Below, one piece after another: positions 1 to 64,000 of a DNA stretch of 64,000 bases. Origin of the DNA: Bilabrum cf. latius (Eukaryota); the NCBI GenBank assembly GCA_965178125.1, contig OZ237758.1, positions 62,001 through 126,000 on the forward strand. The letters are read 5' to 3'. The position numbers were made by a program, and so were the translations under genes. The notes beneath the pieces were generated by a model. It was not told the DNA's origin. It saw nothing but the letters and a program-made list of their open reading frames with translations, and did no database searches. How positions within the stretch are numbered: the stretch's first letter is position 1; each line of letters begins with the position of its first letter.

Positions 1-1646
1 CTCGTCCCAGCCAGTGACAGGGCCTTCGTTCTCCTTCCGACCCGCCCGCAGGCCGGGGGCCTGCGGCCACCTTGCGGCCTCCACCTACTCGTCCCCGCCA
101 CGAGAGCTGCCCGCGCCGGAGGCAGGACCTGCAGCTGAGCCGCTGCCTTCGCCTGCCGCAGATCTACCCTAGGCTCCCCCCTCCTCCTCCTCCTCATCAT
201 CTCCAAGGATCGCAAATCCAGGGTCCATCGAGCGCCCGCCAGGACCGGATGGCCCCGGCCTGGCCTGAGCCTGCCTCGCCCTGGACGGCCCACCGGCCCT
301 CCTCCGCTGCGACCGCGAGTTGGACGACGAGGACGAGGACATGCCACGCGTGTGCCCTTGGCTAGTGCCATCATCATCCGCAAAAGGCACAAAGGACCCG
401 CCCGCCGCCCCCTAGTCACCACCAGCCCCCGTGTCCCTCGGCTGCAGCGCCAGGCCCAGCCCCCGCCTGCCCCCCCGGCGGCTCGCTGCGGCGGCAGCCT
501 GGGCTCGGTCCTGAGGCACTGCCAGACCGGTTGCAGAGCCAGATACGCCACCAACCCCCCTTGCATTCTCCCCCGGCTTCACCGCCAGCACCCCCAGCGG
601 CCTCCTCCTCTTGGCCCCACCAGCACCAGCTGCAGCACCAGCAGAGGCACCCAGGGCTGCGTCCGGCCCCTCGCCCGCTGCCCCGAGTAGACCCATGCCC
701 GCAGCAGGACCGTCACCAACATCGCCCGCAAGGTCCACGGCCCCATCTATACCGGCCTCAGCCCCCGACCCCTTGACCCCCGCTGCCTGCGCCTCGAGCC
801 GCCCCAGGTCCACGTCCTTCCACTCCACCTCAACCTCCTTGGCAGAGGCCGCGGTAGAGTCCGAGGGGGAGGACCCTCGGGGACCGCTGGTACGAGCACC
901 CTGCAGCGCCTTCCATTGCGCCACCATGCGGCGGCGGAACATGGCATGGCGAGCAGCGAGCCTCTCGCGTTTGTCCGTGCCGCGCCTGACGCCGTGGGAG
1001 TAGACTCGCTCAGCAACCGTAAATCGGCCATCCCGCTCTGCCACGTGCCCCCAAGCCATATAGAATAAGGCGCATCCCTCACCGATCCTCTTCGACCACA
1101 GGTATCGAAATGTTGGTGCCGGATCCTTCGCCATGTTTGCGAGGCGAATCCAGAGCGCAACGTAGCGCGTATCGTTCCGATACCTGGGATCCTTGGAAAA
1201 CTGGGAAGTCACCTCCTCTAAAGCGGTTTCAACAGGTGTTTTCACACCCCCTGACGGCAGGTGGTCCTCAATCCAACGGATGTAGTCGATCCACGACGAC
1301 AGAGGGTCCTCCGATTTGGCAGCCTTGGCAATCCTTTTCTTCCATGCTCTGCTCCAACAGTTTACAGTAGAATCGTTCGAAAACCAAAAATATGAATTTA
1401 TAAGGGCATTATAATAGGTAATTTGGCACAAATTGGCGATTGGGCTCTTTCTTTAGGGACAGGACCAGGTGTATTGTGCACCACTCACTGTTGCTTCTTC
1501 TTGAGCTCTTTGGCAGACAGCTCTTCGCGCCCTAGAACTCTATTCAGCCTTCGAACATTGCGACCACGTTTCAAGGGCTGCACGTTTTCTTTGCTCGTCT
1601 CCCACTCCGGGTCATTCACGCTTGCTTCGGCAGGACGGGCCGCCAT
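1..1646 (-). CDS. BubR1/Mad3-type spindle checkpoint protein, N-terminal part (continues past window start)
   Basis: Exon 1 (1646-1489) has EWETSKENVQPLKRGR (KEN1). A GT-AG intron (1488-1349) is followed by the Mad3/Bub1 TPR-like domain (DPLSSWIDYIRW, YRNDTRYVALW). Reading through TAGs at 412, 169 and 85 gives an ABBA-like FVPFAD and a second KEN box, RKENEGPVTGW. Confidence 0.88.
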
Positions 1647-1759
1647 AGTTTGAAAGTTGAACGTCTATCGATCCGAATAAACAGCGGGTAAGGTGTATCT
1701 TCAATAAAGAAGGTTCGATAAATACTGCACGAAGCTGTGACCCAAATTTGCCGACTAGC

Positions 1760-4700
1760 ATGCGGCTGCTTGCAGTATGTGCTATTCAAGCCGCATATTT
1801 GTGTTTAGTAGCTGCTTCAGAAGGATCGATGAGCGTGCGACTGGGTACGCCGTGGCCTATCGGGGTCTACAACCCCGCCATGCAGGCGTCGTAAGCATCA
1901 TTATCATCATGCAGCTCCAACCAACCAACCTCATCGAATTTTCAAGTAATCATTTATGAATGTTAACTATATATCTAATCGCAGCGAATTTTTGGCAGAC
2001 GAAGACAGGGCGTCGGCAGGGTCCCTACTGGTCTGGAGATTCCTGGATCGGGTGTGCAGCTCGGCAGCTGTTCAGCCACTGACCAGGGCATCAATAGCTG
2101 AGGTAGCTGTGAACGCATCCGCTGGTCTAGTAAAACACCTGTCATCAAAGGTGAGTGTGGCCTTGAGAAAGCGAAGCCCACAACGGCAACCTATCTACGG
2201 CAGCAATCACACGTGGCATACACATGTCCTGTGTTGCCAACCCCACACCGAGCAATTGCTGCCGCACGCTCAGATTCTTGCTTTACATTGCAGGTTCTTA
2301 GGGTTTCCGTGGCATCAAACGCCTACGCGGCCGCGATCGAAGCCCATCGCCGGCAGGCCCTTGGCACCAGGGACGCATGCCCCGGCAGCGGCCCCGGCAC
2401 CAGCAGTCCCTCGGCATGGGCTGTGGTGGGATAGGATGCCACTCCAGTGTGTGACATTGCTAGTCTAGCCGCAGAGGTCAAGAAACTGTCCGCAGCCGCC
2501 CCGGCGACCGCCTCTGCTTCCGCTGCTGACCTCGTCTCGATCGCGTCCATGGACCGCCCCCGGGCCTCTGACCACGCGCTGCCGACCGCTGACTAGATCC
2601 GAGCGGCTGGACTAGCGCAGGGCGATGGGTCGGTGCTCCTCTCCTTCGGCTCCAAGGCGGGCATTCAGCTCTCCTCAGATGCCCCGCGCACTGCCCAGCT
2701 GCCCCCCTTCGTGGCACTGTACGGCGCCGCCGGGGATGCCTCGCTGTGCCCATGGCTGGCGGAGGGCGCGCGACTTGCCGCCGATGGAAGCGCGCGCGTG
2801 GTGCTACGGCACTTTGACCCGAGCACTTAGTAGGGTGAGGGAAAGGGAGAGGGAGCCCCTCTCGAGCAGCCGTTGAGCGGGTACGGTGTCTCGCTGGACG
2901 TGAAGAACATGGAGTACAAGGTCATCGACGATCGGGCCGCGGGGGATGAGGTAGGGGATGGTGAGGGCGGGGCCGAGACACAAGCTGAGGAGGCTGCTGT
3001 GAGGGCCGCTGAGGACGCCATCGATGCCCCGGCTGTGCTGGCCTCTCAGGCGGCGCTGGGCGGCGTGTCTGTGCCCCAGCAGGGGGAAAGGGTGAATCCG
3101 CTGTCGAGCGTGTACTCGAGGCTGCACTCAGCTGCAGCTGAGTTGTGGGACTCGAGGTTTTGCGGAGTTGAGGACGAGAAGGAGGAGGACGACGGGGCCA
3201 AGAAGGGCAAGCGGAAAACGAAGCAGAAAACAAAGAAGAGAAAGAAGAAGACGAACAAGAAGTAGACGGCCGGATCGGTGTCGAGCACGGGTCGCAAATG
3301 CACGCAGCCCACGCTGCAGGACGCCCAAGAGCCGTGGAAATCCGCCAGCAGCGTCAAGTGGGACGGGGGCAAGCCACCCGTACCGCCTGCCCTTCGACTC
3401 AAGGAGGACGGTGCGGGTGCATCGCTTGATGGCGGTCTCAGAGCAATCAACCACACGTATCTCGGCCTGCAGACGGCTGCGTTCATGTGGCATGCAGTGC
3501 ACGGTGGTGACTCGATGGGCGCGGCCAACAGCACCGCAGCAGCCGACCCCAGCTCCGATCCGAGCTCTGACCCGCTGCACCTCCTCTCAGCACTCACCGG
3601 TGACTTCCCTCGCATGGCGCCCGACCTGCAGTCCCTGCCAGTGCCTCCCAAGCTGGTGCAGTCAGTGCGCCGGGCAGCTCGCATCGTTGGCTTCGGGCAG
3701 AACGTGGTCCTCGTGAACGGGCGCCTGGTGGACGTCACGGCCGCGTCCTTCAACTACTTCAAGCTGCTGCGCACGCTGCAGGACGAAGCCTCGGTGCTGG
3801 CGGCCTTCGGGCGACTCCCTCTGGCAGAGGAGGACCAGCGGAGGCTGAGGGAGGTCTCTGCAGCGGCTGCGGGGAGCGGGGGGGGAGAAGGTGGTGGGGG
3901 TTCACCCGCAGCAGGGAGCAGCGAGGACGAGGACGAGGTGGACAGCGTGGATCCCTCGGGGGCTCTGCGGGTGGACATTTCGGGCGGATTCCTGCCGCCT
4001 GGGAGTGTGAAGGGGGGCGAGTCAGACGAGGACGAGGACGAGGACGACGAGGACTTGCTGGGCGATGACGAAGATCCAAGCGGCGCTGGCACCGGGAGCA
4101 AGCCAGTGGCACCTGTGGCATGGCTCAACGACGTAGAGGCGGACGAGATGTACGCGCAGTGGCCGCGGAGCCTGCGAGGCCTCATGCAGCCGTCGTGGCA
4201 GCTGCCGCAGATCCGGCGCAACCTGTTCACGCTGGTGATCATGCTGGACCTGGGCTCTCCTTCGGGCATGCAGGGCCTCCTTCAGGCCGTAGGGGTGCTG
4301 CAGCAGCAGCCTATGCGGGTTGGCCTCGTGCTCACCACTCGCGAGGACGACGTGCACCTGAACAGCGAGGGCGAAGGCGGGGGCACAGGGGCTGTCGGAG
4401 AGGAGCTCGTGGGGGACTCCGGCCTGGCAGTGCCCAGCAAGGACGACGAGGAGTCGTGGTCGCTGCCCGCGACCCCCGCCCAGGTGGCGCTGCTGCTGGA
4501 CGACGCGCGCGCGAGGTACGGCCCCGAGGCAGGTCGGGACTTTGCGTTTGTGCTGGCCCAGGGCTACCAGCAGATGATGCAGCAGCGCATGCAAGAGCTA
4601 GCCATGCACGATGCCGCCGAGGAGGCGGAGGAATCCGGTGGAGGCGGCCTGTTTGGCGGGGGCGGCTCCCAGTCCTCCGATGTGGCCGAGGAGGCCGAGC

Positions 4701-7700
4701 GGGCGGAGCGGAGGCAGGAGAGGCACCGGCGCCGCGTGGAGGAGCTCCTCAAGGAAGGGGTCCCTCTCAGCGTGGCGAGGGACGCGTACGTGCGCGCGGT
4801 GAGGCCCCGCATGCCGCGCACCACCATGTTTGCAACTTCGGTCGCGACCGTGCAGGAGGCCGCGGCGGAGGCGCTTCGTGACGAGAGCGGGGCCGGGAGG
4901 GAGCGGCTGAACGCAGCCCGGCGGTGGCACCTGGGCACGGGCCTGCCCCGGTCGTGCTTCGTGCTGAACGGTCGAGTGGACACTGGAGTGCTCAACATGC
5001 AGCGGGCGCTCATGGGAGTCTCCATGCAGGAGAAGGGCGTGCTGCAGGCCATGGTACAGCGGCGGATACTCACGGACAGTGGCCGGAGGAGGGGCAGGAA
5101 GGCCGCGGCTGCGAAACTGGACCGTTCCCCCGAAGCGGTGCACAGCCTCATCATGCGGCACACGGGCGCGCTGCCCTCGTACGATCGCCGGATCCTGGCA
5201 CCGCTGGAGGCCAAGGGGGGCATGGGCATGTACGGGATGGGCGGGGAACAGCGGGAGCAAGAGATCACGCTGCCGCTTGCCTCCTCCCTGGCGGCTCCTC
5301 TGCTGCAAGGGGTCAGGTTCGTGCACCCGGCGGGCACTGACGGCAGCGCCAAGGCGGTGTCTCTGGTGGTGGCGGACGACCTGGGGACTCACGCCGGGCT
5401 GGCCTCTCTGGAAGGCGCCCTCTAGTTTGCCATGGTGCAAGGGGACGATGGAAGCGACGAGGACGAAGAGGGGAGAGGAGAAGACGACGATGAAGACAAC
5501 GAGCCAGAAGGGCCCTCCCGCCTTCAGAAGATGGCGCGGGTGGGTCTGGTGCACCTGAGGGGTGCGAGCACGGGTGCGGCGGGTGGGCCCGGATCCCTGC
5601 CAGCACTGGTCGCGCACTCTGCAGTAGTGGTGCTGGACGATCTGGTGGCGGAGGATCGAGGCATCCCTGCTGGTCCTGAGGCGCGGGTGCGCGTGGCTCT
5701 AGCGTGCGTGCGGGCGGCGAGGGAGACGGTGGAGGAAGTGGGGCTGCTCGTGGGCGAGGCGGGGGAGGGGGGCACCGGCAGGGTGGCGGGGCTGAGATCC
5801 ATGAGCTCGTGCGCGGCTGCAGCGGCCTCGAGTCTGCGGTATAAGGCCGCCCTGCGCGTGGCGCTGGGTCAGAGAGTGGCTGCGGTGCTGGCCGGGGCGT
5901 CTGCAGACGAGGCAGCCGCTGCCATCTAGCTCCCATCGGTGCCCGAGGGCGGAAAGGCGGTCACCGAGAAGCAGCTGCGGCGCTTGGAGGAGAGGGCAAA
6001 CGAGAGCGCTGCTGCGGCCATCCAGGCGGCGAGGGCGGCGGCTTCCTCGGCTAAGGCCCTCCTCGACGCTGTCGGCCTGAGGGGGGCCGGGGCTCAGTCC
6101 AGGGGCATGGGTGGTGCACCCAGCCAGGAGGGCTTCAGGGGCGTGCTGGCGAACGGTCGCGCGTTCGAGTTGAGGGACAGGCAGGTGCTGACCGCCTCGA
6201 TGGCTGGTCTCCTGGTTGAGGCAGAAAGCGGGCTGAGGGCGCGTAGGGTGCTCCGTGTGATCGAGGGGGCGCAGCTGGCGCACACTGGCAGCGAGGTGGC
6301 AGAAGGGGAGGAGGGCGATGCGGAGGGCGACGCCGGAGAGGGGTCACACCTGCGGGTGTCCCCGGATGATGTGAGCGCAGACTACATCAGCAGCGTGGTG
6401 GCGGCGGCGTCCTCCGTGCTGGGCGAGTACGAGGCCCTGGGACGGAGGCAGAGGCTTCCCGCCAGCATCATGGACGCGTTTGGTCTCAGCTACTCGACGC
6501 AGCCCAGCGGGGGTGCTTCTGCATGGACCGGCGTGGAGGTGGATGCCCTGCTGGATCCCGTCTCGCTGGCGGCCCAGCGGGTAGCGCCCCTCCTCGTCCT
6601 GCTGCGGGACGTGCTGGGCGCCAAGGTGAGGCTCGTGCTGCAGCCCGCTCTGCGCAGCGACAGCGACCGCCCCCCACTCATGAGCTACTACCGCTTCGTC
6701 GCGCCCTAGCTCGCCCCATCCGTGCCTAGTCAGGACGAGGGCGAGGAGGAGGAGGCCACACAGGCCCTGGCTCACACTAGCTCTGCGCGGGCCGTGTTTG
6801 CCCACCTTGACAGCCGCATCGTGCTCACACTTAAGGTGCTGCCCCCGGAGCCCTGGAATGTGCAGGCGCGCCGGGCGGCACTGGACACGGACAACCTGCT
6901 GGTGCCAGCAGGTCGGCTGACCACGGCCGAGTTTCAGCTCAAGTCGCTCGTGGTGGCGGGCCAGTGCCAGGACCTGACCCACGAGCGAGCCCCGAACGGG
7001 TTGCAGCTGCAGCTCGTGGATCTCACGGGTGACGCCGACGTGGGAAAGGGCCACGTGCGCTCCGAGACGCTGGTCATGCAGAACTACGGGTACTTCTAGC
7101 TGCAGGCCAGCCCAGGGGTCCACGCGGTCGCGCTGGCCCCCGGCCGTGCCTCTGATCTGTACGAGATCCGCGCGAGGCCGGACGAGGCAGCCATTCTGCT
7201 GGTGGAGAGGGCCCTGCGAGAGCGGGCCGCCAATCTCACCGCGGAGAGCCAGGGAATGTATGCAGAGGTGGACGAGAGCGGTGAGGCCCAGCCGAGAGAA
7301 CTGGACCTGAATGCTGTTGACCTGCCTGGGACAGGGGCAGCGGGACTGTAGGAGGAGCTGGATGCGGCCAGGAGGCAGCACGAGCAGCAGGTGAGGAGGC
7401 AGGGCGGACAGGGGCTCGTGCACCTGCCGCAAGGCCCTCAGCTGCAGCTGGATGGAGATGGAGACGGGAATGGGGACGGACAAGCAGAGGCCTGGCAGCT
7501 GGCGGAGGGTCTCACCTCTGACTCGTCGTGGAGGGAGTGGATGGCGCTGCTGGACGGGGAGGTGAGGGCGCCCTTCTTGGAGGTGAGCGTGAGGGACTTC
7601 ACGGGCGAGGTGACGCAACTCAAAGTGCGCAAGCAGCCGGGGCAGGAGGAGGCACGTCTGCTGGCCGGGCTTGGTGACAAGCTGGAGGACGAGGACGAGG

Positions 7701-8734
7701 GCAACAGCGGGGGCTCGGCTGGGGGTGGACTGTTCGGGGCCATCTCGTCGATGCTGGGAGCTGGAAGGGGCTTGAGCGGAGATGCGGCCAAGGGGCTCAA
7801 GAAAGACAAAGCCAGTGCATAGGAAGCGGGGCCCGGTGCCGTGCAAGTGCAGGAACTGGGACTCGGGGGCGTGCCGGACGGGGGCCCTGACGACGACCGG
7901 ATCCACGTGTTTTCTCTGGCGAGTGGGCACCTGTACGAGCGATTCCTGCGCATCATGATGCTGAGCGTGAGCAAGAGATCCAGCCGGCGAGTCAAGTTCT
8001 GGCTGGTGGAGAACTTCCTGAGTCCCGCCTTCAAGCGCGGCGTGGCCTCCATGGCGCGGGCCAAGGGCTTCGACGTAGGGCTGGTGACGTACAAATGGCC
8101 CGACTGGCTGAGGCAGCAAACAGAGAAGCAGCGGATCATCTGGGGATACAAGATCCTCTTCCTGGACGTGCTGTTCCCCCTGGGCCTGGACCGGGTCATC
8201 TACGTGGACGCGGACCAGGTGGTGCGAGCAGACCTGGCCGAGCTGTGGGACATGGACCTGCAGGGGGCCCCGTACGGGTACACTCCCTTCTGCTCCTCAA
8301 GGAACGAGACTCTGGGCTTCTAGTTCTGGAGGCAGGGCTACTGGCAGCAGCACCTAGGCGACAAGCCGTACCATATCTCTGCCCTGTATGTGGTGGACCT
8401 GGCTCGCTTCCGGCGGGCAGCGGTCGGGGACCGGCTCCGAGCCACGTACGATCAGCTGAGCCGGGATCCGAACTCGCTCTCGAACCTGGATCAAGACCTG
8501 CCCAATTACGCCTAGAACGAGGTGCCCATCTTCTCCTTGCCTCAGCAGTGGCTCTGGTGCGAGTCATGGTGCGACGACGGGTCCAAGTCAGAGGCCAAGA
8601 CCATCGACCTGTGCAACAACCCGCTTCACAAGGAACCCAAGCTGGATATGGCCCGGCGTGTCATTAGCGGAGAGCTGTTTGAGGAGTCGTGGGTGCAGCT
8701 GGACAAGGAAGCCTCCGAGTTCGACATGACGTGA
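1760..8734 (+). CDS. UGGT: UDP-glucose:glycoprotein glucosyltransferase (GT24), about 2245 aa
   Basis: Signal-peptide-like start; introns 1891-1984 and 2151-2293. Motifs [78 protein letters not shown]. One frame from 2294 to TGA at 8732 with 13 in-frame TAGs and no TAA/TGA. Confidence 0.95.
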
Positions 8735-9030
8735 GCATGGCGGGCGCAAAGTGCCCTCCAATGCGCAGTTGGGGGAGGGATTGAGCCACCTCTCAGCTCG
8801 CTAGGTAAATTGTAGTGCTAGCGAGCCAGTGCATTGATATCGGTTTGAAAGCAGCAAACACACAGGGTATCAATCAGCCATTTTAGAACTCTTGACCATC
8901 TGCCTACGGGCTCCGGATCCCATCACTTGTACAGCCACTCGCAGCACTCGTGAAGTTGCATTGCAACGAAACGGGCCAACGGTTGAACGTTGGCCTCTTC
9001 TTCGGTACCACCGACCCGCCTTCCTTCTCC

Positions 9031-11139
9031 TCACCACGGGTCCTGTGGCGCCACAGACACTGGAGAGAACACCAGGGTGGGCAGCACGCACCCAAACCAC
9101 ACGAGCGGGTTGCACGCACCGCAGCAGCACCAGCCACCGATGCCCATTTCCTCCTCAATACCAGTGCTCTTGTCCTTGTCCTTGTCCTTGTCATTGTACC
9201 TCGCCCTGTCCCTGCTGGACCCCTCCGCCGCACCCAGGCCCACCGCATGACCATGACCAGCCCCTCCCTCCTCGTCCTCCCGGCGCTGGCGCCGCCTCTC
9301 GAGCAGAGCTGCCCTGTCGCGGTGCAGCGACCTCGTCATCGTCGCTGCAGCAGCCGCGCTCGTCGCCAGTGCCAGCAGCTCCAGCACCGCCACCGCGCCA
9401 AGGTATCCAGACTACGTGTCTGCACCCGGGCATGCGTCCAGCGCGGGCTCCTCTGCCCCCGCCTCATCGTTAATCCCTGCCTCGCCCCCTCCCCCCGCAG
9501 TGGGGGCAGGCCCCGTCCTCACTGTGAAGCCGAGTCCCATGCCGCCCCACACCGCCAATGCCACCAAGAGCACGACCACTACGCTCGCCAACACCACCGC
9601 TCCGTGGCATGCGCTCAGCAGCTGCCCCGCTAGCGTGTGCCTCAGCTCGGGGGGCTCCTCCTACGATGAGCCCAATCCGCTCAGTTGCCTGGACCCCACC
9701 CCGCCCTGGGCCTCCACCACGTCCATCCGCATCGCCAGCTCAAGCTCCCTAGAAGCCCGCCGCCCGCGCACCTTCCTTCCCCGCCCTGTGGCGGAGCTCC
9801 GCCTCCTCCGAGGATTGCTGCGGCGCCGCCCCTGTCCATGTCCATGTGCGCGCTCCGCCCCGGGACTGAGCGTGCCGTCCATCTCCATGGGGAAATGTCG
9901 CGCCCCTCGCCCCCCTGCTTGTCGCTCACCCGCACCTGCACCTGCCCCTGCACCTCCCGCTGCCTCCCCCGCGCTCCCGGTGTGCGGCACGGGCGAGGAC
10001 AGTGCATCGTCCGTGTGCACCGCATCGGCATCGCCTCGTGCAGAGGAGGGCTCCTGGACGCCAATGCCAGGCCCCAGATTCGCGCCGGAGTCTGCACTGC
10101 CCGCCTGAGTAGGCAAAGGGGAGGGGGCCGGCGCTGGGGGTGCGTGCAGCCCAACTGCATTGGCGAGCGCGCTCTCGGCTGGAGCATCCACCCCCGTGGA
10201 AGTGGCCTTGTCTCCGTGGAAGGGGATCTGCGTGCCTGCCGCCGTGCTGGACCGCATCAACTCGTTGTCGCTCCCCTGCGTGTGCGCGCCCAGCCCTGCT
10301 CGCCCACTGGCGGCCGCGTCCCCCACGGTGCTCCTGCTCTCCAGGTCTGGCTCGGCCACGCCCATCTCCAGGCCGGCAGCGGGCGGGTAGGCAGCGCCCC
10401 GCGCGCGAGTGTTGGCGCGAGCGCTCTTGCTAACAGGGACGCTAGACTATCCTTTCGAGTCCCACTGGGCGCCGGCCGTGGCATGCGCGTAATCAATCGC
10501 GCCTTGCTATCGCCGCGAACCGCCCGAGCTGCCGTTATCCAATGTCGGTTGGGGCCACGCAGCCGTCACCAAATGAGTTCCATTGGCATATACTACCACG
10601 ATTGAAAGAAGCATTAAGAAAGCCAGCGTACACATGGCCACCGCGATGGCAAAACTGCCCAGCACAACCTGCTTTTCGGCAGGCAGTAAGCCTGTGTGAT
10701 CGGCTCCGTCCCTTACCTCGCCATCATAGCTGCACTCCCCCGAGCGTATAAGCTGCCAGTCGTCATAAGATATGAGTAACAGTGGAACATACAGAGGGAG
10801 CGTAAAGAAGAGGGCGCACCATCTTGAGACGCAGATCGTGCGCGCTAGCTCGCTGTTGAAGTGGCGCAGCCTCGATTGGGTTAGATCACGCCGATCCAAC
10901 CCTCCAAGCGTGGTTCGTACTTGTACCGCCTGGGCAACCGCAAGCATGTTATACGAAACTAGGGGCTGCTTGGGACCCCAATCGCTCGCGAACCCGCGGA
11001 AATCTGATAGAAACCGCGATGTGCTAGATGCAGCGCACTGTAGCGCAACCCACGGATGGAGTGAATCGGTCGCGAATGGGTCGCATCCGTAAGCAGCTGC
11101 AATACGATCAGAGTTTGCGATATCGGCCTGCAATTGCAT
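9031..11139 (-). CDS. Hypothetical multi-pass membrane protein (ends uncertain)
   Basis: ORFs 10507-11139, 9661-10365, 9412-9597 and 9031-9393 share a frame and are separated only by TAGs (10507, 10447, 9661, 9412). Several hydrophobic helices flank a low-complexity loop. Confidence 0.6.
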
Positions 11140-11307
11140 GCAAATTTAGTGTGGGCTTACACAAAGCCACCGGGCGTCACCAAGGCGCGGCATGGCGGTG
11201 CCACCGACCGATCCAGCCGAGGAGAGGTTACAGCAAGGTGGCACCTCGGCCAGCCGACCAGCTGCACGCGCAGCCAGGCCGCGCCATCCGCCAGTTCCGA
11301 CACTTGC

Positions 11308-12355
11308 TCACTCGAAGAAGTATGATTGCTCGAACGAGGGCACGTCCTTCCCGGTGAACACGGGTTCGTAGTTGTAGATGAGCGCCCGCGCCTCGTCCTC
11401 GGGAGAGGGGAAGGACCGCTGGTTCTTCCGGGCCTGCTCGCCCAGCCAACGGGCCGCGAACAGATTGGCTCGCACGCTGTCCGCGCTGTGGTCCATGGCC
11501 TCGTCCTCGCGCCACTCGAATATGGGCTTCTCGGGGTGCCACTGGGCACCGTACAGGGGCATGGACAGGCCCTCGATGGTGCTCACGAACGTTCGTCCAT
11601 TGCGGTCCTGGTTCGTCGAGAGGGGCTCCCCGAAGATGCTCGTCAGGTTCTTGTTGTTCCGGAAGTCCTCTGGCGTGACTCCGTAGTGGTGGTTGTTCAT
11701 GGTGACGTTCTGCTGCAGCAAGATGTCCTTGACGCCCTGGCTGTCGGCCGCCTGGAAGAAGCGGCTCGAGCTCAGCGCGCTCGTGGGGTCCAGGGGCAGC
11801 GACAGGTTCTCAGAGTCGAACACGCCAGTCACCACGGAGGGGTACGTGGGGCCGGACGCCAGAAAACTCAGGAGCTGGAAACCCAGGCAGGTGCCCCAGA
11901 GCGGCACGGTCTCGCCCCGCTGGTGGGCCTCCATCGAGGCGCGGAGCATCCGCTGACCCGTGCTTGCGTACGGCGTCAGCTCCTTAGTTCCAGGGTGGAA
12001 AAAGTCGGCGCCCCCGCCAGTGAATAGGAATCCGTTCAATGAGGAGATAAGCTTCTCCTGGTCCTCATCGCTATCCGTGTACAGAATCGGGGCAGCCCTC
12101 GCACCGCTGGACTCGATCCACTGCGATCAAAGAAGCGAACCGCGTCAAAGGTACAACACTTGCACAGCTAATACAATCAGTAAAAATGAGTGCCTACCCT
12201 CTCACCTTAACGTACGAAGCAGGAAAATATGTGCGACCCTTGTGCACTCCGAGATCATTGGGCAGCGCCAGGATGCCAATAATCGGCCTGTTGCCTCCAG
12301 AGCTAGCCATTGACATGGTCATTAAAGCTGCAACAGCTGACACTTTGAACTGCAT
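11308..12355 (-). CDS. GGH: Gamma-glutamyl hydrolase (peptidase C26)
   Basis: Signal peptide, then RPIIGIL...YFPASYVK; intron 12205-12121; WIESSGAR, NGFLFTGG, catalytic WGTCLGFQ and QWHPEK; TGA stop. Confidence 0.93.
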
Positions 12356-12529
12356 CCTATCTTTCGGATTCTAACGGTGCAACACGAGAACCAAATAAAA
12401 TTCGGATCTTGTCCGTGATTCTACACGCTACCCGGCTGTCTGTACGCAAAAATTTCATATCGCCCCCGAAGGACCTATCCAGACCAGCGGCAGTTTATTC
12501 AAGAACAAAACGGCATATTTCTGCAAAAG

Positions 12530-15208
12530 TCATGCACGCTGGCCTCTTTGGTTTGACTCCGCCCCAGTGGCAGTGCCAGTGGCAGTGGCACGCACGAGGC
12601 TCCGGTAGACCGGGGTGTCGAGCCGGCCATCGCTACCGCTACCGCCACGGCCTCTGGCGGGCACCTCCCATCCACGCAGGCCACCTCCCGACCCTGACGT
12701 GTCTAGCTCGACTTCAGAGTCGCGATGCACCGCCCAATCCTCGGTGTGACGACTGCCTGGGTCCTGTCGCCGCCTCGCCACTGGCATCCCGGTCTCCTCC
12801 GCCACAGCGTCGGCCAGGGACGAGTCCAGCCCAGCCGCGAGGCCCAGCGCATCTTGGCGGTTGAACCCCTCCATGTGTTCCCTGGCATCTCGCAGCAAGC
12901 TCTGCGCATGCTCCATCGACCGGGATAGACCGTACACATCGTCTTCGTCTTCGTCGTCGTCTTCGTCTTCGCTGTCACTGTCCCGAGCAGCGCTCAGGCC
13001 GGCAGTCAGCGACCCAGTGACTCGAGCCGTTGCTGTAGCCGAAGCTGAGTCATCCAGCACCTGCCCACCAGGCCCCTACTTGCGCCCAGTCCCCAGAACC
13101 GCCTCGGCCGCCCCCATTGGACCCTGACGGTGCGAGGCTGCGAGTGCAGACCGCAAGCTCCCCACACCGAGCACGGCACCGCTGGCCCGGGTGTTGTGGC
13201 TGGTGCTGGCCCCACGCTGCTGCCCCCCTTCCTGCCCCTGTGACCGACCCCGCTTCGAGGTTGCAGCGGGGGGGCCTTGGCTGCTCCGAGAGCTGCGGCG
13301 GGATCGATCGGCCCTAGGCCCTCTGCTCCTGGCGCCCCGTGTGCCCTGGCGGCTGCTTCTGTCAGTGCTGCCCACGCTGGAGGTCCGGGGGCGGCTACCA
13401 CCCCGACTGCCAGCACCCCGTGAGGACCGCCTAGATCCACCGCTTCGTCCGCCTCTATCCTCTGCCACGACCACTCCATGCGTTCCGCGAACTGGAGTCA
13501 CCTACCCATTCATGCGACCTGCGGACCGAACGGGGCCTGCGCGAGAGCCCTGGCGCCCCGCACCGCCGTGCAAATCACCACGCACAACCCCACCCCGCCG
13601 CACCGGTAGCCGATCCGCCGCCACGCCCCCTCTCCCTCCCCCCTCCCCTCCCAGCAGCTGGGAGCCTCCCCCTTTCCCACGGGCATCGACCGCGGTGCGG
13701 ACTGGCAACGGCATGGGCATCGGCATAGGCATGGGCTGAGTTCGCTGGCCTGGTACTTGCGGGGCAGGGGTCGGCTGGGGGATGCCTGAATCACGCGGCG
13801 CCGGTTCCGCTCGTAAGGGGGACCCCGGGTGCTGCCCCAGCATGGGGGCACCTGTTGGTGGCTGCTTGCCAACGGCAGATGGTGCAGAGGCGGCAGGGAC
13901 AGCAGCCCGCACTGGCCGTGCAGCAGGCCCGTGTGGCCCGCCCTGCTCAGCTTTGCCCGGTATACTCATCGAGGGCAGCGCTGCTGACCCCTGCAGCCCA
14001 CTAGACACCACCAGCTATTCTCTGGCATGGGACAGTCCCGATAGCCACGGCTCGTCCTCCTGGGCCTCATCCTCAGCGCCCTCATTCTCTCCCCCCCCTT
14101 CTGCCTCCCCCAGTGCGTGCTTGCCTGCGGCTGTGCCTCCATTGCCCTTGCCCGAGGCAGCAAATTTGCCGACTTGAATCGCGCTCGGCTCCAGCGGCAA
14201 CCCAAATCGCAGAAAGCCTTTCCCACTTACTCCTTGCTCCGCCACTGGTGGCTGCTTCTATTGCTGGTGTATCGAGCGATTGCCGGTGCCCGTCAGTGTA
14301 CCGCCGGGCTTGTGGGAGTGTGACTGTGACTGTGACTGTGACTGTGACTGTGACTGTGACTGTGACTGTGACTGTGACTGTGACGCTGTATCTGCTCGCA
14401 TTGCAGGCTCGACGCAGAGGTCTGCATCGATAGTGCTGGAGTCTGCATGCTCCGATTCGACGGCTCTGAGCACGGATTGACCGAGCAGGCTGACCCCTTC
14501 TTGCAGGGCCCCTTGAAGCCTGGCTCGGAGGCTGCTGGCCTCTTGCTCGAGGCGAGCAGCACGAGATTCTGCAGTCACAGCCCTCTCCTCCGCATCGTCA
14601 ACCTTGGACTGTGCAACGCTGTGCTGGCCTTCCATCCTGGATCGCACCTCTCGCTGCGTCACGTTCCGCCACGCGGCAAAGCAAGAGCTCACCCAGCGCT
14701 AGCCTGCCTAAGCATCAAGCCTGGAAGCTAAGGCAGCGAGCTGTGCCCGTTGGCGTGTTCGGCTACCTAAAACTTGTTCTTCCCAGGCAGAAAATACTGT
14801 TCGTGGGGTGTACCGTAGTGACACGCATGATGACCGATTCCAAAATGCTCGAACAGCAATTAGATCCGAAGCGCGACAAAGCCGTCGTTCTGCCACTGCT
14901 TGCGCATGCTCAGCATGGGTAAGCTACTACCTGAGCCCTTGTAGAGACGCATTCATTGACTTGATCTCCTCGTCGTGCTACCTTTGCAGCTCTGCCGCTG
15001 ACCGCGCATGGGTTGCACGGATTTCGGTCTCGCACGCCAAAATAGCTTCGTCAATGGTTTCAGAGCAAGCCTGCAAGGCCTTTGACTTCGATTGGCGTAA
15101 AGCATCCATTCTGTAGCTCTTCTTGGTGCGCGCTTGCTGCCATTTTGAAAGCCGCAAGATGAAGATTGCGGCCTCAACTCGCACTGCACACTTGCACTTG
15201 CCTACCAT
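12530..15208 (-). CDS. Hypothetical coiled-coil / low-complexity protein (start uncertain)
   Basis: Seven same-frame ORF fragments joined by 9 TAGs (14978, 14927, 14924, 14708, 14699, 14258, 14015, 13502, 13076). Heptad-like segments and FxxW motifs (VFSAW, CFAAW); TGA stop at 12530. Confidence 0.6.
14319..14384. repeat. (TGTGAC)11 microsatellite encoding poly-(Ser-Gln) on the minus strand
   Basis: Directly visible tandem hexamer. Confidence 0.95.
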
Positions 15209-15600
15209 TCACTTAGCCCTGCAGTATGTCACAGGCAGGCAGAGTGCGAAAGAGAGATTGGTCCTTATCTGATGGCTAGGAAGACACTGGTGCAGACGGT
15301 CCTGCTATAAAGGTTGCTGCGGGGCGAAGGAAGAAGCGGTCACGCTTTGGCCCTGCCCCGGAGGCTAGTTCGCAACCTCCACGAAGTGATTCCCATCAGA
15401 GCACGTATACATCCATGCCAGCTACGAATGCTTCCAATCCAGATGCAATGAGGGAGAGACGGGGCCGAAAATCGCGATTCGGGGCGGTCCCAGACACCAA
15501 GCAGATTCCTGGACAAGCAGCGGCAATCCCCCCGACGCTACCAGCTGCCTAGGGACACGCTGAAAGCAGCGTTTCTAGCGTGCCAAAATCTTCTCGGGCG

Positions 15601-18600
15601 ATGGGGTCGTCTGGGGCATCTTCCGAAGGGGCGTCCGGAGAGGTGATCGGCGGCGGTCAGGGCGCCAAGGCACTCGCTCGCGAGGCGGCACAGATATCGT
15701 GGGAACGTGAGAAGATGGACGTGATGCTTGCCACCGGTCGCAAGGGGAGGGGTATGCTGGAGGGCGCCGCGGAGGCCCCGGACGATGGGTCTGAGAACAA
15801 GGCCCACCTGGTGGTGATGGGCGCACGGCCCCCCTTCCTTCAGGGCAAGGTGAGGCTGAGCAGGCAGCTGCAGATGGTGCCCGTGGTGCGAGATCCTACG
15901 AGCGACATGGCCGTGGGGGCGAAGAAGGGCTCGCACGCGCTGCAGCAGGCGCGGCAGGACAAAGAGAAGAAGAAGATGAGGCAGCGGTTCTGGGAGGTCG
16001 GCGGCAACCGCATGGGCAAGGTGATCGGGGTGCAGGGGCGGGACGAGGAGGCAGAGGCGGGCAGGGAGGCGAGGGAGGGGGAGAGCGCCCGCGTGGTGGG
16101 CATGGGGCAGAAGCAGATGGAGGCAGCGCATGAGATGGCGGCTGCTGCTGCGGAGCTCACTGCCCGTCTGGAGATGAGGATGCGGAAGGGAGAGGGAGAC
16201 GAAGAGGGGGGCAAGGGTGGGCCTGGCAGGGAGGATGGACAGGGTGCAGCGGAGGCATCTCGGAGTGAGGGATCAGAAGAAGCACTTCTATCCAGCTCTG
16301 CAGCTAGTGCTGAGTCTGGTCCCTAGACAGCAGCGCAAGGCAGTGCTGGGGGTGCGCCTGCTGGGAGTGCTAGTGACAGTGAGGACGAGGACGACGGGCC
16401 CATGCCGGTAGCTCCAGCTGGAGGAATAGCCGAGAATCTCGGCGCTGCCGATAAGGAACAAGCAGCGGAAGACAGCAGCGATGAAGATGATGGGCCCATG
16501 CCAGCGCCCCCACCCGAATCAGCCTCATCGGCCTCCTCTTCGACTGCGCCGGCCGCAAGCAGCGGTAGCGGCAGCGGCGGCCCGCCTGCCAGCGGCGCCT
16601 CAGATAGAGAGCTGGTAGCGGCAGTAGCAAAAGCAGCAGCAGCAGGCGCAGCGGCCGGCTAGGACGGTTCTCAAGTCCCCAAGGTGGGGCGGGTGCGGAC
16701 CATCGCGGAGGTGCGTCGGTCCCTGCCCGTGCACTCGGTGCGGGAGGACCTGCTGCGGGTGATCCGGGACAACCAGGTGGTCATCGTGGTGGGGCAGACG
16801 GGCAGTGGCAAGACGACTCAGATGACGCAGTACCTGATGGAGGATGGGTATGGCAGGGAAGGCCTCATGATCGGGTGCACGCAGCCGAGGCGGGTGGCGG
16901 CCATGTCAGTGGCCAAGCGGGTCTCGCAGGAGGTCGGCTGTCCGCTGGGAGACAAGGTGGGGTACACCATCCGCTTCGAGGACTGCACCTCGTCTAGGAC
17001 CAGGATCAAGTACATGACCGACGGGATCCTCATGCGGGAGTCGCTGAGGGACCCCGCGCTGGACCAGTACTCGTGCATCGTGATGGACGAGGCCCATGAG
17101 CGGTCGTTGTACACGGACGTGTTGTTCGGGATCATGCGCAGGGTGCTGCGTAGGAGGCGGGACATCAGAGTCGTGGTAACCAGCGCCACCATGGACGCCG
17201 GCAAGTTCTCGAGGTTCTTCGGCGGGGCTCCCGTGTTCGAGATCCCGGGGCGGCCGTACAAGGTGGACGTGCACTACCTGCGGTCCGCCCCCGACGACTA
17301 CGTGGAAGCGGCCGTGCGCCGGGTGACTGAGATTCACCTGGGAATGCCGGCTGGCGACGTGCTGGTGTTCATGACTGGGCAGGAGGACATCGAGACCACG
17401 TGCGAGCTGGTGGCCACTCGCATCAAGCGGCTCATGGCAGAGGACGTCAGAGCCAAGCTGCGCCGGGGGGAGATCGAGGAGCAGGCCGCCAGGCTGCACG
17501 TGGACGAGGAAGAGGACGAGGAGCGGGGCGCTTCGGCCGCCTCTGCGGGCCTCGAGGAGACGAGCACGTCCGCTGCCGCCGAGCTGGGCGACGACGAGAT
17601 CGACCTGAGTCGGTCTGCCATCGCGCCCATCATGGTGCTGCCCATGTACTCGCAGCTGCCGCAGGACCTGCAGAGCAAGATCTTTGACCCGGCGCCCCCC
17701 GGTGTGAGAAAGGTGGTGGTCAGCACCAACATCGCGGAGACCTCGCTGACCGTGGACGGGGTGGTGTACGTGGTGGACTGCGGGTACTGCAAGCTCAAGG
17801 TGTACAACCCACGCATCGGGATGGACGCTCTGCAGGTCACGCCCGTCTCGCAGGCGAACGCCAATCAGAGGAAGGGTAGAGCCGGCCGCACGAGGCCTGG
17901 CCACTGCTACCGCATCTTCTCGGAGGCCTCGTACCATCGCGACCTGCTGCCCAACCAGGTCCCCGAGATACAGCGCACCAACCTGGCGAACGTGGTGCTG
18001 CTGCTCAAGTCGCTCGGGGTCAAGGACCTCACCACGTTCGATTTCATGGATCCCCCGCCGCAGGAGAACGTGGCCCAGTCGCTCTACCAGCTGTGGGCGC
18101 TGGGGGCAGTGGACGACGAGGGGGAGCTCACTCGCATTGGCAAGAAGATGAGCGAGTTCCCGCTGGATCCCCCTTTGAGCAAGATGATCCTGGTGGCCGA
18201 GAAGCTGGGCTGCAGCGCCGACGTGGCCGCCATCGTGAGCCTGCTGAGCGTGCCGCAGGTGTTCTTCCGCCCGCGGGGCAGGGAACAGGAGGCAGACGCC
18301 GCCAAGGAGAAGATGCAGGTGCCCGAGAGCGACCACCTGACCCTGCTAAACGTGCTCCAGCTATGGGAGCGCCACGGGCGCAGGGCGGCGTGGGCGCAGC
18401 AGCACTACGTGCACCAGAAAGGCCTCGTGCGGGCCAGCGAGGTGCTTGGGCAGCTGAGGGACGTGATGCGGCAGCAGAGGGTGGGCTTCCTTGGCGAGGA
18501 GGACAATGCCGCGGCGGGAGGGGCGGCGGGGGACAGGGTGCGGCGGGCGCTGTGTTCCGGGTATCTGTACCACAGCGCCAGGGCACACGGCGTGGAGGAG

Positions 18601-19284
18601 TACGCCAACCTGCTGACCGGGCTGCCGTGCCACCTGCATCCGACCAGCGCCCTCAGGGTGCTTGGGGCCTCGCCCGACTACGTGGTGTACCACGAGCTCG
18701 TGTACACCTCCAAGGAACACATGATCTGCGTGTCGGCGGTGGACCCCGAGTGGCTGGTGGAGGCAGGCCCGCGGTTCTTCAGGCTCAGGGAGGGGGCGGG
18801 CAGCCGGCGACAGGCCATCGGGGTGCAGGGCACTCTGGGGCCGGAGGGCTTGCCCGCGGGCCAGGGGGCTAGTGCCGCTTCCTCCTCCGCGTCATCTTCG
18901 TCATCTGCCGCTGCATCGACGCCCTCTACAAGGGGGCTATCTGTAGGTGGCAGCACACCGGGCGGGTTCTCCGTGGCAGCGTCCTCTCGGTTCAGCGGGC
19001 TGCAGTCGATAGGCCCTGACAGGCTGCTCACCATGAACCGGTGGGCTGCTGCAGATGCAGAGACACCACTCATCACCAGCGGGGGTCTGGATGAATTCGG
19101 GGCGGGAAGAGGCGGGAGCATGGCAGGACCCCAAGGCGGGGGCGTGGGGGCATCCGCACGAGGTGGAAGGCGGGGCGGGGTCGGGGCTGGAGGCACGAGG
19201 TAGGGTATTGCTGCCGCGATGGAGCGGCTCAAGCGGAGGGAGCAGATGAAGAGGAAGAAGACGCCCAGGCGGGGAGGGCTGTGA
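15601..19284 (+). CDS. PRP16: Pre-mRNA splicing DEAH helicase PRP16/DHX38 (start uncertain)
   Basis: PPFLQGK...VRDPTSDMA...FWEVGG N-terminal block; [27 protein letters not shown]2 region. TAGs at 16324, 16660 and 19201; reading through the last gives the family-typical C-terminus TPRRGGL-TGA. Confidence 0.95.
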
Positions 19285-19399
19285 TGCACGAATGGACGGG
19301 AGAGGAAAGGACCAAGCAATGAATGAATGAAAGCATGGAATACATTGCAATCATCTCTATCTGCAAGCTGCTTAGCGGCCGTCATCCGATGGACTCGCC

Positions 19400-20779
19400 T
19401 CATCCTATCCATCGCACCATGGTGGCTCCGGCCGACACTTGCTCTGGTCCATCGGCCTTCAGCATCGTAACAGTTGTCGGGGTGCTTGTGCGTGCTTCGC
19501 TTAGTGCCGTGCTAGCTGCGTGTGCCTTTGCTTGCGACTCGCTTCGGCCATGTGCGTTCCTGCCTGCACGATTGCTGCCAACATCTTGACTTCCGGCAGC
19601 TGCACTGCCGCTGCGATCGCCGTGACCACCAATAGCAGCACCAGCACCAGCACCAGCATCAGCACCAGCACCAGCACCAGCACCAGCACCAGCACCAGCA
19701 CCAGCACCAGCACCAGCACCAGCACCAGCACCAGCACCAGCACCAGCACCAGCACCAGCACCAGCACCAGCACCAGCACCAGCACCAGCACCAGCACCAG
19801 CACCAGCACCAGCACCAGCACCAGCACCAGCACCAGCACCAGCACCAGCACCAGCACCAGCACCAGCACCAGCACCAGCACCAGCACCAGCACCAGCACC
19901 AGCACCAGCACCAGCACCAGCACCAGCACCAGCACCAGCACCAGCACCAGCACCAGCACCAGCACCAGCACCAGCACCAGCACCAGCACCAGCACCAGCA
20001 CCAGCACCAGCACCAGCACCAGCACCAGCACCAGCACCAGCACCAGCACCAGCACCAGCACCAGCACCAGCACCAGCACCAGCACCAGCACCAGCACCAG
20101 CACCAGCACCAGCACCAGCACCAGCACCAGCACCAGCACCAGCACCAGCACCAGCACCAGCACCAGCACCAGCACCAGCACCAGCACCAGCACCAGCACC
20201 AGCACCAGCACCAGCACCAGCGCCCAGCTCGCATGTATGAGTTACAGCTGTTGATATTGACGTGGGTTGGATTGCAGCAGCTGCCGCGGATTCCCCCGAG
20301 GGATCCAGCTCCCTTAGCATCGCCAGCAAATCGGTATGCGTGCCCTTTGGGACTGAGCGACTACTGACGATCGTGCACGGCCGAAACCCTTGGCTCCACC
20401 AGAAGTCGACAGAAGCTGGTATCGTGCTCCGAGCCACCAAAGCAACGCGGCCATGAGATAGTGCGAGCTTGGCAGCAGCCTCGACCAGCTAACGTCCAGC
20501 GCCCTGCCGTCTCATGGTTCGATCAACGGCAACAATTGGGACGTATGCGTTCGTGTCACAAGGAGGTACTTCTATCACTAAAATCCCTACATAATCCCCG
20601 CTTCGAGCTACAGCAAGGAATTTGCACGTTGGATCGGACAGGTACGCCAGGAAATTGCCCTCGATGCCGCGCAGACTCCCCTTTTCCAGTGCCTCAAGCA
20701 GTCCTGGGGGTGAGAACTGCACTTCAAAACTCATATCACTTTGCGCATCGTTGGCAACGCGCGGAGTGTGTGCAGTCAT
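19400..20779 (-). CDS. GNAT-family acetyltransferase with a long poly-(Gly-Ala) tract
   Basis: Motif A IVAVDRTMRRQGAGR[TAG 20489]LVEAA and motif B SVDFWWSQGF lie on either side of the TAG; the frame stays open through the repeat to a TGA. Confidence 0.72.
19637..20222. repeat. (AGCACC)n microsatellite, about 97 units
   Basis: Near-perfect tandem hexamer with one AGCATC variant near 19657. Confidence 0.97.
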
Positions 20780-20949
20780 GGTTCCATTTCTTGAATATCG
20801 TCACATCCCGCCAAGTGCAACTTGTCGTCTCATGTAGCCCACACAGACTCGCATAACTCCCAAACTGGTTCAATTGTGATATATTTACCATAGTAAAAAG
20901 TGATCACGAGCTGTGATATTATCTTCAGCTTCACCCCAACGCTTGTAGG

Positions 20950-22347
20950 ATGGCTGTCCCAGCCGCACTATCGGTCCTCTTCTGGGGTACATCTAATGTT
21001 CCCCAGAAGATTGCTGAGAAATATGTTGGTGGGGTAGGGAACGGATTGGCGTTTGGGGTCCTCACAAGCTCTGGTGCCGGCATAGGAAGCCTGATCTGTG
21101 GCCTGGTGGCTGCCGTAGTAGAGCCCGGGCAGGCAGCTCCTGTGACCGTCGACCCGTTCGGTGTGTTGGCCGGCGCAATGATCGTTGTTGCACTTGTCAC
21201 TGCAGTTTTTGCCATAGAGCGCTTGGGGCTCGGCCCCTCGCAAGCCCTTTGGGGCGGCTTATCGGTCCTCGTCGCGTACGTCGTCGGTCGCATCGCCTTC
21301 GGCGAGAGGGGGTCAAATGACACGCTAGCTCTCGTTGGAGTCTTAGTCTTGCTCGTTGGAGTCATTTGTATCGCCCTGGCTCCTGCTGCGGCACTTCTTG
21401 TCGATGTTGCGCAGAGCAGCAGCAAGCTCTCTACGGGCCAAGCGCACACTGCCACTGGCAGGAGATCGTAGAAGCAGGTCGCGAATGGGGACGTGGACGC
21501 GGCGATGGCGGCAGCCCCACTGATCCCCCAGCAACATCCTGTCGCATTGTCCACTGGCAGGCACAGTTCACTGGTAGAAGCGAGCAGCGTCCTCGCAGTG
21601 GCAGTGGGGCTGCTCTGCGCCTCTGTCGTGGGCATGGCCGGTGGGCTGCTGCTGGTGCCGGCCCACTACATTAGGGCAAGACAGGCAAGGGGGATCGGGT
21701 ACACGGTGTCGCTGGGCGTGGGTGCACTGGGAGGAGCGGGTTTATTGGTGCTGATGATCGCGACCGGGCTGGTGGGAGGTAGTAGAGTGGGGCCGGCGGG
21801 CGCGGGAGCTGTGGGACTGGAGGGCAAGGGACTGGAGGGCAAGGAACTCGAGGGCAAGGGACTCGAGGGCAAGGGACTCGAGGGCAAGGGACTCGAGGGC
21901 AAGGGACTCGAAGCGGCCAGTACGAAAGATGTTGCTTCGGGTCCCATGGGGGAAGGTAGCACGAATGCAGGCGTATCAATCTAGACTAAGACCGTGGGCC
22001 ACCTTAATTCGGCTCCGATTCGACCGGAAGGCCCCTTAGACCGCGAAAGGGAAGGAGCTTGGGAGGCCCTGGTCGGGATGGCGGGGAGGCCGTGGGTGCT
22101 GTTGCTGGGACTGTGCAGCGGGCTGCTGTGGAGCGCCGGCAACTTGTGTTCGCTTCTCGCCATGCAGGCGCTACCCTACTCGGTGAGTTTCCCGGTGGGG
22201 CAGACAGCCCTGGCAGTGGGTGTGGCCGTGGGGATCTTATGCTTCGGGGAGGTGCCGGGTGTGGTCCCGCGCGCTGCCTTCGTCGGAGGGGTCTGCGCCA
22301 CGGTGTCTGGGGCTTGCTTGCTAGGAATATTTGGGAGCAAAGGGTGA
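20950..22347 (+). CDS. TMEM144-like / DMT-superfamily transporter
   Basis: About 10 hydrophobic helices; LFWGTSNVPQK, GLGPSQALWGG, SGLLWSAGN, VSFPVGQ, FGEV. Three same-frame ORFs joined by TAGs at 21469 and 21982; TGA stop. Confidence 0.75.
21814..21911 (+). repeat. 15-bp coding tandem repeat, (GLEGK) x about 6.5
   Basis: GGACTSGAGGGCAAG units visible. Confidence 0.9.
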
Positions 22348-22830
22348 CTACTAGCACCCCTAAAGCAATTGCAGCATAAGGCCCACCAGCATGTTGTGCT
22401 GCCAGTGCCAGTGGCAATGAGTGGCGTTTAACCGCGACTCGAGAACAGAGCTGGACCAACTTCCGAGTCGCACGCTTCGACACTGATAGCAGCATCTCGG
22501 AGCTCGATACATGGCTGCAGCAGAGGGAGGTGCTTCAGTAAGACATTAAAGACCCGAGAAGAGTGCTTACCGCCCTGGCGACGTGATCCGACCACTTCTA
22601 CTGCAAGGGGGGATCGGCAAATGTGCTGAGCCAGAGGCACAGTCAGTCTGCTATCGCAGTGGCCCTGCTGGAGCTGCTCCCTGCAGACGGTGCAGCTATT
22701 GCGTTTGCCGTCTGGGCCCTAAAGACCTGCCCCCTCCTGATGCCGTCGAGTCGTCCGAGGAGGTGGACAGGCGGCACGAGGCCATGGAAGAGGCGGGGGG
22801 TACCCGCGATGCTGGGCGGTCTGCAAGAGC

Positions 22831-22981
22831 GGGCGGAGGCTGCCAGCAGGACAAGGGCGGAGGCTGCCAGCAGGACAAGGGCGGAGGCTGCCAGCAGGAC
22901 AAGGGCGGAGGCTGCCAGCAGGACAAGGGCGGAGGCTGCCAGCAGGACAAGGGCGGAGGCTGTCAGCAGGACAAGGGCGGA
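22831..22981. repeat. 24-bp minisatellite x about 6.3
   Basis: GGGCGGAGGCTGCCAGCAGGACAA head-to-tail, with no spacers. Confidence 0.92.
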
Positions 22982-23092
22982 CTGCTGGCTCGGTGAGCGC
23001 TGGACGCAGTGGAGTCTGTGCGCGGCTACATGTACGGGTGATTGCTGTTTTATATATGCAAAGCCCCAGTTGGCACATTTCGAGCCAGCTAC

Positions 23093-26000
23093 TCACACCC
23101 CGTTGCGCTTCGACAACCGTCTGGACCGCCGCCGGGGCGTCTCTGCAGCTGGCTTGTTCGTTCTTCCTCGGCTGCTCGGCCTGGGATTGGTGGATCGGGC
23201 AGCGGCTGTCCTGCCCCTGCCCCTGCCCCTGCCACTGCCACTGCCACTGCCACTGCCACTGCCACAGCCCCTTCCACTGCCCGCCGCTCTTCGGGTGGGC
23301 CTTCTGCCCGCTTGCTTTGCCTCACCTGCATGCTCTATCTCACCATCTTGTCCCTCCGCATCGCCCTCCCCGCTGCCTGCGCCATCGCTGCCACTGCTCT
23401 CCTCTTCTTCTTGTGCAATCTCCTGCACGTATTCTTCTTCTTCTTCGTTGTCTGCCTCCCCACCTTCATCCTCCGAATCAGCCTCCCAAGCGACCTGCTT
23501 GCCCCGCGCAGAGGCCCTCAGTCCATCCTGCGACCCAGCTCTTGCCCCATCCCGGGCCACAACCGCGCCCACGAGCCCTCGACGTGCACTCGTCATCACA
23601 CCAGCGTCACCATTGGAAGCGCCTCCCCCCTCAGCACCCCTCCCCCTCCCCCTCCCAGCTCGGACCGCCCTCTCCGTGCTCTCGCTCGCGCTCTTGCTCG
23701 CCGACCGCATCTCAGCCTGCGCACTCACCCGCCTAAGCTCCAGGGCCGTGAAGCCGCCCAGGGAGGCCGGCGGGATGACCCGCTGCCTGCCTGTCCGCGC
23801 CACCCCCGCCTCCTCGTCGTTCTTCTCGTGCATCTGGTCCAGCGAGATGGCCTCGCTCCTGTATGCGGCCAGGTTTCGCCCGATGCTCTCCTCCCTGGCC
23901 TGCTGCCTGCTTCGATACTCATCCACGGGCACCTCCATCTGCAGCTGCGCACGGCCGTGAATGACCGTCCAGTAGGCATGGTTCTGATCCATCCTCTGCT
24001 TCCAGTCCATCTCGTGCTCCAAGGCACGGATGATGCGCGCCTGCTCCAGCCGCCAGTAGCCTTCTGCCTGGCTGACGATGCGGCTGTACGTGTCATTCAT
24101 GCTGGCGATCAGAGTGTTGAGCAGCAGCACCGACATGAGAACCAGGTACATTACCAGCAGGACCAGCCCGAATGCCTGCGCCCATGACATGTCGTGGAAA
24201 TTATCGTGGTCGAACTCGAAGTCCTGCAGCACAGCGCGGAACGAACGGAAGCCGGACTTGAAGAAAGACTCGAGGGCGCCACTGCCTTCGCTGCCGTCAG
24301 CGCCCGCCAGCACGAAGCCGGCCTGCGTGTAGCCCAAGAGAAGCACGATCATGAGCTTGCCGAAGCGAAACACGTCCTTGCCCAGCATGCGGTAGATAGC
24401 CACCACGTAGGGGCCGGTGTCCTCGAAGCCAAGCAGGAAGAAGATCATCATGCCCCATGCGCCGAGGCTGGCCCCCGCATAAATGACGCTGTACAAGTTC
24501 TGGGCCCATGCCGGTAGCCCGTCTTGGTAGAACGACCCGAAGACCGAAAGCGCTAGCATTGCCACGATTCCCACGGAGAACGCCAGTGCTGTCCAGTTCT
24601 CAAGTCCGCCTGCACCCCTCGTATGCCAGTAGTTGTTAAACCCCCGGCGGCTGATCTCCTTGAGCTCAATGTACAGCTTGCGCACCGCCGCCAGCAAGAT
24701 GTACAGCTCCCCTGTAAGCACACCACCCGCAGCGAGCGTCCCAAGCATAAACTCCCAGGACCAAAAGTGCTCCAGCACTACTCCGGATATCACCAGCATC
24801 CCTTCCCAAGAAGCCTCCGCTGACACCAGCGCGGTCCACCAGAACCCATCCGGCATGGGCTGCCAGGGGCACCGCCCGTCGCTCTCATCCCTCCACCCAG
24901 CGGTGCAATATGCCCGGCGGTAGTCCCTCACGACCCACAGGAGCTGATCGTCCTCACTGATGAAGGCCTGCAGCACCACCACCATCAGAAACACTGCCAG
25001 CGTAGCCATGTGCCAGTAGAAACGAGAGTTGAAGACTTCCTCCGCGAATCGGTTCCACTTCTGCCGCTGGATCTCCCGCACCTGGGGCAGTTCAAGCAGT
25101 TCCAGCCACTCGTTATCAATGATGAAATCCAGCGCGCTCTTCATGTTGAGTCCTGCGATGGCCCGCCGCACGCCAAACCTGCCCATCTCGTTCATCTCCT
25201 CCGAGGACATGCCCTGCGCCTGCAGCTGCTGCCGCTCCTGCGGGGTCATCTGCCGCCTGAGCTTTGCACCGGAGCTGGGTGCAGATCCAGATGGGCGGAT
25301 CCTGCTATTCCCACTGGTGAAGCTGCTTGTTTGGCTTGTGCCAGCCTCACCACCGGCACAGATGCCCGATTCAGCCCCGCTTCTCTTGCTCGGGGTGGCC
25401 GGTCCCTCGCCTGCCCTTGCCCTTTTCTCCCCCGTGCTGACCACCTTTTCGTTCACCTCCTCGTCATAAAGCCCATCCGCCCGATCCGCCATGCGCGCCG
25501 CCACCCTGGCCAGCTGCCTGGACTCCTTGAGGTACTGTTCCTTGGCCTGCTCCGGGTCCAGATAGATCCCGTCCAGTTCATCCAACGGGAATGTGATGCT
25601 CTGCAAGGGGCCGAACTTCCACTACTCCCCCGTGCTGACCTCTAGGATGTGCTCGAACACCTCCTTCTTGCCGAGCTTGGCCGCGAACTGAAGGGGGGTC
25701 AGCCCCTCCGAGTTGCGCACCCTCCACAGGGACGGCCGGCCCTGCCTGCGGCTTTCGCTGTCCTTGTACATCTGCTTCCACAGCTCGCAGATGAAGTCAT
25801 ACATGCGAACAAGGCCGTGCGCCACCACAATGTGCAGAGCAGTGTTCCCCAGCGAGTCGGTGGCGTACATGTCCACGGACGGCTGGGACGCGATGTACCG
25901 AAATATGGCAGGCTGGGCGGTGGCTGCCTGCGATCGCGAAAGAGAAAGAGCAAAAGGGATAATAAACATCATCATGCGCGTATTCACAGAACTGCAGTCA

Positions 26001-26617
26001 AGGTACCGGCCGGAGGTGCTGAAGGTCGGTTTCGCGAAGAAGCCGCGGTGCAAATGACGTGGCAGCGACCGATCCAAGCACTGGCTCACGGCAAAAAGCA
26101 GCGGCAACTCGCCGTAGTAGCAGCCCTGCAGGTTAGACTCGGCAAATCGCTACCATGAGAAAAAGTGACCCGTCGCCCTGTGATGCAGCACCTGCGGCTG
26201 CCGCTCGACGACGTCCTGCACCATCGCAAAGTTGTTGTTGACTATGGCCAGGTGCAGCACATTCTCGCCATGGTACGCGGACTCGACATCTCCGCTCTGC
26301 TCATACTTTAGCAGTATAAGCTTGGGAAATTTGTCCATGAGATACTTGGCAAGATCGTACTGTGTGAACAAGAAACTGAGATGAAGCGGAGTCGCGCCAA
26401 CATTGTCTTTGTCGTTGCTCAGGACGTGCTCGGCCCTATCGCCGAGATCTGCTATCCTCCTCTTCATGCCGTCAATATCTCCATTCTTGGCAAAGTTTTG
26501 GATCGTGCCTGGGGTAGAGAACTGTTTTGCTTGCTTGTTTTCTGCATCTCGCAGCTACAGATCGATCTTTTGCCGAGTCATTTGTCGTGCTCCAGGCACG
26601 CTGCGGTACGAGTCCAT
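23093..26617 (-). CDS. TRPV-like ankyrin-repeat cation channel
   Basis: Ankyrin repeats (GATPLHL, YHGENVLHLAI, YYGELPLLFA, DSLGNTALHI, GLTPLQFAAKLGK); WKFGP; six TM helices; LLNTLIASMNDTY...WRLEQARII (S6/TRP helix). Intron 26089-25928; TAGs at 26555, 26150, 25622; TGA stop. Confidence 0.88.
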
Positions 26618-26817
26618 GGCTCAAAACAATGTAAAGCACAACTCCTCCAAGCCAGATCAGGCAGTACTGCTTTGCCGCCGAGATTGTGCGTGCCAACGGA
26701 TGCCTAAGCTTTTGCGCGTCGCCGCGCAATTCCGCTGAGTTGCAGTGCCATGCATGTTCCGCACGAAAACAAGAAAAGTGAAAGTGTTGCTAAATTTGGA
26801 ATAAGCGCGAGCAAAAG

Positions 26818-28199
26818 ATGGGAAGGTTCTCCAAAGATAAGCGGGTGAGATGATATTGCAGCAGACCCGTCTGTGTTTGGACTTTCTCGGCACTGCCTTG
26901 AGCATTGCATTCTTGTTCACTTTGTCGCAGGACATCTACTATCGGAAGGCGAAGGAGCTAGGGTACCGGGCTAGGAGCGCTTTCAAGTTGCTGCAACTTG
27001 ATGAGTAGTTTGATCTATTTTCTGGCGTGAAATGTGCGGTTGATCTATGCGCGGCTCCAGGGAGCTGGTCCCAGGTGCTGTCTCGCGAAATATACAAGAA
27101 GCGCGCAGAAGAAGACGCTAGCCGCGCTTCGGGTGCAGACAAGTCTGCTGCAGAAGATGCGAAAGGGCCGCGCATCGTGGCGGTAGACTTGCAGGAGATG
27201 GCACCGATCGAGGGCGTCAAGTGCATCTAGGGCGACATCACTGCGCGCGCGACCGCCGATCAGATCATAGGTCACTTTGATGGCGGACGAGCCGACCTCG
27301 TCATCAGCGATGGCGCTCCTGACGTGACTGGGCTCCACGAGCTGGACGAGTACTTGCAGGCAGAGCTCATCCTCGCTGCCCTGGGCATCACAGCTGCCAC
27401 CCTGCGCCCCGGGGGCACCTTTGTGGCCAAGATCTTCAGGGGTAGGGACGTGACGCTGCTCTACTCGCAGCTGAGGTGCCTCTTCCGGCGCGTGTGCGTG
27501 GCCAAGCCCCGTTCCTCCCGCAACAGCAGCATGGAGAGTTTCGTGGTCTGCAGGGGGTTCCGGCCCCCACCCACGGAGGGGGGTGCCAGAGCGGCGCTGG
27601 TGCAGGCCGCGACGGATTCGGGGGCGGCGGCGGGAACGCTGGCACTGGCGGGCTGGCTGGCTCCACCGGGGGCAAAGGATGGAGCAGCGGCAGGGACAGC
27701 GGATCCGTCTGCCGGCGGGTCCTTGGCCCGGGGGCCGCTTGTTCCCTCAAGTCTAGCCGCCCTCGAGCACGCACCCGGCACGAACGAACGCGCCTCTCTG
27801 GCGAGGTGCGCCGTGCCGTTCGTGGCCTGCGGTGACCTGCGCGGCTTCGACTCGGACAAATCATATCCCCTCCAGGTTGTTCCCTCGGAGGCGGAGCTAC
27901 GGTCGCTCGGGTTCTCGGCCGAAGCGGCACGAGAGCAGGTCCGCAAGCGGGAAGAGGGCGCCTCCGGGGCGAAAGGAACATCGGGTGCATCGGGTGCATC
28001 AGGGGGGGCTAGTGGGAGGGCGGGTGACAGTGTGGTAGGGACTGCGGCAGGCGGGGCAGGTGATGCCCCTTTGCCTCCCGTGCAGCCACCCATCAGCCCT
28101 GCTTACCGCATGGCGATTGAAGAGGTGCGACGCAAGGCTCACGAGCCGCAGAGGAAAAGTAAGGCTGCTGGGATCGCTGCTGGCGGTAGCAAAGAGTAA
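26818..28199 (+). CDS. TRM7: tRNA (C32/N34)-2'-O-methyltransferase Trm7/FTSJ1
   Basis: MGRFSKDKR, intron 26845-26930, then [25 protein letters not shown][TAG][19 protein letters not shown][TAG][38 protein letters not shown] stop. Confidence 0.96.
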
Positions 28200-28435
28200 C
28201 ATGTGATCAAACATGGTATATTCGATATGATATCTTCATGAAGTCCAAAGCATCGCATTCGTCGTCGCGCGGACTAGGGTGGAGAGGCGGAGCCGGCTGC
28301 ACATTGTGGCATGACTGCTCCGATCCTTGATTCAAGAACTGTGCCTACAGCATCTGCGCCTGAGCAGGAGGTGTCTGCTCAAGCCGAACAGCTTGGCTTT
28401 GCTGTAGAAAAACCTTGTCCTGCAAGCAGTGTCCT

Positions 28436-29440
28436 ATGGAGTCGTAGTATTGGGCTATGCCGCAGTTTCTGCAGCGTGGCGTGGTTGCCACGTGCATCGC
28501 TGTAGTGGCGTTTGGCTACGTCTACGCCATCCTACCTTTTTGGTTCTGGCACTGCGTTGATGTACCCTCCCACGCTGCCTCCAACGACGACTCTTAGACC
28601 AACGGAATGCTAGACTTGATCGGTGCGTCGGTTGGCAACCGCGGCCTAGCTCCCGAGTACAACCCAGCAGAACCGTCCGTTAATATTTTCTTCACACTGG
28701 ACGATGACGCGGAGCCCGTGTCGATGCGGCAGTGCGAGACGCTGGGACTCTGGCAGGCTTGCTACATCGAGGAAGGCACGGGCACCTGCAACAGCCTGTT
28801 CCTGTGGGCGACGAGTAAAGGATACAACCCAGGGGGGCTATTCAGCCGTCTTTAGGCAGCATAGGCTTTTTGGATCCTTGCGACGGCGGCGGTGCTCGTG
28901 GCGGCGTGGCTGCTCTACGGAGGCAGGCGCTTGAATCTGGATCCAAGCACCACGCTAGCCGGCTACCTGCGCGTGCTCGGCTTTTTGCTATTTTTCGTGG
29001 TCGCATTCGGGGGGATGGTGACGTTTGCTGCCTTTCAGTCCACTCACAGCAAGATGCGGGCGCACATCAACGGGCACAAGGTGCAGCACGGCTCGGCCTT
29101 TGGCATCTTCGTGGTGGCCTGGCTGGCCTCCCTGCCCCTCGTGGTGCTGGGGCCAGAGGTGCTGCGAGAGGTGTTGCTGCGGGACAGCGACGGAGGGGAA
29201 GGCGTGGGTGGGGGCGCGGAGGATGGGGACTACCTGGATATGGACCGCATGACGGGGCCACCTGCGATGGGCCCTCCTCCTGCCAGCGGCGCGTCCCTAG
29301 GCCTCGGCGCCTCGGGGTACGGTGGCGGTGCCATGCCGAGGAAGTCGAACGTGCGGCCTACACCTGGGCAGCAAGCAGCCCCGCAAGGGGGCCTGCAAGA
29401 CAGCCTGCTCTTCCAGGACGGCGACGATGCCGTGGTTTGA
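28436..29440 (+). CDS. Claudin/PMP22-like four-TM membrane protein
   Basis: TM1, GLWQAC...C signature, RL[TAG]AA[TAG]AFWIL (compare LQAVQAFMIL), HGSAFGIFVVAW. TAGs at 28445, 28595, 28853, 28862; start may instead be 28457; TGA stop. Confidence 0.75.
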
Positions 29441-29494
29441 ATTCTCCGGTTATTGTTGATAGTAACGCGTTATTTTGTGGCAAGCACGCCCGCG

Positions 29495-29539
29495 GTAGCG
29501 CCGCGCGCCTACAATAGCGTGAGCGGAACCTAATTTGGC
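29495..29539 (+). repeat. Left inverted repeat (45 bp)
   Basis: GTAGCGCCGCGCGCCTACAATAGCGTGAGCGGAACCTAATTTGGC is the exact reverse complement of 35202-35246. Confidence 0.95.
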
Positions 29540-30146
29540 CGCGCGCGCGGCCGGCGGGGCGCCCGGATCACGTCTGGGCGCCTGTGAGCGGGCGGGGAGT
29601 AAATCTGCGGGGAAAAACGCGCCTACTCTATTCTTTGTGACTGTGTGCGTCGATTGCGCCGGGATTTGATCGGCGGCAAAAAAATTGCCGGCGGCGCGGC
29701 GCGACTGTCTCGCCCACTGCAGCCGAAACGTGCGGGCCCAGCAAATTTTTCCTTAAACACCCTTAAAGACAGATTTTTGATATGATGCTCTGTATGGTAT
29801 GTTCTTTCGATTGTGGCCATGTGAGAGGCTGGGTGGCGCTGGTTCGGGCGCAAGGAGCCTCTCTAGCTGGCCCGTCCAAACGCGCTCTCGGCCGTCTGCA
29901 GGCCGCCCCAGCGGCTGCATCCGCATGCGCCTGAGCGGAGCCTGTTGTTCGATCTCATATTTATCACACGAACCGAAGGCGCGCTCCCGTCCGGGCGAAG
30001 AAGTGCCGACTTTCGACCCGAACGGGTCCCGCAACCCCGCTGCGGCCCTGGCAGGCCGCGCCAGGCCGTCGCTCCCGCGGCCCCCAGAGCCTGTAGGGCT
30101 CTCAGATGCCTTCCTCTGTGTCTCACAGCATCGGGGGCTTCCTCCC

Positions 30147-33100
30147 TCAGATCGCGTCGAACGCCTAGGTCTGCTTGCTGGCCAACACAGCCGCCGCCCC
30201 CCTGGCCGCCCGAGGCGCGTCCTCCGCGTCTTCCCCCTCGGCGTCGATCTGCGCCTCGGAATCGGGAATTTCCTCGCCCATCGGATCGGGGGCGACATCG
30301 CCGCCCTATTCGGCGTCCATCATCGCGGCAGCCACGCCCTTTGCATCCCCGTCGCCCGCCACGGCGGCCGCTGCGCCCCCCTCGTCCTCGTCGCTCCCGT
30401 CGCGGAGCCACCCCCGGTCCTCCGCCATGGCTCTCGCAAACGTCTCTTGGTAGTCCATTCCCTTTTGCGTGGGCAGCCTCCTTCGGCTCGATCTGCGAGA
30501 GGACTGGTGCTGGGGGTCGGACCGCTTCGAGGCATCCGCCAGGCCGTCCTCCTACTCGTCCTCGCTGGACTCAGACCCTGCCTCGCCCTCCACGGCAAGC
30601 GCCTCCCGCCGCCTTTGACTTCCGCTCCTGGCCCTCCCCTTGTTGCTTCTGCCCCTCCCCCTGCCCCTGCCCCTCCCCCTGTTCTTCCCACCCTTTCCCC
30701 TGTTGCCCGTGCCCCTCCCCCTTCTGCCCCCACCCACCCCCCGTCTGCCCCTCGTCCGCCCCTTGCTGGTGCCGTCCAAGGCAGAGTTCGAGCGACTCGC
30801 AGGGGCATCCGATCGCGACTGCTGCTGCTGCTGCTGCGGTGCCGCGCCCGATCTGCCCCCCGAACCCCCTCCAATCGCTGCGGGGGCGATCTGCAGCCAC
30901 TTAGTGACAGTGGCGTCGACCCGCCCCCGCCACGAGGCCCGCGCCTCCTACGGTTGCAATGCAAGCCCTCCGGTATTCTGCCTGAGGGTGATGCCCACGA
31001 TGCTCGCCAGGCGCCAGAGAAGGTCCGCCCCCGTTGAAGTGACCTCCTATGCTTCTGCCGTGTACTCCATCAGCAGCTGCCACCCGAACTTCCTGAGCAG
31101 CTTGTCATCACATTTAGCCAGCAGCGGGGGCAGCAGGAACACCAGCCGCCCCATGCTCCCGAGGCGACAGGCCTGCATCCGCAGGCCCGAGACCACGGTG
31201 CCCGCCAGGTCCTGCCGGAGGCCTGCCATGCGGCGCGCGTCGCCATCTTCCTCTTCCGCCTCCCTCCCCCCTGCAGCCCCTTCATCCTCCTACTCGCCCT
31301 CCTCCTCGCCCTCACCCCCACCCTCCTAGATCTACACGCCCTCGCCCCCACCCCCCTCCTCGTCCCCGTCCGCTCCGCCTCGCCCCCTCTCGGCGACAGA
31401 CAGGTAGTCCGAGGCCGCCGCCCGGCGCGCGGCGTGCTCCTGCCGCACGGCCTCCCTGAGGGCCCCCAGCAGCACGTCCTCGGGGTCCCTGTGCGCGAAC
31501 TGCTCGTTGTCGGCCTCGCCGTAGCGGAGACGCGCCATCAGGCTCGGCGACCGCAGCAGCCGGCACATGGCACAGGTGGCGCGGAGGACGTCTTCCTGCG
31601 AGACTCTCTATACCAGGGGCGTCGCCGTCCGCACCGCGGCCGCAAGCAGCGACACGTACGCCCGGTCCACGGCGAGCGCCAGCACGGACACGGACGGTGC
31701 CTTGCGCGCCTTGCCCGGGCTCATGCCCAGCCCCGCCACCCCGCTCAGGGCCAGCACGCCGCTGAGCACGTCCGTCAGAGGGGGGGGGGTCCGGGGCCTG
31801 GCCGTCGCCCGCCCCGCCGGAGGCCCTCGTACCCGTAGCCTGTGCGGCCGCAGGCGCAGCAGCAGACCCGACGGACGAAGCAGAAGCAGAGGCCCTCATC
31901 CCTGACGCCTGCCCGGCCTGAGAGCCCTCCTGCCACGATCCGATGCGGCCGTCCAGGTACCCGCTCAGGTGCTGGTGCAGCGCCTCGGTCTGCACCATCT
32001 TTTCGATCAGAAAGGACTTGTCAAAGTACTGGCTGAGGATGCGCAGCAGCAGGCGGACAATGCCCTCGTCGCTCGGCGGGCCACGCACCCCCATCTGCGC
32101 GCACACGACGCGGTGCAGCGACTCGAGCTCGTCGCGCGAGGCGCCAGACAGGCGCAGCTCGGCCAGGAGCGGGGCGAGGGGTCCTGCGGCTCCCTCGTCC
32201 CCGCCCCCCCCCAGCGCGGGGGGCGCGGCATCAAAGATGCACATGCGGGCCTTGCCCATCGTCAGCGCGGCCCGGGCCGCCCCGGTTGGGGTGATGCAGG
32301 GCAGCACCCTGGTGAGGCAGCCGTGACCCCCGAGCATGAACCCAAAGGCGACCGTGACCCGAGTGTGCGCCGCCGCAAGGCCCCTATTCGTCCCCTGCTC
32401 CATCCAGTCGTCCAATCTGCCGAGCACGTCTCGGAGGTTGGCGTTGTCACGCCCCTCGTGTCCAGCCAGGCAGACGTCGACGCCCCCCGCATAGAGCGAT
32501 TTGAGGGCCTCCGACAGGCCCGCCCCGCCGGCGAGGAGGCTGGGCAGGAGGGAGGTACCCTGCACCACCAGCACGACCCTGCGACGACCTCCCGGCGCCC
32601 CTGGATTCGGCGCTGCAGCCGAAGCCAGAGCCGCCTCTTGGGGCCCCTACTCGTGGTCCTGATTCGTGGCCACGGCACGGCCTGCGGCAAGGCCCGCCTG
32701 CAGGGCCGCGCATGCCGAGTCTCCGTGAGCGGGGCAGCCCCTCACCTCCTCGTCGACCTGTGCAAGTTGCTGTCCGCCGCCCGGGTGATCTGCCAGCCGA
32801 ACGCCTTCACGGCCATCACGTCCCCCAGCAGGCTCCCTCGGGCGGCCCACGCGTCCTCCTCTGAGGCATCCACGCGCTGGTATTCCCCGTACTTCGCGAG
32901 GCGCCTCCTCTCGTGGTGGAGCTGCCACGACTGGCGGATGCACTTGTCCATGGCTGCCCCCGTCCTCGCGTGGCACTGGAGCAGCGCCGACCACTGCTCC
33001 ACCTCTTCCAGGGCAGCCTCATCGCCCTCTCTGGCCTCGCGCAGGCTCCGTTGCATCTCTTTCTGCAGCAGGTGGAAGTTCAGCCTGAGCTAGTACAGCA

Positions 33101-34595
33101 AACTGGATGTGCGGGTCCGACGTCTGTCATACGCAGCCTTCTCCGCCTTTGCGTTCTCCTCCGCCTGCTGCCCCGCGGACCGCCGCCGCCGCCGGCGGTG
33201 CTGCACCCCGCTCCTCGAGCCGATCATGGACGTGGTCTGCATCATCACGCCGCCCAGCTTCTAGGGCACACCCCCGCTGCCTCCCGCGCCGTCCAGGCCC
33301 AGGCCCAGGCCCAGGCCCGGGCCCAGGCCAAGCTCCCGGTCGGGTCGGGTCGAATCATCTCCGCTCTCGTCCTCAGCCATTGCCGCAGAGGACCCTCCCT
33401 GTGCCGCCCCAGAAGCGGGAGGCGGCGATGGCCCCGACGACGGTGCCGGTGCGGGTGGCGCTGCGCCCGCCGGCCCCCCTGCACCCGCTGCGCCCATGCG
33501 CGGGCCCGTGTTCGCCCGCTTCAGGGCCCGGATGGCCTGGAGGAAGGGCTCTGTTCCTAGCCTGGACGCAGCGTTTGCCTGGCACACCCCGCACACCCCA
33601 GGCAGCTTCCCGCTGCCCTGCAGGTCGTCGCCCTCCGCGCAGGGACTCAAGCAGCACTGGCACCTGGCTCCCCCCTGCTCCTGCTCCTGCCCCGGGAGGG
33701 GGTCGGGCTGATCCGCGCTCGCCGCGTCGGAGTCCTCGATCGGGAGGGAAAGGTCCACGGGGGACGGCCCCCCACCCGCGGGGACCAGCTCGGCGTCCCT
33801 GTGGCCGGGCTCCACGGCGGCCACCTGGCCGGGGGTGGCCGGGCGGAGCAGGGCGCCCGCCAGCACGGCGGCAGCAGGGTCGATCCGGCGCTCCCCGCCT
33901 GTCGAGTCCGGGTCAACAGGCCGGATCTCGTCCGCGACGCGACCGACAAAGTTGGACGCGCTCAGTCCGGCCGCCCCGAGCGCGCGGGCGGCAGAGGCGG
34001 CGTGCTTCGCCAGAAGCGGTACCGTAATGGCCCCAGCCCTCTTGCGGCCGCGACGGCTAGGTGCAAGCAATTGAGAGCAAAAGCCGTCAATCTACTCAAC
34101 TGTGAGCGTCGAGCCGCGCGCTCTGTTCAGCCCATGACGGGCAATTCGGCGAAGAATTGTCCCGAGTGGCGCCTAGTTGCGATCAATCAGCTTCTGCAGC
34201 AACGCTTCCGGCCAGACCTACTTGATATTCGCTGCTGTCCACTGCTGCAAGTTCTCCATCATGCGCTTACACACCTCGAGTCCTTTAAGTGTGGGGCAGA
34301 TATCCCGAGTTCCAGCGATGTTGTACTCGTATATGCCAAGGGCAACCAGACAGGCCGCCAGCACGCCGAGCGCGGAGGCCCCCGTCCCGGGTGTGCCTGC
34401 GCTCTCATACCCCAAGCTCTCGTCTAAACTAGAATTTCTCTGCGTCGTACGTGATGGTAGGGAAATGGGCTGCACATATCGCCACAAAACGGAGAAAAGT
34501 GGGAAACCGCGCAGTTCGAGCCCATGCAAAGGCTCCGACTTGCATCGACGATTGCAAAAATAGGTCATCTTCGAAATCAATGAAACACGGCCCAT
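30147..34595 (-). CDS. Large hypothetical protein (about 1480 aa) inside the inverted repeats, with two apparent frameshifts (start uncertain)
   Basis: Same-frame fragments joined by about 15 TAGs, ending in TGA at 30147. The protein-like frame switches near 32780 and switches back at the G10 run 31780-31789. Cys cluster CQCCLSPC...CGVC; no family recognised. Confidence 0.6.
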
Positions 34596-35201
34596 CTCTT
34601 TAAAACTCCAAGAACTAAGTGATAGACCCGACAGAAATATCGCCCCACCAAGACACGCCGAGCGCTATGCAAACGCGCACGGCACCAAACCCCAAAAACT
34701 ACGACCTAGCGGTATTGGCGATGGCATCCGAGTGGAACATCACCACATATGCGGTCTAGAAAGGATAAAATTAATATCTTACATCAATCAACTGCGGAAT
34801 TTTTAGCGTGGACCCAGAGTTGGCTGCGCTAGAGGCGCTGGCAGATGCGCGCCCGCGCTCGGTTGCAATCTCCATTCAATCCGGGGGGGCTACGCGAGAT
34901 CTGCGTAAGACAGAGAACGATAGCCCTTAGACGATTTATGACGGCAAAATTCAAAATATGGGAGATATAGTTTTTCTAAAATTGCCCGTAGCCCGAGAAA
35001 AGCGGGCGGCAAGCCGACGCCAGGAAACGGCGTAAATCACGAACACCGGGCAAACGGCCTACGCTTCGAGCCTCAGCAGGCGCAGGCATGACGATCCGAT
35101 TTTCATACCCCACAAACTCACTTTTGCGCCAAGAAAATTACCATAACCCCATCGTGGACGGAGGTCGAGTGCCGCAAAGTTTCAGATTCCCGTCCGGGGC
35201 C

Positions 35202-35246
35202 GCCAAATTAGGTTCCGCTCACGCTATTGTAGGCGCGCGGCGCTAC
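35202..35246 (-). repeat. Right inverted repeat (45 bp), overlapping an 11-bp-stem hairpin at 35236-35261
   Basis: GCCAAATTAGGTTCCGCTCACGCTATTGTAGGCGCGCGGCGCTAC; hairpin CGCGGCGCTAC-TACC-GTAGCGCCGCG. Confidence 0.95.
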
Positions 35247-35297
35247 TACCGTAGCGCCGCGACATGTTTACTCGGTTTATCTTGTCAAAGAGCGATC

Positions 35298-35959
35298 ATG
35301 GTAAGATGATTCGACCTATCTCGAGTATTTTGTATATGCCTTTCTCAGCAAGGAGCTACATTGGACCCCCGGTCCCTCTGGTCTACGCAGGCTGGCCGCA
35401 AGTAGGAGGGCATCATGAACTTGTCCAAGTACATGGACAAGAAGGTCCGTGTACGTTTCCAGGGAGGTAGAGAGGGTAAGTTTCCGTCGAATTGATTCGT
35501 TCTGATGCACTGGGGTGACCCTAAGTCCAAGTAGCTAGCGTGTCTTGTGCGGTCGGTCTGTGCGCAGTTGTCGGCATTCTTAAAGGGTTCGATCCGCTTA
35601 CGAACATGGTATTAGACGAGGCTGTTGAGTTTATGCGCGGTGAGACAACTTCATGCTATCACTTGTTAAGTCTGGGCAAACCCTGAAACGATGCCAACCC
35701 CATTCCTGGTCCATTTCGATTCGCAGACCCGGAGGACCCTCTCACTACAACTGCGTCCCAGCGAACGCTGGGCATATGTATCTGCAGGGGCAACGCTCTG
35801 ATGTCACTTTGTCCTGAAGACGGTTTTGAGGAGATCGAGAACCCCTTCGGTGAGGCCGGAGGAGATGAGGATGACGGGGAGGGCGCAGGTGCAGACGGCA
35901 CCTCGCCAGCGGCAAGGGGGGGAGCAGGTGAGGGTAGCGCCGCCGCCCCGTCCACATGA
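35298..35959 (+). CDS. LSM7: U6 snRNA-associated Sm-like protein LSm7
   Basis: Exons 35298-35300, 35391-35475, 35568-35639, 35727-35959. K[TAG 35403]EGIMNLSKYMDKKVRVRFQGGRE, GILKGFDPLTNMVLD, LGICICRG, EEIENPF; TGA stop. Confidence 0.93.
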
Positions 35960-36532
35960 GGACCAAAAGAGACTCGAAACGCACTTGTTCCACGCACACA
36001 CCCGCGTGCCACCCGGTGTCCTGGCAGCGGGCAGGCCGGATGTCTGCAGCGGGGTGGGGTGGGGGGGGGGGGTTCACCCCGCATCAGCCGGACGCCCCAT
36101 GCTTGGCGAACTGCCCGCCGCCCTGATCTATAGATTGGATCTAGGCATGAAAAGGTGTCGGTATACGGCCCTTTGGGCTGGCGCCAGGCTGGCTGGGGCT
36201 GAACATGTCAGTGACGAGGCTAGGCGAGGCCGGTGGGGCTGCTTCCAAGGCCATCCTTCGACGGCACCGCATCCCAGCGAGTGCGTGCGTGCGGGTTTGG
36301 TGGTTCCGAGTAGGCTGTGCGTGCTCCCCATGGACATCCAGAGGCACGCTGCCGCGGATATGGATTAGATGGATCGCCGGAAGCTGCACGTGCACTGCAT
36401 GGAAGTGCAATTTCCAGGCGCGGGGCAGCCGTCGGGTCTCGATCCCTTGACGGATTAGCTTTGATCTGCCATGAACTGACAACCAAGAAAGCGCGCTATG
36501 CACCTTGTAGGCGATGTATGTTCCATTCCCAA

Positions 36533-38482
36533 TCAAGTGTACACCGGAAAGTCGGCCCTGCCGAGATACCTGACCGCCAGCTTGGCTCCAGCTGGAGTGG
36601 GGTGTGAGAAGGCGATAGCGGCCAAGGGAACCACCTCCCCTGTGCCTTTATCCATGCCCGCACCCATGCCCATCTGAGCGGCGATGCTGCTCCCTGAGCC
36701 GCTGCTTGAGCTACTAGTGCTGCTGCTGCTGCTGCTGCCCGCCGCACCACGGCTCTCGGTTCCCCCTCTGGCTTCACACCAAACTCCCAGGGCCCCTGCC
36801 TCGGCCCTCTGCGTGTGCATCGCCCCTTGCCTCCCCACGTGTCTCCAGCACCGTCTCACTGCGTCCAGCAGCAGACTGGCCACTCCCTGCCGGCGAGCCT
36901 GTCCGTGCACCCAGACCTGCGCGATCCCAATCTCAACGGACACCCTGGCCGTGGTGTCGACGTGCAGAGCCCCAGCCGCCTCTACCGCAGCCCCCCCTCC
37001 AGCTTTGGATGCAGAGGCCGGTGTGGGCGCGGCACATTTGCAAGGCAAGGCGCGATGAGCCTCCATCACTTGCTCCGCCACCACGCATCCCAGCGCCCGC
37101 CCCTGCTCCCCGACAAACACGACGGCTAGCCGGTGGATGTGCTCATTGTCAGATCCGCTGTCTGTTCCCTGGTACCCACCCAACACACTCGTCACGTGCT
37201 CGAGCAGGTGTCGGGCGGGCGCCCCTCTCAATCCAACCGTGTGCAGGCCAGGCACGACCGCCACCACGGTAGGACCCCGCTACTGCGGCTCCAAGGGCCG
37301 AGGCCACGGCAGCCATGACCCGCGCTCGCGCACTGCCATGTGCCCGCGCACAGCACTGCCACTGGCACCCACAAGTTGCCCTCCTCTACTCGGCCCCGCC
37401 CACAGCAAGAACCCCTCCTTGGGCGCAAGCAGGCCACCGCCACTACCTGCCGTCCCATGCGAGCTGCCGCCTCCCACAACTGCCGTTGCCACTCTCCCAC
37501 TGCACCTGCCACCTCTGTGTCGGGACCTGTCGCGGCTGTCCCTCAAATCCATTGGTGCACCGCAGAAGCGACACGCAGTCGGCCCCGCGTCCCTCTGGCC
37601 CCAGTCCAGTCGTGCCTGCAGGAGCTTCCCCGTCACCGCCTTTCCCGATCCCCTGGGTCTCGAAGAGCCACCCAGTGATCCAATCGAAGAGGCGCCCGAT
37701 GAAGCAGCAGACGCCCCTGCCCCTGCCCAACCACCCGCGGCCGATGACCCGGTTGCTAGTGGAGCCTACTCCCCCGAGGCCGATGATGCGCTCACCGCAC
37801 TCCCACCGCCTGTTCCATCGCTCTAGCACCCGATCCCAAGCCCACCTTTGCTTCCAGTCCCCATTGCTTCACCGCAACTCTACACCCGCGACCCCTTGCC
37901 CCCACCATCCTTGTCTCCACCTTGTCCAGCAGCCAGCGGCAGCAGTGTGCCATCCGTGTCTTCTTCCATCCTGCTCCGCTAGGCAGGGCTCATCCACCAT
38001 GCACCAGCCCTGGGATCCTCGGGTCCCGATAGACCTAGGTGCCGGAAGGGGTTGAACCGGGAGCCAAATGAGGAAGGGAAGGGGTGCGCTGGGGCCGTGC
38101 CAGTGCAGGCATGCAGCTGCAGGGGCGGGGGCACCATGCTAGGATTCGCCGGATTAGCTGCTTCCTACAGAGCATCGCCGTGCGCTGGAAGGGAGGGCAA
38201 TTTGCGCACAGAAGGCTGTCCCGCCTGCTGCCTCGCTTTCTTTGCTACGCGCTCATCCAATCTGGATACCGTTGTATATCCTTCGCGTTTTCGGGGCGTA
38301 CCGATCTAATGGACGGAAGCTGGGCTCCACAAATCTACTGATGGGCTAGTGCTCGTATCAGTGAGCCAAGCAGGTTCCGGCGAATCCTGGACAGACGTAC
38401 GGGAATCCGACGCTGGATGGCCAGACCTAGATGACCTAGGTGTTCTGGCTGCGTAGCTCCGACGTGCAACTGTTTTTGCCAT
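36533..38482 (-). CDS. ECO1: Eco1/ESCO cohesin acetyltransferase
   Basis: QARLDWGQ...CRFCG...H zinc-finger region; GCVVAEQV, GIAQVWVHGQARRQGVASLLLD, IAFSHPTPAG. TAGs at 38306, 38165, 37979, 37823, 37280; TGA stop. Confidence 0.87.
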
Positions 38483-38824
38483 AGCCTTAGGTCCAATAGA
38501 GTGCAAACTAGTTATGGGAGGCGAGTGGCCTAACTGCGCGTAGGCGGTAGCTTGGACAGAATTATCTAGCTTTCAGAGTAGCTGTAGTGAAATTACGCGC
38601 AAGCGGCAGGTATTGGTACACTTGCAAGCAGTCAGACCCCACGCTCACATTCTTAGATTTTAAGAACAGGTCTTTTTGACCTGACATAGCCACGCCAGGT
38701 CGCACTGTTGGATGAATTCGTTCGTTCGAGCGTATTTAAAATGACGAACGTTCGTACGGGTTCGTTGCAGTTGGAGAGAACTACGACTAAAACAAGGCCA
38801 CCCCTAGGACAGTTATTCGCAATA

Positions 38825-41149
38825 ATGGAAGAAGCTATTTTTAATACTCTTGCAGGAGGGCTTATGGGAAGGACGTAGAAGGAGAAAAAGTCCAAATCCG
38901 CCAAAAGGGCCACTTCCGGTTCGGTAGGTTCGCTTGACTTTTTTGGAACTTAGTCCCGCGGCACCAAGAAGAAGAGAGGAAGCAAAAAATCGAAGAAACA
39001 TGCTAAATCTTCTCGAGGTAATGGTTCTGATCTGGAAGCACGTACTGGGATGAAAGCTGATGACCTAGCGTCAGCCAAGCCAGATGCGGCCGGCAGTATC
39101 GACCAGAACTTGCGGCTATTTTCGGCATCTTCTCAGACGGAACTTGATGAGTAGGCTAGGTTATCCAAAGACTAGTTGGCTAGGACCTCGAAGCGTGCGC
39201 TGGAAGCTGCAAGAGCGCGAGCTGCTATGGAGGACGAGGCAGCCGAAGCACTGCGGGAGCAGGCTGGGATTCGCGTCAAGGGGACGATGCCACCGCGGCC
39301 AATCGGCTCATTCGATGCCCTTGAGGACGGCTACATAGCGACAGGTGTCGCTGCACAGTCAAACAGGGGCCGCGCAGACGATGCCGCAGCAGGTGCAACC
39401 GGTGCGAGCCAGCGTCGGTGCGCCGCGCACCTCTTGCGGAACATCGAGGCGGGCGAGTGGGTGGAGCCCACCCCCGTGCAAATGCAGGCGGTGCCCTCTC
39501 TGCTGGAAGGCCGCGACACTCTGGCCATCGCCCCCACAGGCAGCGGCAAGACGGCGGCGTATCTCATCCCGGCGGTGCTGTCCCTCGGGGCCAGGGCGCA
39601 GGGGGCGGGGCCCAGGGCCGTGGTGCTGGTGCCCACTAGGGAGCTGCAGGCGCAGGTGCTCCAGGAAGCGCGGCGCCTCTCCAGCGGAACCGGGTTGCGG
39701 TGCGGTGGTTTGTCGAGGAGCGCTGCAGCAGGTGCATTTGGGGCCGAGGTGGAGGTGCAGGTGCAGGCTGGGAGGGGTAGTGGCGGTGCGAGCAGTGAGT
39801 CTGCAGCGACATCTGGCGATGAATACAAATAGCAGCAAGACGAAGACAACGAGGACGAAGATGAGGGTGAAGATGAAAACGATGATGAGAGCGAGATGGG
39901 CAGCGAGGGCAAGTCCAAGGAAGGCAAAGGCAAGTAGCCGCCCAAGGGCAGGGACAAGAGGCGATCCAAGTCGGGCACCCTGCTGCTATCAGGCGCCGCG
40001 AGAGAGGCCGCCCGCCTGCGAATCCCCGACGTGGACATTCTCGTGGCCACGCCCCTGCTGCTGGCCTGGCTCGCGCGCACGGAGCACGGCAAGCACGGCC
40101 TCCGATCCCTCCGGATCGTGGTGCTCGATGAGTGCGACAGGCTGCTGGACGGGGGCTCAGCACTCTCCGGGCAGGTAGATGCCGTGCTGTCCGCGTGCGG
40201 AACCGGCGCAGCGCGCTGCCTGTTCAGCGCCACGATCCCCGGGCAGGTGGAGGAGCTGGCCTCGCACGTGCTGCGGGACCCGCTCAGGATCACGGTGGGA
40301 CTCAAGAACGCAGGGGCGGCGACCATCTCCTAGCGGCTCGTGTTCGTGGGGTAGGAGAAGGGCAAGCTGCTGGAACTGAGACAGATGAGGGCCACGGGGC
40401 TGGCCCCGCCCGTGCTCATCTTCGTGGAGAACAAGGCTCGCGCGCAGGAGCTGACGGAGGAGCTGCTGCTGGACGGGTGGCGGGCGGAGTGCCTGCACTC
40501 GGGTCTCGAGCCCAGGACGAGGAAGGCCGTGCTGCAGCGGTTCAGGGACGGGAGCACGTGGTTTCTGGTAGCGACGGATGTGCTAGGGCGCGGGATCGAC
40601 GTCCCCGGGATCAAGATGGTGGTCAACTTCGACTTCCCGCCGGATGTGACCGCGTATGTGCACCGCATCGGGCGCACGGGCAGGGCGGGCGCCAAGGGGG
40701 AGGCCGTGACGTTCTTCACCGAGGCGGACATCTTGCGGCTGCGGGCAGTCGCGAACGTGATGAGGACGAACGGCTGCGAGGTGCCCGAGTGGATGCTGCA
40801 GCTGCGGCGCATGACCAAGACGGAGAAGAGGGAGCTGAGGAGCGGGCAGGCCAAGGGGAGGAGGCCCGTGTCGGCGCCCACGCTGTGGGACCAGGCCCAG
40901 CGGCGGAAGGCCAAGAAGCGCAAGAGGGCGGAGAGGGAGGAGGAAGTGAAAGGTCGAGGGGGGGGTGAGAAGGAGAAGGAAGTTGCTGGCGGAGGAGCGT
41001 CGAAGGGTTCTACTAGTAGTAGCAGGGGGTCCAGAGGGGGGGCGAAGGAGAGGAGGAGGAGCAAGGAGGGCTCAGAGGTGGGCGGCAAGGGGGTTAGCGA
41101 GGCCAGCCGTGAGTCCAAGGCGAAGCGAAGGCGGAAGGGGACGTCATAA
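38825..41149 (+). CDS. ROK1: DEAD-box RNA helicase ROK1/DDX52
   Basis: LDFFG; EPTPVQMQA, APTGSGKT, PTREL, DECD, SAT, TIS[TAG]RLVFVG[TAG]EKGKLL, PPVLIFV, HRIGRTGRAG, GCEVPEWML. Eight in-frame TAGs; TAA stop. Confidence 0.92.
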
Positions 41150-41272
41150 AGGGCCACTAATGCATGGATGACAGCAGGCATACAGCATGCATGCATGCGC
41201 ATTGACGTGAGTCAATCGTCACACCATGTAGCCACCAGTAAATTCCGTTCCACGGCAATATTTTGAATACGA

Positions 41273-42757
41273 ATGGTAGAATGGCGCCAGATAGATAACG
41301 CGTCATGTTCTCATATAAGGATCGCTGAGGCTTGTGGTGTTGATCCACAATCAGAAGCACAAGATTAGAAACCGAATGAGCCGCAGCTTGCAGTCGTTGC
41401 AGTCCATGGTGCAGAGTCTTCTCTGGAGTCGTTCACAAGAATTGCGTAGCATTTAATCGCTGGCAGTTGCGCTGTCGTGTCGCCCTCAAGGGTTCGCCTT
41501 TTTGGTTATGATATCAGAGGCCACGGCAGGTCGAACGCCATGACCGGGTGCGCTGCACAGGACCACGTGAACGATTGCGTGGCAGTCATACGAGCAGTAG
41601 TCAATCATATTCACGCATAGGAGGCCTAGGGTGGATCATTTGGCAGCTCCAGTCATGAGCACGATCAGACAGCCTCGGATGCTCACAACCTGACGGCGGA
41701 CGGAAGGCCAGCGCAATCGCCTGTCCGAATATTGCTATTAGGTCACTCCGTCGGAGCATCCATCGCTACAAAAGCAGCTCTCCAATTACAGACGAGCTTT
41801 CTCTCTCCAGGTACCAGCTCAGGCGTGGCAGGGTCCCCGGCCACTGGAAGCGAGTCGACTGGCAGTACCGTGTCCCCGGCAACGGGTGGGGCGGGCCTCG
41901 CACCCCCACCTGCTTCGATGGCTGCGATCATGGCACGGAAACCAACAAGTATGCCACCACCTGCGAGCGATGCTTGCCTTGCAGGAGTTGCAGTGCACGG
42001 TGCTGCTGTCCCGTCTCCAAGGCAAGCACTGCGTGCGATTCCGCTGCAGTGGCCTGCACCTGCTCGGGCGGCAGAGGGCACAACATCTGCCAAAGAAGTA
42101 GGTTCCATGCCCCCTCACGTTGTTCTCTCGGGAGTGATGGTCATTGAACTGGCGGAGACGCTTGCGATCCAGGCTCTCCAGCGGGCGGGGGCGCGGTCGG
42201 CGCTGGCCAGGAGGCCCCGGCTGTTTCCCTCAAGGGAGGCTGCCTGGGCGTGGGCTGTGGGAGAGGGATTCGTGAAGGGGAAGGGGCCTCCAAGTCGCGG
42301 GGCGGGGAAGGGGGCGGGCGGGGAGGCGCATGCATCTGGTGGCGGGCGGATCGGTTGCGACGGTGACGATGAGGAGGCGGCCATGTACGTGTGGCCCAGG
42401 CTGTAGAGAGTTAGGAAGCACCCTGGCAGAGGTGCTTCGGGAGTTGGTGGTGTTGCGTGTGACGAGTGGGAGTGGGAGTGGCGCGGCAGCATCGGGGGGT
42501 GGGTGCCAGTGGAGGTTGAGGTGATGAGGGGGGCTTCAGGGGCATTCATTGCACTGCAGTGCCCCCGCCGACTGCTGGTCTCATCTCCAGATATGGTGGA
42601 TCCCCTTTTCACCGCCCCTGTGATGATGGGGAAGTTCGGGTGCGGTGTGCTGCACGGAGCGGCAGGAGCGGACCACTTTCTGCACGAGAGCATAGAAGGG
42701 GCTGAGATCGTTGGTAAGCAGGTGCAGGCCTTCATTGAGCGATACGGTCAAATCTGA
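41273..42757 (+). CDS. PPME1: Protein phosphatase methylesterase 1-like alpha/beta hydrolase
   Basis: VAVHGA, YDIRGHGRS, GHSVG nucleophile elbow, RPRLFPSREAAWAWAV, MMGKF...HFLHE. TAGs at 41366, 41447, 41618, 41627, 42404; TGA stop. Confidence 0.78.
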
Positions 42758-42899
42758 AATGCATTTCTGAAGCCCCCCGGCCGGGGCTCGAGCTACAAAG
42801 AGGTTGCAACCGCTTGCGGCTGCCGTGCAATCCCACACTTTTCATCCGAGTAGAACCCAACAATAGGGTTCCAGCGTTTAGTCATCGTTCTCAGTCTAT

Positions 42900-45800
42900 A
42901 TGTCATCATCGGGTCGTCGGGGGAATCGCGGTCGCGGCGGCGGGCACAGGGCAGCCCGAGACGCTGCGCCTGGCTCGAAAGCATCGAGCGAGAACGGAGT
43001 AGGAGAGGACTTTCGCATCCAAGTCGAGGAGGCCCTGCTCACATTTCGGGATACTGACGAGCCCCAGCTGGAGTTCCCTGCCGATCTCAACAATGTGCAA
43101 CGCAAATTCGTGCACCACCTGTGCGGCCAGCTAGGCCTTGACAGCAAGAGCTACGGCAAAGGGGAGTCGAGAAGAATCATCGTGAAGCGGAAACGCTCTA
43201 AAGGCACGGGCGGGGCTGGTATGCTGCCCCAGATCCACTTGCACCCAGAATCAGAGGCAGTCATCGCTCGGTATCTGGACCGCTTCCCGCCGACCCCGAC
43301 AGAGACGAGCCCAACACTCGGCTCGGCGGAAGAGTTCAAGATGTTGTCAACGCGAGTGACACATGCAGCACAAGCAGGAACCGCGTCCTCCGCGATGGAG
43401 CCACCCCGGCCCGCCGACGCCGCACGCACACCTGCTGGTGCAGAGGCGCTCCTGCCGCCGGCCCCCGAGCCGCCCGCCCCCCCGATGGCAGCCAAGGAGC
43501 ATCTCTCGGCGCTCGCCCGGCGGGTATCGGACCCGCGCTGGCCCTCTGTGCTGCAGGGCCGCGCCTCTCTCCCCGCGTGGACCGCCCGCGGCCTCTTCTC
43601 CAGCGCCCTCCGCCGCTCCCGCGTCATCCTCGTGAGCGGCGCCACTGGCTGCGGCAAGTCCACGCAGGTGCCCCAGTTCATCCTGGACGACCCAGAGATA
43701 GGGCCCCGGGCCAACGTGATCGTCACACAGCCGCGCCGCATCAGCGCCACGTCGCTCGCCGAGCGGGTTGCGGACGAGAGGCTGGAGCCGCTGGGGAACA
43801 CCGTGGGCTACAGGGTCAAGCTGGACGCGAAGCGGGGCCGGAACACGAGGCTCCTCTTCTGCACCACGGGAGTGCTGCTGCGGCGCATCGCGGCGGACCC
43901 TTGGCTCCGGGGGGTGACCCACGTGGTGCTGGACGAGGTGCACGAGAGGGACGCGGCCACTGACTTTTTGCTGGTGCTGCTGCGGGACCTGCTGCTGAGG
44001 GGGCGCAGGGGGCTCACGGTGGTGGTCATGTCGGCCACGATGCAGCTGCGGCTGTTCCTCGAGTACTTTGCCAGGCCCCCGAGGGCGGGGGAGAGGACGG
44101 CGGCGCTCCCGCTGCCCCCCGCCGCTGCTGCTGCGGCTGCTTCTGGTGCCGATGGGGCGTAGGACGGGGCAGGGACTGCCGATGCAGTCGCTGTGGCCGG
44201 TCCGCTTGCGGGACTAGAGGACGACGCCGCGGCCGCCCGTCTCTCGCAGGAAGGGCTGAGGCCGCAGGTGGTGTACATCAAGGGCAGCGCGCACCCTGTG
44301 CGTGAGTTTTGGCTGGAGGATGTGCTGTGGGAGATGGGTCGGGAGCGGAGAGAGAGGAGGCAAGGTGGAGGGGGGCTGGCGCCGGAGGGGAGGGGCGTGC
44401 TGGAGCCGCCCCCCGCCCCCGAGCTGAACCCCGAGGATGAGGCAGGGGACGCCTCCCGGGCCCGTTGTTCCCTGTGCGGGGCCCGCGCCTTCGAGGACTG
44501 GGACGAATACGCGATGCATGTGGCCACTTGCTTCGGGCCAGAGCAGCCCGGCGAGGGGGGTACTAGGGGCCCGCTTGGTGTGGCGGAGGAAGTACAAGGC
44601 GAGAAGGAGGACGGGCCTGAGGAGGACGGCGAGGGAGGGGGGGAAGGGGCAGGGGGCAGCGCGGCCGATGGGGCCAGCAGGGCGACGGCGGCGAGTGCGG
44701 GCATGGACGCTGGAGAGCCGGGTGGAGAGGACGATGGCATGCCGCTGGAAATGCGCCGGCACGTGGCATTCTACGACCCCGAGTCCGAGGATGCGCCCAG
44801 GGCTGGAGGCGGCACTGGCGGGGACAGCTGGGACGATGCGGGAGCGGGCGGGCCGCAGGAAGAAGGCGGGGAGGAAGGGACGCCCTCCCAGACTGAGGCG
44901 CTGGCCAGCAGCCTGGCTGCCATCGGGGCAGCGGCGCAGGAGAGTAGGGCGCAGGTGCAGGGCATTGCGGCGCGCGGGGCTGGGTCCGGGTCTGGTGGAG
45001 CACCCCCTGGCAGCGAGGAGGAGGCCGTGCAGCGGGAGCTGCTGGCCTACCAGCGCGGGGCGGCGGACGACGAGGTGGACTGTTCCCTGGTGGTGGACCT
45101 GATCCGATCCCTGTACCAGGCGGCGGGCCCTGGATCTGCGCTGCAGGAGGGCAGGCGCAGGCAGGCTGAGGACGAGGGCGAGGACGAGGGCGCTGCGGGG
45201 CTCGGGGCTGGAGCTGGCAGCAGGCGGGGAAGAGGCAAGGGCAAAGGCAAGATCAAGGCCAAAGGGGGCACCAAGGGCGAGCAGAGCCCCGTGCAGCAGC
45301 TGTGGGGTGGGCCTGGAGGTGTGTCGTCTCTCGCTGGGCAGAGCCTAGACCTGTCCCCTGCCGCTGCCCTCGCCTCTGGGATCGAGCCCGCGGGGGGCGA
45401 GGCAGGGGGCAAGGGCGGCCGTGCGCGAGACCCCGTACTGTCCGCGGACTCTATGGGCGCGGTGCTTGTATTCCTTCCCGGGTGGGACGATATCAGCAAG
45501 TGCAGGAGGCTGCTGGAGGAGGACCCCGCTCTGGGGGACAGGAGGAGGGCCTGGGTGCTGCCGCTGCACAGCGGAGTGCCTTCCAGGGAACAACGGAGGG
45601 TGTTCGAGGTTGTTCCCCCGGGGGTGCTCAAGGTGGTGCTGAGCACCAACATCGCGGAGACCTCCATCACCATCCCCGACGCCACGTTTGTCATCGACGC
45701 GGGCAAGCACAAGCAGAGGGCGCACGACCCACACACCGGCTGCGTGTCGCTGTCCTCCGTGTGGATCCCCAAGGCCAGCGCGAGACAGAGGGCGGGCCGG

Positions 45801-48800
45801 GCGGGCCGCGTGCGGCCGGGCATCTGCTACCACCTGTACAGCAAGCGGCGCTGGCGAGGCATGCCCACGGACATCGCCGCCGAGATCCTGCGCACCCCCC
45901 TGGAGGAGCTCTGTCTCCAGGTCAAGCTCATGCAGGCCGGGAGGGCGGCCGCGAGGCGCGGGGTGGCTCAGGGGCATGTCGGTGGGGGCGCGCCCTCGAC
46001 TAGTGGGGGTCTAGGGCTGGAGGAGGACGAGAGCGTGGCTGCATTCTTGGCCCGGGCCGTGGAGCCCCCCCCGGCGCTGGCCGTCCGTCAGGCGGTGCGT
46101 GCCCTCGTCGATGTGGGGGCCGTGGCGGTGGTGCGCAGGGGGCTGGCTTCGCCCTCGTCGTGGTCGTCGCCGGCGAGTGCGAGTGCGAGTGCGACTCCTC
46201 CGACTCCGACTCCAAGGGAGGTGTTGACCCCGCTGGGCCGGGCTCTGGCACGGCTGCCCATGGCCCCGCGGCTGGCGAAGATGGTGCTGGTGGGCTGTGT
46301 GCTTCGTTGCCTGGACCCAGTGCTCACTGTGGCGTGTGCCATGGCAGATCGATCTCCGTTCGTGATGCCCATGCGGTCCAGGGACAGGGAGCGGGCCGAT
46401 GAGGCGCGGGCCCGGCTGTGCGACGGCGCGAGGTCGGACCACTTGGCGCTGCTGGGGGCCTTCAGGGGCTTCGAGAGGGCCCGGGGGGGAGGGGGGGGTG
46501 GGGGGGGAGGGGACATGTTCCAGTTCGGGGGGCGCGAGATCCGGTTCTGCAACGACCATTTCCTGAGCCCCGTCTCTCTGGGAATGCTCCGGGGGTCCAA
46601 GGGGCAGGTGGTGGACGCCCTCCTCGAGGCGGGCACGCTCAGGAGGGAGGACCTGCGCGCGGGGGCGGGAGGCGCAAACGCGCACGCGAACAACCCGGCG
46701 GTGGTGGCAGCGGCGCTGGCCGCAGGCTTGTACCCGCACGTGGCCCGGCGGGCCCCCGGTGACACCAAGCTCAAGGGCAGAGAGGGGCAGCCGCTGGCCA
46801 TCCACAACGCCAGCGTGAACGGGGGAGGCGGGGCGGGCCGTGCGCTGCAGCGGTCTCTGGCCAGCGGCGAGGCGGGCGGGGCGTGGGCCGCCGAGGCCCG
46901 GGATTCACGCGCCTTTCAGAGGTCGAGGAGCGACCGGAGCGGGGCGTCTTCTTCTTCCAGGTCGTCGTCCTCGAGAGCGAGGGAGTGGGAGTGGCACTGC
47001 TTCCACGAGGTGAAGCAGATGAAGCAGAGCCACGGGGCCAAGGCTGTGGTCACCGAGACGACCGTGGTGCCAGCGGTGGGTGTGGCGCTGCTGTGCGGGC
47101 CAGACGAAGCGGCGGTCAGAGCAGCAGCGGGCTTCCCTCTGGCCTGGCGCATGCACGGCGAGGGGGGGGTTGCTGGGTAGATCTAGGGGGAGAGGGGAGT
47201 CAAGGGGGCGGACGGAAAGATGGGCAAAGGCAAGGGCAAGGGCAAGGGCAAGGGCAGATCTCATCGGGGAACACCGCTTGTTCCCGCCTCTTCCATGCCT
47301 GTGTTCCCCAGCGCCCTCCCCGCCGCCCCCGGTCTGGCACAGAGCGGCCCCCTCCAGGTGCTTGAGCAGCTGGCTCTCGCGGCGGGCTGCTTCGACGGGC
47401 CCAGGGAACAGTGGCCCCTGCGGCCCGGGGCGGCCTCCTCCAGCGAGCGCCCAATGGCCCGCGGGATCCCAGCCGAAGTCCTTGCCGGGTGGCCCGCCGG
47501 CCTCCGAGAGGCTGCCCTCCGGGTGTAGGCGCAGCTGGGCAGGGCGAGGGATGCGCCCGTGGTAGACCCTGGGTGGGCGCTGGTGGCGGCGCGGGCGGAC
47601 GAGGCCGCTGGTGCAGCCGCGGCGCAAGTGGCTGCGGCGCGGGGGCGAGGAAGCGGCGTGGCGGTGGGAGGAGCGGGGGGGGCAGGGGTGGGGGCAGGGG
47701 CGGGTGGGGCCGTGCTGCAGGCCCTGCATCCAGGCGGCGAGTTGGCGGTCATGTCTGCGGTGTCCAGTGGTGTGACGAGTGGTGCCCCTGCATCCGCTGC
47801 AGGCGAGGACGGCAAGGGCAAGGAAGATGGGGAGGAGGAAGAGGATGAGGAGGCCCCGGCCCGCGGCCCGCTACGAGTGGACGACTGGATCGCGTTCGGT
47901 GCTGCGAGGGCGGAAGGCCTGGGGCTGGCGGTGCTGCGGCTGCGGCTTCGGACTGCCCTGACTCTGGCGGCCTAGGGCAGGCTCTTCGATGGGTCCTCCG
48001 GTCTGGGCGAGGGTCACGCTGAGTCGCTCGCTGGGGCGGTGGGGGATGTGCTCGCCCTGGAGACCTTCGGGCGGCGAGCCTCTGCGGCGACTGGGGTGCG
48101 GACAGATGCGGGCAGGGGAAGGGGAAGGGGAAGGGGAAGGGGCAGAGGTAGAGCTGGAGGCAGGGGGCGGGGATCGAGGGGTGGCGATGGGGGCATGGAA
48201 AGGGGTAGGGGCAGGGGCAGGGGCTACGGAAGCAGCAGCGTTGAAGGTGGTGGGGATAGGGCAGGGAGCCATCGGGGTGGGGGATCCAGCAGGGGGAGGG
48301 GTGGCGGCGGGGGCAGGGGACGAGGGAGCGAGAGGGAGAAGGGGAGGGGGAGGGGGTCGTCTGTCCCCCTGGTGCCGTTCTAGGCCTCAGTTTCGATGGC
48401 GAGGGCAGCCAGCGAGGGGGAGGGGTGGATGCGAGAGAGAGGGACTAGAAGTGGTCGGGGTGGGTTGGCATCGCACGGGGGTGCATCACATGGGGGTGCA
48501 TCGCGGGGTCCAATGCAGAGGGGTGTGAGCGACAGTGCAACGAGCAGCAGGACAAAACAAGTCGTGGCTCGCGGTAGCACGGGTGGGGCCATGGCTCGCG
48601 GTAGCACGGGTGGGGCCATGGCTCGCGGTAGCACGGGTGGGGCCATGGCTCGCGGTAGCACGGGTGGGGCCATGGCTCGCGGTAGCACGGGAGGGGTGTC
48701 TGCTCATGAGCATAGGGGGCAAGATAGCGTTGGCCACGGTAAAAAGAGCGGTGAAGGCCAGTCGAAGAAGAAAGGAAGGCGCACCAAGAAGGCCAAACGA

Positions 48801-49007
48801 GCGGAGAAGCCTGCTGGAGAAGGCAGGGGTGCAGAAGCTGGTCTACCGGATGCGCGGGCCCCAGCTGTTTCAAGCAGTTCGGCTGCATAGGCTGCAATTG
48901 CTGCTGCAGTGGCAATGGGGATCGTTCCAAGCACCGAAGGTGGGGCGAGGACGAACAGCTCAGCAAGCTATGCAAGCGTGCCAGCCGCCAAGCCTCTCGA
49001 TCTATAA
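42900..49007 (+). CDS. R3H-domain DExH RNA helicase (YTHDC2/DHX36-like) with RGG-rich tail
   Basis: R3H (FPADLNNVQRKFVHHLC); [49 protein letters not shown]2. Conserved VDDWIAF block lies beyond four TAGs. TAGs at 44160, 47178, 47184, 47526, 47973, 48381, 48888; TAA stop. Confidence 0.88.
48565..48691 (+). repeat. 27-bp coding tandem repeat, (ARGSTGGAM) x about 4.7
   Basis: TGGCTCGCGGTAGCACGGGTGGGGCCA units. Confidence 0.9.
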
Positions 49008-49467
49008 TGCTCCGAAGCTTGCAAGGTATACAAATATACATACACAAATGTATTCTAAATTGGTCGTCTTCACAAGTTGATGAGACCATGCCAGCAACAC
49101 AAGCAATGAAAAAATGAAAAAAGGGAATTCGGGCACGAGGAGTCGCACCTCGGATTCTTCGGCCACAACGAAGTGTGATACTGTTTCACCATACCCGACA
49201 AATACAGAGGGCCAGATGACAATATACATATCAGACCAAAAGTTTATTGGAGACGTTGATGAGAGTAGTTTACTCCAATCCATCGACGTTGGATGTCCGA
49301 GGGAATTCTATACATATTGCGTGAAATAGGGTAGTTTTGGTACTTTCAGTTCACCACAGCAAGCCGAGGTGCAAACCCGAGTAGCGCTCAATCCATGTGG
49401 TGGCCACCGGCAAGCTTGGTCTCAGAGAGGCCTTGGCTTCATTTCATGGCTCCACCGCTGCGCCTGT

Positions 49468-52167
49468 TCAGAGGGCGAAGTTGCCGCCGCCGCCTCCGGC
49501 CAGGGCATTCTGCTCAGAGCAGTCGAGCCCGGCGTACCCGCTGAAGCACGAGCAGGTCCCGGTGGACTGGTCGCACATGCCGCGGTCCGAGCACACGGGC
49601 TGGTCGTTGATGCCGCCCGTGCCGAACTGGATGTAGTACAGACCGGCCGCCGGGTCCGTGGAGGAGGTGCCGCACACGCGCTCGGAGAAGTCCAGGCCGG
49701 CGTTGAAGCCCACGAAGACATTCTCGATGGAGCTCCTCAGCGCGTCATCAGGGTGCATCGCACTGTAGCGCTCCGCGTCGGCCAGGCGGGAGGTGTTGAA
49801 GGTCATGGGGAAGCCAGTGCCGCTGACGGGGCCGAAGAAGTCCGCGTCGCCGGCGACCTTCCAGACGTACCTGTCGATGCTGGTGGACGTGTCCACGACC
49901 TTGATGATCAGCGTGCCCGACTCTGCCACGGGGGCGTGGTTGTCGTGGAACGCGACGTAGATGTCCTCGGGCCCTGTGTTCTCGATGGTCACCGGCTGCT
50001 TGGGCAGGAAGAACTCGTAGATGTCCCCGGCCTGGCTGCTGAGCAGCTGCGATGTGTTCCCCAGGCCCACGAAGTCCTGTCCATTGGTAGGCACCACGCC
50101 GTCGAAGCCGGTGGGGATGCCGCCGAACAGGTTCTGGTTCTGGGGGGTCATCCCGCGGCTGAACGAGTTGTTCGAGTATGCCACGAACTCATCGTTGATG
50201 AAGAGGGCCATGGGCGTGTAGTCGTCCTCAAGGATCTCGATGGTCACCTTGAGGTCGTACGTGGGGTTGCTGTCCACGGGGGCGCCGAAGGACAGGTTGT
50301 GCGCCACGTGGTTGTTGGCGGTCACGTTGCCCACTGCCTCGCCCGTGAGGATGAACAGCTGGTTGCTGGCCTCGAACACGGGCTCGGCAAGGTAGTCGAT
50401 CTCGTAGATCAGGTTGTCCGCGCGGGAGGCGTTGAGCCGGTACAGCTGGTCGTTGATGGTGTGCGAGGGGTCGGGCACGCCGCTCTGGCCCTCACCGAAC
50501 TGCCAGACGAAGCCCACCTTGGCTGCCTCGCGGGTGAACATGGCCGCGTTCGTCAGTACGTCGTAGACGGCAAGGTTCGACCCGCTGGTGTCCGAGGGGC
50601 GATGCACCTGCACATCCAGGTCGTTGTACACGTTCCCATACTTGTCGAATACCTGGTACTCGAAGATGGACTGGTTGTTCACGCCGTTGATCTCGGCCGC
50701 GTCATCGATCACCTGGATGCGGAACTTAAGGGTCTCCCTGGGCCCGTCTCCGATGGGGATCACCGCGATGTTCTCATGCACTGACTGCATGTCGCCCGCG
50801 CGTGTGTCGACCTTGGCCCCGCCCTTGCACAGCATAGACGGGTGCGAGACTCCGCTGAGGTCGGGCACGTCGCCCATGGACTCGTCGAAGGTGATGGCCA
50901 GCCTGTAGAACGTGTCCGTCTCAAGCTCGGTGATGGTCACCGACTGCACCTTGGAGCGCATCGTCACTCCGTCCACCACGAAGTCAGCGAGCACATCGTT
51001 GGGCATGTCCTTGAGCGCGTTCAGCACGACGGTCCCCTGCGCCGTGGTGGTCACAGTGGGGTCGAAGAAAGCGCTCTGGTACTGCGCGCCGGTGTTGGCG
51101 TCCGTGTACACGATGGCCACGTAAGGGTCCACCATCTCGCCGTTGTAGGGGCAGCGCACGTCGAGGTACTGCACCTCCCCCGTCTCGGGGAGGCCGTAGT
51201 TCAGCTCCAGGTCGGTGCCCACCGTGGTCAGTGGATCGTCGCCCAGGGGGCACAGCCGCTCCGAGCAGTCCATGCCGGAGTACCCCGCGTCGCAGATGCA
51301 CCGCTGGTACTTGTCGGCGTCCCACAGCCCGTACTCGAACTCGGAATCGACCAGCGCCAGGTACTCGCTCTGGGAGCGGCACACTCCGTGCCCGCTGCAC
51401 TCGTTCGGGCACGCCGTCCGCTGGCAGGCGTTGCCCTCATACCCCGCGAAGCAGTTGCAGGTGCCGCTGGAGCGGTCGCAGGTGCCCACGGCGGAGCACT
51501 CGGCGGAGAAGTGGCCCTCTTGGGAGCGCACGTAGAAGGGGAGCACCGTCTGGTCACTGGTGCCGTACAGCTGGGAGGGATTGCGCTCCCACCAGCCCTC
51601 AGGCCGGATCTGGGGGTTCAGCGAGGTGGACGTGGTCACACCAGAAGGGAAGTCAGCCGCGGTGGAGGAGGGGCCGCCGCTGTGCAGCTGGTTGTCGTGG
51701 TCGATGTCGCCCTGGGGGACATCCACGAAGGCGTTGCCGAACGGGCACACGCCTGCGATGAAGGCAAGTGATGAAACTAAAGTAAATTACAGCTGTTGCG
51801 CATAGTAATGTTGACACCGTGCACTGCATCGCGACAAGGAGAATCTCGGATGGACCCAACGGCTGCTGGTGCGTTGAACCGATCGAGACCGGACGCAGCG
51901 ATGGAAACTCACGCTCGCTGCAGTCCGAGCCGATGAAGCCGTCAAAGCAGCTGCACACATCGTAGTTCGTAGTGCCTGCGGCATGAAGTGCTCAAGAAAG
52001 GGCTCAGGTGTTGGTTCGCTGTGCGATGCGTTGGATAGTCCTCCGAAGCACCGCGTGCACTGGTTACCCTTTCTCTCACACTGTCCGTTGCCGGAGCAAG
52101 CATTGGGACAATCAGCAATTACTTGATGGACAGCCGCAGCTGCCAATACAAAGGCTACAGATCGCAT
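49468..52167 (-). CDS. Tubular mastigoneme protein (Ocm1/Sig1-like, EGF-like Cys-rich)
   Basis: Signal peptide, CPNACSGNGQC; introns 52079-51976 and 51912-51753; CPFGNAFVD, EGHFSAECSAVGTCDR, WDADK, CPLGDDPL, terminal CSDRGMCD...CSEQNAL. No TAG codons; TGA stop. Confidence 0.85.
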
Positions 52168-52338
52168 GGTTGGATGAAATATGCAGGAGGCGTTGGACTG
52201 GGGGTCGCAATTTGTCACAGCTCGGAGCGACAATAGGCTGGTGGTCGCAACTCCATGTGGCGAACTTTCGCCTTCGGTTCGGAAGGTGGTCAACGTGCGA
52301 TCTCAACTTCACTGCCAATCAGTGCCTGTAAAACGGAA

Positions 52339-55039
52339 ATGTCAGGGTGGAGTGACATGAGAGGGTTTGGGAGCGGCCTGCCCCGAAAATCACACGACCC
52401 CGATCAGTCGGAAATCAGCCATGCATATATGGAATATGTGAGAAAGGTGCTCGCTCCAACCTGGTCTCTTTCATGCTATCGATCTATTATTTTTCTTGAT
52501 ACGATTCATTCTTACATTGTAGATAGAACGAATGGATCAAGAAGCACTCGAGAGGCAGAAACGATTCAGGGAAAGGATGCCCCAACTAGTCAAGGAGCGT
52601 CAAGAACGCTTGAGCCTGGAAATGGCTCATCGCCTGCAGCATGGGACGTCAGAGCCAACCATAATGGAGGAGCACCTGCGCTAGCGACGGCTAGGAGGTA
52701 TGCGAGACCCCGCTGATATGGCCGCGATCATGCAAGCTATGGGCGGAACACCACCGTCCTCGCGCCCACCCCCCTTGGCCAGGCACGAGCTTCCCATCGG
52801 CATTTCCGCAGCCCTTGGAGGAGCATCTGACAGTGAACCCGGTTCGAATGGCGGCGGCGCGGAGACGGACGAGCAGATGGCAGCCCGCCTGGCCCGGGAG
52901 GACGCCGCCAGCGAGACGTACCTCTCTGCCCTGCATTCGGGGGGCTCTGCCAGGACGGGGGCTGCGAGGGGGGGCGCCAGGGGGCCTGAGATGCGGCTGG
53001 GAAGCGGCCCGGGGGCTGGTCTGGCCTCTTCCATACCCGGTATCAGCGGGCGCGGGACCGTCCGGGATCCGTGGGCATCTGGCGAGGGCGGCAGGAGACC
53101 CCGGGGGGGCGGCAGCAGTGGGGGCCCACTGGGCGGCGGCAGCGGCATTCCCAGCTACCTGATGTCCCAGGCCTCGGATATGCACAGGAGGATGGGCATT
53201 GGACCGGGTGGTGCAGGTCCAGGAAGTGTGACGAGTGCGGCGGGGGGAAGGGAGGACGACGAGGCCGCCTCACGCGAAGCGGCCCGTCGCCGCCGCATGC
53301 TGCTAGGGGGCTCCTCTATCTCCCAGCAGCCCGCAATAGTGACCCGCGGTGGGAGGGACAGAGGTGGTGTCCATGCCAGAGATGGTGGTGCGGGTCCTCT
53401 GGCGTAGAGTCCGGTTGACCTGGACCTGGACAGCTCAAGCGATATGGAAATGGATGTTGACGTGGATGCGGGCGCCGGCGGGCCCTCAGGCGGCGCTCCC
53501 TCGACTCCTCCTACAGATGTCCTGGCTGCACCCCCGGACCCCAATTTGATGTCCGAGGAGGAGCAGCTCCAGTGGGCCATGCGGCAGTCGGAGGCGCTGG
53601 CCAAGCAGGCAGCCGAACAGGCCAGGGCTGACTAGACCTAGACCTAGACCTAGACCTAGGGCGGGGCTGGCAGCCAGCAGGCCCAGCTGGCCGGGGCGAA
53701 AGCGGCCCTGCAATCGGCAGAGGACGAGCTGATGGCCATCCAGGTGAGCCTGGCAGAGGTCAGGCGATATACATAGGAAGGTAGGGAGCTCACGAGGCGG
53801 CGGGATGAGCTGCGGGGGTTAGTCCGGCAGCGATAGGCAGAGGTGGCTAGCCTCGAGCAAATGGTGGGCGGAGAGGAGGGTGGGAGTCGGAGCGAGCCGC
53901 CTCCTCCACCGGCCTATGGGGGCACACCTTCGCCTGCATCGGCAGACCCATCCCAGGCGTACGCCTCGGTCAGCAACGGCAGTGGGGCCTCCCCATCCCT
54001 GGGGCGGACGGAAGACCCGGCAGTGCTCCGTGATGCTCTTCGGAGAGAGCTCTGGGGGAGCAGCGGCAGCGGCAGCGGCAGGGGCAGGGTATTGTCCAGC
54101 GCGGGTGCGAGCAGCCAGTGCGCTGGCACTGGTGCCGGCGTGGGTACAGGGGGTTCCTGGGGTGTGTAGGGCACTGACACGGGGGCGTCCTCTGGCCGTG
54201 GCACTGCAGGTGGCTTGCAAGTGGCCTAGAGAGGGGGCGCGGGCGCAGGCACCGGCACCGGCACGGGCAGTAGATCGAGAGACTCGCCGCCGTCGGGCTC
54301 GTACTCCACGTCGTCCTCTCTTTTTTCGTCCTCTCGGGCCCGCAGCGGGGAGCAGGAAAGGGAGGCCAGGGACCGGCGCATGGCCGAGATGCTGGCGCGC
54401 AGGGAACAACGGGAGGCCAGGGAACGGGGCATGGAGGAGATCCGGGCACGGGCAAAGCGGCTGCGGCTGGGGGCTGGCAGGAGAGAGAGGGGGGGTGCAG
54501 GGGAGCGAGGCACTGCAACCGGGTCCAGCTCTGGAATCGGCACTGGAACACGAAATGCAAGGGGGGCGGGAGGGGGGGCCGGCAGCCGATCCCCTCTTGA
54601 CAGCGGCGGGCCAAGCATGCGTGTTCCCCGCCTCGGAGGAACGAGCAGGACGCGCGCGAGCGCATCCTCTAGGAGCAGGACTGGGGCAGGCGCAGGCGCA
54701 AGGACTGGAACTGGGGCGGGGACTGGGACTGGGATTGGCTCGAACTTGGGCGGGCGGGGCACTCGTTTGTCCACGGGCGGGGCCTCAAGTCTACGGTCGG
54801 GGCGGGGGTACAGTGGGGGGACGGGGAATAGCGGTCGTCGAGCCGCAGCAACTGCAGCCTCCGGCAGTAGACTCTCCGAGCCATCGTCTGCGCGAAGCCC
54901 GCAAGCATCGCTGGCGATCGCGGCTGCTCGCGACCGGGGCGCTGGTTCTGGGTCTGGATCTGGCACTGGGCGCGGCTAGGTCTCGACCCATACAGGCGGG
55001 CAGATGCGCGCGTCACGTGCCACGTGGGGCCGGAGGTGA
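52339..55039 (+). CDS. Hypothetical low-complexity protein with ubiquitin-binding (UIM/MIU-like) motifs
   Basis: Probable intron 52447-52522. DEQMAARLARED and MSEEEQLQWAMRQSE motifs plus a coiled coil; about 12 in-frame TAGs; TGA stop. Confidence 0.65.
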
Positions 55040-55224
55040 CACTCCGGATGGTGTGTGACAAGCTCGCAATAACTAGATACTTGTTCAGTACATACGATTT
55101 AGGCGCAGTGTACATCGGGTCGGGGCCGCCCCAGCAGAGGGTCCGGCACACACGCTCCTACCCTTCCTCTTCTCTTCTCTTCTCCCCCCACCCCACCCCG
55201 CCCCGCACCCGATGCCACCCCGGA

Positions 55225-57258
55225 TCACATGCCCCCTCTGGCTGCCATCATGCCGCCCCATGGCCGGCGCTCTCCCGCCCCCGACGGGGGAGGCGCGGGC
55301 AACGCACCGTCCACAGGCCCCCCCGGCACGCTCACACCGGTGCGTCCCCCCGCGCCCGCCCCACCTGCGGGGCTCGCACTCGCACCCGCGCTCCCAAACC
55401 CACTGCCACCCATCCCAGCCCCGGCCCCAGCCCCAGCCCCGGCCCCGCCGACCGACGCCACGGACGCAGACAGGCCGTCTGCGCCCGCCCCTGCTCCTGC
55501 CCCCGAGCCCGAGCCCGCCATCCCGCGGTAGGGAGCCTCAGGGCCCTTCCCTCCGCTGCCAGACCCCCCCATGCCCCCGTATCCCCCAGGGGATGCCCCC
55601 GAGGAGGGGGCGCCGGCGTGAGACGGCGACCCCGCCATGAGATCGCTCGCGCTCGCGTCCAGCAGTGCCCTTGTTCCCTCGCCCTCCTCCGCCTCCGCGG
55701 CCCGGCCCATGATCCGCCGCAGCACGTCCCTCCCCGACTCCTCCTTGGCCGTCTCGGGATTGAGATAGTCCCTGAACCCGTCCCTCTGCCACTGGGCCGT
55801 GAACCTCTTGTTGAAGAGCATGGCGCCCGCGATCAGGTCACCAGCGTAGGTGCTCACGTTGCGCCGCTGTGAGAAGGCCTTGGGCACGTTCTTGTTGATG
55901 GCGCGCCACATGTACAGGAAGAGCCCCCTGATCTTGTCGATGACCGTCGCGTCCGATATCTTCGAGTATGCGATGAGCGCGCACCTGACGAGGGCCTCCC
56001 AGAATTCGGCGAAGGAGAGCTTCCGGATGCGGCTGTCAGGGGCCACGTCGTGCAGCGAGCTGAGGTAGATGTCACCCAGCTCGAGCGTGGACAGGATCAC
56101 GCTGTTGCTCAGCTCGAAATCGCTCGCGAACTTGAGGAACTCCTTGTACCCCAGCGCGCTCTTCATGCTGTTCGTGGCCCCACCCAGCCCGCGCCTCGCC
56201 GGACTGGTGAGACCAGAGCGCACGCTGCGGGAAGAGGACCCCAGCTCCGAGGCCCCGTCGCTGCTCCTGAACCTCCCCCCGGCACCCCCCGATGCAGCCC
56301 CCGCCCCTGCCGCAGCCACGGGGTTGGCGCCCGAGGCGTAGAACTGGAAGATCTGCTCGAGGGCGTCCTTGTAATACCGGAACAGGGCATTCACCTGCTC
56401 GTCCAATACGAATTTGTCGATGGGCTGCGGCTGCCTTCGTCCCGCCATAGGCAGCACGTTTTCTGTTAGGAGCGCGTTGAACGAGTGCTCCACGCCCATG
56501 CGGCGCTTCTTGGGATACACCTTGGCGCTGAGCTTCATGAGCGCTGTAAGGAAGTCGGAGAAATCCATCTTGTGCATCCCTTTCGTCGCACGCTTCTTCT
56601 TCACTTCAGCCGTGTACACCACGTTCACATCCGCGACAACTAACTGCTTGTCATCCCCGCTCATTGCGCTGGGCCCGACGATGTGGCATTCCTTCGCAAA
56701 CTTCACGAATTGTTGTGCCTGCGATACAAGATGATATGTCATGATGTGAAATATTCATCAGAATTGCTGCATTGCCTCTGGGGCACCTCCTGCGGCTCCC
56801 ATCCCAACAACACGGTGCTGAACGGAATGTATAGAAAGGAGGATGCATGGCTGAAGTGGCGGCAATGATACTGCAAGCATTCGTCGGCCCAGAATAAGAT
56901 GAAGTTGGAAATCCCACAGACCTGGCCGTATTCAAAGCAACGCCTACAATGACATGGGAAGGATCTGCACACGATCCACCCACCACTGTAATCAATGGCG
57001 AAATGCCAAGATGCGAGCACACGGAGCTAGTCCCGCGGCAAGTAGGTCCAACGATAATAAATCAAATCAAATAATGAAACTAGTTGCTAAGATCCCGCCC
57101 TGACGTGCCTCAGAAGTACACCTGGTATGCTGCAGCGGAACACGGCTGCACGAGACCCGGTTGCTACGCCTCACTCGTATATGTTCGGGATCCAGAGGGT
57201 TTCCATGAAGCGTATAGAAGGTAAATATATTCCAAAGCTCTTGCTCAACGCTCCCCAT
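55225..57258 (-). CDS. TPPP/p25-alpha-like, EF-hand-like protein
   Basis: Exon 1 MGSVEQELWNIFTFYTLHGNPLDPEHIR; long intron; QFVKFAKECHI...DVNVVY...KMDFSDFLTAL, LSFAEFWEALVRCA; Gly/Ala tail; TGA stop. Confidence 0.7.
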
Positions 57259-58468
57259 GCTTGCTGAAAGGTGGGTTCGAGCTCGACTCAAGGAGCCGCC
57301 GCGCCACGCAGCATCAAATAACACGCTATAATGCCGGCCAGGGAGCGTGAGCTCCAGCACTGCCTCGCAGAGACGGAATGCAACGATCAAACGTATCTTG
57401 TGATAAGTACTAGCACTATTACCTACGCATAGTCGCAGATTGTCGCGGCAGCTTACACCTACTCGTTAGCATACGCGTTCCTGGCGGCTTTCCCACACCA
57501 GCGAGGCGCCGCGCAAGAGAAACTGCATTTTGTCCAATCGTGCAAAAGTTCAACTGCAACGAGCGGGTGGCTACATCGCAACTGCCGAGCCACAACAAAG
57601 CAGCCGAGAAAAAATCATGGCATCCGCTACCCCTAGCAGAACTGGTAAAGGAGGTGGCAGGGGCGGTTACTACGCAGGTGAGCTTGAACCAAGTCGTACA
57701 GTTCAGTTTCATTTTTTGGCTTACGCTGGGCGTCGTTCCATCGGCTAGCTTCCCCCTGGCTTCGCATCCTCCGCAGACCCTCGATCACCAATTGCATCTA
57801 CACCACAAAGGAAAGGGAGATATGCTGGAAGCAGCGGAGGTGAGCCTGAACCGAAGACTGCCCGGAACCAAGCTTCCGGTCCGGTACTGCACCTCATGGG
57901 TCGTCGTGACGCAATGCACTGCTCCTACCGCATCAAGCCATGTAACGCATGGGTGGTTGATTGGAATTTTATACTATTTATCGTATAGATCTGCTCACTG
58001 CTCGGAAGCTGGGCTGCACTGAACGGGCCATGCACGCGCGAAAACGCTTGCACGAACCTCCGAGGCGCTGCAACTGTTTCAACATGGCGCCCCTGCGCTC
58101 ACCCAACTCTCGCAGGTGCTGCTACAACACCGAGCTTGGCTTCTTTGTCCCCCATGCACGGGTCCCACCACGTAAAACAGCGAAAAGATGGGTTAGGAGA
58201 CTCCACAATTCGGTTTGCCGCAACATACTTGATTGCTGCGGCTGGCAAGTCCCGGCGCGCTTTGCAGTGGCCGTATGCTTGCATTTTGCTACCATGTTCA
58301 TTAAATTGCCGGATTTCGCAGGGAGGCTGACTCTCACGACCCCCTGTTCTCACCTGCCGTCCACTGTGAGTGCTGTCGGGGTGCTCTCGTGCCGGTAACA
58401 CGATCCACCGGGTGCGTGCCCCGGCTATCTTTGCAATTTATTTGCGTGTTCTTTTGTTCTACTCGCAG

Positions 58469-59580
58469 ATGAAGACGAGGAAAGGCCGGGCGGCTCTCTG
58501 GGCAGCCTGGCGGCCACTGGCAGCGCGCGAGGAGGCAGCAGCGCGACAGGCTCCGGGGCCCCTTCGGCCCCCTCCCTGGCCCCGGCACCGTCGGGGAGGT
58601 CGGCGGCCAGTCGTGCCGAGGCCGCCGTGCGCAGCTCTGCCTCTGCTGGAGCGGGCGGCGCGTCCTCCTCCTCTTCCTCGGCCTCCTCCCCCGCCTCCTC
58701 CAACAGCCTCATGAAGCTGGGGAAGGGAGCAGCTGCAGCAGGAGGGAGCAAGGGAGCAGAGGCGGGCGCGGGGGCATCATCCGGGTCTGGGTCTGCCCCC
58801 ATGGACGGATCGTCCAGGGGAAGCACCTCCAGGGCGGCACCTGCACCCGCACCCGCACCTGCACCCGCCCCTGCACCTGCACCTGCGGCTGCCGCCTCTG
58901 GGGGCAGCGAGGAGGAGGAAGAATACGAGTACGAGGAGTTCAACCCCTACCTGTTCATCAAGCTGCTGCCCCCCTACTCGGAGGTGGCCCCCCGCAAGCC
59001 CCGCATCTGCCTCCCGGCCAAGCGAGCCTCCTCCCCCGACGTCAGCCTCGTGCTCGACCTCGACGAGACCCTCGTGCACTGCTCCGTGGAGCCCATCGCG
59101 GACGCCGACCTGACATTCCCCGTGGACTTCAACGGGGCCACGTACATGGTGTACGTCCGCAAGAGGCCGCACCTCGACCGCTTCCTGCGCGGCATCCAGG
59201 GCAAGTTCGAGGTGACGGTCTTCACCGCCTCGCAGCAGGTGTACGCCGAGAAGCTGCTCAACCTGCTGGACCCGGAGCGGAAATACATCCAGTACCGGCT
59301 GTACCGGGACAGCTGCCTGAACGTGGACGGGAACTACCTCAAGGACCTGACCGTGCTGGGGCGGGACCTGCGCAAGACTGTGCTCGTGGACAACTCCCCG
59401 CACGCGTTCGGGTACCAGTGCGACAACGGGATCCCCATCGAGTCCTGGTTCGACGACGATTCGGACACGGAGCTGCTCAAGCTGCTGCAGTTCCTCAAGA
59501 CGCTGCCGGGGTCGTCCGACGTGCGCCGCAACCTGCACGAGAAGTTCAACGTGCGCAGGCTCGTGGCGGAGGCGAGGTGA
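58469..59580 (+). CDS. CTD small phosphatase-like (CTDSPL2/SCP4, FCP1-like HAD phosphatase); 5' exons not resolved
   Basis: FNPYLFIK, LVLDLDETLVHCS, VRKRP, FTAS, YRDSC, YLKDL, DNSP, NGIPIESW; TGA stop. Confidence 0.92.
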
Positions 59581-59937
59581 GGACAGGCGAGGCGATGCGA
59601 GGCAAGCAAGGAACTTGGCACATGGGGCGGGCGTCTGTTGGTTTTTCTTTGACGCCCCGATGCTGACCAGTGCTGTGGAGTGGAGAGGGCTGGTCACCGT
59701 GGGTGTGTGGAGGTGCTGCAGGGGCGAGCTGCGCTGCTTAGGGCGATCTTGGTTAAGTATTGGTAGGTTGTGGTGCATTGCAACGTAGGAGATTGTTTGT
59801 CGCAATTGTGCACGGTGCAGATTTTGCTTGCATGCGGCTGCAGTCGCCACTGGCAGTCGTTGTCATCACGCTGCACGCTTTCGTTCCCACGCTTTCAAAC
59901 CGCAAGCTGTATTGGCCTCGAAAAGCGGCTGCAAGCA

Positions 59938-61020
59938 ATGTCTTCGGCCCCTTTGAGCAGAATTCCACCTGGTCATACATCATTCACGTGGTTTGGTGCT
60001 GCAGCTGGCACTGAGCAGGCACGATCTGCTGGGACTGCAGCAGCTGGTGCGACTCTATCGAGTGCTAGCCAAGATGAGCTCCGAATAGTTACGTCCCGAC
60101 TCCCAGCATCCCATACGGCATCCACTTGGTTCACAGGTAGGCTGCGCTAGCTTCGCAAGGAGCTCGAAGAACGCGTTTCGGCTGCAGTGGTTGCCACAAG
60201 TACAGTCCGATCCAACTATGCGCTGGAAAGCGATATCCCTGATGGGGTTGCCCGGGTCAAGGCCTCACTAGAGTTGTCATAGGCAAAGGGTGCCGTTCTT
60301 TGGTCCGTAGATAGCTCGTACTACACGTGGTCGCTGAGCGAACGAGCCAGTTTGCTCGGTTGCAGCACCTCGGCCCTCTGCAAGGCAATCCTTATGGAGA
60401 ACAAGGGGGCCACCGACTTCTCTGATGCTGCTTCGGGAGGTGCTGCCCCGAGTGCGGGAGAAAAGGCAGGGAAAGGCCCAAAGGGCTCGAAGGGAGGTCC
60501 GGCCAGCGGAGCTGGAGCTGCCAGTGGCGAGTCTTCGGCTGCCACTGCCAGTGGGCCAGACTACGGGGCGCGCTTCATGCTCGTGGTAGTGCAATACGAG
60601 GCCAAGATAGACGATGCTCGCCTGGCGAAGCAGCTGCGCGCCGCCGCCGAGCAGGCCGCCGCGCGAGGGGACGCGAGGGCGGATGCCGCCTTGCGCGGGC
60701 CCCTGGGCCCCGGCTGCAACTTTCAGGTGGCCAAGGAGCCGGACAACGACCGGCTGACGGGCTTCCCACACAACGCGGTGTCACCGGTTGCAACCTCCAG
60801 CCCGCTGCAGGTGGTGCTGCCCCTGGCGCTGGTGGAGGGGCTGCCCGCCCGCACGGGTGAGCGGGCCTGCTGGCTGGGCGGGGGGCACGTGGACACGAAG
60901 CTTCGGCTGCCGCTGTCCGAGCTCGCGAGGTCTGGAGGGGGGCTGCTCGGGGGAAAGGGGGCGCCCCCGCCGCTGGTGCTCGACTACACTGAGCCGCTGG
61001 GGGAGGAAAATGACGAGTGA
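59938..61020 (+). CDS. YbaK/ProX-like aminoacyl-tRNA editing domain protein
   Basis: YYTWSLSERASLLG...LCKAILMEN, LVVVQY, LTGFPHNAVSP, WLGGGHVDTKL. TAGs at 60148 and 60280; TGA stop. Confidence 0.78.
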
Positions 61021-61274
61021 CGAGCGAGTGGAAGTAGGGCAGGGCGCTTGCCTCGGCCTCGGCGTGTGCAGCTGCCAGTGCGGGTGTGCAGCGCGACCGA
61101 CCAGTGGCGCTGGCAGTGGGCAACTCTAGCGTAGGGCTTTGATTTTCGCTTGGTTAGAATCCAGGTATGGCAGCGTGGCGTGTGCCGGCATCCACTCATC
61201 ACATCAATCACAAGTTGCCGTTGGACTGGCAGTTCGACCGTGCAGAAAGACAGGCATAAAAGCAGGCATACCGG

Positions 61275-63168
61275 ATGGCAAGTTCAACCAGAATCGCAGA
61301 CAGATTCAAGTCATCCGGCTCGCATGCAAGCACGTCGCAACAGCACACCCTAGCTTCACCAAGCACGAGTCCACAAACGGATGGTGATGAAGGCAGGAAG
61401 AGCCTTTCCATTTAGCAGTTGGCCCGAGCGGCACCTGACTCACCTGCAAGAAAGGAATCAATCGAGCATATGATCTAGCACAGAACCACTCACTTACAGC
61501 TGCAAGACCGCCGTTTGACGAGTCTCGACGGGATCGAAGTCGCCAAACGTCTTCGGGTGCTCTTTGCCGGTGGGAATCGGTTGAAGCAGATTGATCCTAG
61601 CGTGATCGAGCTTGGTAAATCCATCCATGAGTTGCACCTGGAAAAGAATCTGCTCACGGGTCTTGGTGGGATCTCGTAGATGCCTGCGCTTCGAGTGCTA
61701 AACGTCGAAGAGAATCGGATTGTTTCTCTCGCCGCACTGAGCGAGCGGCCAGAGCGCAACAGCGATGAAGTGGATGATATCACAGCAGCTGGCACAGCAA
61801 AGGCTAGGCGCGCTGGCTCACTTCGCGGCTTGCAGCAGCTCCGCGTGGCCAGGCAGGTGCTCCCACCGGGCCAGCCCCTCGACCTGACCGGCCTCCCGCC
61901 CACGCTGCAGTTCCTCGACGTGTCCGCCTGCGGCCTCAAGGAACTCAGCCCTTTGCTAGCTGCCCGCTCTCTCGTACGTCTGGTGGCCCGGCGGAACCAA
62001 TGCGCGGCACTGCAGGACGCTGCCGGGCTTGTGTCCGGCCTGCCCCTGCTGTCCTCGCTGGACCTGAGGGAGAACCCAGTGTGCAAGCAGAGGCACTACA
62101 GGAACACGCTGTACACGTTCTCTACGTATGAGCTGGGTGAGAGAGAGAGACTGGGGCTGGCTGCCGACTGCCTCGCTTTTGTATGCCGAGCCGCCGCTGC
62201 TGACCTTTCTGTATCCTTGCCCATGCACCGCTGTCCAGTTTCTCCTCCTCCCACTCCCGATGACCGCAGAGGAACTCGACGGACTGCCGATCCCAGCGGT
62301 ACAGAGGCACAACCTGCGGCAGCTGGAGCTGAGGCGAAGGGCCAAGAGACAGGGGGCCAGCGGACGAGCCGGGGCTCCAGGCAGGGGCAGGGGCAGGGGC
62401 GGGAGGGGGCCCGGTGGAGCAACAGGAGCAGGAGGGGGGCTCCGCGCCGGCGTGTCTGCCGAGTTGCTGGGACCCCTTGCGGAGCCAGGCGCGGCGCCGC
62501 ATTCGCTCGGGGCCCGGGGAGGAGCGGGGGGTTCCGGCATGAGTCAGGCCACGATGGCTCGTCTGGCTCGCATGACCGGTGTGGCGCTGGGGACTTCCGG
62601 CGCGGGTGCGGGCGGGCGGAGTGGCGGGGCCGGGGGCCGTCGCTCCGGCACGGGCACGGGCATGGGCAGCTTCGAGGAGCGAGAGGGCGGGAGGGTGAGC
62701 GTGGCGAGCCTGCAGCTGGCCTCTCGGGGGGGGGTCGGAGGCTCCTCCGCTGTGAGGAGTGGCGCAGGGAGGCCTCTTCCCCGGGAAGGGGGGGCGGGGG
62801 GGGGACGGGGAACAGGGGCAGCGCAGGACGGTGGATCGGGGGATGTTGGTGCATCGCGGGCGGGTGAGCTGGCTGGGTTCGCATACGCGTCTCAGGTGTC
62901 TCGGCGCAGACCCGTCCCCAAGGGTCTGGGGAGTCCTGCCCTGCCCCTGCAGGGGGACCGGGGGATCACCCCCCATGAGGGGTGGAGGAGGCCGCCCCCA
63001 GCCACCCCCTGGGCCTCGGGGCCGGGGCTGCACGGGCACCACGGGAGTGCATCCGGCCTGGGGGAGGTGGAAGCGGCTGGGGCTGGGAGGGCGGGCCATG
63101 GAGCACCCCACCGCGGGGGCGGAGGCGGAGGCGGGGGGGCGGGAGAGGGAGTAGGGGTGGGGGTTTGA
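61275..63168 (+). CDS. Leucine-rich repeat protein (PPP1R42/SDS22-like)
   Basis: LRR units (LRVLFAGGNRL, ELHLEKNLL, LRVLNVEENRI, LDLRENPV) and LRRcap YR...LEELDG across intron 62137-62269. Three TAGs, including 61677. Ends uncertain. Confidence 0.75.
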
Positions 63169-63517
63169 GGGAACAAAGGAGGAGGGCGAGCTCGGTCCAA
63201 GCTGGCAGCGGGTGGCGCACAGGTGATGCGCGGCAAGCGGAGCACCGGGATGCGAGGCCTCCAAAAGGCAGCCAAGGCGGGGCCCGGCGCGGCAGCCGTG
63301 CAGCTCGGCCTCATGCAAGCTGCCAGCACCGGCCCGCTGGTGGGCGACCTCGACACCGTGGGCTGACTGAATATGGTTACGTGATCTTGTTGTTTGCACG
63401 GAGCAGAATGCCGGTTCGTGTTCGCAGATGGGTGTTCAGTTATCTCGGAACAGATTCAAACAACAAGCGGCCAACCTGATCGGCTCAGCCGTGTACGCTA
63501 GGCCTCGCTTCCAGAAC

Positions 63518-63885
63518 TCACGTGTCCACCTCGTCCACGACCTCTTCCCCGGCACCAGCGCCTCCCTCGTTTGCATCGCTCGTCCAGAGCGTCAAGTTGT
63601 CCCTGATGAGCTGCATGATGAGGGTTGCGTCGCGGTACTGCTCCTCCTCCAGGTTGTCGAGCTCCGAGATGGCCTTGTCGAAGGCGTCCTTGGCAAGAGC
63701 GCACGCCTTGCTCTGCTCGTGTCTGATTTCGTAATAAAACACTGAGAAATTCAAGGCGAGGCCCAATCGGATGGGGTGCGTGGTGGGCAGCTGCTCCTCG
63801 GCCAACTTGCGGGCCTCCTCGTACTTGTCGCACGCCTTGTCTGCGGCATCCTTCACGCTGGAGATCTCGGCCAGATATCTGTAGC
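63518..63885 (-). CDS. 14-3-3 protein, last exon (gene begins beyond window end)
   Basis: [46 protein letters not shown] stop. Confidence 0.96.
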
Positions 63886-64000
63886 TGCGAACAGAGCAAA
63901 CATGTGTCGAATACGCCATCAAGCGCTGGGTGGGATTGAGGGTAAAAGCGGACGACAATGGAGAACGAATGACTCAGCGCATCGTAGCAGCACTCACTAG

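Follow-up and report, generated by a model that had tools for sequence, protein, structure and literature searches.

Very probable use of UAG as a glutamine codon, with UAA and UGA as stops, in the GC-rich nuclear genome of a protist, most likely a stramenopile

Translation of UAG as glutamine while UAA remains a stop is described, in the parts of PMC5304391 drawn on here, for Iotanema spirale (Fornicata, Metamonada), in which a tRNA-Gln(CUA) unable to read UAA is combined with an altered eRF1 (T32G in the GTS motif). The sections of PMC11687900 used here add Protocruzia, two phyllopharyngean ciliate lineages and Scotinosphaera (UAG as serine) to the UAG-only cases; in Protocruzia tuzeti and the phyllopharyngeans H. 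sinica and T. petrani, UAG and not UAA specifies glutamine, an assignment that Codetta and PhyloFisher derived from UAG codons falling in frame on conserved Gln positions. According to the same sections, the rhizarian exLh and some ciliates read UAG as leucine and, like Scotinosphaera, have uncoupled UAG from UAA. These cases agree with the precedents (Iotanema, a rhizarian and a few ciliates) named in a preliminary description of the DNA analyzed here. Codes in which both UAA and UAG (UAR) became glutamine, likewise a change from stop to Gln one base away from CAG, are reported in the excerpted parts of PMC11687900 and PMC5304391 for many ciliates, ulvophycean green algae, hexamitid diplomonads, Streblomastix and Amoeboaphelidium.

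The stretch analyzed (the window) is 64,000 nt long, with a G+C content of 63.9%, and is nuclear DNA from a protist whose genome is rich in GC, dense in genes and poor in introns; the organism is most likely a stramenopile (see below). In this genome UAG has very probably been reassigned from stop to glutamine, with UAA and UGA still terminating translation. NCBI table 15 (TAG as Q, stops TAA and TGA) translates one UGGT site as NYGYFQLQ and matches this reading as a formal description, not as a lineage; its label is "Blepharisma nuclei; some phages". Iotanema shares the code but belongs to another supergroup, being a metamonad that lives anaerobically and is known through transcriptome data, and its primary stop is UAA in the portion of PMC5304391 consulted, whereas TGA ends 19 of 22 genes in the window. 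The UAG-only ciliates are alveolates with ciliate genome architecture, in contrast to the G+C content, the mastigoneme gene and the matches of the window, the last two of which point to stramenopiles. Unlike in the UAR codes, TAA in the window ends genes and interrupts none, and leucine and serine, the residues used by exLh, the Leu ciliates and Scotinosphaera, score far below glutamine. The preliminary description knew of no stramenopile nuclear example, and the literature searched likewise yielded no nuclear code change in stramenopiles; UAG alone as glutamine would be a rare code change and one for which no report from this group was found.

In-frame TAG codons in the window

A set of 23 ORFs or exons was picked on homology or coding score, with TAG treated as sense. 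Gene models open at the first ATG, and stop-to-stop counts are given separately. The main features of the window are as follows.

1..1452, - strand: Mad3/BUB1 checkpoint protein, cut by the window start (Pfam Mad3_BUB1_I, 2.3e-34; PDB alignment); 3 TAGs, confined to the C-terminal part, which is not conserved
2102..8734, + strand: UGGT (UDP-glucose:glycoprotein glucosyltransferase), a single 2210-codon frame with 13 in-frame TAGs, no internal TGA or TAA, and a TGA end (Pfam Glyco_transf_24, 6.7e-136; also aligned to PDB 5mu1)
9031-11145, - strand: membrane protein without a Pfam family (coding score); 4 TAGs
11308-12126, - strand: gamma-glutamyl-hydrolase-like exon (Pfam Peptidase_C26); 0 TAG
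12530-15208, - strand: coiled-coil protein without a Pfam family (coding score); 9 TAGs
15163..19284, + strand: PRP16/DHX38-like DEAH helicase (Pfam DEAD, Helicase_C, HA2, OB_NTP_bind; matches named DHX38/PRP16); 6 TAGs, none within the helicase core; TGA end
20917..22347, + strand: TMEM144-family transporter (Pfam TMEM144, 1.6e-12); 2 TAGs; TGA end
23093..26620, - strand: ankyrin-repeat TRP/polycystin-like cation channel (Pfam Ank_2, PKD_channel, Ion_trans); 3 TAGs; TGA end
26758..28199 (start approximate), + strand: TRM7/FTSJ1 tRNA 2'-O-methyltransferase (Pfam FtsJ, 4.1e-53); exon 1 (MGRFSKDKR) finishes at 26843 and is followed by an 86-nt GT..AG intron, ~26844 to 26929; TAGs in exon 2 at 27006-27008 and 27228-27230; TAA end
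28364..29440, + strand: amastin-like four-pass membrane protein (Pfam Amastin, 2.2e-05, under the curated cut-off); 4 TAGs; TGA end
30147-31895, - strand: low-complexity frame, no family match; 9 TAGs
32742-34739, - strand: low-complexity frame, no family match; 6 TAGs
35400..35959, + strand: LSm7-like gene with at least two introns, one of them GT..AG at ~35639-35725
36533..38572, - strand: Eco1/ESCO acetyltransferase (Pfam Acetyltransf_13, 3.5e-15); 7 TAGs; TGA end
38591..41149, + strand: ROK1/DDX52-like DEAD-box helicase (Pfam DEAD, Helicase_C; PDB alignments); 10 TAGs stop to stop, 8 past the first ATG (aa 51); TAA end
41267..42757, + strand: alpha/beta hydrolase (Pfam Hydrolase_4, 1.2e-08); 5 TAGs; TGA end
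42771..49007, + strand: R3H-domain DEAH helicase (Pfam R3H, DEAD, Helicase_C, HA2_C); 9 TAGs, 7 past the first ATG; TAA end
49468..51786, - strand: tubular mastigoneme protein homologue with EGF-like repeats; 0 TAG, 0 CAA
52442..55039, + strand: low-complexity frame, no family match, weak coding score; 13 TAGs, 12 past the first ATG
55225-56754, - strand: p25-alpha-like protein (Pfam); 0 TAG
58399-59580, + strand: NIF/CTD-like phosphatase (Pfam); 0 TAG
59653-61020, + strand: YbaK/tRNA_edit-like frame (Pfam tRNA_edit, 1.6e-04, under the cut-off); 3 TAGs
61260-62867, + strand: leucine-rich-repeat protein (Pfam LRR_4, 2e-12); 3 TAGs

The sole tRNA in the window is a tRNA-His. ROK1 likely starts at the Met at 38825, which leaves the same 8 TAGs downstream. 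Pfam or PDB matches bore out the identities given earlier for UGGT and the PRP16-like, ROK1/DDX52-like, Eco1/ESCO and TRM7/FtsJ proteins, while the protein first called claudin-like is better described as amastin-like; the RRQGAGR*L motif of a GNAT-like frame (~20512, - strand) was placed by text match alone. A total of 111 in-frame TAGs were counted stop to stop and 103 past the first ATG, in 16,438 codons; both strands are affected, with TAG present in 18 of the 23 ORFs, and the original estimate of about 100 TAGs in 19 genes was therefore right. UGGT, ROK1, TRM7, PRP16 and Eco1 are essential genes interrupted by TAG, as had been claimed; LSm7, also on that list, has no TAG in its reconstructed coding parts. 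The longest stop-to-stop frame was 1005 aa under the standard code, with frames of 2210, 2078 and 1373 aa appearing when TAG was treated as sense, compared with maxima of 1126 aa and 1005 aa in the controls that treated TGA or TAA, respectively, as sense. Within the spans bounded by homology (UGGT, aa 257-2204; ROK1, 280-741; TRM7, 30-432; TRP channel, 69-852; R3H-DEAH, 81-1351), 18 TAGs were found versus no TGA and no TAA; the PRP16 span (532-1203) has no TAG. The chance of 18 of 18 being TAG under random decay is ~0.327^18, or roughly 2e-9.

Contigs from public runs were matched to the window at 90% likeness: X1, X5 (from another study), and the transcript-like X6 and X7. Among the 42 TAG sites between 26800 and 46700, 35 were covered by long X1 contigs and 27 by X5, with no difference in the pieces listed (187 more contig differences lie beyond those listed), and 24 were covered by X6 or X7 pieces, with no other letter present. 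Two GT..AG introns are spliced out in both X6 and X7, at the joints 26843>26930 (TRM7) and 35638>35726 (LSm7), and both are retained in X1 and X5; at one of these joints, the X6 side has only 29 letters. From the spliced joints we infer that X6 and X7 are RNA; they are both labelled "RNA?" and X6 also "probably DNA". The spliced TRM7 message gives 18 protein letters across its joint (not shown), and the X6 contig with this joint has both TRM7 TAGs unchanged. Contigs identical to the window also cover ROK1 (X6, 38810-40909; X7, 39328-40931), the amastin-like gene (X6, 28377-29195) and the alpha/beta hydrolase (X6, 41275-42192), and five of the six TAGs of the frame at 32742-34739 are unchanged in X6 and X7 contigs. 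Of the listed contig differences, one (30552 C>G) hits a TAG site in a low-complexity frame on which short foreign contigs pile up.

The preliminary description had expected UAG to be retained in mRNA and had named assembly error, RNA editing and micro-introns as what could undo its reading; the spliced, transcript-like contigs keep the TAGs without gaps, and X5, X6 and X7, which come from other studies, are identical to the window. That the TAGs are untranslated, whether through errors of assembly or sequencing, pseudogene formation, very short introns or RNA editing, is the default expectation of the standard code, and nothing specific speaks for it. It is extremely unlikely here: frames are broken by TAG alone even though TGA is 1.7 times commoner (1358 versus 801 of the 2450 six-frame stop triplets), essential genes are among those hit, and a related taxon, described below, has the same pattern.

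The residue read at TAG

Using a Codetta-like test, UGGT-C was compared with 150 representatives, ROK1 with 120 matches and TRM7 with 119 matches; as a control, the standard residue was recovered for all 56 of the 56 sense codons represented by 4 or more columns. For TAG, nine columns filled to at least 70%, from these three genes, gave log-odds of +18.9 bits for Q versus -14.3 for R, the next best, and -19.6 for S, and the score for Leu was also far below that for Gln. Glutamine was invariant in the column of the UGGT TAG at 7097-7099 (148/148) and nearly so in that of the ROK1 TAG at 40331-40333 (118/120), and it was the commonest residue at 8513-8515 in UGGT (117/149) and at 27228-27230 in TRM7 (Q 74 and V 36, n = 119), all of these being on the + strand.

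Four of the nine columns are variable, with Q not the commonest residue (P/S, K/R, R/S/N and E/D). Some columns would by themselves suit UAG as a sense codon for another residue, such as Glu, Arg, Lys or Leu. At the UGGT TAG at 8321-8323 (+ strand), 104 of 150 homologues have R and 43 have Q; at the TRM7 TAG at 27006-27008 (column 26), E is found in 60 of 119, D in 27 and Q in 4; and a ROK1 column has R in 42 and S in 23 of 120. UAG as Leu, Ser or Glu also occurs elsewhere, according to the sections of PMC11687900 used here. Such a reading is nevertheless very unlikely given the summed log-odds and the two columns in which Q is almost or fully invariant. It also sits poorly with a metagenome locus (L001) that shares 74.6% identity over 552 aligned UGGT residues and whose UGGT frame contains 3 in-frame TAGs, no TGA and no TAA: at four of the eight sites with TAG in either sequence, TAG is paired with CAG, twice in each direction. 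The proposal that UAG encodes glutamine was thus borne out by residue inference and orthologue alignment of the kind first suggested for it, by the conserved Q columns, by the transcript-like contigs that keep TAG, and by TAG/CAG exchange with a relative.

Termination at UAA and UGA

As first reported, no gene end requires TAG: the 22 ends within the window comprise 19 TGA and 3 TAA, the latter in TRM7, ROK1 and R3H-DEAH. A code in which UAA and UAG are both glutamine (NCBI table 6 type), with UGA the sole stop and TAA merely rare in a GC-rich genome, would fit TAA being the rarest stop triplet in every frame (42-57 each), and it is the commonest nuclear variant in the excerpted text of PMC5304391. 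It is, however, highly improbable here, as no internal TAA was found in 16,438 codons, in frames spanning full-length homologues, where ~22 would be expected (103 TAG x 108 CAA/511 CAG). Read-through beyond the three TAAs adds 13 to 38 codons whose per-codon score runs from -0.24 to +0.04 (-0.24 for R3H-DEAH), and these stretches do not look coding. The reassignment of UAG only, as originally proposed, is supported by both observations.

UAG could also be ambiguous, specifying Gln inside genes and terminating some of them in a context-dependent manner, as in karyorelict or Condylostoma-type codes. The distance from the last TAG to the TGA is 6, 20 and 27 codons in 30147-31895, 52442-55039 and PRP16, respectively, and TAG density declines toward the 3' end, with 30, 24, 16, 19 and 14 TAGs per successive fifth of the first-ATG models. 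At 0.63% per codon, however, ~17% of genes are expected to have a TAG in the last 30 codons, so that chance predicts ~3.6 of the 21 complete genes and 3 were seen. The conserved C terminus lies 73 codons past the last TAG in UGGT and 323 codons past it in TRM7, and the 5' skew is explicable by start codons set too far upstream; given this skew, part of the 103 TAGs may lie in 5' untranslated regions. With no gene end requiring TAG, an ambiguous UAG is unlikely.

Under UAG as glutamine only, decoding would fall to a cognate tRNA-Gln whose anticodon is CUA; this tRNA probably arose from tRNA-Gln(CUG) and would pair with UAG and not with UAA. The N-domain of eRF1 would have lost recognition of UAG and kept that of UAA and UGA. 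This predicted mechanism is like the one given for Iotanema in the source parts drawn on above.

Lineage and codon usage

A UGGT tree places the window and L001 together in one clade (SH-aLRT 100), and no in-frame TAG was found in the UGGT of more distant relatives; the TAG reassignment is a lineage trait common to the window and this locus. The mastigoneme gene matched the PDB 9ufe chains "Tubular mastigoneme protein," OCM3, OCM5 and OCM6 (E values of 9.5e-35 to 1.2e-22), and its nearest Atlas clusters were "Sig2 family protein," with Oomycota the commonest phylum. This gene serves as a taxonomic marker and thereby supports assignment to the stramenopiles. The best organism-named UGGT matches were stramenopiles in five of five cases, and together with the PRP16 and UGGT trees, these data sustain the earlier suggestion of a probable stramenopile; judged from sequence, the source is most likely a flagellate member of this group.

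The gene set contains 511 CAG, 108 CAA and 103 TAG, and TAG accounts for ~0.6% of codons and ~14% of Gln codons. The TAG share of Gln codons drops with rising GC3 (Spearman -0.61, p 0.002), as does that of CAA (Spearman -0.74). TAG thus behaves as the rare codon CAA does, being more frequent in weakly biased genes and absent from the most biased ones. Within the window, codon bias is highest in the tubular mastigoneme gene (GC3 0.93), and GC3 is 0.82 in the p25-alpha-like gene and 0.88 in the NIF/CTD-like gene.

In-frame TAGs in conserved genes

The window has a G+C content of 63.9%, and its genes are closely spaced on both strands. The longest stop-to-stop frame is 1005 aa by the standard code; when TAG was treated as sense, frames of 2210, 2078, and 1373 aa were recovered, compared with control read-through maxima of 1126 aa for TGA and 1005 aa for TAA. 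Using Pfam and PDB, the products of the long frames were named as UGGT, a PRP16-like DEAH helicase, a ROK1/DDX52-like DEAD helicase, TRM7, and Eco1; further products named include Mad3/BUB1, an ankyrin-TRP channel, an R3H-DEAH helicase, TMEM144, and a hydrolase, among others.

Genes and exons of the window referred to in the text
1-1452, minus strand, Mad3/BUB1
2102-8734, plus strand, UGGT
15163-19284, plus strand, PRP16-like helicase
26758-28199, plus strand, TRM7
35400-35959, plus strand, LSm7-like protein
36533-38572, minus strand, Eco1
38591-41149, plus strand, ROK1
42771-49007, plus strand, R3H-DEAH helicase
63518-63973, minus strand, C-terminal exon of a 14-3-3 protein, at the window edge, recognised by translation alone

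Across the 23 open reading frames (ORFs) or exons selected by homology or coding score, 111 TAGs were counted from stop to stop and 103 downstream of the first ATG, the latter in a total of 16,438 codons and affecting 18 of the 23. This is close to the preliminary description, which had put about 100 TAGs in 19 genes on both strands. Its list of interrupted genes stands for the conserved genes in which TAGs were confirmed; it fails for LSm7, which is free of TAG in its rebuilt coding parts. A stricter count, confined to the homology-bounded spans of six genes, gave 18 TAG and no TGA or TAA. TAG accounts for 801 of the 2450 stop triplets in all six frames, and the probability that 18 of 18 in-frame stops would be TAG under random decay is approximately 2e-9 by our own arithmetic. 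In-frame UAG is therefore present within conserved, evidently functional genes.

The TAGs are unevenly spread along the "first ATG" models, with 30 in the first fifth versus 14 in the last (KS P = 0.005). Either start codons were set too far upstream or TAG is genuinely depleted toward the 3' ends; given this skew and the unmapped starts, part of the 103 TAGs may fall in 5' untranslated regions. An organellar origin of the sequence was ruled out by the presence of typical nuclear genes with spliceosomal GT..AG introns. Recoding of the selenocysteine or pyrrolysine type was also ruled out, as the sites are too many and are located at Gln positions.

Window positions 26800 to 46700 were compared with contigs from four public sequencing runs (X1, X5, X6, and X7) at a threshold of 90% likeness. 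In X1, and in X5 from a separate study, long contigs reproduce the window sequence over 36752-46507 and 36060-44839, respectively. The contigs of X6 and X7 are gene-sized and carry joints at 26843->26930 and 35638->35726 with GT..AG ends, both absent from X1 and X5; one of these splice joints has a 29-letter side in X6. Both runs are tagged merely "RNA?" (X6 also "probably DNA"), the RNA label being a guess. The spliced N-terminus of TRM7 (18 residues) is a canonical start, and the X6 contig with the TRM7 joint extends across the two TRM7 TAGs without any mismatch. This region has 42 TAG sites, of which the X6 and X7 pieces listed, with coverage gaps at Eco1 and at the frame 30147-31895, span 24, and no other letters were found at these sites; a further 1137 pieces and 187 differences exist beyond those listed. 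Among the differences listed, a C>G change at 30552 falls on a TAG site of a low-complexity frame at which foreign contigs accumulate. Retention of UAG in mRNA, neither edited nor spliced out, thus finds support at the covered sites in contigs spliced at two introns.

Gene callers using the standard code fragment the genes of this organism. P0292, a 258-aa public gene call for the window TRM7 (26841-28199), starts at an internal Met past the second TAG and exemplifies such truncation by standard-code annotation. Unless NCBI table 15 is applied, both the annotations and the phylogenomic matrices of this organism will be wrong.

The residue at UAG and the remaining stop codons

Alignments were made of the C-terminal 1111 residues of UGGT with the best 150 of 3222 representatives, of ROK1 with 120 hits, and of TRM7 with 119 hits, and log-odds were added up across the aligned columns, codon by codon, for the window genes. 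As a control, the standard residue was recovered for 56 of 56 sense codons having at least four columns. For TAG, where the inference drew on nine columns, each at least 70% filled, Gln scored +18.9 bits, with Arg next at -14.3 and Ser at -19.6. Gln occupied all 148 of 148 sequences in the UGGT column at 7097-7099, 117 of 149 in that at 8513-8515, 118 of 120 in the ROK1 column at 40331-40333, and 74 of 119 in the TRM7 column at 27228-27230. The UGGT column at 8321-8323 held Arg in 104 and Gln in 43 of 150 sequences, and four other TAG columns were variable, with Gln not dominant; at 27006-27008 in TRM7, the 119 homologues included 60 with Glu, 27 with Asp, and 4 with Gln. All three TAGs of BUB1 lie beyond the domain aligned with PDB, and hence that alignment gives no residue information.

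A scan of metagenomes with the UGGT segment identified five loci (L001 to L005). The first of these, L001 (1766 bases, 57% G+C), shares 74.6% identity with the window over 552 aligned residues, and its frame contains three TAG, no TGA, and no TAA. Eight aligned sites have TAG in either sequence, and four of them are TAG/CAG pairs, two in each direction; the exchange sites include the invariant GYFQLQ and the adjoining GYWQQHLG. Translation passes through UAG, and Gln is a fitting residue. The log-odds scores, the control codons, and the TAG/CAG exchange with L001 all favor the reading initially proposed, and it is highly likely that UAG encodes Gln in this organism.

Within the window there are 22 gene ends, 19 at TGA and three at TAA (TRM7, ROK1, and R3H-DEAH), so that, as noted in the preliminary description, none uses TAG. 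Extensions past the three TAAs run for 13 to 38 codons and score between -0.24 and +0.04 per codon, which is not coding-like. Neither TAA nor TGA occurs internally in the 16,438 codons; if TAA:TAG followed CAA:CAG (108 to 511), approximately 22 internal TAAs would be expected by our own arithmetic versus none seen, in frames spanning full-length homologues. The gene ends, the extensions past TAA, and the missing internal TAAs together indicate a code that reads TAG as Gln and stops at TAA and TGA, the same assignment as NCBI table 15, the Iotanema-type code. Both UAA and UGA still act as stops in these models, and, as transcript 3' ends are unmapped, occasional termination at UAG may occur. 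A TAG near the stop was found in 3 of 21 genes, a frequency that matches chance.

TAG makes up 103 (14%) of the 722 Gln codons, nearly equal to CAA with 108. Its share of Gln codons drops as GC3 rises (Spearman -0.61, P = 0.002), and the CAA share gave a Spearman coefficient of -0.74 against GC3. No TAG is present in the five most biased genes or exons (mastigoneme, NIF, GGH, p25-alpha, and 14-3-3). In its usage, TAG looks like a rare synonymous codon, presumably read by a scarce tRNA.

The stop-recognition motifs of the eRF1 N-domain are GTS, NIKS, and YxCxxxF. A tRNA-Gln with anticodon CUA would be predicted to read UAG, and eRF1 to have lost UAG recognition. As set out in an account of the Iotanema code, CUA is the sole anticodon that reads UAG but not UAA, tRNA-Gln(CUG) is one base off, and eRF1 must drop UAG recognition, the Iotanema protein having T32G in the GTS motif (PMC5304391). 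The eRF1 gene lies outside the window. The only tRNA in the window, and the only RNA family match in an Rfam scan, is tRNA-His(GTG) at 49128-49198 on the minus strand, which occupies the short gap from the R3H-DEAH helicase to the mastigoneme gene.

Relatives, placement, and known codes

In the UGGT tree, the window and L001 form a clade (SH-aLRT 100) within a six-row group (99), beside four sequences with complete frames of 1665 to 1920 aa as called by others. The relatives without TAG are the clade of the proteins P0001 to P0004 and L002, whose UGGT is a single standard-code frame of 1622 aa. No in-frame TAG was found in the matched part of L002 to L005; the frame of L005 has two TAA and three TGA near its 3' end, beyond the conserved core. 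As TAGs occur in L001 and are missing from the matched parts of L002 to L005 and from the sampled relatives, the trait looks limited to a sublineage of at least two taxa.

The frame at 49468-51786 on the minus strand matches six chains of PDB 9ufe ("Tubular mastigoneme protein," OCM3, OCM5, and OCM6) with E values from 9.5e-35 to 1.2e-22. Its nearest Atlas clusters are annotated "Sig2 family," with Oomycota as the commonest phylum. Tripartite tubular mastigonemes and their placement on the anterior flagellum are described as unique to stramenopiles (PMC11412368). Among the 20 top UGGT representatives looked up, all five that are named by organism are stramenopiles (Hondaea, Thraustochytrium sp. 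LLF1b, Pelagophyceae sp. CCMP2097, Chrysophaeum, and Aureoumbra). A quick PRP16 tree of the best 120 hits, a sample from which alveolates, haptophytes, and excavates are absent, places the window in a set of 12 rows that includes five oomycetes and Ectocarpus (SH-aLRT 99). In a quick ROK1 tree, it groups with unnamed sequences at 83 on an unresolved backbone. An Atlas search with the PRP16 core returned generic helicase clusters alone, uninformative on taxonomy, and the Rfam scan found no rRNA gene in the window. The nearest source-labelled sequence in UGGT, also among the nearest in ROK1 and PRP16, has the EukProt record prefix GECG01, which may belong to the bicosoecid Halocafeteria seosinensis; this identity is not used as evidence. 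With the tubular mastigoneme homologue, the suspected affiliation is strengthened, and the organism is very probably a stramenopile.

The PRP16-like branch is long, at 1.33 changes per column versus a median of 0.26, and the protein is atypical in amino acid composition. This may reflect a fast-evolving lineage or distortion of the proteins by high G+C.

Nuclear departures from the standard code are few in number, and it is rare for UAG or UAA to change without the other. PMC11687900 names just a handful of lineages in which UAG alone is reassigned: to Gln in Iotanema, in Protocruzia tuzeti, and in two lineages of phyllopharyngean ciliates, to Leu in a rhizarian and some ciliates, and to Ser in Scotinosphaera. 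The preliminary description knew of no nuclear precedent in stramenopiles, and none was found in the searchable full-text literature (subscription-only papers and supplementary files apart), where the stramenopile code items are mitochondrial. The finding is real and represents a new lineage for an already known code variant. That UAG encodes Gln, that the organism is a stramenopile, and that the case is unreported are, taken jointly, likely. It is probably the first nuclear code change in stramenopiles, with UAG as Gln and UAA and UGA as stops in a clade of at least two taxa (the window organism and that of L001) that have GC-rich genomes (64 and 57%) and UGA as the main terminator, and it would have arisen after the split from relatives with long TAG-free UGGT frames.

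If true, the variant extends to one more of the major eukaryote groups, where a second, related taxon shares the trait and nearby relatives lack in-frame TAG, and these UAG-sense and TAG-free relatives offer a natural comparison on how UAG uncouples from UAA. A further independent case would be a data point on how often and by what route such uncoupling evolves, and a comparative system for the tRNA and eRF1 changes that suffice. That the genome is GC-rich is relevant to explanations based on AT pressure.

Other observations

For positions 26800-46700, sequence identical to the window was found in runs X1, X5, X6, and X7, which stem from four studies under four different coded organism labels; small shares were also present in runs with the labels "algae metagenome" and "protist metagenome." The organism may often accompany or contaminate other cultures, or its records may be filed under several names.

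A perfect hexanucleotide microsatellite of 586 bases, (CAGCAC) x 97.7, is located at 19636-20221; its minus-strand translation is (LV)n, and it spuriously tops the coding scores of the window. Three near-perfect in-frame tandem repeats were also identified.

Near-perfect in-frame tandem repeats
21813-21911, 15-base unit, GKGLE approximately 6.6 times, in TMEM144
22831-22981, 24-base unit
48565-48696, 27-base unit, ARGSTGGAM approximately 5 times, in the tail of R3H-DEAH

These coding-region repeats suggest recent repeat expansion.

Follow-up and report, generated by a model that had tools for sequence, protein, structure and literature searches.

An unclassified, probably mobile DNA element with 48-bp terminal inverted repeats around an orphan gene in a eukaryote that reads TAG as sense

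The 64-kb stretch of DNA analyzed here, referred to in its entirety as the window, belongs to a GC-rich eukaryote in which TAG is read as sense, and it contains an element of about 5.75 kb that is bounded by 48-nt terminal inverted repeats (TIRs) and encloses an orphan gene. Both end regions of this element are repeated several-fold, the boundary of the family coincides with the outer repeat edges, and internally deleted forms exist as DNA. The explanation favored here, and considered reasonably likely, is that of an unclassified multi-copy element that spread by DNA-level transposition, is now catalytically non-autonomous and is moved in trans, and carries the orphan gene within it. The repeat family suggests that the element is probably mobile, and the absence of a recognizable domain from its predicted proteins argues that it was probably moved in trans. 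In mechanistic terms, an enzyme encoded elsewhere would move, or would once have moved, the element by recognizing the 48-bp ends, possibly with a 3-bp staggered cut that would account for the CCG located 2 nt beyond each repeat; copies would spread at the DNA level, and the orphan gene would be element-borne cargo or encode an accessory protein. Because there is no catalytic signature in any frame and this copy contains one frame break, the element is taken to be non-autonomous at present. The preliminary description had proposed an unclassified or non-autonomous cargo-carrying DNA element, and a repeat family bounded by the TIR edges and the orphan gene are both consistent with that proposal, whereas the mobility that it implies is something that we infer. 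If the family is mobile, it would represent an unclassified DNA transposon from a little-studied eukaryote in which a stop codon has been reassigned, and the carried protein, which has no relatives, would be either a new mobility protein or the product of a complete lineage-specific gene multiplied by the element. For purposes of annotation, repeat masking is appropriate for this locus, which should not be treated as a single host gene of 1480 aa.

Terminal inverted repeats and the edges of the element

A scan of the window for inverted repeats (pairs of at least 28 nt, within 15 kb) found three pairs, and the TIR is the sole long one among them, the other two being 29 nt in length with 76% complementarity. 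Its arms are complementary at 47 of 48 positions (98%) and are separated by 5656 nt (Table 1). Repeats of 45 bp had been reported from the initial inspection; these are real and slightly longer, the outer 45 nt of both arms being exact complements. With up to 3 mismatches allowed, the window contains 2 matches to the 45-mer, a number reached in 0 of 100 dinucleotide shuffles, and a BLASTN comparison of positions 29441 to 35300 against the window returned the two arms, two low-complexity matches, and nothing else.

The element occupies a short gap between genes, and the genome around it is very compact and GC-rich. Its insertion between close neighbors, as claimed previously, was borne out, with the stop codon of the upstream ORF (TGA, 29438-29440) located 54 nt 5' of the left arm and the start of an LSm-like gene located approximately 50 to 170 nt past the right arm. 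The non-coding ends of the element, of approximately 600 and 770 nt, much exceed the usual gene spacing here. The suggestion that these subterminal spacers are structured was not supported: the fold of the left end was no better than shuffles (z of 0.52), and the left and right subterminal regions have no motif in common, sharing 0 9-mers and 0 10-mers beyond the 48 nt (shuffle means of 0.8 and 0.2, respectively). Neither shared subterminal motifs nor tandem repeats past the coding low complexity were found in the element. Rfam and tRNA scans of the window matched nothing within the element; their only match was a tRNA-His at 49128-49198.

No direct repeat abuts the arm edges in a scan of this copy for target-site duplications (TSDs). 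The earlier statement that there is no clear TSD is correct for the arm edges themselves and is qualified by a weak CCG/CCG pair positioned 2 nt outside each arm (offsets of -2 and +2). A 3-nt match would arise by chance at any single prescribed pair of offsets with a probability of about 1/64, and the offsets observed agree with the two extra shared nucleotides that are implied by the contig ends and by loose ends at 29493. Reading CCG as a duplication requires the addition of two non-complementary nucleotides to the ends, CG on the left and TA on the right.

The terminal 11-mer is present in three exact copies in the window, all of them at element ends, and the hairpin that the third copy forms with the right arm has a folding energy of -19.6 kcal/mol (z of -2.23) that was equalled in 4 of 200 shuffles. 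The possibility that the 11-mer is an 11-bp target duplication was rejected, as contigs from other copies carry the 11-mer with the repeat from 29493 onward. A flank contig reaches inward to 35219. By the logic of 31-letter words, this places the common boundary near 35248, so that the stem-loop has an apparently private outer arm, suggesting that the 11-mer at 35251-35261 is specific to this locus and that other copies are without it.

Table 1. Features of the element and its edges (window coordinates)
Feature	Position	Strand	Remarks
CCG, possible left copy of a 3-bp TSD (weak)	29490..29492		TSD scan
Left TIR	29495..29542	+	48 nt; X1 flank contig ends at 29519; contigs with unlike flanks enter at 29493
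Left subterminal non-coding region	29543..29950		Highest repeat level in the element; barely any RNA-like coverage
3' coding part	30147..31778	-	Frame A, 543 codons, 9 TAG, stop TGA 30147-30149; X1 summed depth 152-447
Run of 10 C (minus strand)	31780..31789	-	One base fewer in contigs of 4/4 runs, joining frame B to A
Middle coding part	31783..32577	-	Frame B, 265 codons, single-copy depth; predicted alpha/beta then helical (low-confidence model)
Frame break, A to B	32579..32745	-	TGA 32742-32744 closes the 596-codon ORF1; candidate 167-nt intron
Exon 2	32746..34439	-	Frame A, 565 codons, 5 TAG; Cys-rich motif, predicted coiled-coil-like stretch
Intron 1	34440..34782	-	343 nt, GT..AG, GC 0.49
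Exon 1, coding part	34783..34875	-	Putative start ATG 34873-34875, 31 codons; joins exon 2 in phase 0
5' UTR, promoter, and right subterminal region	34876..35198		Drop in RNA-like depth
Right TIR	35199..35246	-	48 nt; flank contigs of X1 and X8 begin at 35219
CCG, possible right copy of a 3-bp TSD (weak)	35249..35251		TSD scan
Third copy of terminal 11-mer	35251..35261	+	Just outside the right arm; perfect 11-bp hairpin with 35236-35246, loop TACC

A repeat family in contigs of public sequencing runs

Contigs of four public sequencing runs (X1, X5, X6, and X8) were placed on the region. X1 is DNA-like, and X5 and X6 are termed RNA-like only from their spliced joints, no run being recorded as RNA. 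Summed contig depth in X1, which does not equal copy number and includes unrelated contigs drawn to the low-complexity parts of the ORF, is 152 to 525 over the left 2.3 kb or so of the element (29569-31770) and 83 to 251 over the right 1.6 kb or so (33606-35440); it is 35 to 44 over the middle portion of approximately 1.5 kb (32138-33605) and 33 to 46, about 37, in the flanks. Two observations had been named in advance as counting against a mobile element, namely, single-copy status and a 45-mer dispersed independently of the ORF, and neither was encountered. At positions 29785, 29931, 34684, and 35139, the window's own letters have a depth of approximately 39 to 44 in X1 versus 231, 472, 217, and 257 for other letters, and the repeated unit extends from both ends into the ORF. 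A short MITE-like dispersed repeat flanking a host gene by chance was rejected on account of this raised depth deep into the ORF; such a reading is also opposed by joints that unite left and right parts of the ORF in other copies and by the existence of a paralogue of the ORF.

Contigs that run in from the flanks terminate at 29519 and 35219, approximately 24 to 27 nt inside the arms, the distance that 31-letter words should produce where a repeat is shared. Three X1 contigs enter the left repeat at 29493 from flanks that are unlike each other (mutual agreement of 0.59), and one X8 contig, whose flank differs too, enters at the same position. Joints that skip the interior, seen in X1 as well, connect 30976 to 31097 and 31861 to 34283 with at least 32 letters on the shorter side; some joints are supported by just 20 to 21 letters on one side, including a joint in X1 from 31319 to 33670 with only 21 letters on its shorter side. 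A separate contig encodes a frameshifted paralogue fragment of 86 aa (P0007), which has 80% identity over 44 residues (182-225 of the 3' coding part) and then continues in another frame, and this fragment was the sole relative of the orphan gene found in any search. The window copy is the only full-length copy seen at 90% identity or above, and the termini of the element are defined from this one copy together with the contig tables. Among the listed contigs, none spans a repeat arm into the interior, the linkage of interior to flank resting on the window assembly; among the listed joints, none connects 29494 to 35247 as an empty site, and junctions of flank and repeat are present in all four runs. 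Exact-match searches of public collections for the repeat pattern returned 0 viral contigs with a 32-mer and 0 metagenome contigs with a 22-mer.

It is conceivable, although improbable, that nothing here is mobile and that the repeats represent a gene family specific to the lineage, either dispersed or spread by segmental duplication, with untranslated regions common to its members and with the 48-nt repeat being a scar of a local duplication or inversion or else a shared regulatory or recombination motif. Such a family would fit a host-like gene that has introns, host codon use, TAG codons, and RNA-like coverage, and the searches made produced no catalytic domain, secure duplication, or empty site. 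However, the repeated unit halts at the outer repeat edges on both sides, the flanks of other copies are unlike, and the outer 45 of 45 positions of the repeat are exact. The top repeat level, moreover, falls not in the gene but in a subterminal stretch that has little RNA-like coverage (bin 29569-29935, with a depth of 525 in X1 versus 3.0 in X5 and 3.2 in X6), and the non-coding ends are far longer than is usual between genes in this region.

The inner gene and its product

The gene between the repeats spans approximately 4.2 kb of the minus strand. It had been described as a single ORF of about 1480 aa but is in reality an intron-containing gene that is read first in frame A, then in frame B, and then in frame A again, and its frame is genuinely broken at one point. 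RNA-like contigs cover the gene and have its 5' intron spliced out: joints from 34428 or 34437 to 34783, with ends CT..AC on the plus strand, have depths of 76.6 in X5 and of 15.2 and 14.8 in X6, and there are none in X1. Depth in X5 is 24 in bin 34707-35073 but drops to 0.43 in bin 35074-35440, while that in X1 remains at 230 to 251. The neighboring LSm-like gene has GT..AG joints from 35474 to 35567 in X6 and from 35638 to 35726 in X5 and X6, both of which are absent from X1.

The frame break at 31780 is a homopolymer error of the window, and the A-to-B break at 32579-32745 is real. The letter at 31780 is omitted in every run (41.1/51.8 in X1, 59.6/59.6 in X5, 9.17/9.17 in X6, and 2.01/2.01 in X8). 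At the A-to-B break, a candidate 167-nt intron with the ends GTGAGG..CGCAG would restore the frame; its GC content is 0.74 versus 0.48 to 0.53 in three verified introns, and it is unspliced in record 13 of X5 and record 19 of X6, which are colinear across it with 0 other letters. A -1 frameshift at this position was considered and rejected, there being no X XXY YYZ heptamer within the 274-nt overlap of frames A and B.

The inner gene follows the codon preferences of the host, TAG included. Its codon frequencies have a correlation of 0.915 with those of nine host ORFs, versus 0.60 and 0.51 for the shifted frames, and the two in-frame pieces counted contain 10 to 17 TAG per 1000 codons versus 2.6 to 11.7 in host ORFs. 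With approximately 15 in-frame TAG codons, the gene could not be expressed in a host that uses the standard code, and it therefore offers a natural case for studying how mobile elements are isolated by changes in the code.

The initial observations that the inner gene is an orphan and that it lacks DDE, tyrosine recombinase, HUH/Rep-helicase, reverse transcriptase, and polB motifs were both upheld by the searches run. Pfam found 0 families in the three gene pieces and 17 further ORFs, covering all frames of the element; PHROGs, NCBIfam, and PADLOC gave no match to element proteins; and no nuclease, recombinase, polymerase, or helicase signature was present in any element frame. In a HMMER search of 1.84 billion representatives, the middle 320 residues had a single match (P0004; E value of 6e-4), a bacterial DUF11 repeat surface protein that was judged to be spurious. 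Word-index protein searches found no relative, whether the query was a TAG-free ORF of 276 aa (near lengths) or P0001 (longer lengths). Sequence matches in the PDB were weak or of low complexity, with E values of 0.13 and 0.23 for P0002, 0.1 for P0003, and 0.0012 for the match of P0001 to an acidic ribosomal protein. Locus searches gave 595 pattern matches for P0003 in metagenome contigs, 0 of them confirmed, and one unconfirmed pattern match for P0002 in viral contigs. Much of the protein is of low complexity or helical, the 3' part combining a helical segment with a stretch rich in Arg and Gly and a tail that is acidic, and single-sequence AlphaFold models had mean pLDDT values of 41.8 (P0002) and 42.8 (P0003), which are too poor for a fold search.

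These features bear on whether the element could be an autonomous member of a new superfamily, in which the orphan protein (ORF1 plus ORF2, perhaps united by splicing of 32745-32579 or by frameshifting) would itself be the transposase, binding the 48-bp ends and moving the element by cut and paste, and the deleted copies would be non-autonomous derivatives of the element. This seems unlikely. The orphan gene alone lies between the ends, and one full-length copy with a unique middle alongside internally deleted copies that keep both ends is the classic pattern of autonomous and non-autonomous elements; furthermore, the candidate intron would give one frame of 1405 codons, the low-confidence model of the middle part has a predicted beta-alpha-beta pattern with a Cys-rich motif upstream of it, and the codon use points to a long residence in the lineage. 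These points are opposed by the lack of DDE, HUH, recombinase, and polymerase domains in all frames, by the spurious nature of the only HMMER match and the largely low-complexity or helical character of the protein, by a frame that is truly broken in contigs of three runs, and by the absence of splicing at a candidate intron of atypical GC content and of a slippery heptamer. That the orphan protein might be the founding member of an unrecognized transposase superfamily, a TIR-binding, DNA-cutting enzyme that lacks sequence relatives among about 1.8 billion representative proteins and evolved wholly within a TAG-sense lineage, is rather doubtful, and the corollary that the window copy would be the master copy, just inactivated by one frameshift or expressed via an unusual frame change, is doubtful to the same degree.

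Relationship to known classes of DNA elements

The PIF/Harbinger, CACTA, Zator, and Academ superfamilies are class II TIR DNA transposons with 3-bp duplications. The element resembles class II TIR transposons in having TIRs of tens of base pairs, a size of a few kilobases, multiple copies, internally deleted derivatives, an intergenic location, and a possible 3-bp flanking repeat. Of the hallmarks of a cut-and-paste TIR transposon, terminal repeats are present and the contig tables indicate several sites, but Pfam searches of all frames found no encoded DDE/RNase-H-fold transposase, a result with which a non-autonomous member is still compatible. Unlike the four superfamilies, the element has no recognizable DDE transposase or Myb-like partner in any frame, its termini are without the start motifs of these superfamilies, and the duplication expected of transposons with 3-bp duplications is insecure, lying 2 nt outside the repeat.

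Pack-MULEs are non-autonomous DNA elements that carry or transduplicate cargo. Like them, the element has inverted-repeat ends around a host-like, transcribed gene that does not encode a transposase, and its mobility would need an enzyme in trans, as in the explanation favored here. In contrast to Pack-MULEs, the cargo is a complete gene of approximately 4.2 kb that brings along an intron and a promoter region and for which neither a parent gene nor relatives could be detected, and a 9- to 11-bp duplication was not found, the 11-mer belonging to the element terminus.

A further possibility, although quite improbable, is capture of a host gene by a non-autonomous HLE2 (Helitron2/Helentron) element that is copied by a rolling-circle mechanism through a Rep/helicase encoded elsewhere. 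PMC11417382 and PMC3627910 describe canonical HLE2 elements as being bounded on either side by inverted repeats of 8 to 16 nt, the right repeat being followed by a stem-loop, or as having the reverse arrangement, and they record gene capture in Helitron-like elements. As in HLE2 elements so described, the present element has inverted ends without an abutting duplication, a carried gene, and a perfect, GC-rich 11-bp stem with a 4-nt loop at and just beyond the right arm, which matches the canonical layout or its reverse; both of the displayed flank ends of other copies finish in T. The element differs from that description in the length of its inverted repeats (48 nt) and in its insertion site, which is not T-T, G and not T preceding the left end in this copy. 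In addition, a Rep/helicase is absent from every element frame, the outer arm of the stem-loop appears to be private to this locus, as judged from the contig start at 35219, and the left end is more abundant than the hairpin end.

Inverted termini and dispersed copies

The preliminary description of the element had claimed a 45-bp inverted repeat, and the repeat search bears this out, with longer arms that are 98% complementary, lie 5656 nt apart, and have their outer 45 nt identical. The inverted repeat is confirmed as far above chance expectation. At up to 3 mismatches the 45-mer has two matches in the window, and two matches occurred in none of 100 dinucleotide shuffles. A window-wide scan for inverted-repeat pairs of at least 28 nt within 15 kb returned three, of which the two other than the element arms measured 29 nt at 76%. 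When the segment was compared with the whole window by BLASTN, nothing was recovered apart from the two arms and two low-complexity matches, and no sequence common to both subterminal regions was found outside the 48 nt.

Coordinates of the features of the element (window positions)
Feature	Position	Strand	Length	Basis or properties
Left arm, terminal inverted repeat	29495-29542		48 nt	Repeat search
Right arm, terminal inverted repeat	35199-35246		48 nt	Repeat search
5' intron of the orphan gene	34782-34440	minus	343 nt	GC 0.49; joint with GT..AG ends

Repetition was judged by comparing contigs of public sequencing runs with the element region. Runs X5 and X6 were treated as RNA-like and run X1 as DNA-like because GT..AG joints in the LSm-like neighbour gene (35474 to 35567 in X6; 35638 to 35726 in X5 and X6) were both missing from X1. 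Against a depth of 33 to 46 in the flanks, summed X1 depth was 222 to 525 over 29202-30302 and 152 to 241 over 30303-31770, fell to 71 at 31771-32137 and 35 to 44 over 32138-33605, and rose to 83 to 251 over 33606-35440 before returning to 40 in the following bin (35441-35807). Summed contig depth does not equal copy number, and individual places were therefore inspected. At 29785, 29931, 34684, and 35139, the letter of the window itself had single-copy depth in X1 (39 to 44), whereas other letters, carried by three to four contigs, summed to 231, 472, 217, and 257, placing both end regions in roughly 5 to 12 further copy-equivalents. The middle 1.5 kb was found at 90% identity or more in this copy only. 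The most repeated part is subterminal and has hardly any coverage in the RNA-like runs (bin 29569-29935, depth 525 in X1 versus 3.0 in X5).

The X1 flank contigs end at 29519 and 35219, about 24 to 27 nt into each arm, as expected where 31-letter words meet a common repeat. Matches that start at 29493 and run inward, with unlike sequence ahead of them, come from three X1 contigs (mutual agreement, 0.59) and from a single contig of run X8. Deletion joints were found from 30976 to 31097 (shorter side, 48 to 57 letters), from 31861 to 34283 (32 letters), and, more weakly, from 31319 to 33670 (21 letters), all also in X1, and from 31488 to 34278 in X5 only (87 letters). Because internal-deletion joints also occur in the DNA-like run, the deleted forms exist as DNA. 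The sole fragment from the last protein search, the 86-aa P0007 on a 17-kb contig, shares 80% identity with the 3' part of the orphan gene over residues 182-225 and then continues in the frame of another window open reading frame (ORF), and it therefore represents a frameshifted copy. The proposal of a mobile element thus withstood two checks made on it: the element is not single copy, having repeated ends and a paralogue, and the 45-mer is not dispersed independently of the ORF, as raised X1 depth extends to 31770 and resumes from 33606.

As the preliminary description had noted, there is no clear target duplication; a scan at the repeat edges of this copy found no direct repeat adjoining the arms. 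Judging by the loose ends and by where contigs stop, two extra nucleotides per side (CG left, TA right) seem to be common to the copies. Once these are counted, CCG stands on both sides (29490-29492 and 35249-35251), a possible but weak candidate for a 3-bp target duplication. The 11-mer at the termini recurs a third time slightly beyond the right arm (35251-35261) and forms with the last 11 nt of that arm a perfect 11-bp hairpin with a TACC loop (35236-35261; -19.6 kcal/mol, z -2.23). Since the flank contig extends inward as far as 35219, the outer hairpin arm seems not to be common to other copies. The hairpin may have been left behind by end processing, by excision, or by an earlier insertion. 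Inverted ends, a stem-loop beside one end, and no adjoining duplication also make up the layout of HLE2/Helitron2-like non-autonomous elements as outlined in PMC3627910 and PMC11417382, but we consider this identity very doubtful: those outlines give repeats of 8 to 16 nt rather than 48 nt, this copy lacks the T-T site, and the outer stem-loop arm is apparently private to the window locus.

The carried gene in a recoded genome

With TAG called as sense, the window gives long ORFs with ordinary eukaryotic domains, including UGGT (2210 codons, 13 TAG), two DEAH-type helicases (1373 and 2078 codons), a TRP/polycystin-like channel, FtsJ, and ESCO, among others; Pfam families were found in 14 of 22 scanned ORFs. 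TAG as sense is evident across the window (for example, 2102-8734, 15163-19284, and 42771-49007), at 2.6 to 11.7 per 1000 codons in nine host ORFs. Only TAG appears to be reassigned, because ORFs end in TGA (six of nine) or TAA (three of nine). The catalytic domain of UGGT contains two TAG codons; one lies opposite a Q that is conserved in both of two homologues of solved structure, the other opposite R. Lineages with such codes are among those catalogued in PMC5304391.

Judged by GC at codon position 3, the orphan gene is encoded on the minus strand, where it runs in frame A from about 34440 to 32745, occupies frame B between about 32580 and 31780, and returns to frame A down to 30150. Its codon frequencies correlate with those of the nine host ORFs at 0.915 (shifted frames, 0.60 and 0.51), and host genes correlate with one another at 0.75 to 0.95. 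In the two pieces that were counted in frame, TAG occurs at 10 to 17 per 1000 codons, the third piece having been counted out of frame. A joint from 34428/34437 to 34783 in X5 and X6 defines the 5' intron, and an ATG at 34875, the presumed start, opens 31 codons that lead in phase into exon 2.

The B-to-A break falls at a run of 10 C (31780-31789, minus strand) from which the contigs of all four runs lack one base. A homopolymer error in the window assembly is the probable cause, and similar errors may occur elsewhere in the window. The A-to-B break is real: across it, contigs from X1, X5, and X6 follow the window colinearly and show no other letters. The first ORF comprises 596 codons and stops at TGA (32742-32744). 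Removing a candidate 167-nt intron (GTGAGG..CGCAG, 32745-32579) would restore a 1405-codon frame, but its GC is 0.74 versus 0.48 to 0.53 in three verified introns; the RNA-like contigs contain no splicing of it, and the frame overlap contains no canonical slippery heptamer. The single ORF of about 1480 aa described earlier is therefore one gene of about 1400 codons, with an intron and one true break in place of an uninterrupted frame.

The orphan protein and affiliation of the element

Pfam at an E value of 0.01 or less gave no family in the three pieces of the orphan gene, and at 10 or less a single match (E = 0.77); another 17 ORFs, drawn from all six frames, also gave none. PHROGs, NCBIfam, and PADLOC gave no matches, the PDB sequence search only weak or low-complexity ones, and word-index protein searches no relatives. 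An HMMER search of 1.84 billion representatives with the middle 320 residues returned one bacterial repeat protein (E = 6e-4), judged spurious. The protein has a Cys-rich motif, a long helical stretch, and Arg/Gly-rich and acidic low-complexity tracts. Single-sequence structure models of its parts were unusable (pLDDT, 41.8 and 42.8); the middle is predicted, at low pLDDT, to be alpha/beta and then helical.

In its anatomy the family probably, though by no means certainly, belongs to the class II elements, because exact inverted ends sit where a dispersed repeat begins and stops, its most repeated part consists of long subterminal sequences with hardly any coverage in the RNA-like runs, internally deleted derivatives exist, and the insertion occupies a short intergenic gap in a compact genome (gaps in the window are roughly 100 to 300 nt). 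That this is instead a gene family that does not move, its inverted repeat being structural or due to chance, seems most improbable. It is unlikely that the orphan protein is itself a new transposase: the absence of DDE, tyrosine recombinase, HUH/Rep-helicase, reverse transcriptase, and polB motifs noted from the sequence holds, none of the frames having a catalytic signature, and the one full-length copy seen has a broken frame. For the same two reasons, mobilization in trans is the favoured option within the class II reading of the putative element. The earlier label of an unclassified or non-autonomous element stands, with a probable class II anatomy added and no assignable superfamily. Repeat-bounded DNA elements with non-autonomous derivatives are a known kind, and the window element shares both traits; new here are a superfamily that is not assignable and a carried gene that is an orphan.

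Neighbouring genes

The upstream neighbour (28364-29440), previously called claudin-like, is a four-helix membrane protein with four TAG codons and a subthreshold Pfam Amastin match (E = 2.2e-5, 24.8 bits versus a cutoff of 27.2). A tRNA-His (GTG) at 49128-49198, minus strand, is the sole Rfam/ARAGORN match in the window. Lineage-specific orphan genes seem common in this genome, since three further long TAG-containing ORFs have no Pfam family: 12530-15208 (minus; 892 codons), 52442-55039 (plus; 865 codons), and 9031-11145 (minus; 704 codons). Many window ORFs have Arg/Gly-rich and acidic tails, so the low-complexity tracts of the orphan gene are typical of the genome. Perfect tandem repeats of short peptides also occur in host proteins (48200-48700 and 21700-21900): for instance, an R3H helicase has five copies of a 9-residue unit near its C terminus, and a TMEM144-like protein has six of a GKGLE-like unit.
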